Source: Tahibacter sp.
GTDB taxonomy: Bacteria; Pseudomonadota; Gammaproteobacteria; Xanthomonadales; Rhodanobacteraceae
Length of the DNA stretch: 64,000 nucleotides
Reading direction: 5' to 3'
NCBI RefSeq assembly: GCF_035481375.1
Contig: NZ_DATIGT010000191.1
Location: forward strand, 260-64,259
In this document: piece after piece, positions 1-64,000 of the stretch
Position numbering within the stretch: position 1 is the stretch's first letter
How the letters are laid out: every line of letters starts with the position of its first letter
Notes under the pieces: generated by a model
Databases searched by the model: none
Seen by the model: only the letters and a program-made list of their open reading frames with translations
Told to the model about the DNA's origin: nothing
Translations under genes and position numbers: made by a program

Positions 1-472
1 CGTCTTCCGGATCGGCCGCGGCCGAGATGATGCGCACGACGTGGATCTTGTGCGCCTTCAGATGCCGGATCAGTTCGAGCCGCTCGGACATCGGCGGTGC
101 GAGCACGAGGCCGGCCAGGCGCGCGTGGCGCGCGAGATGGACGAGTTCGTCGGCGAGGTTCGGCGAACTCGAATCGCAGGGATGGATCTGCAGCCCGTAG
201 CCCGATTCGCGGCAGACCGACAGCACGCCGCTCTGCACGGCGATGACGTAGTACGGGTTCGGGTTGTCGTAGACGAGGCCGAGCGCGTAGGAGCGCGCAC
301 TGCGCAGGCTGCGTGCCGACAGGTCGGGCTGGTAGCCGAGCTCGGCGATGACGCGCAGCACCTTGTTGCGCGTGCCTTCGCGCACGGTGGCTTCGTTGTT
401 GATGACGCGGGATACGGTTTTGAGCGAAACCTGGGAACGTTCGGCGACGTCTTTGATCGTCGGACTGCGCAT
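1..472 (-). CDS. nagR: LacI-family transcriptional regulator, NagR-like (3' end lies outside the window)
   Basis: Reverse translation from the ATG (complement of 470-472) gives MRSPTIKDVAERSQVSLKTVSRVINNEATVREGTRNKVLRVIAELGYQPDLSARSLR..., the canonical LacI/PurR N-terminal HTH. It is absent from the ORF track because it runs off the window edge. It lies directly downstream of the nagP-like gene. The symbol is assigned by context. Confidence 0.8.
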   Translation of the reverse strand, partial: MRSPTIKDVAERSQVSLKTVSRVINNEATVREGTRNKVLRVIAELGYQPDLSARSLRSARSYALGLVYDNPNPYYVIAVQSGVLSVCRESGYGLQIHPCDSSSPNLADELVHLARHARLAGLVLAPPMSERLELIRHLKAHKIHVVRIISAAADPED

Positions 473-665
473 CGGCGGGCCTTGCAGGGTACGGCGTGGG
501 TCTCATCCAGGCGGCCGTTTCAGGCGCGCACCGGCCCGATTGTGACGAGAAACGGCCTCGGATGCGAGACGGTTTCGGCGACGCGTTCGCCGCGCGCGTC
601 GAATGCGCGCCCGGCGCAACCGGCCCGCCCCGCGGCGGGCCGTGCATCGCCGATGCGGCCCTCGC

Positions 666-1976
666 TCAACCGCGCGCCGCCGCGAGCGCGGGCGCGCCGC
701 TGCGCCCGACCGAGTAACCCTTGAGCGAATAGAAAAGAATATACAAATAGCACGGCGCCGCGATCGCGAGGAACACGAGCTGGAAGTCGTAGACGTCCTT
801 GTAGACCGCGAAGAAGCGCGGAATCAGCGCGCCGCCGGCGATGCCCATGATGAGCAGCGCCGAGCCCTTCTCGGTGAAGCGGCCGAGGCCGGCGATCGCG
901 AGCGGAAAGATCGCCGGCCACATCAGCGCGTTCGCGAGGCCGAGTGCCGCGACGAAGCCGACCGAGACATAGCCCTTGGTCAGGTAGGCCGCGACGCTGA
1001 AGATCACGCCGAGCACGGCCGAGATCGCGAGGCTGCGCTGCTGCGACACGTATTTCGGAATCGTCGCGAGACCGATCAGATAGCCCAGCAGCATCGCGGC
1101 GAGCGTGAATGCCGTGAAATACGTGGTTTCCTCGCTCGGGATGCCGAAGCTCTTGCCGTAGGTGCCGATCGCGTCGGCGGCGAGCACTTCCACGCCGACG
1201 TAGACGAAGATGCAGAGCACGCCGAGCAGCAGGTGCGGGAACTGCAGCACGCTGCGGCGCGATTCGCGGGCGCCGGCATCGGACGCATTCGCCTTGGCCG
1301 CTTCGAGCTCGGGCAGCGGCGAGCGCACGATCCAGACCGCGAGCAGCGCGAGCACGGCGGCCATGACCATGTACGGCCAGTAGATCTTCGCCGCGAACTC
1401 GTTGAGCAGCGCGGCCTTGATCTCGGGCGTCGCCGCGGCGGCGACCTGCGCCTCAAAGTGGCCGACGTCCTTCATGACGAGCATGCCCATGACGATCGGG
1501 CTGAGGATGCCGGCGACCTTGTTGCAGATGCCCATGATGCTGATGCGCGCCGCGGCGCTCTCGATCGGGCCGAGAATGCTGATGTACGGATTCGACGCGG
1601 TCTGCAGTATCGACAGGCCCGAGCCGATCACGAACAGGCCCGCGAGGCAGGCGGGATAATTGCGCATTGTGGCAAATTGACCAAATATCACCGTGCCGAC
1701 GGCCATCACGCCGAGGCCCAGCGCCATGCCCTTCTTCATGCCGGTGCGCTCGAGAATCATCGAGGACGGCAGGGCCAGGAAGAAGTAGGCCATGTAGAAC
1801 GCGAACGTGACGAGGAAGGCCTTCGCGTCGGTGTCGAGGTCGAACGCGAGCTTCACGAAGCCGATCAGCGGACCGTTGATCCAGGTGACGAAGCCGAAAA
1901 TGAAGAACAGCGTGCCGATGATCGCGATGGAGCTGCGGTACTGCGCCGCGCTCCCCGTATAGGTCGTGCTGGACAT
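666..1976 (-). CDS. nagP: MFS sugar transporter, FucP/GluP (glucose/galactose) family, NagP-like
   Basis: ORF 666..2156. I start at the internal Met61 (MSSTTYTGSAAQYR..., complement 1974-1976) because the upstream 60 residues are Arg/Cys-rich junk. It is a polytopic MFS with the GluP-like N-terminus GTLFFIFGFVTWINGPLIGFVK. It is divergent from the kinase gene, with NagR-type palindromes between them. Confidence 0.85.
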   Translation of the reverse strand: MSSTTYTGSAAQYRSSIAIIGTLFFIFGFVTWINGPLIGFVKLAFDLDTDAKAFLVTFAFYMAYFFLALPSSMILERTGMKKGMALGLGVMAVGTVIFGQFATMRNYPACLAGLFVIGSGLSILQTASNPYISILGPIESAAARISIMGICNKVAGILSPIVMGMLVMKDVGHFEAQVAAAATPEIKAALLNEFAAKIYWPYMVMAAVLALLAVWIVRSPLPELEAAKANASDAGARESRRSVLQFPHLLLGVLCIFVYVGVEVLAADAIGTYGKSFGIPSEETTYFTAFTLAAMLLGYLIGLATIPKYVSQQRSLAISAVLGVIFSVAAYLTKGYVSVGFVAALGLANALMWPAIFPLAIAGLGRFTEKGSALLIMGIAGGALIPRFFAVYKDVYDFQLVFLAIAAPCYLYILFYSLKGYSVGRSGAPALAAARG

Positions 1977-2068
1977 GCCTGAATTCCCCGTCTGCCTGGA
2001 TGGCGAGGACGCGACCCCGGTCGCGCCGGTTGCGATGCCGCGCCTGCAGTTGGCGCAGGACGCGGGAC

Positions 2069-2082
2069 TAGTAACGTTGTCA
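2069..2082. promoter_or_regulatory. Imperfect NagR/LacI-type operator palindrome TAGTAACGTTGTCA
   Basis: Read directly. The right half-site is identical to the perfect palindrome at 2301-2314. It lies about 95 bp upstream of the nagP start. Confidence 0.45.
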
Positions 2083-2300
2083 TATCTTGCCCCGTGTCGG
2101 CGGCAATTGCACCTCCTCCGGATGTTGCGGTGCAGCGCCCGGCGCGGTACAGGCATTGTTTGCGCCGCTGCTCGGAAGGTTGAGCGAAAAAATCGAAATA
2201 TCAGCTAGATATTCGAGTATCCGCAGACCACTTCGCGACCGCGCTCATGGGCCGGGCCGCGCGTGGATGCAGTCCGGACAAGTCCCGGCGCCAGGCCTAT

Positions 2301-2314
2301 TGACAACGTTGTCA
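2301..2314. promoter_or_regulatory. Perfect 14-bp palindrome TGACAACGTTGTCA, candidate NagR operator
   Basis: Read directly in the divergent nagP/glk intergenic region, about 100 bp upstream of the glk start. It has a LacI-family style CG-centred palindrome. From memory it resembles the TGACA..CG..TGTCA NagR motif of Xanthomonadales. Confidence 0.6.
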
Positions 2315-2412
2315 GACAGGTTTCAGACTCGGCCCCCGTTACGCCGGTGTGACGGTTTTTTCGAAAGCACCGTGCCGGCGAAAACCACCGGGGCATCTGT
2401 CGGGAGCGCAGC

Positions 2413-3441
2413 GTGGCAGCAGCGAGTCAGCGAATCGCCGAAGTCGGAAGCACGCAGGCCGCGCCGTTCGTCGCGGCCGACGTCGGCGGTACGCATGCGC
2501 GCGTCGGCCTCGTGCGGCAGATCGCGGCGGGCTCGGCCGCCGTCACGGTCGAGCGCTATGACAAATATGTCTGCGCCGACTTTCCGAACCTCGGCGTGCT
2601 GCTGCGCCAGTTCCTCGAATCGATCGGCGACGTACCCGTGCGCCGCGTCGCGATCGCCTGCGCCGGCGTCGCGGTCGGCGATGCGCTGGTCAACGCGAAT
2701 CTGCCCTGGGCCGTGTCGCTGGCCGAGATCCGCCATGAGATCGGCGTCGACGACGTCGCGCTCGTCAATGATTTCGAAGCGGTCGCCTGCGCGACGCACT
2801 ACCTGCGCGCGAGCGAATCGGTGCTGCTGCCCGGCGACGCCGACGCGGCGGCCGGCGGGCCGACCCTGATCGTCGGACCCGGCACCGGCCTCGGTGCCGC
2901 CGTGCGCATTCCGGGCCGGCATCATCCGATCGTGCTTGCGACCGAGGCCGGGCAGGCCGCGCTCGCGCCGGGCAACGAACTCGAAGTCGAGATCCTGCGC
3001 CTGCTGATGCGCCAGTCCGGCCACGTCAGCAACGAAAGCGCGCTGTCGGGTCCCGGGCTCGTGCAGCTCTACACCGCGCTGTGCACGATACGTCGCGTGC
3101 AGCCGACGCTGCGCGTGCCCGCGGCGATCACCGAGGCGGCGCTGAGCGCGCACGACGCGCTCGCGACCGAGGCGCTGAACCTGTTCTGCGCGTGGCTCGG
3201 CAGCGTCGTCGGCGATCTCGCGCTGAGCTGCGGCGCGCGCGGCGGCGTGCATCTTGCCGGCGGCATCCTGCCGCACATCCGCCAGTTCCTGCTGCATTCG
3301 AATTTCAGTGCGCGCTTTCTCGCCAAGGGCGTCATGCGCCCGGTGCTCGAGCGCATTCCGGTCAGCCTCATCGACCACGGCCAGCTCGGCGTGATCGGCG
3401 CGGCCTGCTGGCTGCTCGATGCGCGCGAAGAAAGCGGTTGA
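2413..3441 (+). CDS. glk: Glucokinase-family sugar kinase (possibly the GlcNAc kinase of this locus)
   Basis: GTG start. Motifs FVAADVGGTHARVGLV (ATP-binding), LVNDFEAVA and GPGTGLG are typical of the Glk family (not ROK). Xanthomonas-type nag loci use glucokinase-family NagK enzymes. Confidence 0.85.
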   Translation: MAAASQRIAEVGSTQAAPFVAADVGGTHARVGLVRQIAAGSAAVTVERYDKYVCADFPNLGVLLRQFLESIGDVPVRRVAIACAGVAVGDALVNANLPWAVSLAEIRHEIGVDDVALVNDFEAVACATHYLRASESVLLPGDADAAAGGPTLIVGPGTGLGAAVRIPGRHHPIVLATEAGQAALAPGNELEVEILRLLMRQSGHVSNESALSGPGLVQLYTALCTIRRVQPTLRVPAAITEAALSAHDALATEALNLFCAWLGSVVGDLALSCGARGGVHLAGGILPHIRQFLLHSNFSARFLAKGVMRPVLERIPVSLIDHGQLGVIGAACWLLDAREESG

Positions 3442-3605
3442 AGATGAAAAGCAAGTTCGGCGCTCCGCGCGGGGCGTCACCTTATGGACGTTGGCGAGAC
3501 AGGACGCGTAGGCACAAACGTACTCACCGAGGCCCGTAAGGCGAGGTTGCGCGCGCAGCCGGCACCAGGCGGCAAACAACACACGGTAGGGAAGGGGAAC
3601 ACCTC

Positions 3606-6251
3606 ATGATCATTCGCAGAAATCTGCTCGCCCTGAGCATCGTCACCGCACTGAGCTTCTACGGCGTCGCGCACGCGGAAACCGCGGCCGATCCGAAGGA
3701 CACGCAGGAACTCGAGGAAGTCGTCGTCAAGGGCATCCGCCAGAGTCTCAAGGCGTCGCTCGACACCAAGCGCGAATCCGAAGCCGTCGTCGAGTCGATC
3801 ACGGCCGAAGACATCGGCAAGTTCCCCAACACCAACGTCGCCGAAGCGATGGCGCAGATTCCCGGCGTCACGATCGACCGCCGCTTCGGCCAGGGCGAGC
3901 GCGTCAGCATCGACGGCACCGATCCGTCGCTGAACCTGTCCTTCATCGACGGTCATCCGGTCGCCCAGTCGATCTGGCTCTACGGCGAGCAGCCCAACCG
4001 CGGCTTCGACTTCACGCTGATCGCGCCGGAAATCCTCGGCCGCCTCGAAGTGTACAAGTCGCCCGAAGCGCGCCTGCCCGAAGGCTCGATCGGCGGCACC
4101 ATCCTCATGCACACGCGCAAGCCGCTCGATCTCGAAACGAACACGCTCAGCGGTTCGGTCGGCTACAGCTACAGCGACCAGGCGTCCAAGGGCAAGCCGA
4201 ACGCGTCGATCCTCTACAGCGTCAAGAACGACGCCGAGACCTTCGGTCTCGCGGTCGCCGCGCAGCACTACGAGGAACAGGTCGACCGCCAGGGCATCGA
4301 GATCTTCGGCTACGTGCCGGCCTCGACGTTCGCGAACGCGACCGGCGTTTCCGCCGACACGATGGTGCCCAACTCGGTCAATGCCGCGTGGTTCCAGCAG
4401 ACGCGCAAGCGCAACAGCGCCGTCGTCAACCTCGAAATGAAGCCGAACGACAACTTCGAGGCGACGCTCAGTGGCATGTATATCCGTGAAAACTTCAACA
4501 ACTACAACCAGTCGATGTACAGCTTCACGACGTGGCTGCCGTCGACGGTCGCCGCGGTGGACCGTCTCGGCGACGTGCGCGGCGGCGTCGCGCAGTCGGG
4601 TCATTCCTCGGCCAACGGCGGCGCGGTGATCTACGACAACCAGGCGCGCGAATCGGAGGTCACGACCAAGGGTCTCGACCTCAACATGAAGTACCGCGGC
4701 GAGGGCTGGGACCTCGGCGGCCAGATCGGCCGCTCGAAGTCGGAGAACCCGAACATCACGCAGTGGTTCATCGAACCGGTCTATTTCGGCGGTTTCAGCT
4801 GGGATACGCGCCGCGGCATCACCTTCGACGACTCGGCCGCCGCGCGCAATCCGGCGAACTGGAAAGATGCCGGCTGGATGGGCAATCGCGGCATCTTCTC
4901 CTCGGAAGGCGAAGACACCTACGGCCAGATCGACTTCAGCAAGAACTTCGACAGCGTCTTCCACACGCTGCAGGTCGGCTACCGCCACAACAAGCACGAG
5001 GAAGCCTACGGGCTCGCCGTCTACGGCGGCGTGCGCCTGGGCTCGCTCGCCGACGTCGGCACGCGCGGCTATACCGACACGATGGGCGCGTTCAACGGCT
5101 TCTCCTACGACCACGGCCATCACGTCTACGTCGGCCGCGACAACGTGATCAACTGGGTGCGCGGCTCGCCGATCAACTACGGCGCGCCCGATCCGGGTTC
5201 GACGATCAACAACACCTGGGCGCTCGAACAGAACACCGACGCGTTCTACGCGCAGCTCAACTTCCAGACCGAAGGCAAGTTCCACGGCAACTTCGGCGTG
5301 CGCTACATCGACACCGAAACCAATGCCTCGGGCTACAACCCCGGCGGCAATGCCCCGGTGCTGCCGGCGCCGGCCGCGTGGTGGCAGACCAAGACCAGCC
5401 AGTACGACAAGCCGCTGCCGTCGTTCAACCTGATCTACGACGCCACCGACGACGTCGTGCTGCGTTTCTCCGGCGCGAAGGTCATCGCCTGGGCGCCGTA
5501 CAACCAGATGGTGAACAACACCTTCCTCAACGACGCGACCCTGACCGGCGCCGGCGGCAACGCCGACCTCGCGCCGTACGAGTCGACGAACTTCAACATC
5601 TCGGCCGAGTGGTACTTCGCCGAATCCTCGGTGCTCGCCGCGTCGATCTTCTACAAGGACGTCTCGAACTACATCGACCGCGTCGCGCGCATCGAACGCC
5701 AGTACAACTCGATCCGCGACAACAACCCGGACCAGTGGGGCACGCTCGTCGGCTTCAACGGCTGCACCGCCGACGGCTTCTGCGACTACAGCATCAGCCG
5801 TCCGTACAACGCCGGCAGCGCGAAGGTGAAGGGCTTCAACCTGAACTACCAGCAGCCGTTCGGCGAGACCGGCTTCGGCATCGCGGCGAACTACACGCAC
5901 GCGCTCGGCCGCACCGACGCGGGCAACCCGATGCCGTACCAGTCGAAGAACTCGCTGACGATCAGCCCGTACTACGAGAAGGGACCGTTCAGCGCCCGCC
6001 TGAACTACAACTTCCGCAGCAAGTACCTCGCGGGCGGCTACGTCGCCGGCGCGGCGCCGGCCTCGGTCGACGACTACACCGAAGTCGGCGCGAGCATCGG
6101 CTACAACTTCACCGAGAACCTCGGTGTCACGTTCGACGCGTCCAACCTGACCGACGAGAAGTACTTCCAGTACCTTGGCAGCGAGGACTACCTGGCCGGC
6201 ATGTACTCCACCGGCCGCCGCTACATGCTCACGCTGCGCGCCGGATTCTGA
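3606..6251 (+). CDS. TonB-dependent outer-membrane receptor
   Basis: Signal peptide MIIRRNLLALSIVTALSFYGVAHA. Plug region EEVVVKGIRQSL...ITAEDIGKFPNTNVAEAMAQIPGVT. Long beta-barrel ending in the terminal aromatic ...RYMLTLRAGF. Confidence 0.93.
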   Translation: MIIRRNLLALSIVTALSFYGVAHAETAADPKDTQELEEVVVKGIRQSLKASLDTKRESEAVVESITAEDIGKFPNTNVAEAMAQIPGVTIDRRFGQGERVSIDGTDPSLNLSFIDGHPVAQSIWLYGEQPNRGFDFTLIAPEILGRLEVYKSPEARLPEGSIGGTILMHTRKPLDLETNTLSGSVGYSYSDQASKGKPNASILYSVKNDAETFGLAVAAQHYEEQVDRQGIEIFGYVPASTFANATGVSADTMVPNSVNAAWFQQTRKRNSAVVNLEMKPNDNFEATLSGMYIRENFNNYNQSMYSFTTWLPSTVAAVDRLGDVRGGVAQSGHSSANGGAVIYDNQARESEVTTKGLDLNMKYRGEGWDLGGQIGRSKSENPNITQWFIEPVYFGGFSWDTRRGITFDDSAAARNPANWKDAGWMGNRGIFSSEGEDTYGQIDFSKNFDSVFHTLQVGYRHNKHEEAYGLAVYGGVRLGSLADVGTRGYTDTMGAFNGFSYDHGHHVYVGRDNVINWVRGSPINYGAPDPGSTINNTWALEQNTDAFYAQLNFQTEGKFHGNFGVRYIDTETNASGYNPGGNAPVLPAPAAWWQTKTSQYDKPLPSFNLIYDATDDVVLRFSGAKVIAWAPYNQMVNNTFLNDATLTGAGGNADLAPYESTNFNISAEWYFAESSVLAASIFYKDVSNYIDRVARIERQYNSIRDNNPDQWGTLVGFNGCTADGFCDYSISRPYNAGSAKVKGFNLNYQQPFGETGFGIAANYTHALGRTDAGNPMPYQSKNSLTISPYYEKGPFSARLNYNFRSKYLAGGYVAGAAPASVDDYTEVGASIGYNFTENLGVTFDASNLTDEKYFQYLGSEDYLAGMYSTGRRYMLTLRAGF

Positions 6252-6323
6252 CGAACGCCGCGGGGCGGCCGCCATGGCCGCCTCGCAGCCGCGCGAATCC
6301 GTTCATCTCCAACGTGGTGACTT

Positions 6324-6355
6324 GGGCCGGGTGTGGATCTCGGCCCTTTTTTTTT
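6324..6355 (+). terminator. Rho-independent terminator after the TonB-dependent receptor gene
   Basis: Stem GGGCCG (6324-6329) / CGGCCC (6341-6346) followed by nine T (6347-6355). A second GC hairpin GGCGGCC-GCCAT-GGCCGCC sits at 6264-6282. Confidence 0.75.
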
Positions 6356-6398
6356 GAAATCGGAAATCGGAAATCGGAATTCGGAGTTCGGGGAATCG
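6356..6398. repeat. Heptanucleotide tandem repeat (GAAATCG)3 followed by GAATTCG, GAGTTCG, GGGAATCG
   Basis: Read directly. Three perfect and three degenerate 7-bp units start at the base after the terminator T-tract, about 80 bp upstream of the hexosaminidase start. Confidence 0.8.
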
Positions 6399-6477
6399 GC
6401 ACGGGCGCGCAGCGTTTAGGATGGCGCTGACTGGCCGTGCTGTCTGCGTGACGTCTATTACGTGAGCCGAGGTGGAC

Positions 6478-8850
6478 ATGACTCTTGAGAGATTTGCGCG
6501 TTTCGCCGGGCTGGCTGCGTTCACGGCGCTGATGGCCGCCTGCGCGCATGCGCCGACCGGCGACAAGGCCGGCGCCGTGGCCAAGGCGCCGGCGGTGCCG
6601 CTCGATGCGATCGTGCCGATGCCGGCGCAGATCGAGCCGGCGCGCAGCGCACCAGTGCGCATCGACGCGACGACTGCCGTGGACGCGTGCGGCGACGAGG
6701 CCCAGGCGGCTGCGCGCTATTTCGTCGATCTCGTGCAGCGCACGCGTGGCTTTGCGCTGGCGGTCGACTGCGCCGCGAAGAAGCCGGCGCGCGGCATCCG
6801 GTTCGTATTCCACGAGGGTCGCGATGCGCTCGCCGGCTGGTATCGGCTCAAGGCCGAAGCAGGTGTCATCGAAATCAGCTCCGGCGGCGACAACGGTCTG
6901 TTCTACGGCGCCGTGTCGCTGTGGCAATTGCTCACCGCGCAGCCCGGCGATGCGAACGCGCCGGTTGCGATCGGCGCGGGCGCGATCACCGATTTCCCGC
7001 GCTATCCCTGGCGCGGCCTCATGCTCGATTCGGCGCGCCACTACCAGCCGCCGGACTTCATCAAGAAGCTCATCGATGCGATGGCGCTGCACAAGCTCAA
7101 TACCTTGCACTGGCACCTGACCGACGACCAGGGCTGGCGCATCGAGATCAAGAAATATCCGCGTCTCACCGACGTCGGCGCGTGGCGCGTGCCGCCCGGT
7201 CCGGCTGCGGCGAAGGACATCGATCCGGCCACCGGCAAGCCGCGCCGCTACGGCGGCTACTACACGCAGGACGAGATCCGCGACATCGTCGCGTATGCGG
7301 CGCAGCGGCACATCACGATCGTTCCCGAGATCGACATGCCCGGTCACGCGCAGGCCGCGATCGCGGCGTATCCGGAACTCGGCACCGGCGAAAAACCCGC
7401 CGTCTCGACCGACTGGGGCGTCCACACCTATCTGCTCAATGTGGACGAATCGACCTTTGAATTCATCGACGGCGTGCTCGACGAGGTCGTCGAGCTGTTT
7501 CCGTCGCGCTACATCCATATCGGCGGCGACGAGGCGGCGAAGGACCGCTGGAAGGCGTCCAGGCGCGTGCAGGCGCGGCGCAGGCAGCTCGGCCTCGCCG
7601 ACGACGCCGCGCTGCAGAGCTGGTTCGTCGGCCGGCTGGAGAAGATGCTGGAAGAGCACGATCGCAAGCTGATCGGCTGGGACGAGATCCTCGAAGGCGG
7701 CACGCTGCCGGCGAGCGCAAGCGTGATGTCCTGGCGCGGCACCGCCGGCGCGATCGAGGCGGCGCGCGAAGGGCATGACGTCGTGCTGTCGCCGTCGCCG
7801 GACCTGTATCTCGACAACCTGCAGAGCGACCGTGCCGACGAGCCGTCGGGCCGGCCCTATCTCGTCACGCTCGAAAAGCTCTACGGCTTCGAACCAACGC
7901 CGGCCGAGCTCGACGCGGAGCAGGCAAAGCACGTGCGCGGCGCGCAGGTGAACGTCTGGGTCGAGCACATGCGCACGACTGCGCGCGTCGAGCACGCCGT
8001 ATTTCCGCGCCTGGCCGCAATCGCCGAGGTCACCTGGTCGCCGCGCGAGCGTCGCGACTGGCAGGGCTTTCTTGCGCGGCTGCCGGCGCAGTTCGCGCGC
8101 TATCGCGCGCTCGACATCGGCTATGCCGAATCGGCGTTCCTGCCGCGCGCGACGCTCGCTGCCGATGCGGCGCAACCCGATGCCGTCAGCGTGACGCTCG
8201 CGAACCAGACCGGCTTCGGCACGCTGCGCTACACGCGCGACGGCAGCGAGCCGACCGCGGCGTCGCCGGCCTACGAGGCGGCGATCAGCGTGCCGGCCGG
8301 TACGCCGCTGCGCGCCGCGACGTTCGCGGGCGACGCGCCGCTGACGCGCAGCGTCGCGATCGCGACCGACGCCGCGGCGCTGCGCCGCCGCACGAGCGGC
8401 GAGCTGAAGCCCTGCCGCGAAAACGGCCTCGTGATCCGCCTCGAAGACGACGCGCCGCTCGCCGGCGAGCGGCCGTTCTACAGCGTCGACATCTTCGACG
8501 CGTGCTGGATCTGGCCGCAGGCCGATCTCGCCGCGAGCAGCGCGATCGAAGTCGACGTCGGCAGCCTGCCGTACAACTTCCAGTTGTGGCACGACACGAA
8601 AAATATCGTCCGTCGCAAACCGGCGACCGCGCACGGCGAACTCGAGATCCGCCGCGGCGGCTGCACCGGCAAGCCCTGGCTCAAGCTGCCGCTGAAGCCC
8701 GCCGCCGGCAACGTCGAACGCACGACGCTGCAGGCGAAGCTGCCCAGGCGCGGCACGAAGTCCGCCGCAACCGAAGACCTCTGCTTCGTCTTCACGCGCC
8801 CGGACACGAAGACGCTCTGGGCGGTTGACCAGGTGCGGCTCGTGCCCTGA
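6478..8850 (+). CDS. Beta-N-acetylhexosaminidase, glycoside hydrolase family 20
   Basis: FPRYPWRGLMLDSARHY, LNTLHWHLTDDQGWRIEIKKYP and the catalytic IHIGGDEA. N-terminal signal with a possible lipobox (LMAAC). The ORF track starts at GTG 6472; I prefer ATG 6478, which is 5 nt after GAGG. Confidence 0.92.
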   Translation: MTLERFARFAGLAAFTALMAACAHAPTGDKAGAVAKAPAVPLDAIVPMPAQIEPARSAPVRIDATTAVDACGDEAQAAARYFVDLVQRTRGFALAVDCAAKKPARGIRFVFHEGRDALAGWYRLKAEAGVIEISSGGDNGLFYGAVSLWQLLTAQPGDANAPVAIGAGAITDFPRYPWRGLMLDSARHYQPPDFIKKLIDAMALHKLNTLHWHLTDDQGWRIEIKKYPRLTDVGAWRVPPGPAAAKDIDPATGKPRRYGGYYTQDEIRDIVAYAAQRHITIVPEIDMPGHAQAAIAAYPELGTGEKPAVSTDWGVHTYLLNVDESTFEFIDGVLDEVVELFPSRYIHIGGDEAAKDRWKASRRVQARRRQLGLADDAALQSWFVGRLEKMLEEHDRKLIGWDEILEGGTLPASASVMSWRGTAGAIEAAREGHDVVLSPSPDLYLDNLQSDRADEPSGRPYLVTLEKLYGFEPTPAELDAEQAKHVRGAQVNVWVEHMRTTARVEHAVFPRLAAIAEVTWSPRERRDWQGFLARLPAQFARYRALDIGYAESAFLPRATLAADAAQPDAVSVTLANQTGFGTLRYTRDGSEPTAASPAYEAAISVPAGTPLRAATFAGDAPLTRSVAIATDAAALRRRTSGELKPCRENGLVIRLEDDAPLAGERPFYSVDIFDACWIWPQADLAASSAIEVDVGSLPYNFQLWHDTKNIVRRKPATAHGELEIRRGGCTGKPWLKLPLKPAAGNVERTTLQAKLPRRGTKSAATEDLCFVFTRPDTKTLWAVDQVRLVP

Positions 8851-8892
8851 TGCCGGTTGCGGTAGGCCGGGTCTCCGGCGTCACCCCGTGAC

Positions 8893-8959
8893 GAGCGGGA
8901 GGAGTGAGAAACGAGTCGGCGCGCGACGGCTTGACTCGTTTTCTCGCTCCGCCCGGCTC
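8893..8959. repeat. Imperfect long hairpin repeat (arms GAGCGGGAGGAGTGAGAAACGAGTC / GACTCGTTTTCTCGCTCCGCCCGGCTC)
   Basis: Read directly. The arms are about 25 nt with a 15-nt GC-rich loop. The arm core GTGAGAAACGAGT recurs at 44544-44556 (GTGAGCAACGAGT). Confidence 0.6.
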
Positions 8960-9140
8960 AGTCCTCTCTTCGCTGCTCCGCTGCGGCCTTGAATTCACCG
9001 TCGCCGGCCCCAGTCCGGAAGAGCCCGCATCGATGCTGAATCCGCCTGGCGGATTTCCCCACCAGGATTGCGATTCCGCCACCGGTCTGTCAGGCTCGCG
9101 CGGCCTAGCATGGTCCCACCCCTCCCCAAGGACCTGTGCC

Positions 9141-9656
9141 ATGACCTCGCAGAACCGCACTTCCACGTCGTCTGCCGTCTCTTCGGTCGCCGCGCTGTCG
9201 CGCCGTGTCGCGCGCACGCTGGCGGCCGTTTCCTTCAGTCTGATCGCCGGTGCCGCCGCAGCTGCGGATATCGTCGTCGACGACGCCGCGACCGAGCCGC
9301 TGCCGGGCCGCGACTACAGCATGCGTCTCGACTTCGCCGCGGCGCGCTTCGACCAGATCGACGCGCAGACCGGCGAAACCCGCACGCGCGTCTTCAGCGC
9401 CGAATGCGCCGCGACGCTCGCGCCGGGCCTGTGGCTCGCGGTGCCGGCGCAGGCCGGTCTCGAACTGCTGCCGCTCGGCGCGACGCGCGACAGCGCGACC
9501 AAGGTCGCCGCCGGCTGCCGCACCGCGCCCGATCAGGCCGCGACATTGCCGCCGGCGCTGCTGCAGCAGATCGCCGCGAGCGGCGGCGGCGTCGTCTACG
9601 TCGACGCGGCAGGCCTGAGCGACGGCGCGCGCGTCGCGGCGAACGGAGCACGCTGA
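9141..9656 (+). CDS. Small exported hypothetical protein (171 aa)
   Basis: In frame within ORF 8904..9656. From ATG 9141 it reads MTSQNRTSTSSAVSSVAALSRRVARTLAAVSFSLIAGAAAAADIVV (signal-like). GC3 is high. Its stop overlaps the next start (TGATG). Confidence 0.6.
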   Translation: MTSQNRTSTSSAVSSVAALSRRVARTLAAVSFSLIAGAAAAADIVVDDAATEPLPGRDYSMRLDFAAARFDQIDAQTGETRTRVFSAECAATLAPGLWLAVPAQAGLELLPLGATRDSATKVAAGCRTAPDQAATLPPALLQQIAASGGGVVYVDAAGLSDGARVAANGAR

Positions 9657-10648
9657 TGCCGGCGCTGCGCGTGGGCATCCTCGTACACGAGTCGGCCATG
9701 GCCTCGGCCGTGACGACGCCGCTCGACACGCTGCGCACCGCGAACAAGCTGGCCCACGTACTGAATCCGGGCGCACCGGCACCGCTGTCGGTGCGCATCG
9801 TCGCGGCGCGGCCCGGGCAGGTGCGTACCGGCGGCGGCATCAGCTTCGACGCCGAACTCGCGCGGCCCGACGAACTCGACGTGCTGCTCGTCGCGGCGAT
9901 CGACTATTCGAATACCGGCGATCTGTGCCGCCGTCTCGATGCGCTCGTCGCCGAACGCGTGCTGCTGCGCCGCTGCGCGGAGGCCGGCCTGCGCATCGCC
10001 TCGACCTGCAATGCGACGCTGCTGCTCGCCGAGGCCGGCCTGCTCGACGGACGCCGCGCGACGACGAGCTGGTGGCTCGCCAATCTCGCGCGCGAACGCT
10101 ATCCGGCAGTGGAGTTCGCGGTCGAGGAACTCGTCATCGACGACGGCAGCATCGTCACCGCCGGCGCGGCGACGGCGAGTTACGAGCTCGTGCTGCAGAT
10201 GGTCGAATGGGCCGGCGGCAAGGGGCTCGCGCAGAACACCTCGCGGCTCATGCTGGTCGACCGCGAGCGTCAGAGCCAGGCGCCGTACATCAGCCTCGCG
10301 CTGTCGCAGCGGCCGCGCCAGGGGCTCGGCGAACGCGCGGAGAAATGGCTGCAGAAGCGCCTGCACGAATCGATCACCGTGCGCGATCTCGCCGATCACT
10401 GCCGCGTCAGCGAACGCACGCTGCTGCGGCGCTTCCACGAGGACTTCGGCGCGACGCCGCTCGAATACGTGCAGAAGCTGCGCGTCGAACGCGCCAAGGC
10501 GCTGCTGGAAACCACGCACCTGTCGTTCGAGGAAATCGTCGGCCGCTGCGGCTATCAGGACGTGTCGAGCTTCCGGCGCCTGTTCAAGCACGTCGTCAGC
10601 ATGACGCCGAACGACTATCGCGAGCGCTACCGGATCCGCAGCCGCTGA
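9656..10648 (+). CDS. GlxA-family transcriptional regulator (DJ-1/PfpI domain + AraC HTH)
   Basis: In frame within ORF 9068..10648. MPALRVGILVHES..., DJ-1-like ASTCNATLLLAEAGLLDGRRATT, and C-terminal AraC HTH (RVSERTLLRRF...GYQDVSSFRRLFK). Confidence 0.88.
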   Translation: MPALRVGILVHESAMASAVTTPLDTLRTANKLAHVLNPGAPAPLSVRIVAARPGQVRTGGGISFDAELARPDELDVLLVAAIDYSNTGDLCRRLDALVAERVLLRRCAEAGLRIASTCNATLLLAEAGLLDGRRATTSWWLANLARERYPAVEFAVEELVIDDGSIVTAGAATASYELVLQMVEWAGGKGLAQNTSRLMLVDRERQSQAPYISLALSQRPRQGLGERAEKWLQKRLHESITVRDLADHCRVSERTLLRRFHEDFGATPLEYVQKLRVERAKALLETTHLSFEEIVGRCGYQDVSSFRRLFKHVVSMTPNDYRERYRIRSR

Positions 10649-10651
10649 GGC

Positions 10652-11521
10652 TCAGGGCGCGACGAGCGGCCCGTAGCTGTCGGGCCGCCGGTCGCGATAG
10701 AACGCCCAGACGTTGCGGACTTCGCGGATCTGGTCGAGATCCAGTTCGGCCGTGACGAGTTCGGAACGGTCGCGCGAACCGGTCGCGAGAAAGCGCCCGC
10801 GCGGATCGCAGAAATAGCTCTGGCCGTAGAACTCGCCGATGTTCCAGGGCGCCTCGGTGCCGACGCGGTTGATCGCGCCGACGAAATACGCGTTCGCGAC
10901 GGCGTGCGCCGGTTGTTCCAGTTTCCACAAGTATTCTGATAGTCCGGCGACCGTCGCCGACGGGTTGAACACGATCTCCGCGCCGTTGAGCCCGAGCGCG
11001 CGTGCGCCTTCGGGGAAATGGCGGTCGTAGCAGATGTAGACGCCGACGCGTGCATATGCCGTGTCGAACACGGGATAGCCGAGATTGCCCGGGCGGAAAT
11101 AGAACTTTTCCCAGAATCCCGGCGCGCAGTGCGGAATGTGGTTCTTGCGGTATTTGCCGAGATAGCGGCCGTCGGCGTCGATGACCGCGGCGGTGTTGTA
11201 GTAGACGCCGGTCGCGTCTTCTTCGTAGAGCGGCACGACGATGACCATGCGGTATTGCTTCGCGAGCGACTGCATGAGCTGCGTGGTCGGGCCGTCGGGA
11301 ATGCGTTCGACCGAGTCGAACCAGCGCGCGCTCTGTTCGGCGCAGAAATACGGCCCGGTGAAGATTTCCTGCATGCAGAGGATCTGCACGCCCTCGGCCG
11401 CCGCCTGCTCGATGTAGCCCACGGTCTTCGCGACGTTCGATTCGCGGATCACCGCGAGCGGCTCGCTGCTCGCGCAGGCCATCGAGGTCTGGATGAGTCC
11501 GCACTTCACGAGCTTCGGCAT
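10652..11521 (-). CDS. Carbon-nitrogen hydrolase, beta-ureidopropionase-like
   Basis: Nitrilase-superfamily E-K-C triad context (LCMQEIF, GKYRKNHIP, VYICYDRHFPE) with NGAEIVFNPSAT. Overall it is similar to beta-alanine synthase-type enzymes. Confidence 0.8.
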   Translation of the reverse strand: MPKLVKCGLIQTSMACASSEPLAVIRESNVAKTVGYIEQAAAEGVQILCMQEIFTGPYFCAEQSARWFDSVERIPDGPTTQLMQSLAKQYRMVIVVPLYEEDATGVYYNTAAVIDADGRYLGKYRKNHIPHCAPGFWEKFYFRPGNLGYPVFDTAYARVGVYICYDRHFPEGARALGLNGAEIVFNPSATVAGLSEYLWKLEQPAHAVANAYFVGAINRVGTEAPWNIGEFYGQSYFCDPRGRFLATGSRDRSELVTAELDLDQIREVRNVWAFYRDRRPDSYGPLVAP

Positions 11522-11702
11522 GACGCGCTCCTGCGTGACGAGGTCGGGGTAGGGTGCCGCCGGGCGCTGTGGACGGCAACAGCTGCGCCGTCCATCCGCC
11601 GATTCTCACGGTGTATGAAGCCCTCTCCGCCGGCGTTGTCGGCGGAGAGGAGTTCGGTCGTAACCGGCATGCTGTCATCGGCGCCGCGGCGCCGGCACGG
11701 TT

Positions 11703-12554
11703 TCAGAGCAGCGCGTCGATCGCGCGCGCGTCACGTTCCTCGAGCGCGAATCCGAGCACGTCTAGGCCGTCGCGCAGATGCCGCAGCGAGGTCGTGCCGG
11801 TCAGCGGAACCACGTCCCGCTGCACCAGATAGCGGAACAGGATCTGCGGCGGCGTGCGCTCGTAGGCGGCGGCCAGCGCCAGCACGGTCGCACTGCTTAG
11901 CAGCTGCGGATTCGCGCTGAGCGTCCAGAAGCTCTGGTAGACGAGATCGTTGGCGCGGCAGAACGCGCGGATGTCCCGGTCGTAGCCGGTGTCGGCATAG
12001 AAGCGGTTCTGCACGATCGCCGGCTTGATGCGCGCGTCGCGCCAGAGTGCGTCGAGCTGCGCCGGGTCGTAGCAGTTGCTGATGCCGATGAGCGATACCG
12101 AACCGGCGTCGGCCAGCGCTTCCATGGCCTGCCAGACCGTGCGCAGACCGGTGCGGTCGCGCAGCGGCGAATGCAGCAGCAGCGCGTCGATGCGCGGCGT
12201 CGCGAGATGGCGCTGCGACACCGCGAACGACTGCGCGACCTGCGCCGCGAGCGGCGCCTGCGGATCGTAGGGCAGGCGTGCCGGATCCTGGCCCGACAGC
12301 GGCGTGAACTTGGTCTGCAGATACAGCGTCTCGCGCGGCCGCTGCGACGCGACGACGCCGGCTCCGGCGCCGGCCTCGTCGTAGTGCCTGGGCTGGCAGG
12401 CGGTATCGATGCCGTCGAAGCCGGCGCGCAGCGCGGCTTCGACCCAGTGCGCCGTGCGCTCCTTCTTCCAGGCCGTGCCGTAGAGCAGCCGCGGCATGCG
12501 CACGCCGTCGCGCGTGAGGCGGTGACGCGGGTCCGGCGCTGCCGCGGTCGTCAC
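11703..12554 (-). CDS. Aldo/keto reductase family oxidoreductase
   Basis: GTG start. LLYGTAWKKERT...GFDGIDTACQPRHY, LLLHSP. It begins 4 nt after the stop of the upstream exported-protein gene. Confidence 0.8.
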   Translation of the reverse strand: MTTAAAPDPRHRLTRDGVRMPRLLYGTAWKKERTAHWVEAALRAGFDGIDTACQPRHYDEAGAGAGVVASQRPRETLYLQTKFTPLSGQDPARLPYDPQAPLAAQVAQSFAVSQRHLATPRIDALLLHSPLRDRTGLRTVWQAMEALADAGSVSLIGISNCYDPAQLDALWRDARIKPAIVQNRFYADTGYDRDIRAFCRANDLVYQSFWTLSANPQLLSSATVLALAAAYERTPPQILFRYLVQRDVVPLTGTTSLRHLRDGLDVLGFALEERDARAIDALL

Positions 12555-12558
12555 GGTC

Positions 12559-13635
12559 TCACTCGTAGCCGTCGGTGAAGATCGTGTCGGTCACGACCGT
12601 CGTGCGGTTGCAGTCGTAGGTCTCGCCGATGCGCGCGCCGGTGTCGAGCACCTGGAAGTCGGTGACCATCACGTCCTGAGCACCGGCGGTCTGGTCGAAC
12701 TCGCGCGAGTCGATCCCGAGCTCGGCCCAGGTATGCGTGGTGTAGCGGTCGCTTTCCGCGGTCAGCGCGATGTTGCCGCCGTCGGCGAGCACGATGCCGT
12801 AGCGCTGCATCGTGCGCAGGATCACCTGCGCGGCCGGCGAATAGTTCGTCATCGGAAAATCCGCGCGCAGCCGCAGGCGCGAGCCGTAGGCCACGCTGCC
12901 GGTCGGACCGGTGGGACTGCCCGCATGCGTGGCCGGGCGCACGTAGAGATAGCCGTTGCTGCCGCCGAGCGACGCGTCGTTGGCCATGCGCGCATTCGGC
13001 AGGATGAAGCGGATCGCATGGCCGAGATCGCCGCCGGTCTGCATCGCCGCGAACACCTCGTCCGCATTGAACAGCAGCGGCGCGATCGGGAAGCCTGCCG
13101 CATCCGCGCTCGTGCAGTGATCGCCGCGGCCCTGCGCCGGATAGATCGCCTTCAGGTGCCATTTGACGAGGCACTGCGATTCGATGCCGTTCACGCCGCT
13201 CGCGGTCACGTGATAGGCCTCGTACAAAGTGTCGCCCTGCACGACGAGCAGATGGCAGTCCTCGCTCGCGTTCGTGCAGGTCATGCCCGCGGTGCTCTCG
13301 ATCGCGGCATTCGCCGGTACCGGCATGATCGATCCGATCGGCTCGCAGTCGGGACTGTAGTAGTCGTCATAGGGATAGCCGACGATCGTGCGCGTCGGAC
13401 TGCCGGCCGCGGCCGGCACGATGTGCATGCCGAAGTCGATCTGCATGCGGCCGAAGCCGAAACCGCCGAGGCCGTTCAAGGTCGAGATCATCGTGGCCGA
13501 CTGCGGGTGCACGGGCGCGGCCGAGATCTCGCGATGCCAGACCGAGCCCGGCGGAAAGCGCGGCGGCGGCGCGGCCATGGCTGCGGCCGAAGCGATCGTG
13601 GCGGCGAGCAGGCCACCGGTGAGCTGAGGTTTCAT
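12559..13635 (-). CDS. Exported hypothetical protein (358 aa), no domain recognised
   Basis: Signal peptide MKPQLTGGLLAATIASAAAMAAPP. RBS AAGGAA. High GC3. Ends in ...TDTIFTDGYE (shared C-terminal tail, see findings). Confidence 0.7.
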   Translation of the reverse strand: MKPQLTGGLLAATIASAAAMAAPPPRFPPGSVWHREISAAPVHPQSATMISTLNGLGGFGFGRMQIDFGMHIVPAAAGSPTRTIVGYPYDDYYSPDCEPIGSIMPVPANAAIESTAGMTCTNASEDCHLLVVQGDTLYEAYHVTASGVNGIESQCLVKWHLKAIYPAQGRGDHCTSADAAGFPIAPLLFNADEVFAAMQTGGDLGHAIRFILPNARMANDASLGGSNGYLYVRPATHAGSPTGPTGSVAYGSRLRLRADFPMTNYSPAAQVILRTMQRYGIVLADGGNIALTAESDRYTTHTWAELGIDSREFDQTAGAQDVMVTDFQVLDTGARIGETYDCNRTTVVTDTIFTDGYE

Positions 13636-13734
13636 GGGATGTTCCTTGCGGACCCGGAGAGGAGATTACTGCGCGCGCCGCGGGCCATCAGAGACGATGC
13701 GCCCGGAATGCCGATACAGAACGTGTGCGGGCGT

Positions 13735-16700
13735 TCACGGTGACACCGCCTGGAAGCCGTTGCCGAAGATGCGGTCGCCGGGCAGCCCCACGCCGTGCAG
13801 CGGCAGCGGAGCGGGCGGGTCGGACGAATCCGATGCGACGCCGAGCCGGCCGCTGCGATAGCCGTGGCCGGTCGGCGCGAAGCGGACCGGTTGCGTACAG
13901 CTTGCGCCGACCGCGAGCGTCGTGCCGCAGGTGCCTGCGGCCAGGGTGAATTCCGGCGCGCCGTCGAGGCCGAACGCGATGCCGGACAGCGTCGCGGTGC
14001 CGCGATTGGTCAGCGTGACGTCCAGTGCCGGCGCCGTGCCGATCGCCTGGTTGCCGAAATCCAGTTGTGAACTGTCGAGCACGGCAAGCCCACGCAGCGG
14101 CGGCGTGATGCCGGCCTCGATGCGCAGCACGCCGCCGGCGTCGGCCTGCCACGGCCCGCCGGGCTGCAGCGTCAGCAGCTGGAAGTCGGCGCCCGTGCTG
14201 CGCACGAGCTGGAAGGCCGCGAACGGCTGCAGCCCGGTGACGAGGTGCTGCGTGACCGCGAGCGGCAGGCGCAGCGCGAAGCACGCGCGGAACGGCGCGA
14301 CGTCGCGTGCGAACCACAGGCTGGTCGTGCCGGCGATCGCGCCGTCGAATGCGCCGGCCGGCGTCGCGCAGCCGCCTGTGGCTTCGGAGGCGACGGCAGC
14401 GGCGGCATCCGGCGCGGTCGTCCCCGTGGTCCCCTGCAGCACGTGCAGGAAGCGCGTCTGCAGCGGCGCGCCGTCGGCTTCCACGCGCAGACGCGTCGCG
14501 AATTTCTGCGTGCCGCCCGCGATGGTGCGTTCCTGGACGAAGCTGTCTTCGTCGCCGAGCGCCCAGCCGTTGACGTCGGGCGACATGATCGGATCGTCGG
14601 TCACGATGGACAGCGTGCGTGCGGCAGGCAGCAGGCTCGCCACATGCAGGCGCTGGCCGCCCGGCGTCGCCGAGACGACGCGGTTGCCGGCGAGCTGCGG
14701 CACGGCGGGCAGCTGGTCCGGCAGATTGAGCCAGAAGCGCTTCGCGCGCTGCGCCGTGGCCGACTGCACGCGGTCGTAGACGGCGATGTGATCGGGCTTG
14801 AGCCAGAGCACGGCGCGGCTGACGTGCTGCACGTCGAGCGCGCGCTGCGCGGCCGGCGTCGAGTCGCCGGGCTCGTAGTACGCGTTGTACAGGTTTGTAG
14901 AATCGCCGGCGACGAAGCTGTAGCGCGGCGTCTCGCTGCGCGCGAGCACCTGCGGATCGGCCGCGCTTCGCGCCTGCGGCATCTGCGCGCCGCGGCGCAG
15001 GCGATTGCCGAGATAGCCGTTCGGATCGACCGACACGCCGAGCACGTTCTGCACGGTCACGCCGTTCTTGTAGTCGGTTGCGCCGCCGTCGTTGCCGTAG
15101 CCGATCGTGGCCTTGGTCAGCCACTCGCCGTTGCGGTAGAACTCGAACAGATTGCCGTCGCCGTGCTGATGGTCGACCGCGTTGTAGCTCAGCCGATAGG
15201 TAAGCCAGCGCGCATCGGCGCCCCAGTCCGTGCGCGAGAGCAGGCGGCCCATGCCGTCGGACCAGAACGACAGCGCGAGCGACGGCCGCGGGTCGGGCGC
15301 CGTCGCCGCGCTGCCCGGCGCGGCCGGATCGAACAGCAGGAAATACAGGAGGCTCGACAGCACGTCGCCGCTGCTGCCGCTGGCGCGCGTGCGCGAGACG
15401 AAGCCCGCGGCGCCGTTCGGCGGCAGGTGACGCTGCACCCAGCGGATCAGATCGGCCGTCGCCGTGTCGCCGACGCGCATCGCGTGCAGGCCGACCGGGC
15501 CGAGGATGTCGATCGGATCGTTCTGGTAGTACTGCTCGCCGTCGCCGTACCAGGCGGGCTTGTAGACCGTGCCGAACGCGCTGGGCGCCGTGCGCGGGCT
15601 CTGCGAATGCACGAGGCCATGGGCGATCGCGCGGTAGAACGGATTCGTCGCGAGACCGGCGACCTGCGCGCCCCATTCGCCCTGGCCGGCGAGATCGGCA
15701 TAGCCCGCGGTTTCCAGGCCGTAGAGAAGCTGCGCCGGAATGCCGATCGAGGTCGGCGCGTATTCCATGCCTTCCTGCGGCAGCCCGCCGCGGCTGTCGT
15801 GGCGCAGCAGATAGTCCTGCACGAACAGCCATCCCTGCAGCACGTCGCGACGCAGGCCGCGCAGCGCGCCGGGCGCGGCGTCGAGCGGAACCACGACGGC
15901 CTGGCCGTTCGCGTTGAGGCGCAGATAGCTCGTCGGCGTCTGCGCATCGGGCACGTCGTCGGCGGCGTCGATCGCGATCGCGCGCAGACCGATGTTGCGC
16001 ATGTGCCCCGCAAAATAGTTGTTGCCCGCAAAGCGCAGGCGATGCCGGCGCAGGTCGGTGGTCAGGCGCAGCAGCGGCTCGCCGATCGTGCCGACCGGAA
16101 GGCTGAATTCCGGCGGGTTGTTGTAGGGATTCGGATAGGCCTCGAGACTCAGCCGCGACCAGATCAGGAACACGCGGCGCAGCGTCGCCTTGTCCTGCGC
16201 ACCGAGCACCGCCTGGCCGCCCGCGGTCGTCGCGCCCTGCAGCCAGTCGGCCGCGAGCGGAAACGCCGCGCCGGTCCAGCGCGAACGATCCGACACGCTG
16301 AAGGACAGCGCGCAGAAACTGCCCTGCTGCGTCGGCGGCGAGGCGCGCATGCACGCGTCGACGCGATCGATCACGTGCATGAGCAAGGTGCGTCCGCGCT
16401 GCGCCCACTGCGCGCGCGCGGCGGCATCGGGATCGACGAGGCTCATGAACGCGAACAGCGCGGCGTATTCCTCGGTGTTGACCGGGCTCCAGGTGGAACC
16501 GCCGTTGTCGTCGCCCGGAATGTCGCCGCGATCCATCGCCTGCGCCGAGGAGAGCGCGAGCTGCCGCAGGCCGTTCGCATAGACCGGATTTCCGCCGGCC
16601 GCCCACTGTCGCAACTGCGGCAGGTCCGCCGCGGCTATCCAGAGGCGCGGATGCGTCGCCAGTGGTTCGGTTCGACCCTGGCCGGCCGCCAGCACGCCGA

Positions 16701-16737
16701 AGGCCAGCACCAGCAGATAACCCAGCACGCGTTTCAT
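13735..16737 (-). CDS. Exported heparinase II/III-like (polysaccharide-lyase-like) protein with a C-terminal choice-of-anchor-D-like domain
   Basis: I start at Met7 (MKRVLGYLLVLAFGVLAAG) behind the strong RBS AAGGGAGG. The N-terminal HPRLWI... region and DHQHGDGNLFEFYRNGEWL...GYGNDGG resemble the Hepar_II_III fold. The C-terminal LDFGNQAIGT...LTNRGTATL...CGTTLAVGASCT..FAP resembles choice-of-anchor D. Ends in ...GDRIFGNGFQAVSP. Confidence 0.6.
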   Translation of the reverse strand: MKRVLGYLLVLAFGVLAAGQGRTEPLATHPRLWIAAADLPQLRQWAAGGNPVYANGLRQLALSSAQAMDRGDIPGDDNGGSTWSPVNTEEYAALFAFMSLVDPDAAARAQWAQRGRTLLMHVIDRVDACMRASPPTQQGSFCALSFSVSDRSRWTGAAFPLAADWLQGATTAGGQAVLGAQDKATLRRVFLIWSRLSLEAYPNPYNNPPEFSLPVGTIGEPLLRLTTDLRRHRLRFAGNNYFAGHMRNIGLRAIAIDAADDVPDAQTPTSYLRLNANGQAVVVPLDAAPGALRGLRRDVLQGWLFVQDYLLRHDSRGGLPQEGMEYAPTSIGIPAQLLYGLETAGYADLAGQGEWGAQVAGLATNPFYRAIAHGLVHSQSPRTAPSAFGTVYKPAWYGDGEQYYQNDPIDILGPVGLHAMRVGDTATADLIRWVQRHLPPNGAAGFVSRTRASGSSGDVLSSLLYFLLFDPAAPGSAATAPDPRPSLALSFWSDGMGRLLSRTDWGADARWLTYRLSYNAVDHQHGDGNLFEFYRNGEWLTKATIGYGNDGGATDYKNGVTVQNVLGVSVDPNGYLGNRLRRGAQMPQARSAADPQVLARSETPRYSFVAGDSTNLYNAYYEPGDSTPAAQRALDVQHVSRAVLWLKPDHIAVYDRVQSATAQRAKRFWLNLPDQLPAVPQLAGNRVVSATPGGQRLHVASLLPAARTLSIVTDDPIMSPDVNGWALGDEDSFVQERTIAGGTQKFATRLRVEADGAPLQTRFLHVLQGTTGTTAPDAAAAVASEATGGCATPAGAFDGAIAGTTSLWFARDVAPFRACFALRLPLAVTQHLVTGLQPFAAFQLVRSTGADFQLLTLQPGGPWQADAGGVLRIEAGITPPLRGLAVLDSSQLDFGNQAIGTAPALDVTLTNRGTATLSGIAFGLDGAPEFTLAAGTCGTTLAVGASCTQPVRFAPTGHGYRSGRLGVASDSSDPPAPLPLHGVGLPGDRIFGNGFQAVSP

Positions 16738-16949
16738 GAAACCTCCCTTCAGCACGGAATCGACGCTCGCAGTTGCGCCGCGGCGTCGCGGCTTCCGCCA
16801 TCGGACCGACCGGCGGTCGTATCCGCGGCGCGAACGGCACGTCGCCGTTGGTCTGCCGCATCGAGCCGACGGACGGCAGCGCGTCGCGGCGGCGAGGGCA
16901 CATCGCTTGCAACGCGAGTGCGATGACTGTCGACAGGGGGAAGGCGGAA

Positions 16950-17495
16950 ATGGACGAGGATTTCCTGGCGCTGCTCGAGCGCTGCCGCAACGGCGAGGCG
17001 CACGCGCAGCACGCGCTGGCCGCGCTGGTCTATGCGGATCTCAAGCACATCGCGCGGCGCCATCTGAAGCGCGGCCGCTGGATCAACACGCTCGACACGA
17101 CCTCGCTGCTGCACGAGTCCTACCTGCGCCTGGGGAATGCCGCGGAGCTGCCGCTCGCCTCGCGCGCGCATCTGCTGAACGTGGCGTCCCGCGCGATGCG
17201 CCGCGTGGTCTGCGATCACGCGCGGCGCCGCCTGCGCCGGCAGGATCCGTTGCCGGTTCTGCTCGACGACGATGCCGCGCTGTTCGACGAGGCGCGCCGC
17301 ATCACGGCGCTCGACGACGCGCTGCGCGATCTCGCGCGCGTCGAGCCGCGGCAGGCGAGCGTCGTGGAATGCCGCTTCTTCACCGGGCTGTCGCTCAGCG
17401 AGACCGCGCTCGCGCTCGATGTTTCCGAGCGCACCGTCGAACGCGACTGGGCCGATGCGCGGCGCTGGCTCGCGATGCAGCTCGCGGCAGCCTGA
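16950..17495 (+). CDS. ECF-type RNA polymerase sigma factor (TIGR02999-like, kinase-associated type)
   Basis: MDEDFLALLERCRNGEAHAQHALAALVYADLKHIARRHL...; region 4 is VVECRFFTGLSLSETALALDVSERTVERDW. An alternative start is ATG 16923. A Ser/Thr kinase gene follows directly. Confidence 0.8.
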   Translation: MDEDFLALLERCRNGEAHAQHALAALVYADLKHIARRHLKRGRWINTLDTTSLLHESYLRLGNAAELPLASRAHLLNVASRAMRRVVCDHARRRLRRQDPLPVLLDDDAALFDEARRITALDDALRDLARVEPRQASVVECRFFTGLSLSETALALDVSERTVERDWADARRWLAMQLAAA

Positions 17496-17532
17496 GATTC
17501 GCTATGAAAGGCCGCTGCAGGGACGCCGCCGC

Positions 17533-19716
17533 TTGAACACTGCGTTCCTCGTCACGGGCGGCGCGCTGGCCGGCGCGCTCGCCGCCGATCTCCTCGCCGC
17601 GCACGAATTGCCGCCGCTCGCCGCCGGCGAGCGGCTCGGCCGGTTCGTGCTCGTTGCGGAAATCGGCCGCGGCGGCCACGGCGTGGTCTGGCGTGGCGAG
17701 CGTGACGACCGGACCTTCGCCCAGACCGTCGCGATCAAGGTCGTCAAGGCCGGCGCCGGCCTGCGCGCGCGCTTCCTGCGCGAGCGCGCGGTGCTCGGAC
17801 AATTGCACCATGTGCACATTGCGCGCATCGTCGACGCCGGCGAGCGCAGCGACGGGCTGCTGTGGTTCGCGATGGAGCACGTCGTCGGCGAACCCGCCGA
17901 CCGCCATGTCGCCGGACTGCGCGACTGGCGCCGCGGCATCGATGTACTGATCGCCGTCGCGCAGGCGGTCGAGCATGCGCATCGCCATCTCGTGGTCCAC
18001 GGCGACCTGACGCCGGGCAACATCCTGATCGCCGCCGACGGCATGCCGCGCCTGCTCGATTTCGGCATCGCACGCCGGCTCGACGACGCGGAATCCGGCG
18101 GCGACGTGCTGTTCACGCCGGGCTACGCGAGTCCGGAACAGCGCGCCGGTCGGGCGCTGACGACCGCGTCGGACGTCTATCAGCTCGGCCGGCTCGTGCA
18201 GCGCTGGCTGCTGGAAGGCCGCGGACCACAACCGCCGCGCTGGGCGCAGCGTCTGCTCGCGCCGGTCGTCGCGCGCGCGACGGCGGCGGAACCGGCGCGG
18301 CGCCATGCGGAAGTCAGCGCGCTGCGCGAAGACCTCGCGCTGATCCGCGCGGCGCGCGCACCGCGTCATGTGCCGTCGCCGCCGTCGCTGCGGCTGTCGC
18401 TGTTCCTGTGCCGGCACCGGCGCGCGGCGCTGCTCGGCGCCGTGCTCGTCGCGCTGTCGGGCGTGATCGCGGCGCAGCAGTGGGCGCACCATCGTTATGC
18501 GCGCGAGCGCCTGCTGCGCGACGCGCGCAGTTCGCGCGAAGTCAGCGCGTTCATGAGCAGTCTGTTCCGCGCCGCGAATCCGAACGACAACGGCGGCCGG
18601 CGCGTCGACGCCGAGGAAATCCTGCGCCGCGGCGCGGAACGCATCGCGCAGGATCTGTCCGGCCAGCCGCGCCTGAAGGCAGATCTGTCACTCGCGATGG
18701 CCGAAGCCTACCTGCAGCTCGGCCGGACCGAGGCCGCCGAACCTCTGCTGCTGCAGGCGCTGTCGCTGCGCATCGACGGCGATGCGGTCGCACTCGCGCG
18801 CACGCTCGAGGTCCAGGCGCTGCTGCGGCACCGCCAGGGCCGCTTCGGCGAAGCGCTGCAGGCGGCGGATGCGGGCATCGCCGCGGTCGCGCAGAGCGAC
18901 GACGTGCTGCTGCGCGCCGATCTCGGCAGCCGCCGCGGCAACGCGCTCAAGGCGCTGGGCCGGCTCGACGAAGCCGTCGCCGAATTCGATGCGTCGATCG
19001 CGCGGATCCGCACCGCCGGCAGCGACAGCGACGCGCTCGCGCGTCTGCACAACAACCGCGGGCTCGCGATGATGCAGGTCAGGCGCCTGCCGGCCGCGCG
19101 TGCGGATTTCGAACAGGCGCTCGCGATCTACGCGCAGCGCTACGGCGAGGACCATCCGCTGTGGAGCGGCGCGGCCTCGAACCTGAGCTGGGCGCTCGGC
19201 GAACTCCGGCAGTTCGACGCGGCGACGACGCTGATCCGCCGCCGGCTGCGGATTTCGGAACGGCTCTACGGCGCGCAGAGCGCGGAATTCGCGAACGACC
19301 TGAACGTGCTCGGCGGCATCCTCGGCGATCAGGCGCTGCGCCGCGAAGCGATTGCCGAATTCGAGCGTTCGGCGCGGATCTGGCGTGCCGCGCTCGGCCC
19401 CGATCATCCGGCGCCGCTGCATCCGCTGCACAACCTCGGGCGCCAGCGCCTGCTGCTCGGCGAGGCGCAGCGTGCCGCCGACCTGCTGGCCGAGGTCGAA
19501 GCGCAGCGCCTGCGCCTGATCGGCGCCGCGCATGCGGACACGGCCGACGTGCAGCTCGATCTCGGCGATGCGCTGCGCGCGCTCGGGCGCGAGCGCGATG
19601 CGCGCTCGGCTTATGCGCGGTCGCTCGCGGCATTCTCGGCGATCGCGCAGACGCCGCCGCAGCGCCTCGCGGAACTGCGTGCGCGGCTGGCGCCGTCCGC
19701 GCCGGCCGCGCACTGA
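17533..19716 (+). CDS. Hanks-type Ser/Thr protein kinase, single TM, C-terminal TPR region
   Basis: G-loop IGRGGHGVVW, VAIKVVK, catalytic loop HGDLTPGNILI (atypical), DFGIARRL, TPGYASPEQ. TM is AALLGAVLVALSGVIAAQ, followed by TPR-like repeats. The TTG 17533 start is inferred from where GC3 rises; the ORF track starts at 17272, inside the sigma gene. Confidence 0.8.
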   Translation: MNTAFLVTGGALAGALAADLLAAHELPPLAAGERLGRFVLVAEIGRGGHGVVWRGERDDRTFAQTVAIKVVKAGAGLRARFLRERAVLGQLHHVHIARIVDAGERSDGLLWFAMEHVVGEPADRHVAGLRDWRRGIDVLIAVAQAVEHAHRHLVVHGDLTPGNILIAADGMPRLLDFGIARRLDDAESGGDVLFTPGYASPEQRAGRALTTASDVYQLGRLVQRWLLEGRGPQPPRWAQRLLAPVVARATAAEPARRHAEVSALREDLALIRAARAPRHVPSPPSLRLSLFLCRHRRAALLGAVLVALSGVIAAQQWAHHRYARERLLRDARSSREVSAFMSSLFRAANPNDNGGRRVDAEEILRRGAERIAQDLSGQPRLKADLSLAMAEAYLQLGRTEAAEPLLLQALSLRIDGDAVALARTLEVQALLRHRQGRFGEALQAADAGIAAVAQSDDVLLRADLGSRRGNALKALGRLDEAVAEFDASIARIRTAGSDSDALARLHNNRGLAMMQVRRLPAARADFEQALAIYAQRYGEDHPLWSGAASNLSWALGELRQFDAATTLIRRRLRISERLYGAQSAEFANDLNVLGGILGDQALRREAIAEFERSARIWRAALGPDHPAPLHPLHNLGRQRLLLGEAQRAADLLAEVEAQRLRLIGAAHADTADVQLDLGDALRALGRERDARSAYARSLAAFSAIAQTPPQRLAELRARLAPSAPAAH

Positions 19717-19717
19717 C

Positions 19718-20746
19718 TCACACCGGCGACGGATTGCGCTCGGCGAAGCCCGACTGATGCCAGTAGGGATAGGGCTTGGTCGTCGCACTCGCGGCATCGA
19801 GGCGCGCGACCTGCTCCGGCGTGAGATTCCAGCCGACCGCGCCGAGGTTCTGCCTGAGCTGTTCCTCGTTGCGCGCGCCGATCACGACGGTGCTGACGGT
19901 CGGCCGCTGCAGCAGCCAGTTCAGCGCGATCTGCGGCACGCTCTTGCCGGTTTCCGCGGCGATCGCGTCGAGCGCGTCGACGACGTTATACAAATACTCG
20001 TCGTCCACGGGCGGGCCGAAATCGGCCGTCGCGTGCAGGCGGCTGGTTTCCGGCAGCGGTGCGCCGCGGCGCAGCTTGCCGGTCAGGCGGCCCCAGCCCA
20101 GCGGACTCCAGACCACCGCGCCGACGCCCTGGTCGAGGCCGAGCGGCATGAGTTCCCATTCGTAGTCGCGGCCGATCAGCGAGTAGTAGGTCTGGTTCGC
20201 GACATAGCGCGACCAGCCGTAGCGCTCGGCGATCGCGAGCGACTTCATGAGGTGCCAGCCGCTGAAGTTCGACACGCCGAGATAGCGCAGCTTGCCGGCG
20301 CGCACGAGATCGTCGAGCGTGCCCAGGGTTTCCTCGATCGGCGTGCGCGCGTCGAAGCCGTGCAGCTGGAACAGATCGATGTAGTCGGTGCCCAGACGCG
20401 CGAGCGACGCGTCGACCGCGCGCGTGAGGTGATGACGCGACGAGCCGAGCTGGTTTTCGCCCTCGCCGAAGCGGAACGTGGCCTTCGTCGACAGGATGAG
20501 CTGGTCGCGCGGACGGCCCTTGATCGCCTCGCCGAGGATCGATTCGGCCGCGCCCTTGGAATAGATGTCGGCGGTGTCGAACATCGTGAGTCCCGCGTCG
20601 ACGCAGATGTCGACGAGGCGGCGCGCCTGCGCCACGTCGGTCGAGCCCCAGGCGCTGAACAGCGCGCCCTGGCCGCCGAACGTGCCGGTGCCGAAGCTCA
20701 GCACGGGAACGCGGAAGCCGGAGCGGCCGAGGTAACGGTATTCCAT
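19718..20746 (-). CDS. Aldo/keto reductase (Kv-beta/YajO-like)
   Basis: MEYRYLGRSGFRVPVLSFGTGTFGG..., FDTADIYSKG, DLFQLHGFD, RYLGVSNFSGW. Confidence 0.88.
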   Translation of the reverse strand: MEYRYLGRSGFRVPVLSFGTGTFGGQGALFSAWGSTDVAQARRLVDICVDAGLTMFDTADIYSKGAAESILGEAIKGRPRDQLILSTKATFRFGEGENQLGSSRHHLTRAVDASLARLGTDYIDLFQLHGFDARTPIEETLGTLDDLVRAGKLRYLGVSNFSGWHLMKSLAIAERYGWSRYVANQTYYSLIGRDYEWELMPLGLDQGVGAVVWSPLGWGRLTGKLRRGAPLPETSRLHATADFGPPVDDEYLYNVVDALDAIAAETGKSVPQIALNWLLQRPTVSTVVIGARNEEQLRQNLGAVGWNLTPEQVARLDAASATTKPYPYWHQSGFAERNPSPV

Positions 20747-20852
20747 GACTAACCTCCAGAGTGACGAAGGCCGGACCGCATCGGGTTGCGGCGGCGGGGC
20801 AGCCGAACTGGGGCCGACCCGCGCCGATTCACTGCGACTTTGGTCGTGTCGC

Positions 20853-22148
20853 TCACGCGGCGTCGCGATGTGCGTCGTCGCCCGCGTCGCCGATCGCCTC
20901 CGCCGCGCGCCGGGCGCGCGACAGGCAGCCGAGACTCAGCGCGTCGACGAGCGGCGCCGCGAAGCCTTCGCGCCGGCGCCGCCAGCGGCGGTAGAGCAGC
21001 GACATCGCGATCGTCGCCACGACGCCGAGACCGAGCCACACCGCGACACCGAGCGTCCGCCACAAGTCCACACCGGCGAGACCGAGGCCCAGCGTCTGCA
21101 GCAGCGCGAGCGAAACCAGCGGCGCAGCGACGACGTAGGACTGCAGCAGCACGCCGCGGCGACGCGTCGCCTGCTGCAGCCGCGCGCGCCACGGACCCGG
21201 CGCGCCGTCGTCGGGCCGCGCGAGCGCATCGAACTGCAGGATCGCGCCGATCAGCCAGCCGATCGCGAGCAGGTGCTGGAATATGCCGGGAACCAGCGCC
21301 GCGGCATCGCTGCCGTGCTGCGCGTTGAACGTGCCGCTGATCAGGATCAGCACCGTGATCAGGCCGATGCCGAGACCGGCGCGGCGGCGCGCATCGGCGC
21401 GTGCCGATTCGAATGCCGGCGCGAATGCGACCGGCAGACGCCGGTGCAGCGCGCGCCGGCCGCCGTCGTCGGCGAGGTCGCGTTCGAACTCGAGCTGACG
21501 GTCGAGCGCGTCGCGCGTGCGCAGCCAGTCGCCGCCCGCGCTTTCGTCGGCGAACCGGCGCAGCGCGGCCGAGTCGGGATAGCGCCGCGACAGCATGCGC
21601 ACGACGCCCGCGAACAGCGGTATCAGCAGCAGGCCGAGCCCGACATTCACTGCCGTCACGCTGAGCGGCAGGCGGCTCAGCAGATCGACGCCGGACAGCA
21701 CCTTCACGACGACGGCGACCAGCGGCAGCCAGAGCAGCACCGACAGCTGCGCGATCGCACGCGCCATCGCGAGCCGGCGCGTGCGCAGCACGTCGTATTC
21801 CGCGCGCAACTGCGTCAGCGCCATGCCGAAGTCGAGCCGCTGCAGCGTCAGCCACTCGCGCAGATCGACCGATCCCTGTGCGAGCGTCAGCAGCGCGAAC
21901 GGCAACGCGAGCAGCAGATAGGTCGGATCGCTGCGCTGATTCAGCATGAACGCGGCGATCGCCGCGAATGCCGCGCCGCCGATGACGAGCGCGCGGCCGC
22001 GCCGGCTGCGCTGGCGTGCGAGCGAGGTGGCGGTCCGCGCGGTCAGGCGGCGGCGCACGGCTTCCACATCGAGCTGCAGCTGCGCGTCGATGTCACGGGT
22101 CTGCGCCGACCAGCGCTGCTTCAGGCTGTCGAGATCGAGCGTGTTCAT
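20853..22148 (-). CDS. Polytopic membrane protein (431 aa), putative partner or anti-sigma of the upstream ECF sigma
   Basis: The start overlaps the sigma stop (ATGA at 22145-22148). About 8 predicted TM segments. Internal duplication: SLKQRWSAQTRDIDAQLQLD near the N-terminus and GGDWLRTRDALDRQLEFE near the middle, each followed by about 4 TM. No ZAS or other anti-sigma motif recognised. Confidence 0.6.
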   Translation of the reverse strand: MNTLDLDSLKQRWSAQTRDIDAQLQLDVEAVRRRLTARTATSLARQRSRRGRALVIGGAAFAAIAAFMLNQRSDPTYLLLALPFALLTLAQGSVDLREWLTLQRLDFGMALTQLRAEYDVLRTRRLAMARAIAQLSVLLWLPLVAVVVKVLSGVDLLSRLPLSVTAVNVGLGLLLIPLFAGVVRMLSRRYPDSAALRRFADESAGGDWLRTRDALDRQLEFERDLADDGGRRALHRRLPVAFAPAFESARADARRRAGLGIGLITVLILISGTFNAQHGSDAAALVPGIFQHLLAIGWLIGAILQFDALARPDDGAPGPWRARLQQATRRRGVLLQSYVVAAPLVSLALLQTLGLGLAGVDLWRTLGVAVWLGLGVVATIAMSLLYRRWRRRREGFAAPLVDALSLGCLSRARRAAEAIGDAGDDAHRDAA

Positions 22149-22663
22149 GCGTCGTCCTTCTGCGCGGCGTAGTCGCGCTGCAGTTTCTGTTTGATGCGGT
22201 TGATGCGGGTCGCGACATTGGTCGCGCTGAGGCCCAGCATCGCGGCGGTTTCATCCTGCGAATAGCCTTCGAGGTAGAGCAGGATCAGCGCGCGATTGAC
22301 CTCGTCGAGCCGGCCGATGAGCTGGTGCAGCGCGCGCAGGTCGTCGCCTTCGGCGTCGAGCACGCGATCGGCGGCGGCCAGATCCATGCCGAAGTCGTCG
22401 ATCGGCAGCGCGTCGCGGATGCGCCGGCTCTCGCCGCGGAAGAACGAGATCGCGACGTTGATCGCGATGCGCTGCATCCACGCCGCGAACGGCTGCGCGC
22501 GGTCGTAGCGCGGCCATGCGCGCCACAGCTCGATCGTGATGTCCTGGATCAGGTCGCCGCGGTCCTCGCGCCGGCTGCAATAGGCATTTGCGACTTTGTA
22601 CAGAATGGCCTTGTGCCGCCGGAGTTCGGCGAGAAAGACATCGTCGCTACGGATTGCGCTCAT
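22145..22663 (-). CDS. ECF-type RNA polymerase sigma factor
   Basis: I start at Met25 (MSAIRSDDVFLAELRRHKAILYKVANAY...). Region 2 is DLIQDITIELWRAW...FAAWMQRIAINV. Region 4 is ALILLYLEGYSQDETAAMLGLSATNVATRINR. Confidence 0.85.
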   Translation of the reverse strand: MSAIRSDDVFLAELRRHKAILYKVANAYCSRREDRGDLIQDITIELWRAWPRYDRAQPFAAWMQRIAINVAISFFRGESRRIRDALPIDDFGMDLAAADRVLDAEGDDLRALHQLIGRLDEVNRALILLYLEGYSQDETAAMLGLSATNVATRINRIKQKLQRDYAAQKDDA

Positions 22664-22730
22664 TCGGGACGGTGATGGCGGCGGGGCCGGGCCGGCCTCG
22701 CGGAGCTTATTCGCCGGGACGAGGAGAATC

Positions 22731-22756
22731 ATCACGGCACGGCCCCGGCCGTTGCG
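22731..22756 (-). promoter_or_regulatory. Candidate ECF-type promoter (CGCAAC-N14-CGTGAT on the minus strand)
   Basis: Read directly about 70 nt upstream of the sigma start. It resembles the AAC-N15/16-CGT architecture of ECF promoters and the motif upstream of the sigma gene at 35175. Weak evidence. Confidence 0.25.
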
Positions 22757-22829
22757 GCGCGTGCCTGGACGTCGGCGCCGGCAAGGCCTGCCGGCAGGAG
22801 CATGGGTTTCATCGGAGTGTCCGCTGTGG

Positions 22830-22859
22830 GTGGTCGAGCCCGTTCGCGGGCTCGACCAC
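22830..22859 (-). terminator. Perfect 13-bp stem hairpin with a TTCG loop downstream of the M23 peptidase gene
   Basis: GTGGTCGAGCCCG-TTCG-CGGGCTCGACCAC read directly. There is no clear U-tract, so it may be an RNA-stabilising or Rho-dependent element. Confidence 0.45.
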
Positions 22860-22914
22860 TCAATTCGCGCGGACGCGCCGATTTGTCACAGGCACGCCCG
22901 GTTCGCCGGCGCGA

Positions 22915-24177
22915 TCAGTCGGACGTCCGCGGCAGCCGCAGCGCACCGACCGCCGCGCGCTCGCGGCGCACGGCATCGGTTCGGGCTTCCTCGGCCGTGC
23001 CGACGAAGAACGTGCGCGTGTAGCTCTGGCCCTGGAACTCGGCGCGGAACCGCCAGTTGCCGCGCGGCGCATCCGCGAGCACGGTGTGGCGCCAGGTGAA
23101 GGCCGTCGCGGTATAGAAACTGCGCGGCAGGTTCGCGTCGGCGAGGTCGTACTGCCAGCGCGCGAACTCGCTGCCGTCGGCGCGCAGCAGCGTGAACGTC
23201 GCGGGATTGCCGCTCTGATGGTCGCGGAAGGTCGCGAGCACGTAGAACGGCGTGCCCGGCACGACGCTGTCGACCGCATTCGGCTGTTCGCGGACGTCGA
23301 GCATGCCGTCCGTGCCGCAGCCGACGAACTGCGGTTCCTGAGCGTGCAGCGAGACGGTGTTGATGGCCGGATCGCGATAGGGCTGCGGCGGCGACCAGCG
23401 TTCGGGCTCGGCGTTGCAGTTGCCGTGGCGCGGGTCGACGACGCGGCCGGTGGCGTCGTGCAGCTCGAAGTGCAGATGCGGTCCGGTCGACGAACCGGAG
23501 CTGCCGACGAGGCCCAGGTATTCGCCGGCGTCGACCGCGTCGCCGGGCCGCTTCGTCGTCGCGCTGCCGCGCTTCAGATGCCCGTACCAGGTGACGCTGC
23601 CGTCGTCGTGGCGCAGATAGACCGCGTTCCAGGGCCGGTCGCCCATGGTGCAGGAGCGATCCGGATGACCGTCGACGACGCCGACGATCACCCCTGGCGC
23701 GGCGGCCACCGCGGCGACCGAGCCTTCGTCCATCGTCAGCCACGGAAACGGCCAGAGGAAATAGTCGGTGCCCGCGTGGTTGTAGCCGTTCTCGGTGTCG
23801 TAGGTGCGTGTGCCGCAGGCGTAGTCGCGCAGCCGGCCCGGAAACGCCGGGTCGTGATCGACGTAGTTTGAGATGCCGTGATAGCCCGCGCCGTCGTCGC
23901 GCAGCGAACGCAGCGGCCAGTGCAGCAGCACGGCGCCGGCTGCCTTGCGGCGCGCCGTCGCGTCACGCAAGGCCGGCGATGCCAGCGCGGCCTCGATCTC
24001 GTGGCGGATGCGCAGGCGCGCCGGTTCCGAGAGTTCGTCGCGCGCCGCGTCGTCGGGCATCACCCAGTGCGCGACCGGCGGCTGCGCAGCGGCGATACCG
24101 CTGCCAAGCAGCATCGCCGCTGCGCCGATGAAACCGTGCCGCCGGAATGTCGAGTCGGATTGCCGCATGCCGTGCAT
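22915..24177 (-). CDS. M23-family metallopeptidase with an uncharacterised C-terminal domain
   Basis: I start at Met49 (MHGMRQSDSTFRRHGFIGAAAMLLGSGIAAAQ, signal-like) behind a G-rich RBS. HAGTDY (HxxxD) and GPHLHFEL (HxH). About 170 residues follow the catalytic domain. Confidence 0.85.
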   Translation of the reverse strand: MHGMRQSDSTFRRHGFIGAAAMLLGSGIAAAQPPVAHWVMPDDAARDELSEPARLRIRHEIEAALASPALRDATARRKAAGAVLLHWPLRSLRDDGAGYHGISNYVDHDPAFPGRLRDYACGTRTYDTENGYNHAGTDYFLWPFPWLTMDEGSVAAVAAAPGVIVGVVDGHPDRSCTMGDRPWNAVYLRHDDGSVTWYGHLKRGSATTKRPGDAVDAGEYLGLVGSSGSSTGPHLHFELHDATGRVVDPRHGNCNAEPERWSPPQPYRDPAINTVSLHAQEPQFVGCGTDGMLDVREQPNAVDSVVPGTPFYVLATFRDHQSGNPATFTLLRADGSEFARWQYDLADANLPRSFYTATAFTWRHTVLADAPRGNWRFRAEFQGQSYTRTFFVGTAEEARTDAVRRERAAVGALRLPRTSD

Positions 24178-24343
24178 CGTCCCGCCCCCTGCGTGAGCCT
24201 GCCGTGTCGACCGCCCCGGACGGGCGATTTTCGCAAACTGCGCGTGCCCTTGAGCACGCGGTCGTGAAACCGTTCCGGATCTAGCCTGTGCACCGGGGGA
24301 AACCCGGCGCCGCGACAGCATCGACGATCAGAGGAGAACGATC

Positions 24344-25858
24344 ATGCCTGGCATGTCATCGGCGGCAGCGGTGCGCCTGTACGGCGCGGGGATACAGGGC
24401 TTCGTCACGGCGCTGGTCGCGGCCGTGCTGTGGTGCGGCGCGGCCGCATCGGTCGCGACTGCGGCCGAATCGCCGCGCGATCCGGTCGAAGGCCGCTGGT
24501 GGGGCACGGCCGGATCGGCGCGCGAGAAGATCGAGGTCGGCCTGCACTTCGTGCGCGGCGCCGACGGAAAACTCACGATGCGCATCACGCAGCCGATCTC
24601 GAACTACTTCGACGCCGACCCCGGCGGCGAGGTGAAACGCGACGGCGACCGCGTCGTGCACGAGGACATGGCACTGTCGCTGCAGCTGGCCGGCGACACC
24701 TTGAGCGGCACCTATCCCGGTCCGAACAGCCCGGCCGTCTTCGAGCGCGCGAAGCAGCTGCCGGCCGAAGCGCCGCCGCCGAAACTGCCGGCCGGCCCGG
24801 AGCCGCGCTGGGAAACGCGGATCGGCGGACAGGTCTATGCCTCGCCCGCCGTCGCCGACGGCGTCGCCTACATCGGCACGACCGGCGGCATCGTCAACGC
24901 CGTCGACACGCGCGACGGCAACCTGCGCTGGACCTTCACGACCGGCGCACCGGTCTTCGCGAGCGCCGCGGTCAGCGGTGACGCGGTCTACGTCACTGCC
25001 GACAACGGCTTGCTGTATCGACTGAACCGCAACGACGGCAAGGAACGCTGGCGCTACGCCCTCGGCGACGCCGGTACGCCGCGCGTGCTGCCGCATCCGC
25101 AGGTTTTCGACTGGGACTGGCAGGGCGCGCAGCCCGTCGTTGCCGACGACACCGTCTACGTCGGCGCCGGCGACGGCAGCTTCCACGCCGTGGCGATCGA
25201 GGACGGCAAGCGACGCTGGCGCTTCGCCACGCGCGCGGCCATCCGCAATGCCGCGGCCGTCGACGGCGAAACCGTCTACGTCGGCAGCATGGACAACAGT
25301 GTCTACGCCCTTGCCCGCGCCGACGGCCGCGAGCGCTGGCGCAACGACACCGGCGCCGCCGTCGACGCCGCACCGATCGTCCACGAAGGCCGCGTCCTCG
25401 TCGGCAACCGCGGCGCGGGCCTGCTGTCCATCGACGCCGCGAGCGGCGAGACGAAATGGCGCCTGTATTTCTGGGGCTCGTGGGTCGAGTCGACACCCGT
25501 CGTGCGCGACGGCGTGATCTATGTCGGCTCGTCCGACCTGCGCCGCGTCAGCGCGATCGACCCCGCCGACGGCCGCGCGATCTGGCGCACCGACGTCTAC
25601 GGCTGGACCTGGGGCACGCCGCTCGTCACGAAAAAGTATATTTATGCCGGTGTCGCCGGCGGCACGCCGTACTTCGTCCGTCACGTCGCCAGTTTCAGCG
25701 TGCTCGATCGCCGCAGCGGCAAGCTCGTTGCGCGGAGGCCGCTGCCCGATACGGGCGGGCACCAGTGGGGTATTGCGGGATCGCCGGTGCTGGCTGGCGA
25801 TACCGTCGTCGTCGCGACGATTGCGGGGTCGTTGATCGGGATTCCCGTGATGCCGTGA
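24344..25858 (+). CDS. Exported PQQ-like beta-propeller repeat protein
   Basis: RBS GAGGAG. N-terminal signal. Repeated units such as ASPAVADGVAYIGTTGGIVNAVDTRDGNLRW and YVGSMDNSVYALARADGRERW. Confidence 0.85.
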   Translation: MPGMSSAAAVRLYGAGIQGFVTALVAAVLWCGAAASVATAAESPRDPVEGRWWGTAGSAREKIEVGLHFVRGADGKLTMRITQPISNYFDADPGGEVKRDGDRVVHEDMALSLQLAGDTLSGTYPGPNSPAVFERAKQLPAEAPPPKLPAGPEPRWETRIGGQVYASPAVADGVAYIGTTGGIVNAVDTRDGNLRWTFTTGAPVFASAAVSGDAVYVTADNGLLYRLNRNDGKERWRYALGDAGTPRVLPHPQVFDWDWQGAQPVVADDTVYVGAGDGSFHAVAIEDGKRRWRFATRAAIRNAAAVDGETVYVGSMDNSVYALARADGRERWRNDTGAAVDAAPIVHEGRVLVGNRGAGLLSIDAASGETKWRLYFWGSWVESTPVVRDGVIYVGSSDLRRVSAIDPADGRAIWRTDVYGWTWGTPLVTKKYIYAGVAGGTPYFVRHVASFSVLDRRSGKLVARRPLPDTGGHQWGIAGSPVLAGDTVVVATIAGSLIGIPVMP

Positions 25859-25920
25859 GGCTGGGTGCGCGAGGCGATCCCATCTTTCCGATGTCGCGTC
25901 GAGGACTCGAAATAGCCCGG

Positions 25921-25954
25921 AAAAAGCGAGAAAAACCCTCCGCTTCAAGGAGGG
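25921..25954 (-). terminator. Minus-strand rho-independent terminator with no annotated minus-strand gene upstream
   Basis: On the minus strand: CCCTCC-TTGAAGC-GGAGGG followed by TTTTTCTCGCTTTTT. On the plus strand the stem is followed by AGAGACG, so it is oriented for the minus strand only. Confidence 0.5.
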
Positions 25955-26112
25955 AGAGACGATCGCTCAGAACCACAGGTTCCGGTTGTCCTGAACGCCC
26001 AACGGGCCGGACGGGCACGGGCGGGATGGGTTTCCGCTGCAACCCACATACGCCTGCACTGAAACCACGGAACTGTCATGCTTTCCGTCCGCCCCACGGC
26101 CGCCGGTGCCCC

Positions 26113-26991
26113 TTGCCCCTGTCCGCATCAGCAAAGGCACTTCTCCAGATCCACTTCTGCGTCGTTCTCTGGGGACTCACCGCCATCCTCGGAAAACTCA
26201 TCAGCCTGCCCGCCACCGCGCTCGTCTGGTGGCGCATGCTGCTCGTCAGCGCGACCGCGCTGCTGCTGCCGCGCGTCTGGCGCACGCTGCGCGCCATGCC
26301 GCGACGCCAGATCGCCATCTACGCCGGCATCGGCGCCGTCGTCGCGCTGCACTGGCTCGCGTTCTACGGTGCGATCAAACTCGCCAACGCCTCCGTCGCC
26401 GTCATCTCGATGGCGCTGTGCCCGATCTTCCTCGCCGTCATCGAACCGTGGATCGCGCGGCGCCCGTTCGACCTGCGCGAACTCGGCCTCGGACTCGCCG
26501 TCGTACCCGGCGTACTCCTCGTCGTCGGCGGCACGCCATCGGGCATGCATCTCGGCCTCGTCGTCGGCGTGATCTCCGCGTTCTTCGCGTCCGCGTTCTC
26601 GGCGCTGAACAAACGTCACGCCGGCAACGCCGACGCACTCACCGTCACCGCGATCGAACTCGGCGCGGGCACGCTGCTGTTGACGCTCGTCGCGCCGCTG
26701 CTCGCCGGCGACGCACCCGCGTTCGTCCTGCCCGACCTGCATGATTCCGTGCTGCTCGTCGTCCTCGCCTACGGCTGCACGCTGCTGCCGTTCGCACTCT
26801 CGCTCGTCGCGCTGCGCCAGATCAGCGCCTTCACCGCGCAACTCGCGATCAACCTCGAACCCGTCTATGCGATTGCGATCGCCGCACTGCTGTTCGGCGA
26901 ACAGCGGCAGCTCGACGCGGCGTTCTATCTCGGCGTCGTGATCATCGTCGCCGCGGTGATCGTGCATCCGCTGACGGCGCGGCGGCGGTAA
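26113..26991 (+). CDS. EamA/DMT-family transporter
   Basis: C-terminal part of ORF 25456..26991. There are 10 TM-like segments (ALLQIHFCVVLWGLTAILGKLI...). There is no in-frame ATG near the first TM; TTG 26113 is my best guess and ATG 26026 is the alternative. Confidence 0.75.
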   Translation: MPLSASAKALLQIHFCVVLWGLTAILGKLISLPATALVWWRMLLVSATALLLPRVWRTLRAMPRRQIAIYAGIGAVVALHWLAFYGAIKLANASVAVISMALCPIFLAVIEPWIARRPFDLRELGLGLAVVPGVLLVVGGTPSGMHLGLVVGVISAFFASAFSALNKRHAGNADALTVTAIELGAGTLLLTLVAPLLAGDAPAFVLPDLHDSVLLVVLAYGCTLLPFALSLVALRQISAFTAQLAINLEPVYAIAIAALLFGEQRQLDAAFYLGVVIIVAAVIVHPLTARRR

Positions 26992-26997
26992 GGCAAC

Positions 26998-27153
26998 GTA
27001 GGGCGAACCGAAGGGCATTGCGCCAAGGTCTCTCCGAAGCCGAGTCGCCCGCCAATGCGGGCGCTGCATCCGAAGTCATTTGCTTCAGCGTGCATGGACC
27101 GGCTTTGGCTTCTTCGACGTATTCGGCGCAATGCCCTTCGGTTATTGCGCCCT
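26998..27153. repeat. REP-like inverted pair (REPIN/MITE-like), copy 1
   Basis: Left arm GTAGGGCGAACCGAAGGGCATTGCGCC (26998-27024). Right arm GGCGCAATGCCCTTCGGTTATTGCGCCCT (27125-27153) is its reverse complement. It lies between the convergent EamA gene and the 27179 gene. Confidence 0.8.
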
Positions 27154-27178
27154 GTGTTGCGCGACACGTTCACGGCCG

Positions 27179-28702
27179 CTACGGCGACACATCCGCGCAA
27201 CGTCCGCCGCCAGGCGACGAACAACGCATCTGCGCCTGCATCGGCGCCGCTTCGGCATACGTGGCCAGCACGCCCGGCGCAGCGTTCTGGTTCGTGTAGT
27301 GCGTGAAGCGCGTGCCGATCACCGGCAGGCCGGCGAGGCGGTAGCCTTCGAGTGATGCGGGCAGCACGGGGGACGTATCGCGTGCCTGATCGAATTCGAC
27401 GATGAGCTGTCCGTCGCCGAAGTAGGGCACGGGTCTGCCGTTCTGGCCGGCGGTGCCCATGTGTCCATGCAGCCGCGAGTCGAATGCGGAATCGCGGACA
27501 CCGGCCAGCGAAACCAGCTCGACGGCCGTGCCGGTCGTGCGCAGCGCGAGCGCGCCCTGGCCGAGCGGGCCGCGAAACAGTTCGGCGCCTTCGCGATCGA
27601 GCAGGCGGAATGCGTGGCCCGGCGATTGCGCGAGAGGAACCACGCCGCGGAACGTGGTTTGAAACGGCGGGCGCGGCGCTGTGGCGCCGAGCTGCGGATC
27701 GGTGTAGTGCGCGCGTGTCGGGTAGGTCAGCGCGAACGACGTCGTCGCGCCGAGTCGGGCCGTCGTGTCGGACGGCGCACTGAGCCGCGCGGCCATCAGC
27801 ACGGCGCTGACGGCATCGAGAGCGCGATCGCTCGGATAATGCGCCTGGATCACGCGGCCGCCGTCGATCAGCAGTGCGGTCGCCTGACCGGTGGCGGGAT
27901 CGCTCAGTGCGCTGCCGAGCAGCGACAGCACGCCCGGCGGCGGCGCGAAATGCTGGGCGACGCTGGCGCGCGTGCCGCGCGGACGGTCCTCGGGATCGAC
28001 GCGGAATTCGTCGAGCGCCGTCGCCTGCGCACCGTAGAGCGTGCCGGCGGCGACGTTCACGATCGCGATCGAGCCGCTGAGCCCACCGCCGGGATTCGTC
28101 AGATCGCGCAGCGGGTTGCGTGTCCAATAGCCGGCAGGTGCCGTCCAGGCCTGTTCGATCAGCAGGCAGTCGCGTGCGCCGCCGGCCGCCGGCGTGATCG
28201 CCGATGCGGTGGCGCTGTCGGCGACGATCGCCGCCAGTTCCACCGCTTCGACATAGCCTTCGCGTACGCGCCGCGGTTCGCTGCTGCCAGCGTCGATCGG
28301 CACGCTCAGCGGCAGGTAGCGCCGGCCATCCGGCAGCTGCGGCAGATCGTTTGATCTGCTCAGTTGTGGATAGGTGCACGAAGGGTCGTCGGTCAGCAGC
28401 CCCGGCGATTCGTTCTCGCCGCGGTCGAACAGCGCCGCAGTCCAGCTGTCGTGCGGCGCGAGGTAGACGTTCAGCGCTGCGACGCTACGGCCGTTCTCGC
28501 CTTCCGCGACACGCAGCTGCACGATTTTCGCGCGGTCGAGATGGTTGGTCAGCGTGATCAGGCTCGCGTTGCCGGCTGCCGTCGTGTAGTACGGCCAGAT
28601 CAGCACCTGACCCTGGCCGTGCGCGTTCAGCATCACCGCATGAGCGCCGTGCGCCGCGAAAGTTCCCAGAAAGAATCCGACAAATGCCCTTCGTATACTC
28701 AT
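27179..28702 (-). CDS. Exported hypothetical protein (507 aa)
   Basis: I start at Met32 (MSIRRAFVGFFLGTFAAHGAHA) behind RBS GAGGGA. High GC3. No domain recognised. The conserved-looking N-terminal block is VLIWPYYTTAAGNASLITLTNHL..IVQLRVAEGENGRSV..LNVYLAPHDSWTAAL. Confidence 0.7.
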   Translation of the reverse strand: MSIRRAFVGFFLGTFAAHGAHAVMLNAHGQGQVLIWPYYTTAAGNASLITLTNHLDRAKIVQLRVAEGENGRSVAALNVYLAPHDSWTAALFDRGENESPGLLTDDPSCTYPQLSRSNDLPQLPDGRRYLPLSVPIDAGSSEPRRVREGYVEAVELAAIVADSATASAITPAAGGARDCLLIEQAWTAPAGYWTRNPLRDLTNPGGGLSGSIAIVNVAAGTLYGAQATALDEFRVDPEDRPRGTRASVAQHFAPPPGVLSLLGSALSDPATGQATALLIDGGRVIQAHYPSDRALDAVSAVLMAARLSAPSDTTARLGATTSFALTYPTRAHYTDPQLGATAPRPPFQTTFRGVVPLAQSPGHAFRLLDREGAELFRGPLGQGALALRTTGTAVELVSLAGVRDSAFDSRLHGHMGTAGQNGRPVPYFGDGQLIVEFDQARDTSPVLPASLEGYRLAGLPVIGTRFTHYTNQNAAPGVLATYAEAAPMQAQMRCSSPGGGRCADVSP

Positions 28703-28770
28703 CGCACTGTTCCCTCGGCTGGAGTCGCGCATCAGAACGACGGGAGCGTGCGGAGTTCCAGAAGAAAACC

Positions 28771-28941
28771 GTAGCGCGCAATGACCGTAGGGCATTGCGC
28801 CAGGTCTTCCCGAAGCGACCCGCGTGAAACCGCGTGCGATGCGTCCGGAGCCCGATGGGTTCGGCGGACGCGAAGGAGCTTTGCTCCTCCGCTTTTGTCG
28901 TTGTTGTTGCCGGCACGATGCGCTGCGCTTATTGCGGCCTG
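28771..28941. repeat. REP-like inverted pair, copy 2 (right arm degenerate)
   Basis: Left arm GTAGCGCGCAATGACCGTAGGGCATTGCGCC (28771-28801). Right arm GGCACGATGCGCTGCGCTTATTGCGGCCTG (28912-28941). Confidence 0.65.
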
Positions 28942-29172
28942 CGTCGCTTCGGCGGCGGCAGTTCCGGCGTGAAGCAAAGAGCTCGAAAACCGCGGCATTC
29001 CTGCTGCCGCCCGCGCTGGGAATGCGTCCGTGCCGCCGCGGTCTTCGAGTTGAGGAAAAAACACCGCATCACCGGCGGCAGCGATGGCCGGGTCTGCGCG
29101 CGCCTGGCTACGGGCGATCGATGTCCGGCTGTCCCGCCGCCGTCGCTGCCGCGCGGTGATGCGGTCGGCGAA

Positions 29173-30792
29173 TCAGTCGAGCGTGCCGCGGAAGATGCGG
29201 TCCGACGCCTGCGCGAGCAGCAGCACCTGGCCGTAGGTCGCTACCGTTGCCGACACGAGCACGTTGCCGTCGGCGCCGATCCAGCGGTCGCGGCCGCGGC
29301 TGCTGTCGGAGCCGTAGCCGGGCAGGTCGAAGGTCGACACGGTGGCCTGCAGGTTGCCGGTCGTCGTTGCGACGGTGACGGCCTGGCCGGGTTCGAGCAG
29401 TTTGCGCGGCGCGCGGCCGGCTTCGAGTGCCCACAGCGCGTTGACGTCACCGGGGTTGGTGCGTGCTTCCACGACGATCGTGCCGTTCGCGAGCACGGCG
29501 CTGGCACCGAAGCTGACCCAGGTGCGGGTCGGCTCGGGCCCGTACTGGCCCGGAATGCCGATCAGCGCGACGAGTTCGGGGCGCTGTCCGGTGCGCACGC
29601 GCCAGAAACCGGTCGGATTGCCGCCGTCGGTAGTCTCCACGCGTGCGGTGAACGCGGCATAGGCACCGTTCGCGCTCAGCGTTTCCGGATTGAACGTGAG
29701 CCAGGTTGCGTCGATCCAGTTCGGGCCGTAGTAGCCCGTGGTATCGCGATAGGCCATCGGGCGGTTGCGCGAGCCGTCATGCCAGAACAGGCCGTATTCG
29801 CTCGAAGAGCCGCTGGTGCGGCGGAAATAATTGAAAAAGTACAATTGGTTCGGAAGTCCGGGCTGGGCCGCTTCGAAGTCGTTGCTGAACGTCGCCGTGG
29901 CGATGCCGATGTCGGGGCCGCGCGCGCCGGTCTCGTCGTCGACGGCGACCGCGCGCGGATTGCCGGCGCAGATTTCCCAGATGCCGCCGCGCGAGCCGGT
30001 CGCGTCGAACACGCCGTAGACGCGGCCCTCGCGCGTGACGCTGACGCTGTCGGTCAGGGTCCAGCCGGTGTGGAACGAGTCGCCGGCGGCGAGGCCCGGT
30101 GCGAGCGCGGCTTCGGTCGCGCCGGCGCGCAGGCAGGGGCGGTTGCCGGTGCCGGGCATGTGCCTGACGATCGCGCGGCCGCTCGCGTTGGTCGGACTCA
30201 GCAGGTCGGCGTCGAGCACGACGTTGCCGCCGTTCATCGCCCGGCCGACCGCAAAGCCCGAGGCGTCGGCGAAACGCCAGCCCGCGCCGAGGCCCGGGCC
30301 GAGTACGGCGTCGGTCTGTGCGCGTGCGATCTCGACATTGCGCGTGCCGTCCCAGCGCCAGATACCGTAGCTGTTGTTCGTGCTCGAACCGGGTTCGCCG
30401 GCACGGCCGGCAAACACGCGCTGGCCGTCGGGTGCCGAGGCGCCGTCGCCCGAGACGATGTTCTGGAATACGTGGCCGGCCTCGGCGCCTTGGCGGCCCG
30501 GGCCGCGCACGCCGGTGACGCCGAGTTCGGTGTAGCGCACGAATGTGCCGGGCGTGCGCGCCCAATAGCCGGCGAGGCTGTCGGGGCTGGTCACGCGCAG
30601 GCCGACGAGCTCGCCGCCGGCGTCGCCGAGGATGGCGTCGGTCAGGCTGCGGCCGGTGCCGTTGGGCATGCCGGTCGTGACGACGCGGCTGTCTTCGCCG
30701 GCGACGACGCGCCAGGCGGCGGTCTGCGCGGGGACGAGCGGCGCGTAGACCAGGGCCGCGGCGAGCGCGGCTCCAATTTTCAGGTTCGACAT
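29173..30792 (-). CDS. Exported tandem-repeat protein (NxxGxxAF/DUF7453-like propeller-type repeats)
   Basis: I start at Met27 (MSNLKIGAALAAALVYAPLVPAQ) behind RBS GGAGAG. There are about 6 repeats, each with an N/D-G-x-hydrophobic strand and a G-hydrophobic-W turn (GIWRWDG, GIWEICAG, GLFWHDG, GFWRVRTG, ALWALEAG). Ends in ...SDRIFRGTLD. Confidence 0.65.
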   Translation of the reverse strand: MSNLKIGAALAAALVYAPLVPAQTAAWRVVAGEDSRVVTTGMPNGTGRSLTDAILGDAGGELVGLRVTSPDSLAGYWARTPGTFVRYTELGVTGVRGPGRQGAEAGHVFQNIVSGDGASAPDGQRVFAGRAGEPGSSTNNSYGIWRWDGTRNVEIARAQTDAVLGPGLGAGWRFADASGFAVGRAMNGGNVVLDADLLSPTNASGRAIVRHMPGTGNRPCLRAGATEAALAPGLAAGDSFHTGWTLTDSVSVTREGRVYGVFDATGSRGGIWEICAGNPRAVAVDDETGARGPDIGIATATFSNDFEAAQPGLPNQLYFFNYFRRTSGSSSEYGLFWHDGSRNRPMAYRDTTGYYGPNWIDATWLTFNPETLSANGAYAAFTARVETTDGGNPTGFWRVRTGQRPELVALIGIPGQYGPEPTRTWVSFGASAVLANGTIVVEARTNPGDVNALWALEAGRAPRKLLEPGQAVTVATTTGNLQATVSTFDLPGYGSDSSRGRDRWIGADGNVLVSATVATYGQVLLLAQASDRIFRGTLD

Positions 30793-30930
30793 GGGTTCTC
30801 TCCGGATCTCAGGCGGGCCTGCGCCGCGGTCCGTGTTGTTCGGCTGACGTTTCCGTGCGTTCGCGTTCATGCGATAGGCCGGCGCAGGCGACCCATGCTA
30901 GGGTTCACGACGGATTTCGTAGGCACGGAT

Positions 30931-30963
30931 GGATAACGGCGCGGTAACGGATGGGTAACGCCG
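30931..30963. promoter_or_regulatory. Three direct repeats with exact 11-bp phasing (GGATAACGGCG / CGGTAACGGAT / GGGTAACGCCG)
   Basis: TAACG starts at 30934, 30945 and 30956. It lies in the divergent intergenic region, about 70-100 bp upstream of the wHTH-kinase ATG (31031). It is a candidate binding array for an OmpR-type winged helix. Confidence 0.4.
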
Positions 30964-31030
30964 CGCTGCGCGGCGATTTTTTCGCCGCCGGAAGCGATTC
31001 CCGGCCGCCGGCGCCGCGCCTTCAGCACGC

Positions 31031-33754
31031 ATGAAGATCGACAACGACACGCCGGAACGGCCCTCCTATTCCTATCGCTTCGGCACGGCCGAGTTCGACG
31101 AGGCGCGCTTCGAGCTGCGCGTGGCCGGCCTGCCGGTCGACGTCGAGCGGCGCGCGCTCGAAGTGCTGCTTTATCTGCTCCGCCACGCGGGCGAGGTCGT
31201 CACGAAGGACGAATTGCTGCGCGAGGTCTGGGCCGGGCGCATTACGGTCGACAAGGTGTTGCCGAACGCGATCAACAAGCTGCGCCGTGCGCTCGGCGAG
31301 GCGAACGCGGAGCGCGTGCAGACCCAGGCACGCATCGGCTATCGGCTCGACGGCGCGATCGAGCGCATCGCGGTCGGCCGCCGGCTCACGAGCCGCATCG
31401 ATCTGTCGGCGGGCCAGCCCGTGCCCGGCCGCGACAATTTCCTGTTGCGCCGCCAGCTCGGCAGCAACCGCGGCAGCGAGGTCTGGCTGGCCGAGCACGC
31501 GAAGACGCGCGAGAAGCGCGTCTACAAGTTCGGCACCGACGGCGAGCGGCTGCGCTCGCTCAAGCGCGAAGCGACGCTCGCGCGCGTGCTGCAGGAAAGC
31601 CTCGACGACCGCACCCATTTCGTCGACATCATCGACTGGAACTTCGAAAGCCCGCCGTTCTTCCTGGAATGCCAGTTCGGCGGCGACAGTCTGCTCGACT
31701 GGTCCGAGCGGCATCTGGCGGCGCTGTCGGTCGAAGAACGCGTCGCACTGTTCCTGCAGATCGCCGATGCGGTAGCCGCGGCGCACGCGGTCGGCGTGCT
31801 GCACAAGGATCTCAAGCCCGCGAACGTGCTGATCGCGCCGGCGGAGCCGGGCTGGCTGATCCGCCTGACCGACTTCGGCAGCGGCCGGCTGCTCGACCCG
31901 GAGCGGCTGGAGTCGCTCGGCATCACGCAGCTCGGCCTCACGGTGACGCAGAGCATCGCGACCGATTCGTCGGCGGGCACGCCGCTCTACGTCGCGCCGG
32001 AAGTGTTCGCCGGCCACGCGCCGACCGTGCAGAGCGACGTGTTCGCGCTCGGCATCCTGCTGTATCAGCTGCTGGCGGGCCGCCTGAACAAGCCGATGGT
32101 GTCGGGCTGGGAGCAGGACGTCGCCGACGAACTGCTGCGCGAGGATGTGCGGCTGGCGACCGACGGCAATCCCGAGCGGCGTCTGGCGAGCGTCGCGGAA
32201 CTCGCCGCGCGGCTGCGCGACCGCGAGCCGCGTCGCCTGCGCAACGAACGCGTCCGCCGCGACGAAGCGCAGGCGCGCAGCGCGAATGAATCGCTCGCAC
32301 GCAGCCGTGCGCGGCGGCCTTACCTGGTTGCGCTGATCGTCGCGCTCGCGGCGAGCGTCGTCGTCGTGCTCGGCCTCTACGGTGCCGCGCTGCGCGCGCG
32401 CAACGACGCGCAGCGGGAACTCGACCGCGCCACGGCGATCAACCGGTTTCTCAACGAAGACCTGATCGGCCGGTCCAATCCGCTCGTCGTCGCGAAAGGG
32501 CAGAGCGCGTCGCTGAAGGATGTGCTGCTCGCGGCGCGCGAACGCGTCTCGCGGCGCTTCGGCGCGCAGCCGCAGACCGAAGCGTCGATCCGCATGAGCC
32601 TCGTGACGCTGTTCAACATGCTCGAGCTGCTGCCCGAAGCCGAGGACGAGGCGCGCCGCGCGCTCGCGCTGTATGAAAGCAGCGAAGGTGCGGCGAGCCG
32701 CAACGCGCTCAAGGCGCGCACCTTCGTCGCGCGCATGCTTGCGCGCACCGGCAAGTTCGACGCCGCGCTGAAGGAACTCCAGACGATGGACGCGCTGATC
32801 GCGAACGACGGCGACGACTATGCGAAATACCTGCGCGGTTCGGCCTGGAGCGTCTATCTGATGAACCAGGGCGAGTACGCCAAGGGCGTCGCGGAGTTGC
32901 GCATCGCGATCCCGATCGCGCGCAGGTTCGAGCCCGACAACGTCACGCAGCGCGATTCGATGCGCATGGACCTGATCAATGGCCTGACGCAGACCGGCGA
33001 TCTGGCCGGTGCGCGTGCCGAAGGCGCGGCGCTGATCGCGGAAGTCGGCGCGCGCGACGACGATAACGGACTCGTCATCGCGTTCGCGAAGGCCGCCGTC
33101 GCGCGCACCTATACGATGGAAGGCGATCTCGCGACCGCCGAAGCGCAGCTCGTCGAGGCGCAGGAGACCATCGTCACGCGGCTCGGCGCGGGACATATGC
33201 GCAACATCATGGTGCTCAGCGATCTGTTCGATATCGCGATGCGCCGCGCCGAGTGGCCCAGGGCGCTCGACTACGCGCAGCGCGTGCACGAAGGCGCGCT
33301 CGCGAAGTTCGGGCCGGAGCACAACATCACGGCCGTCACGGCCATCAACTGGGGCCAGGCGCTGTTCGAGAGCGGAGACGCCGCGGCCGCCGACGGCAAA
33401 CTGCGGCCGTTCCAGCAGCGTCTCGTCGCCCAGCTCGGCGAGAAGAACCCGCAAAGCCAGATGTCGATCTACTGGCTGGCCGCGATCGCGCTGGAGCGGC
33501 GGCGAACCGACGAAGCCGCGCGTCTCGTGGCGGTGCTGGATCCGGCCGCGCTGGAAGCCGCCGGCGCCGACGGGTTCTGGAAACTGCGCGTCGATGCGCT
33601 GCGAGGGCTCGTCGCCGTACAGCGCGGCGACCGTGCGACCGCCGCGCCGCTGCTCGCCGCGGCGGTGGACGGCCTGGCCAAGGCCGACGGCGGCGGCCGC
33701 AGCCGCGTGTATGCGAATGCGGAGCGGGAGCGGGGCCAGGTCGGCGTCAAGTGA
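31031..33754 (+). CDS. Fusion protein: OmpR/CadC-type winged-helix DNA-binding domain + Hanks Ser/Thr kinase + TM + TPR region
   Basis: The N-terminus YRFGTAEFDEARFELRVAGLPVDVERRALEVLLYLLRHAGEVVTKDELLREVWAGR...IGYRL is a trans_reg_C fold. Kinase motifs: VYKF, HKDLKPANVLI, DFGSG, GTPLYVAPEV. TM is YLVALIVALAASVVVVLGLYGAAL, followed by TPR-like repeats. Confidence 0.85.
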   Translation: MKIDNDTPERPSYSYRFGTAEFDEARFELRVAGLPVDVERRALEVLLYLLRHAGEVVTKDELLREVWAGRITVDKVLPNAINKLRRALGEANAERVQTQARIGYRLDGAIERIAVGRRLTSRIDLSAGQPVPGRDNFLLRRQLGSNRGSEVWLAEHAKTREKRVYKFGTDGERLRSLKREATLARVLQESLDDRTHFVDIIDWNFESPPFFLECQFGGDSLLDWSERHLAALSVEERVALFLQIADAVAAAHAVGVLHKDLKPANVLIAPAEPGWLIRLTDFGSGRLLDPERLESLGITQLGLTVTQSIATDSSAGTPLYVAPEVFAGHAPTVQSDVFALGILLYQLLAGRLNKPMVSGWEQDVADELLREDVRLATDGNPERRLASVAELAARLRDREPRRLRNERVRRDEAQARSANESLARSRARRPYLVALIVALAASVVVVLGLYGAALRARNDAQRELDRATAINRFLNEDLIGRSNPLVVAKGQSASLKDVLLAARERVSRRFGAQPQTEASIRMSLVTLFNMLELLPEAEDEARRALALYESSEGAASRNALKARTFVARMLARTGKFDAALKELQTMDALIANDGDDYAKYLRGSAWSVYLMNQGEYAKGVAELRIAIPIARRFEPDNVTQRDSMRMDLINGLTQTGDLAGARAEGAALIAEVGARDDDNGLVIAFAKAAVARTYTMEGDLATAEAQLVEAQETIVTRLGAGHMRNIMVLSDLFDIAMRRAEWPRALDYAQRVHEGALAKFGPEHNITAVTAINWGQALFESGDAAAADGKLRPFQQRLVAQLGEKNPQSQMSIYWLAAIALERRRTDEAARLVAVLDPAALEAAGADGFWKLRVDALRGLVAVQRGDRATAAPLLAAAVDGLAKADGGGRSRVYANAERERGQVGVK

Positions 33755-33765
33755 ACCGGACCCCG

Positions 33766-34539
33766 TCAGGTCGCGTCGTCGAGCTTCGCGAGCATCCGCT
33801 TCAGCGCGAAGTGCCGATAGCTCTGCAGCGCGAGGCTGCGGATCTCTTTCCAGTTCGGCTTCGCGCCGACGGCGAGGGCAATCCAGCCGTTGTGGCCCAT
33901 GTAGGGCGGGATCGAATAGCGTCTGTCGGCGGTGTACAGCCCCTGCTGCTCGACGCCGACCCAGAACGCGAAGGTCAGCGTGCCGTCGTAGCGGTAGGCG
34001 GTCGCGAACGTGCGCTTGCCGGCCTGCCAGGACGGCGACCCGAAGCGCGGATCCTCGACGACTTCGGGTAGCGACAGGCAGTACCCGCGCAAGGGCTCCA
34101 CGAGTTTCTGCACGGCCGGCGCGAGCATCGGGTCGCGTTCCTCGGCGCTCATCATTGCCTTCGGCGGCACGATGACGATGGTCTTGCCGATCTGCTTGCT
34201 CAGCGCCGCGGGCGCGGCCTTTTCGTAGGCCTCGCGCGCGAGGCCGGCGACGCGTTTCCAGTCGAGCCCCTTGTCGAGTTCGACGCCGAGCCAGCCGCGC
34301 GGGCCGACGTAGGGCGGCACGAAGAAATATTCCGGTTCGTCGCGCACGTGCTGTTCCTGCGCGCCGGGCGGCGACGCCAGCCACATGGCGACGCGGCCGT
34401 CGCCGTGATGGTTCACGAGGAAGCTCGCGAAAGTCTTGCCGCGCACGCGGAAATTCGGCGAGCCGTGCGAGACGTATTCCTCGGCTTCCGGAAACGACAG
34501 CAGGATTTCGCGAACCGCAGCGGGGATGTCCTCGGCCAT
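33766..34539 (-). CDS. Protein with two tandem MmcQ/YjbR-like domains
   Basis: I start at MAEDIPAAVREILLSFPEAEEY (complement 34537-34539). Both halves share the pattern ...FRVRGKTFA...PPYVGPRGWLGVEL..LDWKRV / ...WQAGKRTFA...PPYMGHNGWIALAV..PNWKEI. Confidence 0.55.
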   Translation of the reverse strand: MAEDIPAAVREILLSFPEAEEYVSHGSPNFRVRGKTFASFLVNHHGDGRVAMWLASPPGAQEQHVRDEPEYFFVPPYVGPRGWLGVELDKGLDWKRVAGLAREAYEKAAPAALSKQIGKTIVIVPPKAMMSAEERDPMLAPAVQKLVEPLRGYCLSLPEVVEDPRFGSPSWQAGKRTFATAYRYDGTLTFAFWVGVEQQGLYTADRRYSIPPYMGHNGWIALAVGAKPNWKEIRSLALQSYRHFALKRMLAKLDDAT

Positions 34540-34619
34540 GGCGATGTCCGTCGGAGGCGTCGCCGGAGTCTGTGGCAGCGTCGCGCCGGCGGCAACCGGC
34601 ACGGGCCGCCCGCCGCTGT

Positions 34620-34943
34620 TCAGCGCCGGTTCGTCAGTGCGTAGTAGGCGAGATTGCCGACGCCGACGGCCGCGGCGATCACCGCGATCGCGCCGGGCGT
34701 GATGTCGTTCCAGCCGAACAGCTGGATCAGCGCGAAGCCCGCGGCCAGCGCGAGCAGCGTGATGCCGGAACGCAGCGAGGCATATCGGCGCTGCAGCGCC
34801 TCGCCGTCGAGAATCGACCGGATCAGCTCGTCCGAACTGCCGGCGCGCATCATCAGAATCCGCAGGCGCGCGTCGATGAGCAGCTTGACGACGTACGTGA
34901 TGCAGCCGAACAGGGCGATCGGTATCAGGAACTGCGTGGACAT
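34620..34943 (-). CDS. Small membrane protein (107 aa)
   Basis: I start at Met10 (MSTQFLIPIALFGCITYVV) behind RBS GGAGAA. Three hydrophobic segments. High GC3. Confidence 0.55.
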   Translation of the reverse strand: MSTQFLIPIALFGCITYVVKLLIDARLRILMMRAGSSDELIRSILDGEALQRRYASLRSGITLLALAAGFALIQLFGWNDITPGAIAVIAAAVGVGNLAYYALTNRR

Positions 34944-35124
34944 GGGGTTCTCCGCTAGCCGTCGGCGCAACGGCCGGTCGCGGGCTATGGATACGTGTGC
35001 GGGCGGGGCGGTTGCAAGAGCATCGGCAAGAACCCGACGTGAGCAGGTAGCAACCAGAGAGGCACGTCAACGCCTTCTCCGGTTGCCACCCCCTTCCCTC
35101 CATTTCCTCGTTTCGCGACGGCGC

Positions 35125-35149
35125 TGCAACCGCCGTCGCGGTTTCCGTA
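35125..35149 (+). promoter_or_regulatory. Candidate autoregulated ECF promoter TGCAAC-N15-CGTA
   Basis: Read directly 26 nt upstream of GTG 35175, with GGAG at 35163-35166. It is close to the classical ECF TGAAAC-N16-CGTA architecture. Confidence 0.3.
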
Positions 35150-35174
35150 TCTTGCGGCGCATGGAGCGATCTTC

Positions 35175-35741
35175 GTGACGAACCCGGACCGCGTGCTGGT
35201 CGATGCCGTGCTCGCGCGGCGCGCGGGCGCGTTCGAGCGTCTGGTCGCCGATCACCAGGGACTGTGCTGGCACATCATCCAGCGGCTCGTGCGGCATCCG
35301 GAAGATACGCGCGAGCTGTGCCAGGAAGCGTTCCTGCGCGTGCACCAGTACCTGCATCAGTTCCGCTACGAAAGCACCTTGAAATCGTGGATCGGCCGCG
35401 TCGCATACGCCGTCGCGCTGCGGCACCTGGAAAAGAAGCAGGTGCCGCTCGTCGATGCGGCCGACGACGGCGAGTACGACCCGTATCTGCAGGAGGGCGA
35501 CGGCTTCGATCTGGAGTCGGCCTGGGCCGATGCGGAACTGCGCGATCATCTGCGCGCGGCGATCGATGCGCTGCCGCCGTTGCCGCGCATGCTGCTGACG
35601 CTGTATCACCTCGACGAACTGACGATTCCGGAGATCGTGCAGGTCAGCGGATTGCCGGCCGGCACGATCAAGAGCCACCTGTTTCGCAGCCGTCTGCGCC
35701 TGCGCGAGCGGCTGCAGGCCCGCCTCGGAGAGACCGCATGA
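35175..35741 (+). CDS. ECF-type RNA polymerase sigma factor
   Basis: GTG start. Region 2 is ELCQEAFLRVHQYLHQFRYESTLKSWIGRVAYAVAL. Region 4 is MLLTLYHLDELTIPEIVQVSGLPAGTIKSHLFRSR. Confidence 0.88.
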   Translation: MTNPDRVLVDAVLARRAGAFERLVADHQGLCWHIIQRLVRHPEDTRELCQEAFLRVHQYLHQFRYESTLKSWIGRVAYAVALRHLEKKQVPLVDAADDGEYDPYLQEGDGFDLESAWADAELRDHLRAAIDALPPLPRMLLTLYHLDELTIPEIVQVSGLPAGTIKSHLFRSRLRLRERLQARLGETA

Positions 35742-36157
35742 AGACCGATCCGATCGTGTCGCCGGCACAGCAGACGGAATGGCTGCGGCAGGAGCAGGCA
35801 TTCGACGCCGAGCGCGGTGCGGCCGGTACGGAAGCACCTGCCTCGTACCGCCTGATCGCCCGGGCGCTGCGCGAACCCCTGCCGGTCGACCTGCCGGCGG
35901 ATTTCGCCACGCGTGTCGCGCGCCGCGCCGAGACCGCCGCGCTGCTCGATCCGCGCTGGGAGCGGCGCGGCATCGCCGTCCTGCTGGGCACGCTCGCCGT
36001 GCTCGCCGGCGCCGGGCTGCTGCTCGAAGGCGCCAGCTGGCTCGCGGATCTGCAGGCCGCACTGCCGTCGTTGCCGCGGATCCTCAATGGCTGGACCCTG
36101 CTGCTGCTCGCCGGGCTCGCCGCGGCACAGCTGCCGGTGCGGCGACCCCTGCGCTGA
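35738..36157 (+). CDS. Putative membrane-anchored anti-sigma factor (139 aa)
   Basis: ATGA overlap with the sigma stop. Cytoplasmic N-terminus, then two hydrophobic segments (GIAVLLGTLAVLAGAGLLL, WTLLLLAGLAAAQL). The assignment rests on position only. Confidence 0.5.
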   Translation: MKTDPIVSPAQQTEWLRQEQAFDAERGAAGTEAPASYRLIARALREPLPVDLPADFATRVARRAETAALLDPRWERRGIAVLLGTLAVLAGAGLLLEGASWLADLQAALPSLPRILNGWTLLLLAGLAAAQLPVRRPLR

Positions 36158-36308
36158 GTCGCTTCCAGACATAATCGTCCGCGGAACTATGCAAATCGGT
36201 CATTAGGGCCGTGAGTTTCGGCCTATGAGTCCGTCCGCACTACGCCTTAGGATCGAGATCTCTGCGGCCTGCGTCCGGCGGGCGGCATGACGTATCGGGG
36301 AGATTCGT

Positions 36309-39185
36309 ATGCATAAGTCGTTCAGCGACTGGCGCGCGTGGGGAGCGTTCGCCGGTCTGGTGCTGCTTCCGCTCGCACCGGCCTCGGCCTGGCACCGCCA
36401 GGCCAAACACATCGACAAGCTGGCCGAAAGCGAGATCGGCCACGCGCCCGGTCAGCCGCGCGAGGAGTCCTGGCAGATCGAACAGCGCCAGTTGTGGTTC
36501 GAGCGCACGCGCGCCCTGCGCGACAACCCGGACGCGGGGCGCGAGCGCGCTGCGGCCGTGGAGACGCTGAAGCAACTGCGCCGCAGCAAGGACCCGCAAC
36601 AGGAGGCGCTCGGCGAATCCTGGGCGCCGGTCGGCCCGTCGTCGATGACGATGACCGACTGGATCATGGGCCGCGTCGCCGGGCGTCTGAACGCCGTGAC
36701 GCCGGTGCCGGGCAACGAGGATACGGTCTACATCGGCAGCGCCGCCGGCGGCGTCTGGAAGACCACGAACGCGGGCGCGAGCTGGACACCGATCTTCGAC
36801 CAGGTCGGCACGCTGCCGATCGGCGCGGTGACGCTCGATCCGAACAACACGAACGTGGTCTGGGTCGGCACCGGCGACAAGAACGGCGGCGGCTGCGCCG
36901 GCTATTTCGGCCAGGGCGTGTTCCTCAGCGAAGACGCCGGCGCGACCTGGAATGCGCGCAACGGCAGCGGCCCGACCGCCATGCCGCTGTCCATCGTCAA
37001 CGCGGTCGCCGTGCAGCCGACCGACAGCAACGTGATCCTCGCCGGCGGCGCGGGCACCTGCGCGGGCGGTTCGCTGTCGGGCGCCGGCGTGTTCCGCTCG
37101 GCCGACCGCGGTCTGACCTGGACGCGCGTGCTCAGCACGAACGTCGAGGACATCGTGTTCGTGCCGGGCACGAACATCGCCTATACGGGCCTCATCAACA
37201 CCGGCGTGTCGAAGTCGGTCGACGGCGGCGCGACCTGGACGCCGATGAACACCGGCCTCAACCCGGCCGGCTCGCGCATGCGCCTGACGATGTCGCCGAG
37301 CGACAGCAATACGCTGTACGCGCTGGTCGGCGACCGTCTCTACCGCACGATCGACGGCGGCCTGAACTGGTCGCAGACCAACGCCGACGCCTGCGAAGGG
37401 CAGTGCGGCTACAACCTGACGGTCGCCGTGCATCCGACCGACGCCTCGACGGTACTCGTCGGCACGATCCGCCACGCGCGTTCCACCAACGGCGGCGCGA
37501 CGCTGACCGCGATGACGAGCACCTGGGGCACGTCGCAGAAAGTGCATCAGGACACGCACGTCGTGCGCTATTCGACGACGAATCCGAACCGCTTCTGGGT
37601 CGGCACGGACGGCGGCCTCTGGCGCACCGACGACGGCGGTCTGTCGTACGTCAACATGAATTCGAATCTGAACATCATGCAGTTCTACGACATCGCCGTG
37701 CACCCGAACGACGTCAACATCGTGTTCGGCGGCGCGCAGGACAACGGGTCGTCGGGACGCCGCACGAGCCTGCAGTGGGGCCTGACCTTCGCGAGCGGCG
37801 ACGGCTTCATGAACGTGGTCGATCCGACCACGCCGTCGCGCGTGTTCCAGACCAGCTATCCGCAGAGCAACATGCCGACGATCGTGCGCTCGAATGCGAG
37901 CGGCAGCCTCGGCAGCTTCGAGCTCGTGCCGCGCACGGGCCTCGTCGCGTCGTCGCAGTTCCCGTGGGTCACGCCGCTCGCGGCCGCCGGCAATCAGCTG
38001 TTCGTCGCGTCGAACACGCTGTACCGCACGACGACCGACGGCAATTCGTGGACCGCGGTGTCGCCGAACATGGGCAGCGCGTCGTCGGTGATCACGCCGC
38101 AGATGATCGGCGTGCTGATGCCGACCTACGTCGGCACCTCGGGCGGCCGCATCTACTTCAGCGCCGACGCATCGGTGCCCTCGCCGACGTTCGCGAACGT
38201 GACCGGCGACTATCCGGGCGGCATCGTCTCTGACGTCGCGATGGACCCGACCAACGCACAGCGCGTCTTCATCACGCGCGCGGGCTTCGGCAATTCGCGC
38301 CTCTACCGCTCGACCACCGGGGGCACGGCGTGGACCGCGGTCGGCACCGGCCTGCCGAACGTGCCGGCGAACAGCGTCGCGGTCGATCCGCTGAACACGA
38401 ACCGGATCTTCGTCGGCACCGACATCGGCGTGTATGAAAGTACCGACGGCGGCGACAACTTCACGGCGTTCTCGGCCGGCCTGCCGCTGGGCCTCGTCGT
38501 GCAGGATCTGGAAATCGACGACACGCCGCACGTGCTGACGGCCGGCAGCTACAGCCGCGGCGCCTGGCGCGTCGTACTGAGCACGAGTGCGACGAACGCG
38601 CCGCCGACGCCGGACTTCTCGGCGACGGTCAACGATCTGACGGCTGCGTTCACGAGCAGCGCGATCGACTTCGACGGCACGATCGCAACGACGAGCTGGA
38701 ACTTCGGCGACGGCAGCCCGGCGTCGACGCAGCCGAATCCGACGCACACCTACGCGACCTACGGCGCGAAGACGGTCGTCCTGACCGTGACCGACGACGA
38801 CGGCGCGAGCGCGAGCTTCTCGCGCGTCGTGCGCCTGTTCGCGCCGCCGGTTCCGCTGAGCAACGGCGTGACCGTGTCGGGCCAGAGCGCGCCGCAGAAC
38901 GACGAGTTGCGCTATTCGCTGCAGGTGCCGGTCGGTGCGACGAATCTGAGTTTCGTGACGACCGGCGCGGCCGGCGAAGACGCCGATCTCAGCGTGATTC
39001 TCAACGGCGAAACGCTCTGCGAATCCGCCGGCGCCACGGCGGACGAGACCTGCAACATTCCGAATCCGCCGCCGGCCGGCAATTATCTGGTGATCGTGCT
39101 GGCCTATTCGGCGCTGAGCAATCAGTCGATCACGGGCAGCTATTCGATGGCCGATCTGATCTTCCGCAACGGGTTCGAGCCGTAA
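36309..39185 (+). CDS. Exported BNR/Asp-box repeat (sortilin/VPS10-like) protein with PKD and pre-peptidase C-terminal (PPC) domains
   Basis: Signal-like N-terminus. About nine Asp-boxes (SEDAGATW, SADRGLTW, SVDGGATW, TIDGGLNW, STTGGTAW, STDGGDNF...). PKD is WNFGDGSPASTQPNPTHTYATYGAKTVVLTVTDDDGAS. PPC-like is GEDADLSVILNGE...AGNYLVIVLAYS. Ends in ...ADLIFRNGFEP. Confidence 0.85.
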   Translation: MHKSFSDWRAWGAFAGLVLLPLAPASAWHRQAKHIDKLAESEIGHAPGQPREESWQIEQRQLWFERTRALRDNPDAGRERAAAVETLKQLRRSKDPQQEALGESWAPVGPSSMTMTDWIMGRVAGRLNAVTPVPGNEDTVYIGSAAGGVWKTTNAGASWTPIFDQVGTLPIGAVTLDPNNTNVVWVGTGDKNGGGCAGYFGQGVFLSEDAGATWNARNGSGPTAMPLSIVNAVAVQPTDSNVILAGGAGTCAGGSLSGAGVFRSADRGLTWTRVLSTNVEDIVFVPGTNIAYTGLINTGVSKSVDGGATWTPMNTGLNPAGSRMRLTMSPSDSNTLYALVGDRLYRTIDGGLNWSQTNADACEGQCGYNLTVAVHPTDASTVLVGTIRHARSTNGGATLTAMTSTWGTSQKVHQDTHVVRYSTTNPNRFWVGTDGGLWRTDDGGLSYVNMNSNLNIMQFYDIAVHPNDVNIVFGGAQDNGSSGRRTSLQWGLTFASGDGFMNVVDPTTPSRVFQTSYPQSNMPTIVRSNASGSLGSFELVPRTGLVASSQFPWVTPLAAAGNQLFVASNTLYRTTTDGNSWTAVSPNMGSASSVITPQMIGVLMPTYVGTSGGRIYFSADASVPSPTFANVTGDYPGGIVSDVAMDPTNAQRVFITRAGFGNSRLYRSTTGGTAWTAVGTGLPNVPANSVAVDPLNTNRIFVGTDIGVYESTDGGDNFTAFSAGLPLGLVVQDLEIDDTPHVLTAGSYSRGAWRVVLSTSATNAPPTPDFSATVNDLTAAFTSSAIDFDGTIATTSWNFGDGSPASTQPNPTHTYATYGAKTVVLTVTDDDGASASFSRVVRLFAPPVPLSNGVTVSGQSAPQNDELRYSLQVPVGATNLSFVTTGAAGEDADLSVILNGETLCESAGATADETCNIPNPPPAGNYLVIVLAYSALSNQSITGSYSMADLIFRNGFEP

Positions 39186-39209
39186 GCGGGATGTTGACGG
39201 GCTGAGGCG

Positions 39210-39269
39210 GAACCCATCCCCCACCCATGCTCCCGCCTTGAAGGGGAGGGGATGGGTGGGGATGGGTTC
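39210..39269. repeat. 60-nt near-perfect hairpin downstream of the BNR gene
   Basis: GAACCCATCCCCCACCCATGCTCCC-GCCTTGAA-GGGGAGGGGATGGGTGGGGATGGGTTC read directly, with one bulged C. There is no U-tract. Confidence 0.6.
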
Positions 39270-39313
39270 ACGCCCGCCTTGCCCGGAATCGTCGAACACC
39301 CGCACCATGCGGC

Positions 39314-39697
39314 ATGCTCAAACGCCTGCACCACGTCGCGGTCATCTGCTCCGACTACATCGTGTCGAAGCGCTTCTACTCCGAAGTGCTCGGCCTTCGC
39401 GTGATTGCCGAGAACTACCGCGCCGCACGCGATTCCTGGAAGCTCGACCTCGCCTTGCCGGATGGTGGACAGGTGGAATTGTTCTCTTTTCCCGACCCGC
39501 CGCCGCGGCCTTCCTGTCCGGAGGCGCGCGGACTGCGGCACCTCGCATTCGCCGTCGACGATGTCGATGCCTGCAAGCGTCGCCTTGAAGCGCATGGCGT
39601 CGCCGTCGAGCCGGTGCGCATCGACGAATACACCGGAAAACGCTTCGTGTTCTTCAGCGATCCGGATGGGCTGCCGCTGGAGTTGTATGAGGTCTGA
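39314..39697 (+). CDS. VOC/glyoxalase-family protein (YaeR-like)
   Basis: MLKRLHHVAVICSDYIVSKRFYSEVLGL...GLRHLAFAVDDVD...FFSDPDGLPLELYE. Confidence 0.85.
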   Translation: MLKRLHHVAVICSDYIVSKRFYSEVLGLRVIAENYRAARDSWKLDLALPDGGQVELFSFPDPPPRPSCPEARGLRHLAFAVDDVDACKRRLEAHGVAVEPVRIDEYTGKRFVFFSDPDGLPLELYEV

Positions 39698-39778
39698 GCG
39701 ATCGATCGTGTCGGCCAGCAAGGCCGCTGCCATCGTGAGCACCGGCCCCGACGCACAGCGTGATGACGCCCGTGCGGA

Positions 39779-41383
39779 TCAGAGGTTCTGATAATTCGGC
39801 CCCGCGCCGCCCTCCGGCGTGACCCAGTTGATGATCTGGTACGGGTCCTTGATGTCGCAGGTCTTGCAGTGCACGCAGTTCGCCGCGTTGATCTGCAGGC
39901 GCTTGCCGGCTTCGTCACTGACGATTTCGTAGACGCCGGCCGGGCAGAAGCGCTGGCACGGGTTCTGGTATTCCTCGGCGCAGCGCGTCACGCAGATGTT
40001 GGTGTCGAGCACCTGCAGATGCACGGGCTGGTCTTCGTCGTGCTCGGTCGCGGCGAAATAGACCGAGGCGAGTCGGTCGCGCGGCGGCAGCGTGCGTTCG
40101 ACGAAGTCGCGCCGGGGCACTTCGTACTGGCCGATCTTGTGGAACTGCTTCCAGTCGGCGTGATTCTTCAGCGTCCACGGCGACAGGCCGGCGGTCAGCG
40201 TCTCCCAGCCGGCGTTCGCGAGACCGAGCCAGAGGCCCTTGTGGAAGCCGGGCTTGATGTTGCGGACCTTGTGCAGTTCCTTGACGACGACCGAGCTGCG
40301 CAGCTTCGCGTCCCAGCCTTCCGGTGCACCGGTCGCGGCGATGTGTTCGGCCGCGAGCATGCCCGAGCGCAGCGCCTGGTGCGTGCCCTTGATCTTCGGC
40401 ACGTTGAGCAGGCCCGCGCCGTCACCGATCAGCAGCGCGCCCGGCATTTCGCATTTCGGCAGCGACTGGAAGCCGCCGGCCGTGATCGCGCGCGCGCCGT
40501 AGGAGAGGATGCTGCCGCCTTCGAGCAGCGGCTTGATCGCCGGATGGTTCTTGACCTGCTGGAACAGCTCGAACGGCGACAGCAGCGGATCGGAATAGTC
40601 CAGACCCGTGACGTAGCCGATCGCGACGCGGTCCTTGTCGAGGTGATACAGGAAGCTGCCGCCGTAGGTCGCGTTGTCGGCGGGCCAGCCCAGCGTGTGC
40701 ACGACCTTGCCGGGTTCGACCCGGCCCGGCGGGAGCTGCCAGAGTTCCTTGATGCCGATCGACCAGGTCTGCGGATCGCAGTCTTTGTCGAGCGCGTATT
40801 TCGCGATGAGCTGCTTGCTGAGGTGGCCGCGCGCACCTTCGCCGAGCACGGTGATCGGCGCGGTGATGTCGATGCCCTGCGTATAGCCGGGCTTGTGGGT
40901 TCCGTCCTTGGCCACGCCCATGTCGCCGATGCGCACGCCGCAGACGGCGCCCGCTTCGTTGTACAGCGGTTCGGCCGCGGCGAAGCCGGGATAGATCTCG
41001 ACGCCGAGCGCCTCGGCCTGCGGCGCGAGCCAGGCGCAGAGCGCGCCGAGCGAGACGATGAAATTGCCGTTGTTGTGCATCTGCGGCGGCACGACCGGCA
41101 GTTTCAGCGCGCGTTCCTTGTCGCGCAGCCAGTAGAACTCGTCCTTCGTGACCGGTACGCAGATCGGCGGCGGGTTCTTGCCCCATTCCGGCAACAGCTC
41201 GTTCAACGGTTCGGGTTCGATGACCGCGCCGGACAGGATATGGGCGCCGACGGTCGATGATTTCTCGATGACGCAGACGCGGATGTCGGGCTTGAGCTGC
41301 TTCAAACGGATGGCGAAGGCGAGGCCGGCCGGGCCTGCGCCCACGGTCACCACGTCGTATTCCATGACATCGCGTTCGCTCAT
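39779..41383 (-). CDS. Electron-transfer flavoprotein:ubiquinone oxidoreductase (ETF-QO)
   Basis: FAD fold YDVVTVGAGPAGLAFAIRL. C-terminal 4Fe-4S region CQRFCPAGVYE...CVHCKTCDIKDP...WVTPEGGAGPNYQNL. Confidence 0.93.
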   Translation of the reverse strand: MSERDVMEYDVVTVGAGPAGLAFAIRLKQLKPDIRVCVIEKSSTVGAHILSGAVIEPEPLNELLPEWGKNPPPICVPVTKDEFYWLRDKERALKLPVVPPQMHNNGNFIVSLGALCAWLAPQAEALGVEIYPGFAAAEPLYNEAGAVCGVRIGDMGVAKDGTHKPGYTQGIDITAPITVLGEGARGHLSKQLIAKYALDKDCDPQTWSIGIKELWQLPPGRVEPGKVVHTLGWPADNATYGGSFLYHLDKDRVAIGYVTGLDYSDPLLSPFELFQQVKNHPAIKPLLEGGSILSYGARAITAGGFQSLPKCEMPGALLIGDGAGLLNVPKIKGTHQALRSGMLAAEHIAATGAPEGWDAKLRSSVVVKELHKVRNIKPGFHKGLWLGLANAGWETLTAGLSPWTLKNHADWKQFHKIGQYEVPRRDFVERTLPPRDRLASVYFAATEHDEDQPVHLQVLDTNICVTRCAEEYQNPCQRFCPAGVYEIVSDEAGKRLQINAANCVHCKTCDIKDPYQIINWVTPEGGAGPNYQNL

Positions 41384-41663
41384 GGCGGACTCCGGCTAGA
41401 GGCGAGAAAAGAGGCCGATTGTCGGCGCTACGGGTTGAGCCGGCAATCCGCGCCGCCCGCCGGCCGCGCCATCGCCGTTCGTCCGGCGCGGCGGGCCGGA
41501 CGCGGAGGTCCGCACGCGGGGAATCGGCTACGCTACGCCGGCGAATTGGCCCCGGGGGGCGATTCGCCAACCTTCCAGGCTTCGCACCACGTTCCGGGCT
41601 TCGCGTGCCCGGCGCGGGCGGCTGCGTGCCGGATCCGTTTCATCAATCAGGGGAAATCGTGTC

Positions 41664-42164
41664 ATGTGGAGAATCATTCTCGTCGTGCTGGTGGTCGCGT
41701 TCGCGGCCTACCGGGTCATCGGCGGTCCCGGCGGCAAGCCGACGGCACCTTCCGCCGGCCCGGACGCCTACGACGGTTACATCGAAGTACGCATGCTGAT
41801 GCAGGGCGGCCAGCGCGAGATCGAACTCGTCGCGATCGAGGAGCGGCCCAACGCCGCCGACTGCGAGGCGAAGGACGGCAATGCGCGCGTCGCACGACTG
41901 TGTCCGGCGAGCAAAGGGCTCAGCTGCACGCTCAAGAGCCTGGAATGCTCGCGCGAGATCGAGCCGCGCTTCCAGAAGATGCTCGACAAGAAGCCAGTCA
42001 GCGTCCACTACGCGCATCTGACGCTCGACGACACGCCGGACAACCCGCGCCGCAGCATCGTGCTGGGCTGGGGCATGACCGAGCAGGAATCGCAGCTGGT
42101 CTGCGCGTCCATCCAGGCATCGGCGAGCAAGCGGAAACTGCAGGGCACGGTGACCTGCATCTGA
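41664..42164 (+). CDS. Membrane-anchored hypothetical protein (166 aa, several Cys)
   Basis: N-terminal TM MWRIILVVLVVAFAAYRVI. High GC3. No domain recognised. Confidence 0.55.
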   Translation: MWRIILVVLVVAFAAYRVIGGPGGKPTAPSAGPDAYDGYIEVRMLMQGGQREIELVAIEERPNAADCEAKDGNARVARLCPASKGLSCTLKSLECSREIEPRFQKMLDKKPVSVHYAHLTLDDTPDNPRRSIVLGWGMTEQESQLVCASIQASASKRKLQGTVTCI

Positions 42165-42190
42165 GGCAGGTCGCGGGGATGCGCGGCGGT

Positions 42191-42988
42191 TCAGACGCCG
42201 CGCATCACGTCCGAGCGTTCATAGCGCGTCATGTAGGAAAACACGTCGCCGGGATGCAAGGTCACGGCGACCAGCAGGATGCGGTTCTTCGGATCGAAGT
42301 AGCGCCGCAGCGTGCGCAGCGCCGGCGTGCCGGGCTCGACTTCGAGCTGGTCGGCCTGTTCGGCGTCGAGCGCGACCGCCGACAGGCTCTGCTCGACGAG
42401 GCCGACGCGCGCGAACAGTTCGCCCTCGATCAGCGCGCGCATCGCGTCCTCGACGCGCGAGAAGCCTGGCGGCAGTCCCTGCATGCTCGCACGGCGGTAG
42501 ACGTCGGTGATGCAGAACGGCTTGAGCATGCGGCGCTGGTAGCGGATGCCGTGCAGCAGCACGCATTCGGTGCCGGCACGCACGTCGAGCCAGCCGGCCA
42601 GCGTCGCGTCGGCGTTGAGCCGGTCGCTGTGGCGCAGCTGGAAGCGCGTCGCCTGGGTGTACTGCAGCAGGTCGTCGATCGAGCGGACGTACTGGTTGTA
42701 GCGCACCTGCGGCTCGGCGCTGCGGACCTTGGTACCCGAGCCGCGCCGGCGTGCGATCAGTCCCATTTCCTCGAGCGTGCGCAGTGCTTCGCGTGCGGTG
42801 AAGCGGCTGATGCCGAAGCGTTCGCAGAGCTGCGCTTCGGTCGGCAGCATGCCGCCGACCGGATGGTCGCCGCGCTTGAGTTCGTCGCGCAGTTCGTCGG
42901 CGACCTGCAAGTAGCGCGGCTTGCGCGACGAACGCAGGCCGCGACGCGGCGGCGTCGCAGGCGGATCGGAGCGCTGGCTGTCGGTCAT
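42191..42988 (-). CDS. GntR-family (HutC/UTRA-type) transcriptional regulator
   Basis: MLPTEAQLCERFGISRFTAREALRTLEEMGLIARRRGSGTKV followed by a UTRA-like C-terminal half. It is divergent from the amidase gene. Confidence 0.88.
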   Translation of the reverse strand: MTDSQRSDPPATPPRRGLRSSRKPRYLQVADELRDELKRGDHPVGGMLPTEAQLCERFGISRFTAREALRTLEEMGLIARRRGSGTKVRSAEPQVRYNQYVRSIDDLLQYTQATRFQLRHSDRLNADATLAGWLDVRAGTECVLLHGIRYQRRMLKPFCITDVYRRASMQGLPPGFSRVEDAMRALIEGELFARVGLVEQSLSAVALDAEQADQLEVEPGTPALRTLRRYFDPKNRILLVAVTLHPGDVFSYMTRYERSDVMRGV

Positions 42989-43123
42989 CGGTGGATGCGG
43001 CTTCGGTGGCGTGGCGGGCGTGCGCGGAATCCTAACGTTACGGCGGGAAAAATACTGCGCAGCGACTTGCGCAAAAGCTCGTCTGCGCTGACGCTAGCCG
43101 CTCCATCGGACAGGGAGGTGTGG

Positions 43124-44533
43124 ATGAATATGTCGCCGTCGGCCGGACTGGACGCCATGCGCGTCCGTGCGGCGAGTACCTGCCAGACCCTGCATTGGCT
43201 CGCCGCCGGACGCATCGATGCGATCACGTTGACCGAGCATTACCTCGCCGCGATCGACGCGGTGAATCCGCAGCTCAACGCGTACATCGGCCTGCGGCCC
43301 GACGTCACGCGCGCGCAGGCCCAGGCCAGTGCGCAACGCCGCGCGGGCGGCGGCGTGCTCGGCCGGCTCGACGGGATTCCGGTCGCGATCAAGGACAACA
43401 TCGACATCGCCGGCTGGGCGACGACCGCGGGCCTGCCGGCGCGGCGCGAGCGAATCGCTGCCGCCGATGCGGCCGTCGTCGCCCGGCTGATCGGCGCCGG
43501 CGCGGTGATTCTCGGCAAGACCAATCTCGACGAGGGCGTGCTGGGTGCGTCGACCAACAATCCGCACTACGGCGCGACGCGCAATCCGTGGCAGCCCGAC
43601 TACGGCGCCGGCGGTTCGTCGGGCGGCGCGGCGGCTGCGGTCGCCGCGGGCCTCTGCGTGGCGGCGGTCGGTTCGGACAGCCTGGGTTCCGTCCGCATTC
43701 CGGCCAGCCATTGCGGCGTGTTCGCGCTGAAGCCGACGCACGGCGAAATCTCGGCGCGCGGCCTCGTGCCGGCGGCGCGGCGCCTCGACGCGATCGGTCT
43801 GATCGCGCGCAGCGTCGACGATCTCACGGTGCTGCTGCAGGTGCTGGCCGGCTACGACGCCGAAGACCCGCGCTCGCGCAAACGCCGCGTCGCGTTCGCG
43901 CTGCCGGACTGGGAGCCGGGCCGGCTGCGCTGCGGTATTCCGCGCGATCTCGCCGGTCTCGGCGCGACGCCGGTCGTGCTGGCCGCGTTCGAGCAGGCGA
44001 TCGCAAGCCTGTGTCACGAACTCGGCGAGCGGCGCGAGATCGATTTTTCCGACTATCCGCTTGCCCGCGCGCGCCGCGCCGGGCTGCTGCTGATGGAAGC
44101 GGAAATGCGCCAGACCTTCGCCGAGGATCTGGCCGACACGCAGCATCCGCTGTCGCCGGCGTTCCGCGGCATGCTCGATTTCGCCGCGGCGAAATCCGCG
44201 AGCGATTACGTGGCCGCCGACCGCATGCTCGATGCGTCCGTGCTCAAGGCGCGCCGCATATTCGCCGAGGTCGATGTGCTCGTGCTGCCGACGACGCCCG
44301 GCGCCGCGGCGCGCCTGGACGAACCCGAACCGGCCGAGCAGGCGCAGTTCACGAGTTTCGCAAGTCTCGCGGGCTGCCCGGCGCTCAGCATTCCGATGGG
44401 CCGCACGCAGGAAGGCCTGCCGCTCGGCCTGCAGTTCGTCGGCCCGCCGGGCTCGGACCTGCGCCTGCTGGAACTCGCCGAGGTCTGCGCGGCGGCGCTG
44501 GATGCGGCGCCGGAATATCCGAGTCAGAAATGA
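43124..44533 (+). CDS. Amidase-signature family amidase
   Basis: RBS AGGGAGG 5 nt upstream of ATG 43124 (inside the long ORF 41435..44533). IPVAIKDNIDIAG, GGSSGGAAAAVAAG, GSDSLGSVRIPAS. Confidence 0.9.
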   Translation: MNMSPSAGLDAMRVRAASTCQTLHWLAAGRIDAITLTEHYLAAIDAVNPQLNAYIGLRPDVTRAQAQASAQRRAGGGVLGRLDGIPVAIKDNIDIAGWATTAGLPARRERIAAADAAVVARLIGAGAVILGKTNLDEGVLGASTNNPHYGATRNPWQPDYGAGGSSGGAAAAVAAGLCVAAVGSDSLGSVRIPASHCGVFALKPTHGEISARGLVPAARRLDAIGLIARSVDDLTVLLQVLAGYDAEDPRSRKRRVAFALPDWEPGRLRCGIPRDLAGLGATPVVLAAFEQAIASLCHELGERREIDFSDYPLARARRAGLLLMEAEMRQTFAEDLADTQHPLSPAFRGMLDFAAAKSASDYVAADRMLDASVLKARRIFAEVDVLVLPTTPGAAARLDEPEPAEQAQFTSFASLAGCPALSIPMGRTQEGLPLGLQFVGPPGSDLRLLELAEVCAAALDAAPEYPSQK

Positions 44534-44610
44534 GGAACGAGAAGTGAGCAACGAGTAACCGCCGGCGGGAGCCCGCCCAGCCTTCACTCATTTCTCACTC
44601 ATCGAGACTC
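44521..44610. repeat. Second copy of the purine-arm hairpin repeat family
   Basis: It contains TGAGGAACGAG and GTGAGCAACGAGT on the left and ACTCATTTCTCACTCATCGAGACTC on the right, around an inner GGCGGG/CCCGCC hairpin. AGAAATGAG (44526-44534) is the exact complement of CTCATTTCT (44587-44595). Confidence 0.5.
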
Positions 44611-44620
44611 TTTCCTCGCC

Positions 44621-45820
44621 ATGCTCTCCGGCCTCCGCGTCCTCGACCTCTCCCGCATCCTCGCCGGCCCGTGGTGTACGCAGCTGCTGGCCGACTACGG
44701 CGCCGACGTCGTCAAGATCGAGAAGCCCGCGGGCGGCGACGATACGCGCCGCTGGGGGCCGCCGTTCCTCGATGCGGCCGACGGTGACACGGTTGCGGCA
44801 TATTTCCTTTGTTGCAATCGCGGCAAACGATCGCTTGCGCTCGATTTCACGACGGCGGAAGGCCAGGACGTCGTGCGGCGGCTCGCGGCGATCAGCGACG
44901 TGCTCGTCGAAAACTATCTGCCGGGCACGCTCGCGCGCTACGGGCTCGACTACGCGAGTCTGTCGGCGCTGAATCCTCGGCTCGTCTATTGCTCGATCAC
45001 GGGGTTCGGCCAGGACGGGCCGAACGCGCATCGCGCGGGCTATGACGCGATGATCCAGGCCGAAGCCGGACTCATGTCGCTGACCGGCGCGGAAGACGGC
45101 GGGCCGATGAAGGTCGGCATCGCCGTCAGCGACATCATGTGCGGCATGTACGCGGCGACGGCGATTCTCGCAGCGCTGCACGAGCGTGCGCGTACCGACC
45201 GAGGCAGCCGGCTCGATCTCGCGCTGTTCGACTGCCAGGTCGGCTGGCTCGCGAACCAGGGCATGAACTACCTCGTCGGCGGCGAGGCGCCGGCGCGCCA
45301 CGGCACGGCGCATCCGAACATCGCGCCGTATCAGGCATTCGCGACGGCCGACGGCCATCTGATGCTCGCGGTCGGCAACGACGATCAGTTCCGCCGCTTC
45401 TGCGCCGCAGTTGGGCTCGACGCGCTCGCCGCCGATCCGCGCTTCGCGACGAATGCGGGTCGCGTCGCCGCGCGCGATGCGCTGGTCGCGGCGATCGCCG
45501 CACGCCTTGCGCAGCACGCGACGCAGGACTGGCTGCGGCGCTTCGACGAAGCCGGTGTCCCGGCCGGGCCGGTCAACGATCTGGCCCAGGTGTTCGCGCA
45601 CTCGCAGGTCGCCGCGCGCGGCCTGCGCGCCGAACAGATCCACGACCGCTGGGGCCCGCTGCCGCAGGTGGCGAACCCGCTGCGGCGCGACGCACACCCG
45701 CAGCTCGCGCCGCGGCCGCCGCCGGCGCTGGGCCAGCATTCCGACGAGGTGCTGGCTGAACTCGGCGTCGACGCCGACGCGCGCGCGGCCTTGCGTGCGC
45801 GCGGCGTCACCGGCGCGTGA
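44621..45820 (+). CDS. CaiB/BaiF family III CoA-transferase
   Basis: MLSGLRVLDLSRILAGPWCTQLLADYGADVVKIE...NYLPGTLARYGLDY. Confidence 0.9.
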   Translation: MLSGLRVLDLSRILAGPWCTQLLADYGADVVKIEKPAGGDDTRRWGPPFLDAADGDTVAAYFLCCNRGKRSLALDFTTAEGQDVVRRLAAISDVLVENYLPGTLARYGLDYASLSALNPRLVYCSITGFGQDGPNAHRAGYDAMIQAEAGLMSLTGAEDGGPMKVGIAVSDIMCGMYAATAILAALHERARTDRGSRLDLALFDCQVGWLANQGMNYLVGGEAPARHGTAHPNIAPYQAFATADGHLMLAVGNDDQFRRFCAAVGLDALAADPRFATNAGRVAARDALVAAIAARLAQHATQDWLRRFDEAGVPAGPVNDLAQVFAHSQVAARGLRAEQIHDRWGPLPQVANPLRRDAHPQLAPRPPPALGQHSDEVLAELGVDADARAALRARGVTGA

Positions 45821-46434
45821 CCGCGGGCCCGGTCGGAACGCTCCTCGCGGCGCCGCAGTGGCAGCCGCTGCCGGCGTTGCCGGGCGCGACGCTGCACTTT
45901 GCGACCGGTCTGTTCGCCGATCCCGCCGCGCTGTTCGCGCGACTGCGTGCCGAGATCGCCTGGGAGCAGCACCACCTGCAGATCTTCGGCCGGCGCGTCG
46001 CGTCGCCGCGGCTGTCGTGCTGGGTCGGCGATGCGGGCGCGGTCTACACCTATTCGGGCACGCGCTTCGCGCCGCATCCGTGGACGCCGGTACTTTCCCG
46101 ACTGCGCAGCGAACTCGAAACGCTCTGCGCGCAGCCGTTCAACAGCGTGCTCTGCAATCTCTACCGCGACGGCCGCGACAGCATGGGCTGGCACAGCGAC
46201 GACGAACGCGAACTCGGACCCGAGCCGACGATCGCATCGCTGAGCTTCGGTGCGACGCGGCGTTTCCGGCTGCGGCACAAGCGCGATCCGGCGTCGATGC
46301 TCGATCTGCCGCTGCCGTCGGGCAGCCTGCTGCTCATGGCCGGCGCGACCCAGCGCAACTATCGGCACGACCTGCCGCGCGCGTTGCGCGTGGTCGAGCC
46401 GCGAATCAACCTGACGTTCCGGCAGATCGGCTGA
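45817..46434 (+). CDS. alkB: AlkB-like Fe(II)/2-oxoglutarate-dependent dioxygenase
   Basis: GTGA overlap with the CoA-transferase stop. NLYRDGRDSMGWHSDDE (HxD), LLLMAGATQRNYRHDLP, RINLTFRQI. Confidence 0.8.
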   Translation: MTAGPVGTLLAAPQWQPLPALPGATLHFATGLFADPAALFARLRAEIAWEQHHLQIFGRRVASPRLSCWVGDAGAVYTYSGTRFAPHPWTPVLSRLRSELETLCAQPFNSVLCNLYRDGRDSMGWHSDDERELGPEPTIASLSFGATRRFRLRHKRDPASMLDLPLPSGSLLLMAGATQRNYRHDLPRALRVVEPRINLTFRQIG

Positions 46435-46439
46435 CGGAC

Positions 46440-47318
46440 TCAGGCGAGCAGCATGCAGGCCACGCCCGATATCGTCAGCGCGACGCCGAGCAGCTTGCGA
46501 CGGGTCAGCGCTTCGTGCAGGAAGATCGCGGCGAGGATCACGATGAAGATCGACGTGGTCTCGTTGAGGATCGCCGCGACCGAGGCGCTCGTATATTTGT
46601 ATCCGCCGAGCCAGAACAGCATTGACAGGTACTGGCCGACGAACGCGCCGAGCAGTACCACCGGCCAGCGGATGCGCGCGCGTTCTTCGGCGCGCGGCCA
46701 CGGCGCTTCGCGGCGCAGCGCGAACAGCAGCAACAGCCCGCCGACACCGCCGGCCATGCGCAGCGCGACCATCCAGATCAACGGCTGGGTCTCGAGCACG
46801 CGCTTGACCAGCACGATCGCGAGCGCCATCAGCGCGATCGATCCGATGCCGAGCAGCAGGCCGCGGCGCAGTTCGCGGCGCTGCGCCGGTTCGGTCGCGG
46901 TGCGCCCGCCGACGACGAGCACGCCGCTCGTGACGAGCACGAAGCCGGCCATCTGCAGCGGCTGCAGCCGCTCGCCGAGGAACACGAACGACAGCAGGAT
47001 CACGAACGGGCTGTAGAAATTGCCGAGGATGCCCATGCGCGCGGCGCCGAGGCGGTTCAGCGCGGTCAGGTACAGGCTGTCGGCGAGGGCGATGCCGATC
47101 ATGCCCGACAGCAGCGTGATCGCGAGGTCGGCGGCGCCCAGTTGCGGCGGCGGGCCGCCGATCAGCGCGAGGCTCGGCAGCAGGAAGCCGAGCACGATCA
47201 GATTTTTCATGAGGTTCAGGCGCGTCGGCGCGATCGTTTCGCCGAGCCGTTTGTAGATAATCACGCCGGCCGACCAGGCCAATGCACTCAAGATCGCCAG
47301 CGCTTCGCCCAGACCCAT
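46440..47318 (-). CDS. EamA/DMT-family transporter
   Basis: 10-TM pattern with two EamA halves: MGLGEALAILSALAWSAGVIIYKRLGE... and ...LFWLGGYKYTSASVAAILNETTSIF. Confidence 0.88.
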   Translation of the reverse strand: MGLGEALAILSALAWSAGVIIYKRLGETIAPTRLNLMKNLIVLGFLLPSLALIGGPPPQLGAADLAITLLSGMIGIALADSLYLTALNRLGAARMGILGNFYSPFVILLSFVFLGERLQPLQMAGFVLVTSGVLVVGGRTATEPAQRRELRRGLLLGIGSIALMALAIVLVKRVLETQPLIWMVALRMAGGVGGLLLLFALRREAPWPRAEERARIRWPVVLLGAFVGQYLSMLFWLGGYKYTSASVAAILNETTSIFIVILAAIFLHEALTRRKLLGVALTISGVACMLLA

Positions 47319-47375
47319 GTCCCTACGTCCCGCCTTCCTCTACGACCAAGCGGTCGATTATCGCCGAGCCGCCGC

Positions 47376-48614
47376 ATGAACGACCGAACCGCGTCGCTGA
47401 AGGATCGCGTCGGCTTCGTCATCGCGCTCGCGCGGCGCCTGCACGAATACGGCACGGCGGCGCCGCGTCTGGAAGAGGCGATCGGCAAGGTCAGCGCGCG
47501 GCTGGGGCTCGTCTGCGACGTGCTGTCGACGCCGACGTCGATCGTGCTGTCCTTCGCCGAACAGAGCCGCGAACTCGACGCGGTCGCGGACATCACGCAG
47601 GTGATCCGGCTCGCGCCCGGCCAGGTCAATCTGCGCCGGCTCTGCACCGTCGACGAGATCGCCGACCGCGTCATCGACGGCAGCCTCGATCTGCAGGCCG
47701 GCTACCGCCAGTTGCTGGAACTCGGCCGCCCACCGAGCCGGCGCACGCGCTGGCTGACCGTGCTGAGTTTCGGCACGGCCTCGGCCAGCGTCGCGACGTT
47801 GCTGCGCGCGTCGTGGATGGACCTGCTCGTCGTCGCGCTGCTGGGCTGGCTGATCGGCCTGCTCGCGCTCGGCGCCGAGCGGCGGCCGCGGCTGTCGAAC
47901 AGCTTCGAGGCCGTGTCGGCGCTGCTGGTGACGACGATCGCGACGCTGTTCAGCGCCTACGTCGCGCCGCTGACGCTCAACGCGGTCGTGCTCGCGAGCC
48001 TCATCGTGCTGCTGCCGGGCATGACGCTGACGACCGCGGTGCGCGAGCTGTCGAGCCAGCATCTCGTGTCGGGCGTCGCGCGCATGGCCGGCGCGACCGC
48101 CACGTTGCTGAAGCTGACGTTCGGTGCCGTCGCCGCGACCCAGCTCTGCCGCGTGATCGGCGTGGTGCCGCCGAGCGAAGTGCTGCCGGCCGTGCCGCTC
48201 TGGGTCGAATGGCTGGGGCTCGGCGCGGGGGCGCTGTCGTTCGCCGTGCTGTTTCGCAGCGCACCGCGCGACGGCTTCATCGTGGTCGGATCGGTCATGT
48301 TCGGCTATGCGCTGACGCGGCTCGGCGGTGCGCAGTTCGGTCCGGAATTCGGCGTGTTCATTGCCGGGCTCGGCGTCGGCGCGGTCAGCAATCTCTACGC
48401 GACCTGGTACCAGCGTCCGGGTGCCGTGATCCGCGAGCCCGGCATCATTCTGCTCGTGCCGGGCAGCGTCGGCTTCAAGAGCCTGTCGTTCGTGTTCGAG
48501 CGCGATGTGTTCCTCGGCGTGGACACGGCGTTCTCGCTGATCACGATCCTGGTGTCGCTGGTGGCGGGACTGCTGTTCGGCGATCTGCTCGTGCCGCCGC
48601 GGCGCAGTCTCTGA
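47376..48614 (+). CDS. Threonine/serine exporter family protein (fused ThrE DUF1212 + DUF3815)
   Basis: I start at MNDRTASLKDRVGFVIALARRLHEYGTAAPRLEEAI (ATG 47376, in frame with ORF 47142). LLPGMTLTTAVRELSSQHLVSG and ILLVPGSVGFKS. Confidence 0.8.
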   Translation: MNDRTASLKDRVGFVIALARRLHEYGTAAPRLEEAIGKVSARLGLVCDVLSTPTSIVLSFAEQSRELDAVADITQVIRLAPGQVNLRRLCTVDEIADRVIDGSLDLQAGYRQLLELGRPPSRRTRWLTVLSFGTASASVATLLRASWMDLLVVALLGWLIGLLALGAERRPRLSNSFEAVSALLVTTIATLFSAYVAPLTLNAVVLASLIVLLPGMTLTTAVRELSSQHLVSGVARMAGATATLLKLTFGAVAATQLCRVIGVVPPSEVLPAVPLWVEWLGLGAGALSFAVLFRSAPRDGFIVVGSVMFGYALTRLGGAQFGPEFGVFIAGLGVGAVSNLYATWYQRPGAVIREPGIILLVPGSVGFKSLSFVFERDVFLGVDTAFSLITILVSLVAGLLFGDLLVPPRRSL

Positions 48615-48620
48615 ACCGGA

Positions 48621-48935
48621 TCAGCGGATCAGCAGGTCTTCTTCGAGCAGGCCGGTCGACAGCGCCGCGCTGAACCAGCGCGGCTGCTTGCCGCGGCCGC
48701 TCCAGGTCTCGCCCGGCGCCAGAGGATTGCGGTATTTCGGCTTCACCGTGCGCTTGCGCGCCGGAAACTGGCCGAACAGTTCTTCGATGGTGAAGCCTTC
48801 CTTGCGCGCGATCGCGACGAGGCGCGCGCGGACTTCGGCGGCGTGCTCGCGCTGCATTTCCTGCTGGCGCTGGTTCGCCTGCGCGATCAGGTCCGCCAGC
48901 TGCTGGGAGGTCAGAGAATCCAGGTCGATGGCCAT
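48621..48935 (-). CDS. H-NS-family nucleoid-associated protein (104 aa)
   Basis: I start at Met57 of ORF 48621..49103 (MAIDLDSLTSQQLADLIAQANQRQQE, coiled coil). The C-terminal DNA-binding motif is YRNPLAPGETWSGRGKQPRW. Confidence 0.85.
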   Translation of the reverse strand: MAIDLDSLTSQQLADLIAQANQRQQEMQREHAAEVRARLVAIARKEGFTIEELFGQFPARKRTVKPKYRNPLAPGETWSGRGKQPRWFSAALSTGLLEEDLLIR

Positions 48936-49197
48936 GGCGATCCTTGTGCCGGTCTCGTCGGGACGAACGCGCCCGCTCTCCGGACGGCAGGAGAGGACGC
49001 GTTCGTCGTATGTGGGTCCCTGAAACGCGATTTTGTGCCAAAACGGATTAGTAGCGCAAAATATGCGAGCCGCGCCCGACGCTTGGCGCGGACCCCATGG
49101 CACGGCATACCCGCTGCCCTAAATGGCCGGTCCGGGATACTATGGGCGTTGTCGCGGGAAGGGTGGGGCTGGATTCTTTACGTCTCAGGGGTGAGCA

Positions 49198-50061
49198 GTG
49201 GGTCTGCTGGACGATCTCGAACAGGAAGCGCAGCGGCGCAAGGCGGGCGCCGACGACCAGGATCGCGCGAAACAGGAGCGCGAGGCCGCCTATCGCACGC
49301 AGCTCGAACCGGGCATGACGGCGCTCTACGAATACCTCTCCAAGCTCACCCAGAACCTGAGCTTCATCAAGCCCAAAAAATCGTTTCGCTACGCGATCGC
49401 CGGCTACGGCGACCTCGTGCTGCAGGTCGAGCACGAATACGACCTGAAGATCCAGAGCCAGCCCGCTTCCAAGGAAATCCGCGTCTCGTTCCCGTGCCCG
49501 ATCGTCACGGACGAATGCCCGGTCGTCGAAGTCCTCGGCACGACCAAGGTCAAGACCGTCGCCGGCACGTTCCAGCGTTTCCATATCGGCGGCGTGACGA
49601 TCACGAAGAAGGACGCCAACGGCGAGGTGCTCGCCGCCTCGGTCCGGGCGCGGGGACGCATCGCGCTCGCCGCGCTCTTCGCCGCCGATGCGGATTCCGG
49701 CGTCGTGCGCATGCAGTTCAACAATTTCGACCAGATCGGCGGACAGCAGACCAAGACCGTCACGGCCGAGCAGTTCAACGAGGCGCTGTACGACGAGATC
49801 GGCCGCTACATCGCGCGCGAGCCGAACAACCTGTTCCGCGAAGCGCTGCCCGACGACTACCGCAAGCAGCTGCGGACCAAGGTCCAGCAGGAAGAGATGA
49901 AGCGCCGCTGGGAGTCGCAGATGGCGCAGCGCCAGCGCGACGAACTGGCCGAGATGGAGCGCCAGCAGGGGCTCGCCGGCAAGCTCACGAAGGTCGTCGA
50001 CCAGGTCAAGTCGGGTTCGCTGTTCGACAAGCTGCGCGGGCTCGTCAAGAAAGACAAGTGA
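49198..50061 (+). CDS. Hypothetical protein (287 aa) with charged coiled-coil-like termini
   Basis: GTG start. High GC3. No domain recognised. Confidence 0.6.
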
Positions 50062-50074
50062 TCCGCAGGCGCCC

Positions 50075-50103
50075 GCGGCCCGGCACCGCACGTGCCGGGC
50101 CGC
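50075..50103 (+). terminator. 12-bp perfect-stem hairpin downstream of the hypothetical gene
   Basis: GCGGCCCGGCAC-CGCAC-GTGCCGGGCCGC read directly. No U-tract. Confidence 0.4.
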
Positions 50104-50170
50104 TCGCCGAGTCACCACGCCAGGCCCGAAGCGCATAGAATCACGGACTTTTCCGCCTCCGTCCGTCGCC

Positions 50171-51871
50171 ATGCGCCTGAGCAAGTTTCATCTCGCCACC
50201 GTCAAGGAAGTCCCCGCCGACGCCGAAATCGTCAGCCACAAGCTGATGCTGCGCGCCGGCATGATCCGCAAGCTCGCGGCCGGCCTCTATACCTGGTCCC
50301 CGCTCGGCCTGCGCGTGCTGCGCAAGGTCGAGGCCGTCGTCCGCGAGGAAATGAACCGCGCCGGCGCGATCGAAGTGCTGATGCCGGCCGTGCAGCCGCG
50401 CGAGCTCTGGGAAGAAACCGGCCGTTGGGAGCGCTTCGGCGGCCAGCTGCTGAAGCTCAAGGACCGCAAGGAAGCCGAGTACTGCTTCGGTCCGACGCAC
50501 GAGGAAGTCGTCACCGACTTTGCGCGCGCGGAACTCCACAGCTACAAGCAGCTGCCGCTGAATTTCTATCAGATCCAGACCAAGTTCCGCGACGAGATCC
50601 GGCCGCGCTTCGGTGTGATGCGCGCGCGCGAATTCCTCATGAAGGACGCGTATTCGTTCCATCTGAGCAGCGAATGCCTGGAGCGCGAATACTGGAACAT
50701 GTACGAGACTTACGGCCGCATCTTCACGCGGCTGGGCCTGCGGTTCCGCGCCGTGCAGGCCGATGCCGGCGCGATCGGCGGCAGCGTCACGCATGAATTC
50801 CACGTGCTCGCCGAATCCGGCGAGGACGCGATCGCGTTCAGCGATGCCTCCGACTACGCGGCGAACGTCGAGATGGCCGAGGCGCTCGCACCGGCGCAGG
50901 CACGTCCGGCGCCGGCCGCGACGCTGGAACGCGTCGACACGCCGACGCAGAAGACCATCGACGATGTTTCCGCATTCCTCGGCGTCACGCCGCAGAACTG
51001 CGTCAAGACGATACTCGTGCGCGGCACCGACGGACTCGTCGCGCTCTGCGTGCGCGGCGATCACGAGATCAACGAGGTCAAGGCGTCCAAGCTCGCCGAA
51101 CTGCCCGGCGAATCGGTGCTCGCCGACGAAGCCGAGATCGTCAAGGCGCTGGGCTGCAAGCCCGGCTTCATCGGCCCGGCCGGACTGCCCGAGTCGATTC
51201 CCGTCATCGTCGATCGCAGCGCCGCGGTGCTGGCCGACTTCGTCTGCGGCGGCAACGCCGACGGCACGCACTACCGCGGCGCGAACTGGGAGCGCGACGC
51301 GCGCATCACGCGCGTGGAAGACCTGCGCAAGGTCGTCGACGGCGATCGGTCGCCCGACGGCAAGGGCCAGATTCGCATCGGCCGCGGCATCGAGGTCGGT
51401 CACGTGTTCCAGCTCGGCACGAAGTACGCCGAAGCGCTGAAGGCCACGGTCGTCGATCAGGACGGCAAGAGCCGGCCGATGACCATGGGCTGCTACGGCA
51501 TCGGCGTCAGCCGCATCGTCGCGGCGGCGATCGAGCAGAACTTCGACGCCAACGGCATCGTCTGGCCCGAGCCGATGGCGCCGTGGCGCGCGGCCGTCTG
51601 CCTGCTCAATCCGAGAAATGACGCGACGGTGACTGCGACGGCCGACGCGCTGTATGCGGAGCTCCAGGCGCGCGGCGTCGAGGTCGTGCTCGACGATCGC
51701 GGGCTGCGTCCGGGCGGCATGTTCGCCGACATGGAACTCATCGGCATCCCGCATCGCGTCGTCGTCAGCGAGCGCGGCGTGGCCGCCGGCACGTTCGAAT
51801 ATCGCGCGCGCCGGGATACCGAAAACCGTCAGCTCAGCCGCGACGAAGTGCTGGCGCTGTTCGAAAACTGA
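50171..51871 (+). CDS. proS: Proline--tRNA ligase
   Basis: [42 protein letters not shown]... plus class II motifs ([26 protein letters not shown]) and an editing-domain insertion. Confidence 0.95.
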
Positions 51872-51876
51872 GCCGC

Positions 51877-51910
51877 CCGCAACGCGGACGCCGAGGCGTC
51901 CGCGTTGCGG
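51877..51910. terminator. Perfect 16-bp inverted repeat between convergent proS and the DUF4124 gene
   Basis: CCGCAACGCGGACGCC-GA-GGCGTCCGCGTTGCGG read directly. A T6 run follows 12 nt downstream on the plus strand. Confidence 0.6.
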
Positions 51911-51913
51911 CAA

Positions 51914-52240
51914 CTAAGGCTGTTTTTTCGCAGGATCGGGCGGTATCGGCCGGTTGGCCGCGTCATCGGGCGTGCCCGGACGACGATAGGCCGGAACGAC
52001 GTTCGTGTTCGGGTCGTAGCGGACCGTTTCGTAGGCCCGGTCTTTCGGCGGCACGTCGGTCACGTTGAGACGGCCGCTCGCGTCGCGCCACTTGTAGAGC
52101 GTCGGCGCGGTCGTCTGCATGTTCGGCGAGACCGGGGCCGCATGACGCAGCGCGGTCGGCAAGGTTTCGGGTGCGAAATACCACCAGGCCGCCGCGGCGG
52201 CCGCGAGCAGGGCGAGCGACCATCCGATCACGCGCCCCAT
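51914..52240 (-). CDS. DUF4124 domain protein (membrane-anchored)
   Basis: N-terminal hydrophobic segment. The motif LYKWRDASGRLNVTDVPP is typical of DUF4124. Confidence 0.75.
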   Translation of the reverse strand: MGRVIGWSLALLAAAAAAWWYFAPETLPTALRHAAPVSPNMQTTAPTLYKWRDASGRLNVTDVPPKDRAYETVRYDPNTNVVPAYRRPGTPDDAANRPIPPDPAKKQP

Positions 52241-52247
52241 TGCCGGA

Positions 52248-52679
52248 CTACTGCTGCGCCTTCGGGCAGAGCGAGTCGACCGTCGCCCGCGCGATGTTCA
52301 GTTCGGCCGAGCGTTCCTCAGGGGTCATGTCGACGGTCTTGCCGTCGCGCTGGACCTGCAGCTGCAGCGAGCTCGCCAGCAGTTCGACGCGCTTCTGCGC
52401 GTTCGCGCAGCGTGCGGCCGAGCTGTTGTCGGGCTGGGCGGGCTTGTTCGCCGCATTCGGATCGGCGGCGGCGGGTGCCGCGGCGGCTTCGGTCTGCGTG
52501 ATCGCCGCGCTCTGGTTGACGATCCTGACGTTGTCGAATTCGGTTCCCTTCGGCGGCGGCGCATCCGAGAAATGGACGATGCCGTTGGCGTCCTTCCACT
52601 TATATACTTTGTCTGCGGAATGGCCGGCAGTCGCGGCAACTGCTGCGAGCAGGCCGAAGGCGACTTGGATGGCTTTCAT
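52248..52679 (-). CDS. DUF4124 domain protein (exported)
   Basis: Signal MKAIQVAFGLLAAVAATAGHSA, then VYKWKDANGIVHFSDAPP. Confidence 0.8.
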   Translation of the reverse strand: MKAIQVAFGLLAAVAATAGHSADKVYKWKDANGIVHFSDAPPPKGTEFDNVRIVNQSAAITQTEAAAAPAAADPNAANKPAQPDNSSAARCANAQKRVELLASSLQLQVQRDGKTVDMTPEERSAELNIARATVDSLCPKAQQ

Positions 52680-52923
52680 AGGGTGCTCCGTGGTCGCGCG
52701 GCGAGGCCGCGCGGGTCGATCGTGCCGTATTGGATAGCACTGTTACCCACACGATACAAGCGCTTGCGCCGCGGTACTGTGCGGCGCTACAGAAAATTTC
52801 CGCAAATCGTTGGCGGCGCTGCCAATCGACGGCGTACGACGCGGCGCAGCATTCCGCGGCGCCAGGACTTGGCGGCAGCGCGGCGATCCCGCAAGCTTTC
52901 GCAATCCCGAATGAGACCTGGGC

Positions 52924-53727
52924 ATGGAATCCAGCGAAAGTCCGCGCCGCAAGCCGCCGCACCGCGGCATCTATCTGCTTCCGAATCTGCTGACGACCGG
53001 CGCGATGTTCGCCGGGTTCTACGCCATCGTCGTCGCGCTGGCCGGCCGGCCCGAGGATGCGGCGATGGCCGTGTTCGTCGCGGGCCTCCTCGACGGTCTC
53101 GACGGCCGCGTCGCGCGCCTCACGAATACCCAGAGCGAGTTCGGCGTGCAGTACGACTCGCTGTCGGACATGGTCAGCTTCGGCGTGGCGCCGGCACTCG
53201 TGCTGTATGCGTGGAGCCTGTCGACGCTGCAGCAGCTCGGCCCGTTCTGGGGCAAGGTCGGCTTCGCCGCGGCGTTCATCTATGCCGCCTGCGCCGCGCT
53301 GCGCCTTGCGCGCTTCAACACGCAGGTCGGCGTCGTCGACAAACGCTATTTCCAGGGACTGGCCAGCCCTGCCGCCGCGGGACTCGTGATGTCCTTCGTC
53401 TGGATGATGAGCGCGAACGGTTTTGCGGGCTCCGACGAACTCGTGCAGCGCGTCGCGCCGGGCCTCGCAATCGCGGCCGGGCTGCTCATGGTCAGCCGCG
53501 TGCGCTATTTCAGCTTCAAGGCCTGGCCGCTGTCGGACCGCGTACCCTTCGTCGTGATTCCGACGGTCGTGCTGATTTTCGTCGCGCTCTACATCGATCC
53601 GCCGCTCGTGCTGTTCTCGATCGCGGCGCTCTATGTCGCGTCGGGCCCGTTGTTCACGCTGCTGGGCCTGCGCCGCCGGCGCGGTCAGCGCGAGCAGCCG
53701 CCGCGTCCGGAACCGCCGCCGCCGTGA
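52924..53727 (+). CDS. pssA: CDP-diacylglycerol--serine O-phosphatidyltransferase
   Basis: CDP-alcohol phosphatidyltransferase motif DGLDGRVARLTNTQSEFGVQYDSLSDMV. Polytopic. Confidence 0.9.
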   Translation: MESSESPRRKPPHRGIYLLPNLLTTGAMFAGFYAIVVALAGRPEDAAMAVFVAGLLDGLDGRVARLTNTQSEFGVQYDSLSDMVSFGVAPALVLYAWSLSTLQQLGPFWGKVGFAAAFIYAACAALRLARFNTQVGVVDKRYFQGLASPAAAGLVMSFVWMMSANGFAGSDELVQRVAPGLAIAAGLLMVSRVRYFSFKAWPLSDRVPFVVIPTVVLIFVALYIDPPLVLFSIAALYVASGPLFTLLGLRRRRGQREQPPRPEPPPP

Positions 53728-55415
53728 GCGCGACGACGGCCGGCCTGCTCGTTCGCGCCGCTACCGGCGACGACGCCCGTGCGTTCGCGCTGCTGGCGGA
53801 ACTGTCCGAGGCGCTGGCCGTGTCGCTCGATCTGCGGCGCACGCTGCCGTTCGCGCTGCAGCGCATCGCCGACTACATGGAAGCCGAAGCAGCGTCGCTG
53901 TTCCTGCTCGACGAAGAAACCGCCGAGCTCGAATGCAAGCTCTGCATCGGGCCGATCGACCTGCGCGGCCTGCGCCTGCGCCGCGACCAAGGCATCGTCG
54001 GGCACTCGCTGACCGACAAGGCCGTCATCATCGTCGCCGACGCGAGCAGCGATCCGCGCGTCTACAAGCGCGTCGACGAGCAGACCGGCTTCGTCACGCG
54101 CAGCCTCGTCTGCGTGCCGCTGACGACCGCGAAAGGCACGATCGGCGTGCTGGAACTCATCAACAAGCGCAGCGGCGAACCGTTCGACGCGACCGATGCG
54201 GGCATCCTGCGCCTGCTCGCGGCGCCGACCGCGATGGCGATCAGCAACGCGCGGCTCGCCAACGACCTCGTCGAACAGCAGCGGCTCAAGCGCGAATTCG
54301 ATCTCGCGCGCCGGCTGCAGAAACTGCTGCTGCCCAAGCGCCGGCGCGCCGGCTTTCCGCTGCTCGCGGTGAACCTGCCGGCGCACGAGATTTCCGGCGA
54401 CTTCTACGACTATTTCGACCTGCCGGACGGGCGCATCGGCTTCGTCGTCGGCGACGTCGCCGGCAAGGGGCTCGACGCGGCGCTGCTGATGACGCGCGCG
54501 GCGAGCCTGCTGCGCTGGGCCGGCAAGGACGGCCTCGCTCCGGGCGAATGGCTGCGCCGCGCGAACGAGGAGCTCTGCCAGACCACGCACGGCGGCCGGT
54601 TCGTCTGCGCCGTGGTCGGCTATTACACGCGCGCGACCGGCGATGTGGTGATGGCCGGCGCGGGGTTTCCGCCGGCGCTGTTCTATCAGGCCGGCACATT
54701 CGCCGAGTACCGCTCGGACGGACCGCCGCTCGGCATCGTCGTCGGCCAGGACTTCCACGAGACGCGGCTGCGGCTCGGCGACGGCGCGCTGTATTTCTTT
54801 TCCGACGGCGTGACCGACGTGCGCAAGGGCGAGGGCCGGCTCGGCCAGGACGGCGTGCGTGCGCTGATCGAGCATTACGCCGATGCGTCGCCCGAGGTGC
54901 GGCTGCGCGCGATGATTTCCGAACTGCGCCAGCTGCGGCTCGTCGACGACACGACGCTGCTGCTGCTCGAGGAAACGCGCGCACGCGCCGCCGTGCTGCT
55001 GCTGAGGCAGGCGTTTCCGGCCGAGGCCGAGCGCCTGCGCGCGATGCGCGCCGACCTGCGCCTGGCGCTCGACCGGGCCGGCGTGCCCGCCGATCTGCGC
55101 GACCGGCTCGTACTCGCCGTCGACGAGGCCTGCTGCAATATCATCCGTCACGCGTATGCGGGCGGCAGCGGCGACATCGTGCTATCCCTGCATCGTGACG
55201 GGGACGTGCTGGAATTCGAGTTGCGCGACGATGCGCCGGGTGTCGACCCGGAGCGCGTCACGCCGCGCGATCTCGCCGAATGCCGGGCCGGAGGGCTCGG
55301 CGTCAATTTCATCGACGCGCTGATGGATGGCTGGCGGCTGCAGCCGCGCGCTGGCGGCGTCGGCAACGTGTTGCGGATGTGGAAGCGCTGCCCGGCGGCG
55401 GAGGAAACGGCATGA
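53724..55415 (+). CDS. GAF - PP2C (SpoIIE/RsbU-type) phosphatase - RsbW-type Ser kinase (HATPase_c) fusion protein
   Basis: GTGA overlap with the pssA stop. GAF is SLFLLDEETAEL...GIVGHSL...VCVPL..KGTIGVLELINK. PP2C is HEISGDFYDYF...GFVVGDVAGKGLDAALLM...FFSDGVTD. Kinase is DEACCNIIRHAY, LRDDAPG, GGLGVNFI. Confidence 0.85.
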   Translation: MSATTAGLLVRAATGDDARAFALLAELSEALAVSLDLRRTLPFALQRIADYMEAEAASLFLLDEETAELECKLCIGPIDLRGLRLRRDQGIVGHSLTDKAVIIVADASSDPRVYKRVDEQTGFVTRSLVCVPLTTAKGTIGVLELINKRSGEPFDATDAGILRLLAAPTAMAISNARLANDLVEQQRLKREFDLARRLQKLLLPKRRRAGFPLLAVNLPAHEISGDFYDYFDLPDGRIGFVVGDVAGKGLDAALLMTRAASLLRWAGKDGLAPGEWLRRANEELCQTTHGGRFVCAVVGYYTRATGDVVMAGAGFPPALFYQAGTFAEYRSDGPPLGIVVGQDFHETRLRLGDGALYFFSDGVTDVRKGEGRLGQDGVRALIEHYADASPEVRLRAMISELRQLRLVDDTTLLLLEETRARAAVLLLRQAFPAEAERLRAMRADLRLALDRAGVPADLRDRLVLAVDEACCNIIRHAYAGGSGDIVLSLHRDGDVLEFELRDDAPGVDPERVTPRDLAECRAGGLGVNFIDALMDGWRLQPRAGGVGNVLRMWKRCPAAEETA

Positions 55416-55741
55416 ACGACATCGTGACCGAGCGGCACGGCAGTCTGACGCTCATCAAGCTCGCGGGCGAGGTCGACCTGTCCTGGTCGGGCCGCGTGCG
55501 CGACGCGATTCTCGCGGCGCTCGACACCGATTCGGTCGGTGTCGATCTCGGCGAGGTCAGCTACATCGATTCCTCGGGCATCGCGGCGCTCGTCGAGGGC
55601 CTGCAGACCGCGCGCGACAGCGGCCGGCGCTTCGTGCTCGTCGCGACGAGCAAGCCGGTGTTCGCCGTGCTCGAACTCGCGCGGCTCGACCGCGTGTTCA
55701 CGCTCGTGCCGGATCTCGCCGGCGTCGCGGAGGCGGGTTGA
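55412..55741 (+). CDS. STAS-domain protein (anti-sigma-antagonist / MlaB-like)
   Basis: ATGA overlap with the upstream stop. LIKLAGEVDLSWSGRVRDAIL...VDLGEVSYIDSSGIAALVEGL retains the DSSG phospho-acceptor context of SpoIIAA/RsbV. Confidence 0.85.
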   Translation: MNDIVTERHGSLTLIKLAGEVDLSWSGRVRDAILAALDTDSVGVDLGEVSYIDSSGIAALVEGLQTARDSGRRFVLVATSKPVFAVLELARLDRVFTLVPDLAGVAEAG

Positions 55742-56538
55742 GCGCCACGCCGGGCCAGCCTCTGGCGGCGCTCGGACGCGCGACCGTGCAGTCGGTCGCG
55801 GGCTTCGGCTATGCGGGCATGCTGCTCGCGGAAAGTCTCTGGTTCACGTTCTGGGGCTGGCGCCGCGGGCAGCCCGTGCGGCTTTCCGCGATCGTCGCGG
55901 AGATGCGGCGCGTCGGCGCCGACGCGCTGCCGATCGTCTGCCTGCTGTCTTTCACGATCGGCATCATGCTCGGCATCCAGTTCATTGCCGCGCTGAAGGA
56001 ATTCGGCGCGCAGTCGCAGGTCATCGTCGCCGTGGCCAAGTCCGTCACGCGCGAATTCGGCGCACTGATCACGGCGATCCTCGTCGCCGGGCGCTCGGGC
56101 TCGGCGCTCGCCGCGCGGATCGGTTCGATGACGGTGTCGCAGGAAGTCGACGCGCTCGCCGTCATCGGCATCGAGCCGGTGCGCTACCTCGTCGCGCCCG
56201 CGCTGATCGCGATGCTGATCATGCTGCCGGTGCTGACCATCTTCGCCGACGCCGTCGCGATCCTCGGCGCCGCGCTGTACAGCGCGCCGGCGCTCAACGT
56301 GACGCCGCAGGCCTACGTGATGCAGACGCTGTCGCTGCTCTCGCCGGGAGACCTGTGGCAGGGCATCGGCAAGAGCGCGGTGTTCGCCGTGCTCATCACT
56401 CTGATCGGCTGCAGCACGGGCTTCAGCGTGACCGGTGGCGCCGAAGGCGTCGGCCGCGCGACGACGCGCGCCGTCGTGCTGTCGATCTGCTACATCATCA
56501 TCGCCGACATGATCTTTTCGTACTTCCTCAACCGATGA
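55738..56538 (+). CDS. MlaE-family ABC transporter permease
   Basis: TTG start overlapping the STAS stop (TTGA). ...GADALPIVCLLSFTIGIMLGIQ..., REFGALITAILVAGRSGSALAARIGSMTVSQEVDAL. The TTG start is inferred; the N-terminal length fits the family. Confidence 0.85.
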   Translation: MSATPGQPLAALGRATVQSVAGFGYAGMLLAESLWFTFWGWRRGQPVRLSAIVAEMRRVGADALPIVCLLSFTIGIMLGIQFIAALKEFGAQSQVIVAVAKSVTREFGALITAILVAGRSGSALAARIGSMTVSQEVDALAVIGIEPVRYLVAPALIAMLIMLPVLTIFADAVAILGAALYSAPALNVTPQAYVMQTLSLLSPGDLWQGIGKSAVFAVLITLIGCSTGFSVTGGAEGVGRATTRAVVLSICYIIIADMIFSYFLNR

Positions 56539-57341
56539 ACGACGCCGGCTCGCCATTGATCGAGGTGCAGGGGCTCGAAGCGTGGTACGGCAAGCGCCGC
56601 ATCCTGCACGACATCGATTTTCGCGTCGATGCCGGCGAGATCCGCGTGATCATGGGCGGTTCGGGCTCGGGCAAGAGCACGCTGCTGCGGCATCTGCTCG
56701 GCCTGCATCAGCCCACGCGCGGCTGCATTCGCGTATTCGGCGTCGACATCGCCAGGGCCGGGCCTCGCGAGCTGCAGAAGGTGCGCCGGCGCCTCGGCGT
56801 GTCGTTCCAGGGCGGTGCGCTGCTGACCTCGCTGACGGTCGGCGAAAACGTCGCGCTGCCGCTGCGCGAACATCATGCGGACCTCAGCGAAAACCAGATC
56901 CGCATCATGAGCCGCATGAAGCTCGAAGTCGTCAATCTCGGCGGCTTCCACGATCTGATGCCGAGCCAGCTGTCCGGCGGCATGGTCAAGCGTGCCGCGC
57001 TGGCCCGCGCGATCGTGATGGATCCACAGCTGCTGTTCTTCGACGAACCTTCCGCCGGACTCGATCCGGTCGTCTCGGCCGAGCTCGACGAACTGATCCT
57101 GCGGTTGCGCGATGCGCTGCGCATGACCATCGTCGTCGTCACGCACGAACTCGAGAGCGCGTTCAAGATCGCCGATACGATTACCGTGCTCGACGAAGGG
57201 CGTGTGCTGATGACCGACACGGTCGACGCGGTGCGCCGCTCCGACAACGAACGCATCCAGGATCTGCTGAACCGACGGCCGCGCGAAGTCGTCGTCGATG
57301 CGGACGCCTATCTGCGCCGACTCACCGAGGAAGAAGCATGA
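56535..57341 (+). CDS. ABC transporter ATP-binding protein (MlaF-like)
   Basis: ATGA overlap. Walker A GGSGSGKST, signature LSGGMVKRAALARA, Walker B LLFFDEP. Confidence 0.9.
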   Translation: MNDAGSPLIEVQGLEAWYGKRRILHDIDFRVDAGEIRVIMGGSGSGKSTLLRHLLGLHQPTRGCIRVFGVDIARAGPRELQKVRRRLGVSFQGGALLTSLTVGENVALPLREHHADLSENQIRIMSRMKLEVVNLGGFHDLMPSQLSGGMVKRAALARAIVMDPQLLFFDEPSAGLDPVVSAELDELILRLRDALRMTIVVVTHELESAFKIADTITVLDEGRVLMTDTVDAVRRSDNERIQDLLNRRPREVVVDADAYLRRLTEEEA

Positions 57342-57354
57342 AACGGATTGCCGC

Positions 57355-58281
57355 GTGAAACGCGACCACGTCAATTACACCCTGGTCGGCGGCGTCGTGC
57401 TCGTGGCCCTCGCGCTGCTGCTGTTTACGCTGTACCTGATCACCGGCAAGCGCGGCGGCGAGGCGGACTATCACACCTACTATCGCAACGTGACCGGGTT
57501 GCGGCCCGGCGCGCCGGTGTTCTACCAGGGCTACCGCATCGGCCAGGTCGACGGCGTCGTGCCCGAGCGCGGCGACGACGGCACGCGCTATCGCATCGCG
57601 CTGAGCCTGCGCGCCGACTGGCCGATCCCCGAGGACTCGGTTGCGCGGCTGCAGTCGAGCGGGCTGCTCGCCGACGTCACGGTCGCGATCCGCGAAGGCA
57701 TGAAGAAGACGCCGCTGCCGGTCGGTGCGAAGATCAAGGGCGAGGAGAGCACCGACATCTTCGGCGCGATGAACGAACTCGCGGCCGAAGTCACGACGTT
57801 GACGCGCGACCAGATCACGCCGCTCGTGCGCAACCTGTCGCAGCGCGTGGATTCCATCACCGGCTCGCTCGACAAGAGCACGCCCGAAGTGCTGAACCAG
57901 GCGCGCGAACTGCTCGTGCGGCTGACCGAAGCCTCCGATTCGGTGAACGACCTGCTCAAGCCCGCCAACCGCGAGGCGGTCAGCGCGATCCTCGGCGACG
58001 TGCGCGCGCTGAGCCGCGACCTCGAGGCGAGCAGGATCAATCTCGACAGCGCACTCAAGGATATCGCCGCAATGACGCGAGACAACAAGCCCGGCGTCGA
58101 TGCGGCCGTCACCGACCTGCGCGCCGTGCTCGCGACCTTGTCGGGCCGCATCGACACGATCGTGCACCACCTCGACAGTGCGAGCCGCAACGTGGATGAA
58201 TTCAGCCGCGAGATCCGCAAGAATCCGAATCGTTTGCTGCTGGCACCGAAGAACGATGCGCCGGAGGAGTCCGAACGATGA
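57355..58281 (+). CDS. MlaD/MCE-family substrate-binding protein with a long helical C-terminal region
   Basis: I start at GTG 57355 (VKRDHVNYTLVGGVVLVALALLLF, TM anchor). MCE domain is VTGLRPGAPVFYQGYRIGQVDGV. The ORF track starts at 57298, inside the ATPase gene. Confidence 0.8.
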   Translation: MKRDHVNYTLVGGVVLVALALLLFTLYLITGKRGGEADYHTYYRNVTGLRPGAPVFYQGYRIGQVDGVVPERGDDGTRYRIALSLRADWPIPEDSVARLQSSGLLADVTVAIREGMKKTPLPVGAKIKGEESTDIFGAMNELAAEVTTLTRDQITPLVRNLSQRVDSITGSLDKSTPEVLNQARELLVRLTEASDSVNDLLKPANREAVSAILGDVRALSRDLEASRINLDSALKDIAAMTRDNKPGVDAAVTDLRAVLATLSGRIDTIVHHLDSASRNVDEFSREIRKNPNRLLLAPKNDAPEESER

Positions 58282-58883
58282 ACGCGGCGAAGGCCGTGCT
58301 GATGGCGCTGCTGCTGGGTCTCGGCGGTTGCGAGTCGGTGCCCGTACCCGAAGTGACCTGGTACCGGTTGCCCGATCCGGTGCTGCCGCCCGCGCACACG
58401 GCACGGTTCGCCGTGCCGCTCGACGTCGCGATCTTCAGCGCCGACGGCATCTACGCCGACCAGTCGCTGATCTACGCGCTCGACAAGGATGGACATGCGC
58501 TGCGCACGTATCACTATCGCCAGTGGAGCGATCCGCTCGCGCGCATGCTGCAGCGGCGGCTGATCCGTGTGCTGCGCGGCATCGACGCCGCACCGCAGGT
58601 CAGTGACCGCCTGCCGGCGAGCGCGAACGCGGTGCGTGTCAGTGCGGTGATCCAGCGCTTCGAGCGCGTCGAGGATGCCGGCGTGTGGCATGTCGACGTG
58701 GCGCTGCAGATGCGCGTCGAACAGGCGGGCACGCTGCTCGCCGAGGAGGTCTATGCCTCGCGTATCGCCGCGGCCGACGCGGAGATTCCCGCGACGATCG
58801 TCGCCTACGGCCAGGCGCTGGATCAGATTTATGCCGCGTTCGTCGCGCGGCTCGCGAGCCTCGGCGCGAAGGTGGCCGCATGA
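58278..58883 (+). CDS. ABC-transport auxiliary lipoprotein (DUF330/PqiC-like)
   Basis: ATGA overlap. Lipobox LLLGLGGC. Its size and its position after an MCE gene are typical. Confidence 0.7.
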   Translation: MNAAKAVLMALLLGLGGCESVPVPEVTWYRLPDPVLPPAHTARFAVPLDVAIFSADGIYADQSLIYALDKDGHALRTYHYRQWSDPLARMLQRRLIRVLRGIDAAPQVSDRLPASANAVRVSAVIQRFERVEDAGVWHVDVALQMRVEQAGTLLAEEVYASRIAAADAEIPATIVAYGQALDQIYAAFVARLASLGAKVAA

Positions 58884-59359
58884 GCGCGCTCGCACTGTCG
58901 CCGCACCGGCTGCGCCAGCTCGACGCGATGGGCGTCGTCGCGTACCGGCTGCGTTCGCGCGGTACGCCGGCACCTCCGGCGGCGGCCCTGCCGGAAGGCG
59001 ATGCGGTTGCGGCGGGCGACGCGAGCGGCGTGCGCATCGCCGTGATCTGCGAATCCGCGGCGGGGGCGAGTGCGAAGCTGCTGGCGGCCGCGCTCGGCGT
59101 CCCGGAAAACGCGCTGCACTGGCAGGCGCCGCGCGACGGCCGGCTGCCCGACCTCGATCAGAATGCCGCCGCGTTCCTCGTGCTCGGCCAGCCGCTCGCG
59201 CGCGTGCTCGGTGCGCAGCTGCCGACGGCGGCGCAGCAGGCGGCGACGATCATCGTCACGGCGGCGCCGGAAGAATGGCGCGGCAACGCGCTCGCGAAGC
59301 GGCTGCTGTGGCAGGCGCTGCGGCCGCTGCGCCGGCATCTGCGGGGGCAGTCGTGGTAG
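58880..59359 (+). CDS. DNA polymerase III psi-subunit-like protein (HolD-like)
   Basis: ATGA overlap. It lies directly upstream of rimI, as holD does in enterobacteria. The N-terminal RLRQLDAMGVVAYRLR and C-terminal NALAKRLLWQAL resemble HolD end motifs. Weak similarity judged by eye. Confidence 0.5.
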   Translation: MSALALSPHRLRQLDAMGVVAYRLRSRGTPAPPAAALPEGDAVAAGDASGVRIAVICESAAGASAKLLAAALGVPENALHWQAPRDGRLPDLDQNAAAFLVLGQPLARVLGAQLPTAAQQAATIIVTAAPEEWRGNALAKRLLWQALRPLRRHLRGQSW

Positions 59360-59361
59360 CG

Positions 59362-59835
59362 ATGCTGAAATCCGGCATGCCGGACATGCGTCCGCTGCGT
59401 CTGGAAGAAGTGCCCGACGTCGCGGCACTCGAAGCGCGCGCCTACGAATTTCCGTGGAGCGAGGGCATCTTCCGCGACTGCCTGCGCGCCGGCTACAACT
59501 GCTGGGTGCTCGTGCGCGACGGCATCATCATCGGCTATGGGATTCTGTCGGTTGCCGCTGGCGAGGCGCACGTACTCAATGTCTGCGTGTCGCCCGACGC
59601 ACAAGGCGAAGGCCACGGCCGCCGGCTGATGCGCCGGCTCATGGATCTGGCGCGCTGGCACAGCGCCGAACGGATCTTCCTCGAAGTGCGGCCGAGCAAT
59701 CCGCGCGCGATCCAGCTCTACCACTCGCTGGGTTTCAACGAGATCGGCCGGCGTCCGAACTATTACCCGGCCGCGCGCGGACGCGAGGATGCGATCGTGA
59801 TGGCGCTGGAACTGCTCGCGCCGGACGTCGGCTGA
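59362..59835 (+). CDS. rimI: Ribosomal-protein-alanine N-acetyltransferase
   Basis: GNAT fold: AHVLNVCVSPDAQGEGHGRRLMRRLMDLA...IFLEVRPSNPRAIQLYHSLGFNEIGRRPNYY. Confidence 0.88.
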   Translation: MLKSGMPDMRPLRLEEVPDVAALEARAYEFPWSEGIFRDCLRAGYNCWVLVRDGIIIGYGILSVAAGEAHVLNVCVSPDAQGEGHGRRLMRRLMDLARWHSAERIFLEVRPSNPRAIQLYHSLGFNEIGRRPNYYPAARGREDAIVMALELLAPDVG

Positions 59836-59841
59836 CGCCGC

Positions 59842-60132
59842 TCAGCGCGGCGGCGAAACCGGCTCGCGCACGACGACGAATTCGCCTTCGATGACGCCGG
59901 CCGGTGCCGGGCGATCGGCCTGCGCGCGCGGCGACGGGTCCGCGCCGGTCGCGTCCGGCCGCTTGGCGAACTGGCGCGCCGCCCAGACGGCTGCGCCGAT
60001 CGCGGCGAGGCCGAGCACGAGGAAGAAGCCGAACACGAGCGTGACGCCGATGACGAGGAGGCCCAGCAGCGTCGACAACGCCCGCAGCAGCGGGTGGCGC
60101 GTACGCGGCAGACGGAACAGGACAGCGGCCAT
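59842..60132 (-). CDS. Small membrane protein (96 aa)
   Basis: I start at Met21 behind GAGG. Two hydrophobic segments (LLGLLVIGVTLVFGFFLVLGLAAIGAAVW). Confidence 0.5.
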   Translation of the reverse strand: MAAVLFRLPRTRHPLLRALSTLLGLLVIGVTLVFGFFLVLGLAAIGAAVWAARQFAKRPDATGADPSPRAQADRPAPAGVIEGEFVVVREPVSPPR

Positions 60133-60170
60133 GGGCACCTCGACTCCGTGTGGCATGATGCGAAAGCCCA

Positions 60171-60542
60171 GTGTGGGGTTTTCCGGTAGCAACTCAAGTG
60201 CTTGAAGTCAGTGCCGATGCCGGCAAGGCGCTGTGCCGCCTCGACGAGATTCCCGACGGCGGCGCGCGCGCCGTCGACATCGACAGCAGTACCGGCGGAT
60301 TCAGCCTGATCCTGCTGCGCCGCGGCGACCAGGTTTTCGCGTATCACAACGAATGCCCGCACGCGGGACGGCGGCTCGACTGGGCGCCCGGCAAGTTCCT
60401 GATCAAGGACGGCACCGTCATCTGCGCCGCTCACGGCGCGACCTTCGACATCCCGACCGGCGCCGTGCTCGGCGGTCCGTGCCGGAACGGCCTCGCGCCG
60501 GTGCCGTTGCGGGTTGCGGGCGGCGTGGTGGTGTTGCCGTAG
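60171..60542 (+). CDS. Rieske [2Fe-2S] domain protein
   Basis: The motifs CPHAG and CAAHGATF are the Cys-x-His ... Cys-x-x-His ligands. The start may be GTG 60198. The stop codon TAG lies inside the GTAG head of the REP element. Confidence 0.85.
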   Translation: MWGFPVATQVLEVSADAGKALCRLDEIPDGGARAVDIDSSTGGFSLILLRRGDQVFAYHNECPHAGRRLDWAPGKFLIKDGTVICAAHGATFDIPTGAVLGGPCRNGLAPVPLRVAGGVVVLP

Positions 60543-60661
60543 GGCGCAATAACCAAAGGGGATTGCGCCATTCGCGCGATTCCGAGAGGTCTTCGCCTCA
60601 CGGCTCGCGTTTTTTTCGCCGTGCCAGATGACGGCGCAATGCGCTTCGCTTGTTGCGCCCT
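60539..60661. repeat. REP-like inverted pair, copy 3
   Basis: Left arm GTAGGGCGCAATAACCAAAGGGGATTGCGCC (60539-60569). Right arm GGCGCAATGCGCTTCGCTTGTTGCGCCCT (60633-60661). It lies between the convergent Rieske and DASS genes. Confidence 0.8.
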
Positions 60662-60673
60662 GCCGGTTCCGGG

Positions 60674-62521
60674 TCACCGCAAGAACAGCCAGTTCACCGA
60701 CACGAGCAAGGTGATCAGCAGCAGCACCGTCAGCGGCAGGCCGACGCGCCAGAAGTCGCGGCGGCGGTAGCCGCCCGGACCGCCAACGATCGTCAACACG
60801 GGATTCGCGTTCGCGATGACGAAGGTGTTCGACGTCGATATCGCGACGATCAGCGCATAGACGGCCGGGTTGCCGCTCGAGGCCAGCGCGATGTTGATGG
60901 CCATCGGCACCATCATCACGGTCGCACCGACGTTGGAGATCACCTGCGCGAAGAACAGCGCGAGCACCGCGATCACGGCCTGCAGCGCCCATTGCGGCCA
61001 GGCGCCGAGGTAGATCAGCACTTCCTGAGCGACCCAGGCTGCCGCGCCGGTCGTGTCCATGGCCCAGCCCAGCGGAATCAGACAGGCCAGCGTGAAGATC
61101 GTCTTCCAGTTGATCGACGCATAGGCCTCGTCCATCGTCAGCACGCCGGCGAGCAGCATCCCGACGGCGCCGGTCAGCATCGCGACCGACAGCTTCATGC
61201 TCGTGAACAGGCCGAGCAGCATGGCGAGGCCGAAGAACGTCAACGCGTGCCAGAGCTTGGCCGGACGCGCCTCTTCTTTCGGAATATCGGTCACGACGAC
61301 GAAGTCGCGGTCTTCCGCCGCATGCGCGAGATCGCGCCACGAACTGTGCATGACGAGCGTGTCGCCGGCGCGCAGCGCAACTTTGCGCACGTCTTCGCGG
61401 AACACCTGCTCGCCGCGGTAGATCGCGAGCACGCTGATGCCGTGATGCTTGCGCATGCGCAGATCGCCCAGCACGCGCTTGACATAGCGCGAGGTCGGCG
61501 GGATCACGGCTTCGGAAATGCCGGCGCGACCCGGGTTGAACATGTCGCCGAACTGGCGCAGACGCGCCTGCACGCGCAGCAGCTGGTTCTGCGCGAAATC
61601 GTTGACGCGGTCGCGATGGCCGAGCACGCCGAGCACGGTGCCGACCCAGATCATCTGGTCCGCCGGCGGGGCGAGGCGCGACTCGTTGCCGTTCTTCATC
61701 GCAAGGATCAGCGGCGCGCCGCGCATCTGCTCGACTTCGCCGACGCTCATGCCCACGAGCGGACTTTCGGCTGTCACGGTCAGCTCCATGACTTCGCCGT
61801 CGATGCCGTAGGTCTCAGCGAAATAGGTTTCCGTGCGGCCCGGCGTGACCTTCTGCTTGGACTCCTCGTCGGGCAGCAGCTTGCGCGTGAAGAAGAAAAA
61901 GTAGACGAGGCCGACCAGCAGCAGCGGCAGCCCGATCGGCGCGATCGCGAACAGGCTGAACGGTGCGATCGTGTCTGCGCCCGGCGGCAGGTTGCGATTC
62001 GCGCTGACGATGAGGTCGTTGAGCAGGATCAGCGGCGAGTTCGAGATCATCGTCACGTTGGTGCCGGCGAGGATCATGCAGCCCATCGGCAGCAGCAGGC
62101 GCTTCAGCGGAACGCCGGTGCGCGCCGACACGCGCGAGGCGACCGGCAGCAGCAGCGCCGCGAGCGCCTGGCTCTGCATGATCGACGTCAGTGCGCCGGC
62201 CATCACGTTGATCGCGACCGACAGGCGCGATTCCACGCCGTTGGAGACGCGCAGGATCAGGCTCGCGGCCTTGGTCAGCACGCCGGTGCGATCGAGCCCG
62301 GCTCCCATGATCATCACCGCGATCAGGGAGATCACCGCATTGCCGGCGAAGCCGTCGAACAGCTGCTCGACCGGCAGCAGGCCGGTCACGCCAATGCAGA
62401 CGATGACGAGCAGGGCGACCACGTCGGCCCGGATCCACTCCAGCACCAGCATGAGCACGGTGAAGGCGACCAGCCCGAACACGAGCATCATGTCGGTGGT
62501 CAGGGTCAGTCCGTAGTCCAT
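60674..62521 (-). CDS. SLC13/DASS-family anion transporter with two central TrkA-C (RCK_C) domains
   Basis: I start at Met87 (MDYGLTLTTDMMLVFGLVAF). The permease halves flank ...GEVMELTVTAESPLVGMSVGEVE... and ...ISEAVIPPTSRYVKRVLGDLRMR..GISVLAI. Confidence 0.85.
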   Translation of the reverse strand: MDYGLTLTTDMMLVFGLVAFTVLMLVLEWIRADVVALLVIVCIGVTGLLPVEQLFDGFAGNAVISLIAVMIMGAGLDRTGVLTKAASLILRVSNGVESRLSVAINVMAGALTSIMQSQALAALLLPVASRVSARTGVPLKRLLLPMGCMILAGTNVTMISNSPLILLNDLIVSANRNLPPGADTIAPFSLFAIAPIGLPLLLVGLVYFFFFTRKLLPDEESKQKVTPGRTETYFAETYGIDGEVMELTVTAESPLVGMSVGEVEQMRGAPLILAMKNGNESRLAPPADQMIWVGTVLGVLGHRDRVNDFAQNQLLRVQARLRQFGDMFNPGRAGISEAVIPPTSRYVKRVLGDLRMRKHHGISVLAIYRGEQVFREDVRKVALRAGDTLVMHSSWRDLAHAAEDRDFVVVTDIPKEEARPAKLWHALTFFGLAMLLGLFTSMKLSVAMLTGAVGMLLAGVLTMDEAYASINWKTIFTLACLIPLGWAMDTTGAAAWVAQEVLIYLGAWPQWALQAVIAVLALFFAQVISNVGATVMMVPMAINIALASSGNPAVYALIVAISTSNTFVIANANPVLTIVGGPGGYRRRDFWRVGLPLTVLLLITLLVSVNWLFLR

Positions 62522-62546
62522 GTCGCCGGTTCGACGTCCTTTGCGG

Positions 62547-63256
62547 TCAGACGCGCTGGTAGACGAGATCCCAGACGCCGTGCCCCAGCCTGAGGCCGCG
62601 CTGCTCGAAATGCGTGTGCGTGCGCCAGTGCGGCCGTTCCGAATAATTCCCCGCTCCGGCGCAGTTGCGCCAGGATGCATCGGCATCGGTGACGACGAGC
62701 ATCTGTTCGGCATAGTCCGCCCAGTCGGTCGCCATATGCAAGAGACCGCCCGTGCGCACGCGAGAAGCGAGCAGTGCAAGCAGCGGCGTCTGCACGAGCC
62801 GGCGCTTGTTGTGCTTCTTCTTGTGCCAGGGATCGGGGAAGTAGATGCGCACCTGGTCGAGGCTTGCGGGCGCCAGTTCGTGCTGCAGCACCTCGACGGC
62901 GTCGTGGTGATAGACGCGCACGTTGTCCGCGGCGGCCGCGGCGAGCGCGTTCAGCACGCGGCCGACGCCGGGTCTATGCACTTCGATGCCGACGAAGTTG
63001 CGCCCGGGTTCCTGCTGCGCGCCCCAGACGAGCTGCTCGCCGTTACCGAAGCCGATCTCGAGCGACACGGGGCCATCGTTGCCGAACACGGCGGCGAGGT
63101 CGCGCGGCTCGCCGGCGTAGTCGAGGCCGAACCGCGACCAGTGCGCCTCGAACGCGCGCTGCTGCGCGTCGGTGATGCGGCCCTGGCGCAGGACGAAGCT
63201 GCGGATCCGGCGCTGCGGCCGCCCTGCGCCGTCGCGATCGTGCTCGCCTTCGCGCA

Positions 63257-63257
<1 letters not shown>
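62547..63257 (-). CDS. trmB: tRNA (guanine-N7)-methyltransferase
   Basis: I start at MREGEHD (complement 63255-63257), an ATGA overlap with the thiG stop. [25 protein letters not shown]. Confidence 0.9.

Positions 63258-64000
<743 letters not shown>

Follow-up and report, generated by a model that had tools for sequence, protein, structure and literature searches.

Four exported proteins encoded in the window, the 64-kb stretch of DNA that was analysed, carry one and the same short peptide module at their ends, its core being D-x-[IL]-F-x-[DN]-G-[FY]-[ED], which finishes 0-4 residues ahead of the stop codon. A short D-x-I-F-x-x-G-F-E tail also terminates unrelated exported proteins in several bacterial phyla. 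Judged from sequence, it has the look of an undescribed tag for recognition or sorting. The genes and tails of the window, read by translation, are:

12559..13635, minus strand: exported protein of 358 aa, fold unassigned
12559-12588, minus strand: its tail, ...VTDTIFTDGYE-stop
13735..16737, minus strand: exported protein of 1000 aa, weak heparinase-like region and choice-of-anchor D domain
13735-13776, minus strand: its tail, ...GDRIFGNGFQAVSP-stop (D-R-I-F-G-N-G-F-Q-A-V-S-P-stop)
29173..30792, minus strand: exported beta-propeller protein of 539 aa
29173-29202, minus strand: its decayed tail, ...SDRIFRGTLD-stop
36309..39185, plus strand: exported protein of 958 aa, BNR/sortilin propeller, PKD and PPC-like domain (also Pfam; PF04151 is recorded for the homologues P0121, P0122 and P0124 only, not for the window protein)
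39153-39185, plus strand: its tail, ...ADLIFRNGFEP-stop

The contig is described as coming from a soil bacterium.

The tail in the window

The four C-termini, re-read by translation, match the ends given in an earlier note on this DNA, which had also described the proteins as exported and architecturally unrelated. Pfam, NCBIfam and fold searches gave no domain common to the four, a Sec-type signal peptide was read from the sequence of each, and the remaining exported proteins of the window lack the tail, all as that note had stated. The TonB receptor has the classical C-terminus ...LTLRAGF-stop. The most likely start of the 13735 gene is M7 (16737), giving 1000 aa, and the gene call of the source contig has 1000 residues; that of the 29173 gene is most likely M27 (30792), giving 539 aa identical to P0241. 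The 358-aa protein has more than 5,400 homologues and no match in Pfam, NCBIfam or PDB fold searches. In the 1000-aa protein NF012200 (choice_anch_D, NCBIfam) covers residues 882-979, with the tail directly after it. The tail peptides themselves matched no Pfam or NCBIfam model even at E<=10.

A six-frame scan of all 64 kb gave three matches to the motif core F..G[FYW][EQD], all 0-4 codons ahead of a stop in ORFs of 358-1006 codons. Among the 40 GC3-supported ORFs, [ILVM]F..G[FYW][EQD] was found three times at the C-terminus and never internally. Residue shuffles of these ORFs gave an expectation of 0.0018 C-terminal matches, and three or more were reached in 0 of 5000 shuffles. The shared tail on the window proteins is confirmed as genuine and far above chance.

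Conservation of the tail

The tail is kept in orthologues of three families; the stop position is kept as well, while the preceding linker and the x positions vary. All of the approximately 100 full-length propeller homologues end in D(R/K/L)IFxxGF(D/E)(G/P/R)-stop. Homology with these shows, at the level of sequence, that the weak end of the 29173 product is a decayed copy of the same motif, and its nearest relatives have decayed tails too (e.g. SDRIFRATQE and SDRIFRDGLE). For the C-terminal part of the 958-aa protein, each of the five nearest homologues ends in [IL]FxxGF[ED](P/Q)-stop; one of them, P0125, differs in its N-terminal part (PQQ). In 32 aligned short-tail homologues of the 358-aa protein, [ILV]FxDG[FYLH]E-stop lies approximately 13-15 residues past the conserved ETYDCVRT. 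After the same core end, the tail of this family alternates with a Calx-beta or a Pro/Arg-rich extension, and in P0035 and some other members it is missing or decayed. The motif columns hold approximately 3-3.9 bits, against 1.6-2.6 bits in the linker; in the propeller family they hold the same, with a linker that overlaps more (1.2-3.3 bits). Overall identity in these two families is only 45-80%.

Two of the four window proteins were modelled with AF2, and both were well predicted with a flexible tail. The 358-aa protein had a mean pLDDT of 81, with residues 353-358 below 50. The propeller protein, whose Foldseek matches are propellers, had a mean of 91; its final strand reaches residue 528, and the values drop below 50 at residues 534-539.

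The coding pattern I-F-x-N-G-F-D was found 120 times in metagenomes, with the stop at 0 codons in 21 matches, at 1 in 19 and at 2 in 9. Where at least 100 open codons lie upstream (82 coding matches), the stop follows within 0-4 codons in 49. No shared DNA element or terminator was found downstream of the tail genes. The suggestion of a selected, transferable C-terminal tag is borne out to the extent that the tail is conserved, pinned to the C-terminus and present on unrelated signal-peptide proteins.

The long tail and the jelly-roll strand

A longer tail of 19 residues, [ILV]F-A-D-G-F-E-S-G-D-T-S-A-W-S-x-x-V-P-stop, occurs chiefly in Acidobacteriota and singly in other lineages; the window tail is this tail in shortened form. 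The long tail in turn copies, as an orphan, the first beta-strand of jelly-roll domains of the concanavalin-like kind (CBM_4_9, PF02018; Polysacc_lyase, PF14099; MAM-type). The sequence of tail and strand is the same, [ILV]F-x-D-G-F-E-x-G-x-x-x-x-W, but no domain stands behind the tail, which can repeat in tandem and closes with x-x-V-P-stop; the window form stops immediately behind the acidic residue. Tail lengths make a graded series, with +0, +1, +2, +3, +4, +6 and +12 residues beyond the acidic position.

The 19-residue profile matched 3,718 representative proteins at E<=1e-3. The carriers include S8+MAM, GSDH, FG-GAP, beta-helix, multihaem cytochrome, cadherin-like, delta-60 and PQQ propeller proteins, and the tail stands directly behind choice-of-anchor Q as well as choice-of-anchor D domains. 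Orphan copies in tandem also exist. A genome scan for F-x-D-G-F-E gave 94 coding matches, 24 of them at most 17 codons from the stop and 11 exactly 12 codons from it; the peak at 12 residues among the 150 best profile matches is in part circular, since the terminal V-P belongs to the profile.

Each internal profile match opens a concanavalin-like jelly-roll domain, and the string can also lie between two domains, form a true strand of a domain or stand at a mature N-terminus. The tail therefore shares its origin with those copies, and the string is not exclusively a C-terminal signal but could be a structural or linker element.

Possible roles of the tail

We see an even chance that the tail is a sorting, retention or secretion-recognition tag, read in trans and kept by selection on extracellular or surface proteins (the localisation of every carrier being inferred). 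The module would not be part of the fold of the protein that bears it, and selection would keep it because something reads it after export, perhaps an envelope partner that binds it as an added beta-strand. It would take the place of the PEP-CTERM, T9SS or LPXTG anchors that homologues of the same choice-of-anchor families carry, and this anchor position makes a sorting, retention or secretion-recognition tag its most likely nature. The tail agrees with five of the seven criteria of Haft for small C-terminal sorting signals (bioRxiv 10.1101/2023.06.07.544157) but has neither a membrane helix nor a basic cluster. Without a membrane helix it cannot act like exosortase or sortase signals, which use a membrane-anchored intermediate, and the 0 to 12 residues after the acidic position make a strict free-carboxylate reader unlikely. 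Among the compared genes beside tail-bearing genes none recurs, and no partner protein was found there.

A role in cis or as a boundary is rather unlikely, though it deserves some weight. The motif would then be a linker or maturation boundary left by a lost or removable C-terminal domain of jelly-roll or PPC type, would cap or protect the C-terminus or mark where a C-terminal domain is removed, and would have no dedicated reader or sorting function. This agrees with the graded tail lengths and with the long tail equalling the opening 19 residues of a jelly-roll domain, approximately 180-290 residues in size, that is often at the extreme C-terminus. The tail is dispensable in some relatives, and at the loci L288, L303, L307 and L359 the short motif is followed by a further region of 115-213 residues. 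At L359, however, the downstream domain has a first strand of its own, which makes the short motif a separate module. With overall identity at 45%, a neutral remnant would not hold approximately 3-3.9 bits in each motif column, nor would its stop stay fixed, nor would it appear as tandem duplicates or reach so many unrelated families. A protective cap, for its part, would need neither two conserved aromatic residues nor a conserved Gly. The linker remnant that the earlier note had offered as an alternative is upheld as to the occurrence of the string at N-termini, between domains and as the jelly-roll first strand, while conservation contradicts a functionless remnant.

The other reading concerns the regulators beside the tail genes, whose earlier descriptions proved correct by Pfam and a membrane-helix check:

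16773-17495, plus strand: ECF sigma factor, PF07638 type (Pfam)
16773..19716, plus strand: pair of this ECF sigma factor and a Ser/Thr kinase-membrane helix-TPR protein (Pfam; start codon of the kinase ORF not fixed)
30932..30960, minus strand: triple direct repeat CGTTACC-N4-CGTTACC-N4-CGTTATC, between the propeller and kinase-regulator genes
31031..33754, plus strand: wHTH (Trans_reg_C)-Ser/Thr kinase-one membrane helix-extracytoplasmic TPR regulator (Pfam)
35175-35741, plus strand: ECF sigma factor (Pfam)
ending at 36157, plus strand: small putative anti-sigma protein with a single membrane helix (hydrophobic segment; start not fixed)

The first pair is divergent from the 13735/12559 operon, the wHTH-kinase-TPR gene is divergent from the propeller gene, and the ECF sigma and putative anti-sigma pair (35175..36157) lies upstream of the 36309 gene. 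It is improbable that membrane Ser/Thr kinases bind the tails through their extracytoplasmic TPR domains. On that reading the kinases would govern an ECF sigma factor or a wHTH domain fused to them, and the cell would in this way sense exported or accumulating tail proteins, in the manner of DegS, which monitors the C-termini of outer-membrane proteins. TPR domains are known to recognise acidic C-terminal peptides, EEVD being one example. In both kinases a single membrane helix (residues 383-405 in the 17272 ORF and 427-456 in the wHTH regulator) precedes the TPRs, which therefore face the periplasm.

The claim that each tail locus has its own signalling module finds no support as a general rule; among the 12559, 29173 and 36309 genes it holds for the 29173 gene only. 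Its divergent wHTH-kinase-TM-TPR gene is present in 8 of 10 loci in spite of differing other flanks, and is missing at L245 and L247. The pairing is not kept for the 12559 gene, whose Tahibacter aquaticus orthologue adjoins neither the heparinase-like gene nor the ECF/kinase pair, or for P0124, a relative of the 36309 gene beside which, in L371, the ECF/anti-sigma pair is missing. In the genome sample a Ser/Thr kinase, PF07638-type ECF sigma or TPR gene was found within 8 kb of 4/20 tail loci vs 2/100 other loci, a comparison confounded by taxonomy because ECF sigmas and kinases, too, abound in the tail-rich phyla; in L126 three tail genes are followed by a PF07638-type ECF sigma. Most tail-bearing genes sampled elsewhere have no such neighbour, nor do the genes of very many tail proteins, L247 retains a canonical tail with the kinase gone, and the variable extension past the acidic residue is a poor fit to a carboxylate clamp. 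The triple direct repeat occurs once in the window, was matched in 0/100 shuffles and is kept in the intergenic alignment of 8 loci. It is likely a wHTH binding site, and its conservation in the shared promoter suggests ordinary transcriptional control of the propeller gene, for which the tail is not needed.

Chance similarity or an annotation or assembly artefact has next to no probability, for although the motif is short and one of the four copies (RGTLD) is unrecognisable on its own, the three matches far exceed the shuffle expectation, the tail is kept in two families, by about 100 homologues of one and about 60 of the other, and identical gene ends occur on independent contigs, so that the scan, shuffle, homologue and metagenome results in effect already refute it.

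Comparison with known systems

The preferred reading, a tag read in trans, invites comparison with the tripartite signals (LPXTG/sortase, PEP-CTERM/exosortase, GlyGly-CTERM/rhombosortase and MYXO-CTERM/myxosortase). Like these, the tail is a short signature with invariant residues at the extreme C-terminus of otherwise unrelated signal-peptide proteins, in several copies per genome and directly behind choice-of-anchor domains. It differs, as had been noted for PEP-CTERM, LPXTG and GlyGly-CTERM, in having no hydrophobic membrane segment and no Arg/Lys cluster; it is only 9-19 residues long, has no candidate intramembrane protease or transpeptidase, and has internal and N-terminal copies.

The T9SS C-terminal domain of Bacteroidota is likewise C-terminal, without a membrane helix and on secreted or surface proteins, and by the NCBIfam descriptions it is one of the alternating anchors on the same choice-of-anchor families. 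That domain folds into a beta-sandwich and has roughly 70-100 residues, whereas the tail, far shorter as had been pointed out, is a peptide predicted to be disordered and found in Xanthomonadales and Acidobacteriota, lineages not known to use T9SS.

Donor-strand complementation, in chaperone-usher pili and in the C-terminal strand exchange of type V pili, also involves a terminal orphan beta-strand. The tail could complete the incomplete fold of another protein, but this is an analogy only, with no candidate acceptor that misses its first strand.

The Y-x-F ends of outer-membrane proteins are read by DegS and the beta-signal by BAM; in DegS-type sensing an envelope protein reads the C-terminal motif and is linked to ECF sigma signalling. 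The likeness is that exported proteins carry a short C-terminal motif with aromatic residues. In those systems the last residue is aromatic and the motifs stand on beta-barrel proteins, as in the TonB receptor of the window (...RAGF), whereas the tail ends in an acidic residue, sometimes with a few more residues, and stands on soluble domains.

The tail in the window

Translation of the four genes gave exactly the C-termini that the earlier note had reported. The tail is found on the 358-aa protein (12559 gene), the 1000-aa heparinase-like/choice-of-anchor D protein (13735 gene), the propeller (29173 gene) and the 958-aa protein (36309 gene), and consists of a short core followed by 0-4 residues before the stop; a long form has 19 residues. 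Its signature combines F, G, F/Y and one acid with a D two positions before the I/L. All four copies lie on one 64-kb stretch of one contig; the stretch has a G+C content of 66-73% and stems from a Tahibacter-like member of the Rhodanobacteraceae. A 96-kb contig from a soil metagenome encodes an identical 358-aa protein.

A search with F..G[FYW][EQD] in six frames of the whole window gave only three matches, all in long ORFs and separated from the stop by 0-4 codons. The 40 GC3-supported ORFs contained three C-terminal matches and no internal match; the number expected from residue shuffles was 0.0018, and three or more matches occurred in 0 of 5000 shuffles. Against such counts, chance similarity of the tails can practically be dismissed. 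Beyond their stop codons the four genes have unrelated DNA, in which a search for terminator-like sites gave nothing. The likeness of the tails therefore resides in the protein, and a DNA-level cause (a repeat, terminator or recombination site common to the gene ends) was rejected.

Conservation within families

Conservation in orthologues, the check that had been suggested for the tail, was found in the 358-aa, propeller and 958-aa families. The 358-aa family has more than 5,400 homologues, the nearest named relatives being Tahibacter species. The core of these proteins ends in a conserved ETYDCVRT, after which one of three endings follows:

Ending 1: short tail, [ILV]FxDG[FYLH]E-stop, including the window copy
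Ending 2: 19-residue tail, LFADGFESG(D/N)TSAWSxxVP-stop
Ending 3: additional domains, either a pair of Calx-beta domains or another region whose end is rich in Pro/Arg

Tails of intermediate length, with 1, 2, 3, 4 or 6 additional residues, are also present in this family.

The propeller family has about 100 full-length homologues with 44-78% identity, from Tahibacter, Dokdonella, other Rhodanobacteraceae and Xanthomonadales bins, all ending in D(R/K/L)IFxxGF(D/E)(G/P/R)-stop. The tail is decayed in the window propeller and its nearest relatives, with D-R-I-F and the terminal acid kept. Because the homologues end in the motif and the decayed forms keep these residues, the weakest of the four tails is a true copy. 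For the 958-aa protein the tail is kept in all five of the five closest homologues of the C-terminal part, one of which has a different N-terminal part. A tblastn search of the sampled loci with the 13735 and 36309 proteins, each represented by its C-terminal part, gave no matches.

The motif columns carry about 3-3.9 bits of information in the 358-aa and propeller families, compared with 1.6-2.6 bits in the linker of the former and 1.2-3.3 bits in that of the latter. The contrast between motif and linker is thus clearer in the 358-aa family than in the propeller family.

Position and spread of the tail

The family comparisons and the scans of other genomes together show that the tail is a real, selected module fixed at the C-terminus of unrelated exported proteins. 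A scan of species genomes with a DNA pattern for F-x-D-G-F-E gave at least 120 loci. Among the matches listed, 94 had at least 100 open codons upstream; 24 of the 94 reach a stop within 17 codons, 11 of them at exactly 12 codons. These 11 all resemble FADGFESGDTSAWSxxVP-stop, and the sources of the 12-codon tails include eight Thermoanaerobaculia or Acidobacteriota, one Deltaproteobacteria bin and one Multivoradales. A Gemmatimonadota locus in the same sample is not a tail match. Short ends came from Aquimonas (Xanthomonadales) and a few other sources. An internal copy of the same hexapeptide in ProA, a housekeeping enzyme, serves as a control.

The metagenome scan, with a pattern for I-F-x-N-G-F-D, gave 120 loci. 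A stop followed within 0-4 codons in 49 of the 82 matches with at least 100 open codons upstream, and over all 120 matches it came at 0 codons in 21, at 1 codon in 19 and at 2 codons in 9. In viral contigs, scanned as a background control, the matches were mostly in non-coding frames and 8 of 120 were within 5 codons of a stop.

From the two scans, of species genomes and of metagenomes, 73 ORFs were extracted, a few of them chance matches and not tails; by a loose pattern all but one have a single, C-terminal copy, and the second match in the exceptional ORF (VFDNDLD) looks like chance. The carriers are diverse exported proteins: an S8 protease with MAM, glucose/sorbosone dehydrogenase, FG-GAP and beta-helix proteins, a multihaem cytochrome, CarboxypepD_reg repeats, a matrixin with cadherin-like domains, and delta-60 and PQQ propellers. 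Signal peptides are present in all four window proteins and in at least 27 of 43 metagenomic carriers, the latter counted with a rough rule that overlooks several clear ones.

Many short-tail carriers at metagenome loci (L250, L324, L342, L351 and others) are beta-helix proteins in which choice-of-anchor Q ends in ...DIGAFE and D-x-IFxNGFD-stop follows 5-10 residues on. In a Thermoanaerobaculia MAG (L126:8-7429) the 19-residue tail is found on three adjacent genes, followed by a PF07638-like ECF sigma gene. At L247:11692-11955, near a propeller-family gene, an 87-residue protein ends in ...ERIFCNGFEG-stop; the tail is therefore also found on very small proteins. A group of phage proteins in five viral contigs (L031, L039, L055, L087 and L102) ends in ...ESDFGDGFEDDEDDDF-stop, which is a different, strongly acidic tail with merely the hexapeptide in common. 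The viral contig L051 has a true long tail, FSDGFEDGTTSEWSRTTP-stop.

Relation to the jelly-roll first strand

The long tail was turned into a 19-position profile, which matched 3,718 of 1.84 billion representative proteins at E<=1e-3. Among the best 150 of these, 100 have a copy ending at most 16 residues from the C-terminus, and 88 occurrences end exactly 12 residues after F-E, a peak that is partly circular as the terminal V-P is included in the profile. About 48 others of the best 150 have one to five internal copies with a spacing of about 190-290 residues. Each internal copy begins a repeated jelly-roll domain, which weakly matched CBM_4_9 and Polysacc_lyase (PF14099) at their N-terminal positions. 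Because the internal copies each start such a domain, the long tail is an orphaned first strand of concanavalin-like domains, and the window form is its first 7-9 residues. The internal matches have the full domain, roughly 180-290 residues per repeat, behind the first-strand motif, whereas the tail proteins of the window have no jelly-roll domain there and stop 0-4 residues on.

The tail acts as a separate module: it has its own x-x-V-P-stop ending, occurs in tandem, and in L359 precedes, in its short form, a MAM-like domain equipped with a first strand of its own. Tandem orphan 19-residue copies with no jelly-roll domain between them are found in four representative proteins (P0347, P0349, P0355 and P0376); the P0355 copies are close to the N-terminal end of an S8 protease. 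The earlier note mentioned similar strings near mature N-termini; a few N-terminal copies were seen, as in L323 directly after the signal peptide, and there are copies between domains in L303 and L307.

AlphaFold2 models with family alignments had a mean pLDDT of 81 for the 358-aa protein and 91 for the propeller, with a pLDDT below 50 for the tail in both. In the propeller model, 11 residues separate the end of the last strand from the C-terminus. Both models thus predict the tail to be a flexible appendage and not a closing strand. A tail that is part of the fold, as a propeller 'velcro' strand or a docked strand, was rejected on the low confidence and on the end of the last strand before the tail. 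A Foldseek search of the PDB with the 358-aa model gave no match, and this family has no Pfam or NCBIfam model despite the confident AlphaFold2 model. Many invariant Cys, His and Asp residues are present in the family, and the JGI label of its relatives, 'serine/threonine-protein kinase', looks wrong.

Comparison with known C-terminal signals

Seven criteria for small C-terminal sorting signals have been listed by Haft (bioRxiv 10.1101/2023.06.07.544157), and the tail agrees with five of them: position, several copies per genome (judged on one 64-kb stretch and the three adjacent L126 genes), a signature motif, signal peptides, and unrelated carriers, the domain content of which differs throughout. 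In place of a membrane-spanning hydrophobic segment the protein ends 0-4 residues past the motif (12 in the long form), and in place of a terminal basic cluster the ends are acidic, or Gly or Pro. A TM helix and a basic anchor were absent in the ends checked, as had been stated from the sequence. The tail is outside Haft's tripartite class, and it is not a T9SS domain or an outer-membrane beta-signal either.

The T9SS C-terminal domain is folded and has roughly 70-100 residues, whereas the tail, already described as far shorter, has 9-14 residues and a pLDDT below 50 where modelled. Models of T9SS C-terminal sorting domains gave no match in the window proteins; the only T9SS-related match was a sub-threshold one to PorZ (12.5 bits against a cut-off of 260 bits) in an internal stretch of the 958-aa protein. 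The outer-membrane beta-signal is a terminal aromatic residue on a beta-barrel, as in the TonB receptor of the window (...RAGF-stop), whereas the last residue of the tails is E, D, P or G and their carriers are soluble propeller, Ig-like or other domains.

The tail peptides matched no family in Pfam or NCBIfam at E<=10. A full-text literature search with motif strings (e.g. DGFE, FADGFE, GFESGD and DGFESG) gave nothing relevant, and a literature search for 'choice-of-anchor' gave no paper describing such a tail. The searches show that the tail is related to the jelly-roll first strand, is widespread, and lies outside the curated families searched. Choice-of-anchor families are named for C-terminal anchors that differ across lineages. 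The tail directly follows choice-of-anchor D in the window and choice-of-anchor Q in metagenomic proteins, and the propeller protein has a weak match to the NxxGxxAF choice-of-anchor repeat.

Possible role of the tail

The small C-terminal sorting signals known so far all act via a membrane-anchored intermediate, and for diderms little has been described of the sequence features by which soluble proteins are chosen for secretion (type II secretion, for instance) or for surface retention. We infer that the tail may, with roughly even chances, be recognised in trans, as a tag for sorting, retention or secretion. A wider proposal is more tentative: the tail could represent a new class of helix-free C-terminal tag in diderms, a jelly-roll-derived orphan strand that exported proteins would carry by the thousand in Xanthomonadales, Acidobacteriota and probably further lineages from soil, and that an envelope receptor would read via strand addition to sort, retain or secrete the carriers; periplasmic TPR kinases might read it too and so gauge secretion load.

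A role in cis or at a domain boundary is rather unlikely. If the tail were only a boundary or cap element, it would still mark domain ends and a widespread orphan jelly-roll strand. The tail offers a concrete, testable handle on protein selection in diderms, because its 9-19 residues are conserved, lie at the extreme C-terminus, have no membrane helix, occur in several phyla and take the 'anchor' position of choice-of-anchor families. It would also help to annotate many of the exported proteins in soil metagenomes that are labelled hypothetical.

Signalling neighbours

The architectures of the regulators next to the tail genes had been described correctly:

16773-19716 (+): PF07638-type ECF sigma gene directly upstream of a Ser/Thr kinase gene with a periplasmic TPR domain
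31031-33754: wHTH-kinase-TM-TPR gene
35175-36157: ECF sigma/putative anti-sigma pair

Conservation of the signalling module beside a tail gene differs between the genes: it is seen for the propeller gene, and the module is absent beside the T. aquaticus orthologue of the 12559 gene and beside a relative of the 36309 gene. The T. aquaticus orthologue of the 12559 gene lies between the same two aldo-keto reductase genes, with neither the heparinase-like gene nor the ECF/kinase pair, and the relative of the 36309 gene has no ECF or anti-sigma neighbour. The propeller gene has a divergent wHTH-kinase-TM-TPR neighbour at 8 of 10 loci with otherwise differing flanks, the exceptions being L245 and L247. 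Propeller and wHTH-Ser/Thr-kinase-TM-TPR genes form a two-gene module that is conserved to identities as low as about 45% (29173-33754 in the window; L246, L368, L369, L370, L372, L373 and L374).

A triple direct repeat, CGTTACC-N4-CGTTACC-N4-CGTTATC (30932-30960 in the window), is common to the intergenic regions of the eight loci. Direct repeats at a spacing of about 11 bp are typical of OmpR/PhoB-type wHTH sites, and the repeat looks like a wHTH operator. On the simplest reading, the promoter of the propeller gene is under the control of the kinase-regulator, and such control needs no tail. Of the 20 tail loci in the genome sample, 4 have a gene for an STK, a PF07638-type ECF sigma factor or a TPR protein nearby, against 2 of the 100 remaining loci, a contrast that is suggestive but confounded by taxonomy. 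That the tail is a ligand for the TPR kinases, as proposed from the adjacency of the genes, is improbable: the propeller loci and the sample contrast are consistent with it, and the T. aquaticus orthologue of the 12559 gene has no such kinase beside it. An all-against-all comparison of ORFs across 20 tail loci gave no recurrent neighbour that could be a candidate processing enzyme.

An ECF sigma gene directly before a Ser/Thr kinase gene, as at 16773-19716, is an arrangement linked with control of ECF sigma factors through phosphorylation. This pair and the heparinase-like gene appear to be an insertion relative to T. aquaticus. In Tahibacter the 358-aa gene is always found between aldo-keto reductase genes.

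Follow-up and report, generated by a model that had tools for sequence, protein, structure and literature searches.

In the 64,000-nt stretch of Tahibacter sp. DNA that we analysed (the window), seven plus-strand genes occupy positions 52924–58883, and their stop and start codons were read directly from the DNA. The first gene of this co-oriented cluster is pssA (CDP-diacylglycerol-serine O-phosphatidyltransferase; 52924–53727, 267 aa, Pfam PF01066, CDP-OH_P_transf), whose product scored 112 bits against the NCBIfam pssA equivalog TIGR00473 (cut-off 107). Its stop codon overlaps, as GTGA, the GTG start of a gene for a GAF-PP2C-Ser-kinase fusion (53724–55415, 563 aa), which is joined through ATGA to the gene of a single-domain STAS protein (55412–55741, 109 aa; Pfam STAS, E 1e-15, and STAS_2). 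The STAS gene runs through TTGA into an MlaE-family permease gene (55738–56538, 266 aa; PF02405, E 5e-70), for which TTG is a plausible start codon, and a further ATGA leads to an MlaF/MceG-family ABC ATPase gene (56535–57341, 268 aa; Pfam ABC_tran). After the ATPase stop, a 13-nt gap precedes the GTG start of an MpcD-like MCE protein gene (57355–58281, 308 aa; PF02470, MlaD/MCE), and a last ATGA overlap connects it to the gene of a PqiC/MpcA-like outer-membrane lipoprotein (58278–58883, 201 aa; PF03886, ABC_trans_aux/DUF330). The initial annotation had reported this gene list, the 4-nt overlaps and the gap, together with the motifs EACCNIIRHAY, DDAPG, GGLGVNF and IDSSGIAAL; Pfam domains, translations and junctions bore out every element. 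Its remark that no sigma or anti-sigma target gene is present also held, with none found in open reading frame translations or by Pfam between 48.5 and 64 kb of the window.

The fusion protein contains, according to Pfam, a GAF domain (residues 35–173), a SpoIIE/PP2C domain (234–416, E 1e-37) and an HATPase_c_2 domain (431–553, E 6e-26), in agreement with the sensor, phosphatase and kinase that had been proposed for this one 563-aa chain. Judged from sequence, the PP2C domain is of the SpoIIE/RsbU phosphatase type and the HATPase_c_2 domain of the RsbW Ser kinase type. The former carries SGDFYD (224–229), GDxxGKG (243–249), DGxT (361–364) and DDxT (408–411), and the latter the N-box residues E468/N472/H476, the G1 residues D502/A504 and the G2 residues G523/G526. 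Homologues of the fusion numbered 788 at E≤1e-20, and among 80 orthologues with 40–90% identity the PP2C and kinase motifs showed conservation of at least 80–95%.

The 109-aa STAS protein is the predicted substrate of this fusion. It matched the NCBIfam anti-sigma-factor-antagonist family TIGR00377 with 66 bits (cut-off 53), while its score of 21.6 bits against mlaB_1 fell below the threshold of that MlaB family (cut-off 90). In Foldseek searches with its AF2 model (pLDDT 91.5), the best matches were TM1442, SpoIIAA and RsbV (TM 0.84–0.88), compared with TM 0.60–0.71 for MlaB, and it shared just 22–23% identity with MlaB and with the STAS domains fused to Mpc (Mla-Pqi chimeric) permeases. Sequence and model together place it as SpoIIAA/RsbV-like rather than MlaB-like. 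Within the phospho-acceptor context IDSSG that had been pointed out earlier, alignment and the AF2 model refine the predicted acceptor to Ser54 (codon 55571–55573, plus strand), the first Ser after Asp53. Ser54 stands at the N-terminus of helix alpha2 (residues 54–69 in the model), aligns with SpoIIAA Ser58 and MlaB Thr52, and was unchanged in 67/67 STAS orthologues, in which the stretch Y51-I-D-S-S-G-I-A-A-L-V-E62 and the whole alpha2 helix are invariant.

Regulators that join PP2C and kinase in one chain and have a STAS partner acting in trans form a known class, and HsbR and CrsR are fused kinase-phosphatase regulators with REC input. The parts found here resemble the Bacillus modules RsbU/RsbW/RsbV and SpoIIE/SpoIIAB/SpoIIAA, in which a PP2C phosphatase and a GHKL Ser kinase act with a STAS protein whose Asp-Ser starts alpha2, and the fold match mentioned above is to the same SpoIIAA/RsbV proteins. 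In the present locus, however, a GAF sensor precedes a phosphatase and kinase joined in one chain, no sigma factor is encoded nearby, and the genes conserved beside the module specify a membrane transporter. Also related in layout are HsbR/HsbA (Pseudomonas), CrsR/CrsA (Shewanella), SypE/SypA (Vibrio fischeri) and the HenR-STAS-glycosyltransferase system of Anabaena (PMC13555669), which also combine opposing activities in one polypeptide with one STAS target and whose output may be other than a sigma factor. These systems take REC input instead of GAF, and their targets concern flagella, c-di-GMP, sigma-S or polysaccharides, whereas a lipid ABC transporter is linked here.

We surveyed 80 species-level representative genomes carrying the fusion. 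STAS and MlaE genes lay directly downstream of it in 65, and the entire gene order was retained in 43; the clades with fusion-STAS-MlaE comprised Lysobacterales, other Gammaproteobacteria (e.g. Sulfuriflexus) and Rhodospirillales (Ferrovibrio, Dongia, Thalassospiraceae). The switch and its STAS protein are therefore built into an Mla-like transporter operon in at least 65 bacterial species, a recurrence far beyond chance. A reverse survey took as its starting points the STAS relatives that a profile search recovered from 1.84 billion proteins, together with relatives of the STAS protein of L072, a locus representing one abundant gammaproteobacterial lineage. In all nine contigs with enough downstream DNA (L084, L086, L088, L089, L091, L092, L093, L094 and L095) MlaE adjoined STAS, including some in which the kinase is a separate gene. 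Both surveys refute the possibility, raised in the initial annotation, that the adjacency is confined to this genome. In the lineage of L091, L093 and L095, an Rsd/AlgQ gene was seen 3–5 kb away.

The L072 lineage has a canonical MlaE-MlaD(148 aa)-MlaA-MlaC cluster without mlaB that begins with the switch and STAS genes, and its ATPase gene is convergent. Identity to the window proteins is just 35% for the permease, against 42% for the fusion, 48% for STAS and 66% for the ATPase, values that for these three match those of other Gammaproteobacteria. With the trio at its usual similarity and the permease so divergent, the cytoplasmic proteins appear to have been kept when the rest was swapped. 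The switch-STAS-MlaE order is thus conserved over two proteobacterial classes and outlasts both fission of the kinase and replacement of the periplasmic machinery.

This pattern bears on whether the output of the switch lies elsewhere, as with CrsR/CrsA on sigma-S or HsbR/HsbA on FlgM and a diguanylate cyclase, the module being merely co-expressed with the transporter. Such a reading fits a STAS protein that belongs to the anti-sigma-antagonist family by sequence and fold, the trans-acting partners of regulators such as SypE/SypA, and the Rsd/AlgQ gene noted above. It also fits 11 loci of the Marinicella group, where pssA and the fusion are kept with neither STAS nor Mla genes nearby, and L062, where STAS is present and Mla genes are absent; these loci indicate that the switch can sit apart from the transporter. 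However, in none of the clades examined does the module have a conserved sigma or anti-sigma gene nearby, and the other neighbours differ between clades, so that Mla-like genes, frequently joined by stop–start overlaps, are the sole neighbours conserved across classes. As this linkage also persists through gene fission and the change of transporter type, we regard an output elsewhere as unlikely.

The position of pssA raises another alternative, that the switch controls phospholipid synthesis through PssA activity, or PssA together with the transporter, and not just the transporter. In its favour, the pssA and fusion genes overlap by their stop and start codons, pssA is directly upstream in 61/80 loci, and the pssA-fusion pair survives in the Marinicella group, whose loci lack STAS and Mla genes. 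However, the 61 loci all come from Lysobacterales or the Marinicella group; in the remaining Gammaproteobacteria and in every alphaproteobacterium surveyed the pssA linkage is missing yet switch-STAS-MlaE is kept, and STAS tracks MlaE, not pssA. The earlier statement that pssA heads the operon stands for the window, the linkage being confined to that one clade, and control of PssA seems to us quite improbable.

The transporter itself is of the Mla-Pqi chimeric (Mpc) type, a class believed to connect the inner with the outer membrane; the MlaE, MlaF-like, MCE and DUF330 parts of the Mla/MCE-type lipid ABC transporter named in the initial annotation are all present, but it is not Mla proper. The permease has no fused STAS domain and scored 211.2 bits against TIGR00056 (cut-off 212.2). 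Among solved structures, the ATPase best matches MlaF of P. aeruginosa (8e-55), MceG of M. smegmatis (6e-49) and MlaF of E. coli (2.5e-46). The MCE protein consists of an N-terminal membrane anchor, an MCE domain and a ~170-aa helical C-terminal region, with weak matches to Pfam helical families and a match to NCBIfam Mtu_fam_mce, and the signal peptide of the lipoprotein ends in the lipobox LGGC. The same four parts in the same order make up MpcEFDA of Brucella abortus (EMBO J 2025, PMC12436622) and its Azospirillum and Ruegeria plasmid homologues: an MlaE-like permease, an MlaF-like ATPase, a helically extended MCE protein of ~310–330 aa and a PqiC-like lipoprotein. Our sequence check found a STAS domain fused to the permease N-terminus in Brucella MpcE and in the Azospirillum and Ruegeria homologues. 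That domain is MlaB-like (D-T-G-G), whereas the STAS protein here is separate, of a phosphorylatable type (D-S-S-G) and preceded by the GAF-PP2C-kinase gene; no kinase or phosphatase gene was seen beside the two plasmid operons examined. The fused STAS sits where the separate STAS gene sits here, which gives independent support for a STAS protein in the MlaB role, as does the mlaB-free L072-type cluster. The earlier view of the protein as an MlaB analogue thus gains support as to role, although its family is SpoIIAA/RsbV-type.

The E. coli MlaFEDB system likewise encodes a small STAS protein in an operon with MlaE, MlaF and MCE genes. The residue after the conserved Asp (Thr52 in MlaB, Ser54 here) starts alpha2, which in MlaB centres the ATPase-binding face, and the ATPase tails are of the same length (~20 aa), ending in a Tyr/Leu-rich helix; here the tail NRRPRxxxxDxDxYLxRLT (residues 246–264) is conserved. 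Since Veillonella MlaF keeps its C-terminal extension without MlaB, and MlaFE-type transporters can work without any STAS protein, the tail is no proof of STAS binding. The two systems differ in that MlaB has no known kinase or phosphatase while both are encoded next door here, in that the present STAS protein fails the MlaB model and has a modelled beta5 and short alpha4, in the position of its gene upstream of mlaE rather than at the operon end, and in the periplasmic parts, where a long MCE protein and a PqiC-like lipoprotein are found instead of MlaC and MlaA.

The STAS protein could instead act on the permease or on complex assembly, as a free-standing version of the STAS domain that MpcE-type permeases carry at their N-terminus. 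Of all the linkages, that between STAS and MlaE persists most, even in four loci that have STAS and MlaE but no ATPase gene (L029 and L036–L038), and STAS is fused to MlaE in Mpc homologues. On the other hand, STAS divergence is no higher in the L072 lineage despite its 35%-identical permease, and E. coli MlaB binds MlaF with minimal contacts to MlaE or MlaD, so we give a permease target a low probability. A further reading makes the kinase domain the effector, holding the ATPase or permease inactive until unphosphorylated STAS displaces it, in the way that RsbV displaces sigma-B from RsbW. This would match canonical RsbW-type logic and the joint retention of fusion, STAS and ATPase when the permease was swapped; but we know of no RsbW-type domain that binds an ABC ATPase, and MlaB and the STAS domains fused to Mpc permeases suggest that STAS is the part that binds the transporter, which leaves this reading little likelihood.

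We slightly favour, overall, the view that an envelope phospholipid transporter has here its own post-translational on/off switch, in which the phosphorylation state of STAS, set by the linked kinase and phosphatase, probably toggles lipid transport. The domain make-up, the conservation of the catalytic residues and of the phospho-acceptor, and the persistent gene linkage lead us to infer the following course. A cytoplasmic ligand would be sensed by the GAF domain of the 563-aa protein, and this input would set the balance between the RsbW-type kinase and the PP2C phosphatase, both targeting Ser54. If STAS behaves as MlaB does, its unphosphorylated form may use the alpha1-alpha3 face to dock on the helical subdomain of the ATPase, which would thereby be stabilised or activated on the permease. 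Phosphorylation of Ser54, which lies in the middle of this face, would then disrupt binding and turn transport off; the reverse polarity is also possible. In E. coli, Thr52 is the centre of the MlaF-MlaB interface and T52E weakens binding, and phosphoregulation of MlaB has been proposed there, with no known kinase, and never shown (Kolich et al. 2020, PMC7367683). Our literature search found no paper describing a kinase/phosphatase-controlled Mla-type system, and the system described here makes the question of MlaB phosphoregulation directly testable.

The operon at 52924-58883 is made up of seven packed genes on the + strand, and its Pfam assignments and the junctions read from the DNA bore out every detail of the initial annotation, which had described a partner-switching module inside an Mla/MCE-type operon. 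As also proposed there, the operon starts with pssA (52924-53727), whose stop overlaps the start of a 563-aa protein (53724-55415, GTG start) with the Pfam order GAF, SpoIIE (PP2C) and HATPase_c_2, hereafter the fusion. Next come a 109-aa protein (55412-55741, Pfam STAS/STAS_2), an MlaE permease of 266 aa (55738-56538, TTG start, PF02405), an ABC ATPase (56535-57341, ABC_tran PF00005), an MCE protein of 308 aa (57355-58281, GTG start, MlaD PF02470) and a lipoprotein (58278-58883, ABC_trans_aux PF03886). The stop/start overlaps along the operon are, in order, GTGA, ATGA, TTGA, ATGA and ATGA, and a 13-nt gap precedes the MCE gene. G+C content was 66-73% across the window and 69% over 52.2-60.3 kb. 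The lipoprotein gene is followed, again with 4-nt overlaps, by a gene for a 159-aa protein without a family match and by rimI (58880-59835), a pair that resembles E. coli holD-rimI. Two DUF4124 genes (51914-52679, - strand) diverge from pssA, and a gene for an H-NS-like protein with a Histone_HNS C-terminal domain (48621-49103, - strand) lies about 4 kb upstream of the operon. The remaining genes at 48.5-64 kb are proS and those for a Rieske protein and a CitMHS/TrkA-C permease, trmB and thiG.

Three parts of a partner switch are present: a PP2C domain with its metal-binding Asp motifs, a GHKL Ser kinase that has its N, G1 and G2 boxes, and a single-domain STAS protein with an Asp-Ser pair where alpha2 starts. 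The fusion is 82% identical to its counterpart in Tahibacter aquaticus, and it was aligned with 80 orthologues (40-90% identity). In this alignment the PP2C domain (PF07228, E 1e-37) kept its metal-site motifs SGDFYD, GDxxGKG, DGxT and DDxT at 80-95% or more, and so did the kinase domain (PF13581, E 6e-26) its N-box E468/N472/H476, G1 box D502/A504 and G2 box G523/G526. RsbW equivalogs matched the kinase weakly, under their cut-offs. The N-terminal input domain is a GAF domain (PF13185, PF01590, PF13492), which takes the place of the REC input of HsbR/CrsR-type fused regulators. Its region (53724-54300) gave weak NCBIfam matches to the N-terminal GAF domains of PtsP (EI-Ntr, E 1e-8) and NifA (5e-5), both far below cut-offs: a lead for a metabolite ligand, nothing more. 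In the Bacillus-type switch (RsbU/RsbW/RsbV) the kinase binds and releases a sigma factor, whereas Pfam, NCBIfam and the identity of the neighbouring genes revealed no sigma or anti-sigma gene at 48.5-64 kb of the window, in agreement with the first reading.

The STAS protein, the predicted substrate, carries a strongly conserved predicted acceptor site. Its sequence matches an NCBI Tahibacter entry at 100% identity, and the window derives from a Tahibacter sp. MAG. Among 67 STAS orthologues (42-88% identity), nine positions of the stretch Y51-I-D-S-S-G-I-A-A-L-V-E62 never varied and the remaining three were shared by at least 50, with D53-S54 among the invariant ones; helix alpha3 was also largely conserved, and residues after about 99 varied. 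In profile alignments Ser54, the predicted phospho-acceptor, falls on Ser58 of SpoIIAA and Thr52 of E. coli MlaB, and in the AlphaFold2 model (mean pLDDT 91.5) it sits in the first turn of helix 54-69. The protein scored 66 bits against the anti-sigma-factor-antagonist family TIGR00377 (cut-off 53.45) and 21.6 bits against the MlaB family NF033618 (mlaB_1, cut-off 90). Its best PDB sequence matches were TM1442 (9e-10) and SpoIIAA (1e-4); the MlaB chains gave E 0.17-0.23 by phmmer, and identity to E. coli MlaB was 23%. Foldseek likewise placed the model closer to TM1442, SpoIIAA (as bound to its kinase SpoIIAB) and RsbV (TM 0.84-0.88) than to MlaB (TM 0.60-0.71). MlaB has a minimal STAS fold without the fifth strand and the last helix, whereas the model contains both, as beta5 (97-99) and a short helix at 102-107 of lower confidence. 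Because sequence scores and predicted-fold matches agree, the window STAS is assigned to the phosphorylatable type, in the anti-sigma-factor-antagonist family and outside the MlaB family. What it does share with MlaB is a place in one operon with mlaE, mlaF and MCE genes. Close relatives of this STAS subfamily also occur as domains within other proteins (P0314, P0338, P0364, P0347 and P0267 of the profile search). Some sit at the C-terminal end of TLC/MFS-type transporters of 830-844 aa, a pair of STAS copies stands behind a WecG glycosyltransferase, and others are joined to an RsbW-type kinase. Judging by these domain architectures, the attachment of phosphorylatable STAS domains to transporters and enzymes seems to be a more general pattern.

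The transporter set comprises the MlaE permease, an MlaF-like ATPase, the MCE protein, which ends in a long helical tail, and a PqiC-like lipoprotein; MlaC and MlaA are missing from the operon. The nearest solved relatives of the ATPase were P. aeruginosa MlaF (E 8e-55), M. smegmatis MceG (6e-49) and E. coli MlaF (2.5e-46). The layout is that of the Mla-Pqi chimeric transporter Mpc of Brucella, which has the same four-part operon and whose complex is proposed to span the periplasm (PMC12436622); Azospirillum and Ruegeria share this order. In Brucella, the permease MpcE begins with a STAS domain that has homology to MlaB (PMC12436622), and the plasmid-borne MpcE homologues in Azospirillum oryzae (387 aa, STAS_2 30-104, MlaE 172-381) and Ruegeria sp. 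(374 aa) are each followed by ATPase, MlaD-family and auxiliary lipoprotein genes. In Mpc the STAS domain is fused to the permease N-terminus, whereas the window has an MlaE without STAS and a separate STAS gene upstream. Since Mpc permeases carry it N-terminally, a STAS directly before the permease is a family trait, which the window supplies through a separate gene of another STAS subfamily. The fused STAS domains of Azospirillum and Ruegeria have an MlaB-like D-T-G/V-G motif and 22-23% identity to the window STAS, and BLASTP of the latter against the two fused proteins gave no significant match; we therefore rejected the idea that the separate STAS is simply a split-off Mpc domain. We also downgraded the ATPase tail as evidence for an MlaF-like "handshake" with the STAS protein. 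This tail, with the conserved pattern NRRPRxxxxDxDxYLxRLT across 59 orthologues, is as long as the MlaF extension, yet the two tails do not align residue for residue, and it is given little weight because Veillonella MlaF retains its C-terminal extension despite having no MlaB (2023 phylogenomic survey of Mla components).

The gene-neighbourhood survey suggested with the initial annotation was run on one genome per GTDB species with the fusion-protein alignment as query, which recovered at least 584 relatives; gene content was scored in the top 80 loci by tblastn with the window proteins. The STAS gene was directly followed by MlaE in 65 of the 80 loci. The complete order fusion-STAS-MlaE-ATPase-MCE-lipoprotein was present in 43 of those 65, and most of the other 22 were interrupted by a contig end. 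These 65 loci belong to Lysobacterales (Tahibacter, Dokdonella, Rudaea, Aquimonas, Chiayiivirga, Denitratimonas), other Gammaproteobacteria (e.g. Sulfuriflexus) and Rhodospirillales (Ferrovibrio, Dongia, Thalassospiraceae), the most distant having a fusion about 40% identical to that of the window, and cultured carriers include Tahibacter aquaticus DSM 21667 (L003), Dokdonella soli JCM 15421 (L023) and Denitratimonas tolerans KACC 17565 (L034). In three further loci the contig ended at the fusion. Downstream, rimI was present in almost all Lysobacterales loci with sufficient sequence, and the 159-aa gene was detected in 8 of 80 loci, mostly those of the closest relatives.

The upstream side was less constant. 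pssA precedes the fusion in 61 of the 80 loci, all from Lysobacterales and the Marinicella clade, while elsewhere the upstream gene encodes MscS, TerB, LemA, endonuclease III, a NarL-type regulator or a second PP2C-kinase of REC type. The last case (L066:5648-7375) is an HsbR-like REC-SpoIIE-HATPase_c_2 protein directly upstream of the GAF-type fusion, so two inputs may converge on one STAS there. A sigma factor was never the upstream neighbour in loci outside the pssA clade. The switch might, less probably, act on a sigma factor or another protein encoded elsewhere; no sigma or anti-sigma gene lies at 48.5-64 kb of the window, and upstream of the module none is conserved in these other clades.

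The linkage also held in the reverse direction. A STAS-family profile searched against 1.84 billion representative proteins gave 2,133 matches below 1e-10, and we inspected the surroundings of six representatives drawn from across the top 150 matches (E 8e-35 to 9e-21). MlaE was the next gene in all four contigs with enough downstream DNA: L084 (SpoIIE, HATPase_c_2, STAS, MlaE), L086 (two DUF4124 genes and pssA, then GAF-SpoIIE, HATPase_c_2, STAS, MlaE, ATPase), L088 (full order) and L089 (STAS, then four transporter genes). Both DUF4124 genes of the window thus recur in L086, and the Marinicella locus L050 has a similar gene on the upstream side of pssA. In some contigs a separate kinase gene of 136-145 aa lies between GAF-PP2C and STAS (L062:464-2496, L084:1-2054, L086:1791-3810), and in L090:501-1263 the kinase and STAS genes alone are visible. 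As separate-kinase contigs still show STAS followed by MlaE, the linkage holds with the kinase fused or unfused. A tblastn search of plasmids with the STAS protein matched only actinobacterial and cyanobacterial stand-alone STAS genes.

A natural STAS-MlaE fusion was sought among the best 150 of 36,615 profile matches. P0301 (STAS + MlaE, 281 aa) was an assembly artefact with frameshifted stretches at both ends, and P0243 was a frameshift artefact of metagenome assembly. The sole fused reading in the 65 loci, L044, came from a long-read MAG that is error-prone and has further broken genes, and same-frame STAS/MlaE pairs split by a single stop were about as frequent as expected by chance. Counts of STAS-MlaE domain architectures in protein collections should thus be read with care.

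Several loci depart from the pattern. In 11 of the 80, from Marinicella and relatives (L050:7097-11658; also L043, L047, L049, L051-L055, L061 and L067), pssA overlaps the fusion gene, an S9 peptidase gene comes next, and neither STAS nor Mla genes occur within 8 kb; the kinase substrate must therefore be encoded elsewhere. One locus, L062, has STAS without Mla genes; past its STAS lie opposite-strand genes for an FHA protein, a eukaryote-like PP2C and a Ser/Thr kinase. These loci show that the switch does not need an Mla gene nearby. The persistence of the pssA-fusion pair in Marinicella moreover leaves room for a switch linked to phospholipid synthesis. Four loci (L029, L036, L037, L038) have STAS-MlaE without ATPase and MCE genes, and a DUF481 outer-membrane protein gene follows the pair (checked in L036:9792-11797).

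Another departure comes from an abundant, uncultured gammaproteobacterial lineage in which the switch heads a canonical Mla cluster. L072:7914-13828 belongs to a complete gammaproteobacterial MAG of 2.6 Mb (CP070821.1), where the cluster is preceded by genes for the GAF-PP2C-kinase and STAS, and relatives of the L072 STAS, a family with 3,769 homologues below 1e-10 and one protein found in 48 data blocks, led to five further contigs (L091-L095). In L072, L091-L093 and L095, which are long enough to show the whole cluster, the order is GAF-PP2C-kinase, STAS, MlaE (263 aa), MlaD (148 aa), MlaA and MlaC, with a convergent ATPase gene and no mlaB in the cluster. The L072 permease is 35% identical to that of the window, compared with 58-60% in other Gammaproteobacteria at the same distance, whereas the fusion (42%), STAS (48%) and ATPase (66%; C-terminal tail shared) are on par with those genomes. 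The cytoplasmic trio of switch, STAS and ATPase was therefore kept while the membrane and periplasmic parts were exchanged. From these comparisons, retention of the trio gives the best hint so far of STAS acting on the ATPase, and it would put a predicted kinase-controlled STAS at exactly the place of MlaB in E. coli-type systems. An Rsd/AlgQ (anti-sigma-70) gene lies on the opposite strand 3-5 kb past the Mla cluster (L091:12100-12555, L093:12989-13430, L095:8058-8528); no other sigma-related gene was seen close to any of the loci, and this proximity is probably lineage synteny.

The E. coli system indicates how such control might operate. The ATPase does not stay on MlaE without MlaB. Helices alpha1-alpha3 of MlaB bind the helical subdomain of MlaF, with Thr52 central to the interface: T52E weakens binding and T52A cripples function, and phosphorylation of MlaB was raised as an "intriguing possibility" without a kinase or evidence (PMC7367683). 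By analogy, the GAF domain would sense a cytoplasmic signal, and the kinase and phosphatase would set the phospho-state of Ser54; unphosphorylated STAS would support the ATPase on the permease, and phospho-STAS would dissociate, so that transport stops. The polarity could be reversed, or the part that binds the transporter could be the kinase domain itself. We give about even chances to the overall proposal of a widespread MCE-type phospholipid ABC transporter gated by reversible Ser phosphorylation of a STAS subunit, with a metabolite-sensing GAF domain choosing between kinase and phosphatase.

Full-text searches of the available library found no paper in which an Mla/MCE transporter is connected with STAS phosphorylation or a PP2C-kinase pair, and no later paper tying MlaB to a kinase, consistent with the earlier view that a kinase/phosphatase-controlled Mla-type system had not been characterised. 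A 2021 review of stand-alone STAS proteins makes no mention of Mla or ABC transporters, nor does the 2023 survey of Mla components mention kinases. Since all parts come from known families, and SypE/SypA and an Anabaena glycosyltransferase system (PMC13555669) are precedents for partner switching with outputs other than sigma factors, this is not a new category. The locus family nevertheless brings sensor, kinase, phosphatase, STAS and transporter together in one operon, which are the missing parts for the MlaB question. To our knowledge, the tuning of phospholipid traffic between inner and outer membranes in bacteria is poorly understood, as is, for the most part, the post-translational control of ABC transporters generally. 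The value of this widespread and genetically clean locus is that an explicitly stated question becomes an experiment, and its presence in cultured strains and in a lineage with canonical Mla makes the hypothesis directly testable. If the proposal is true, an MlaB-like subunit would for the first time have a known kinase/phosphatase pair, partner switching would have been re-used on the ATPase of a membrane transporter instead of a sigma factor, and such a transporter would join the short list of non-sigma outputs. In Lysobacterales, phosphatidylserine synthesis through pssA might then be coupled to lipid export or import.
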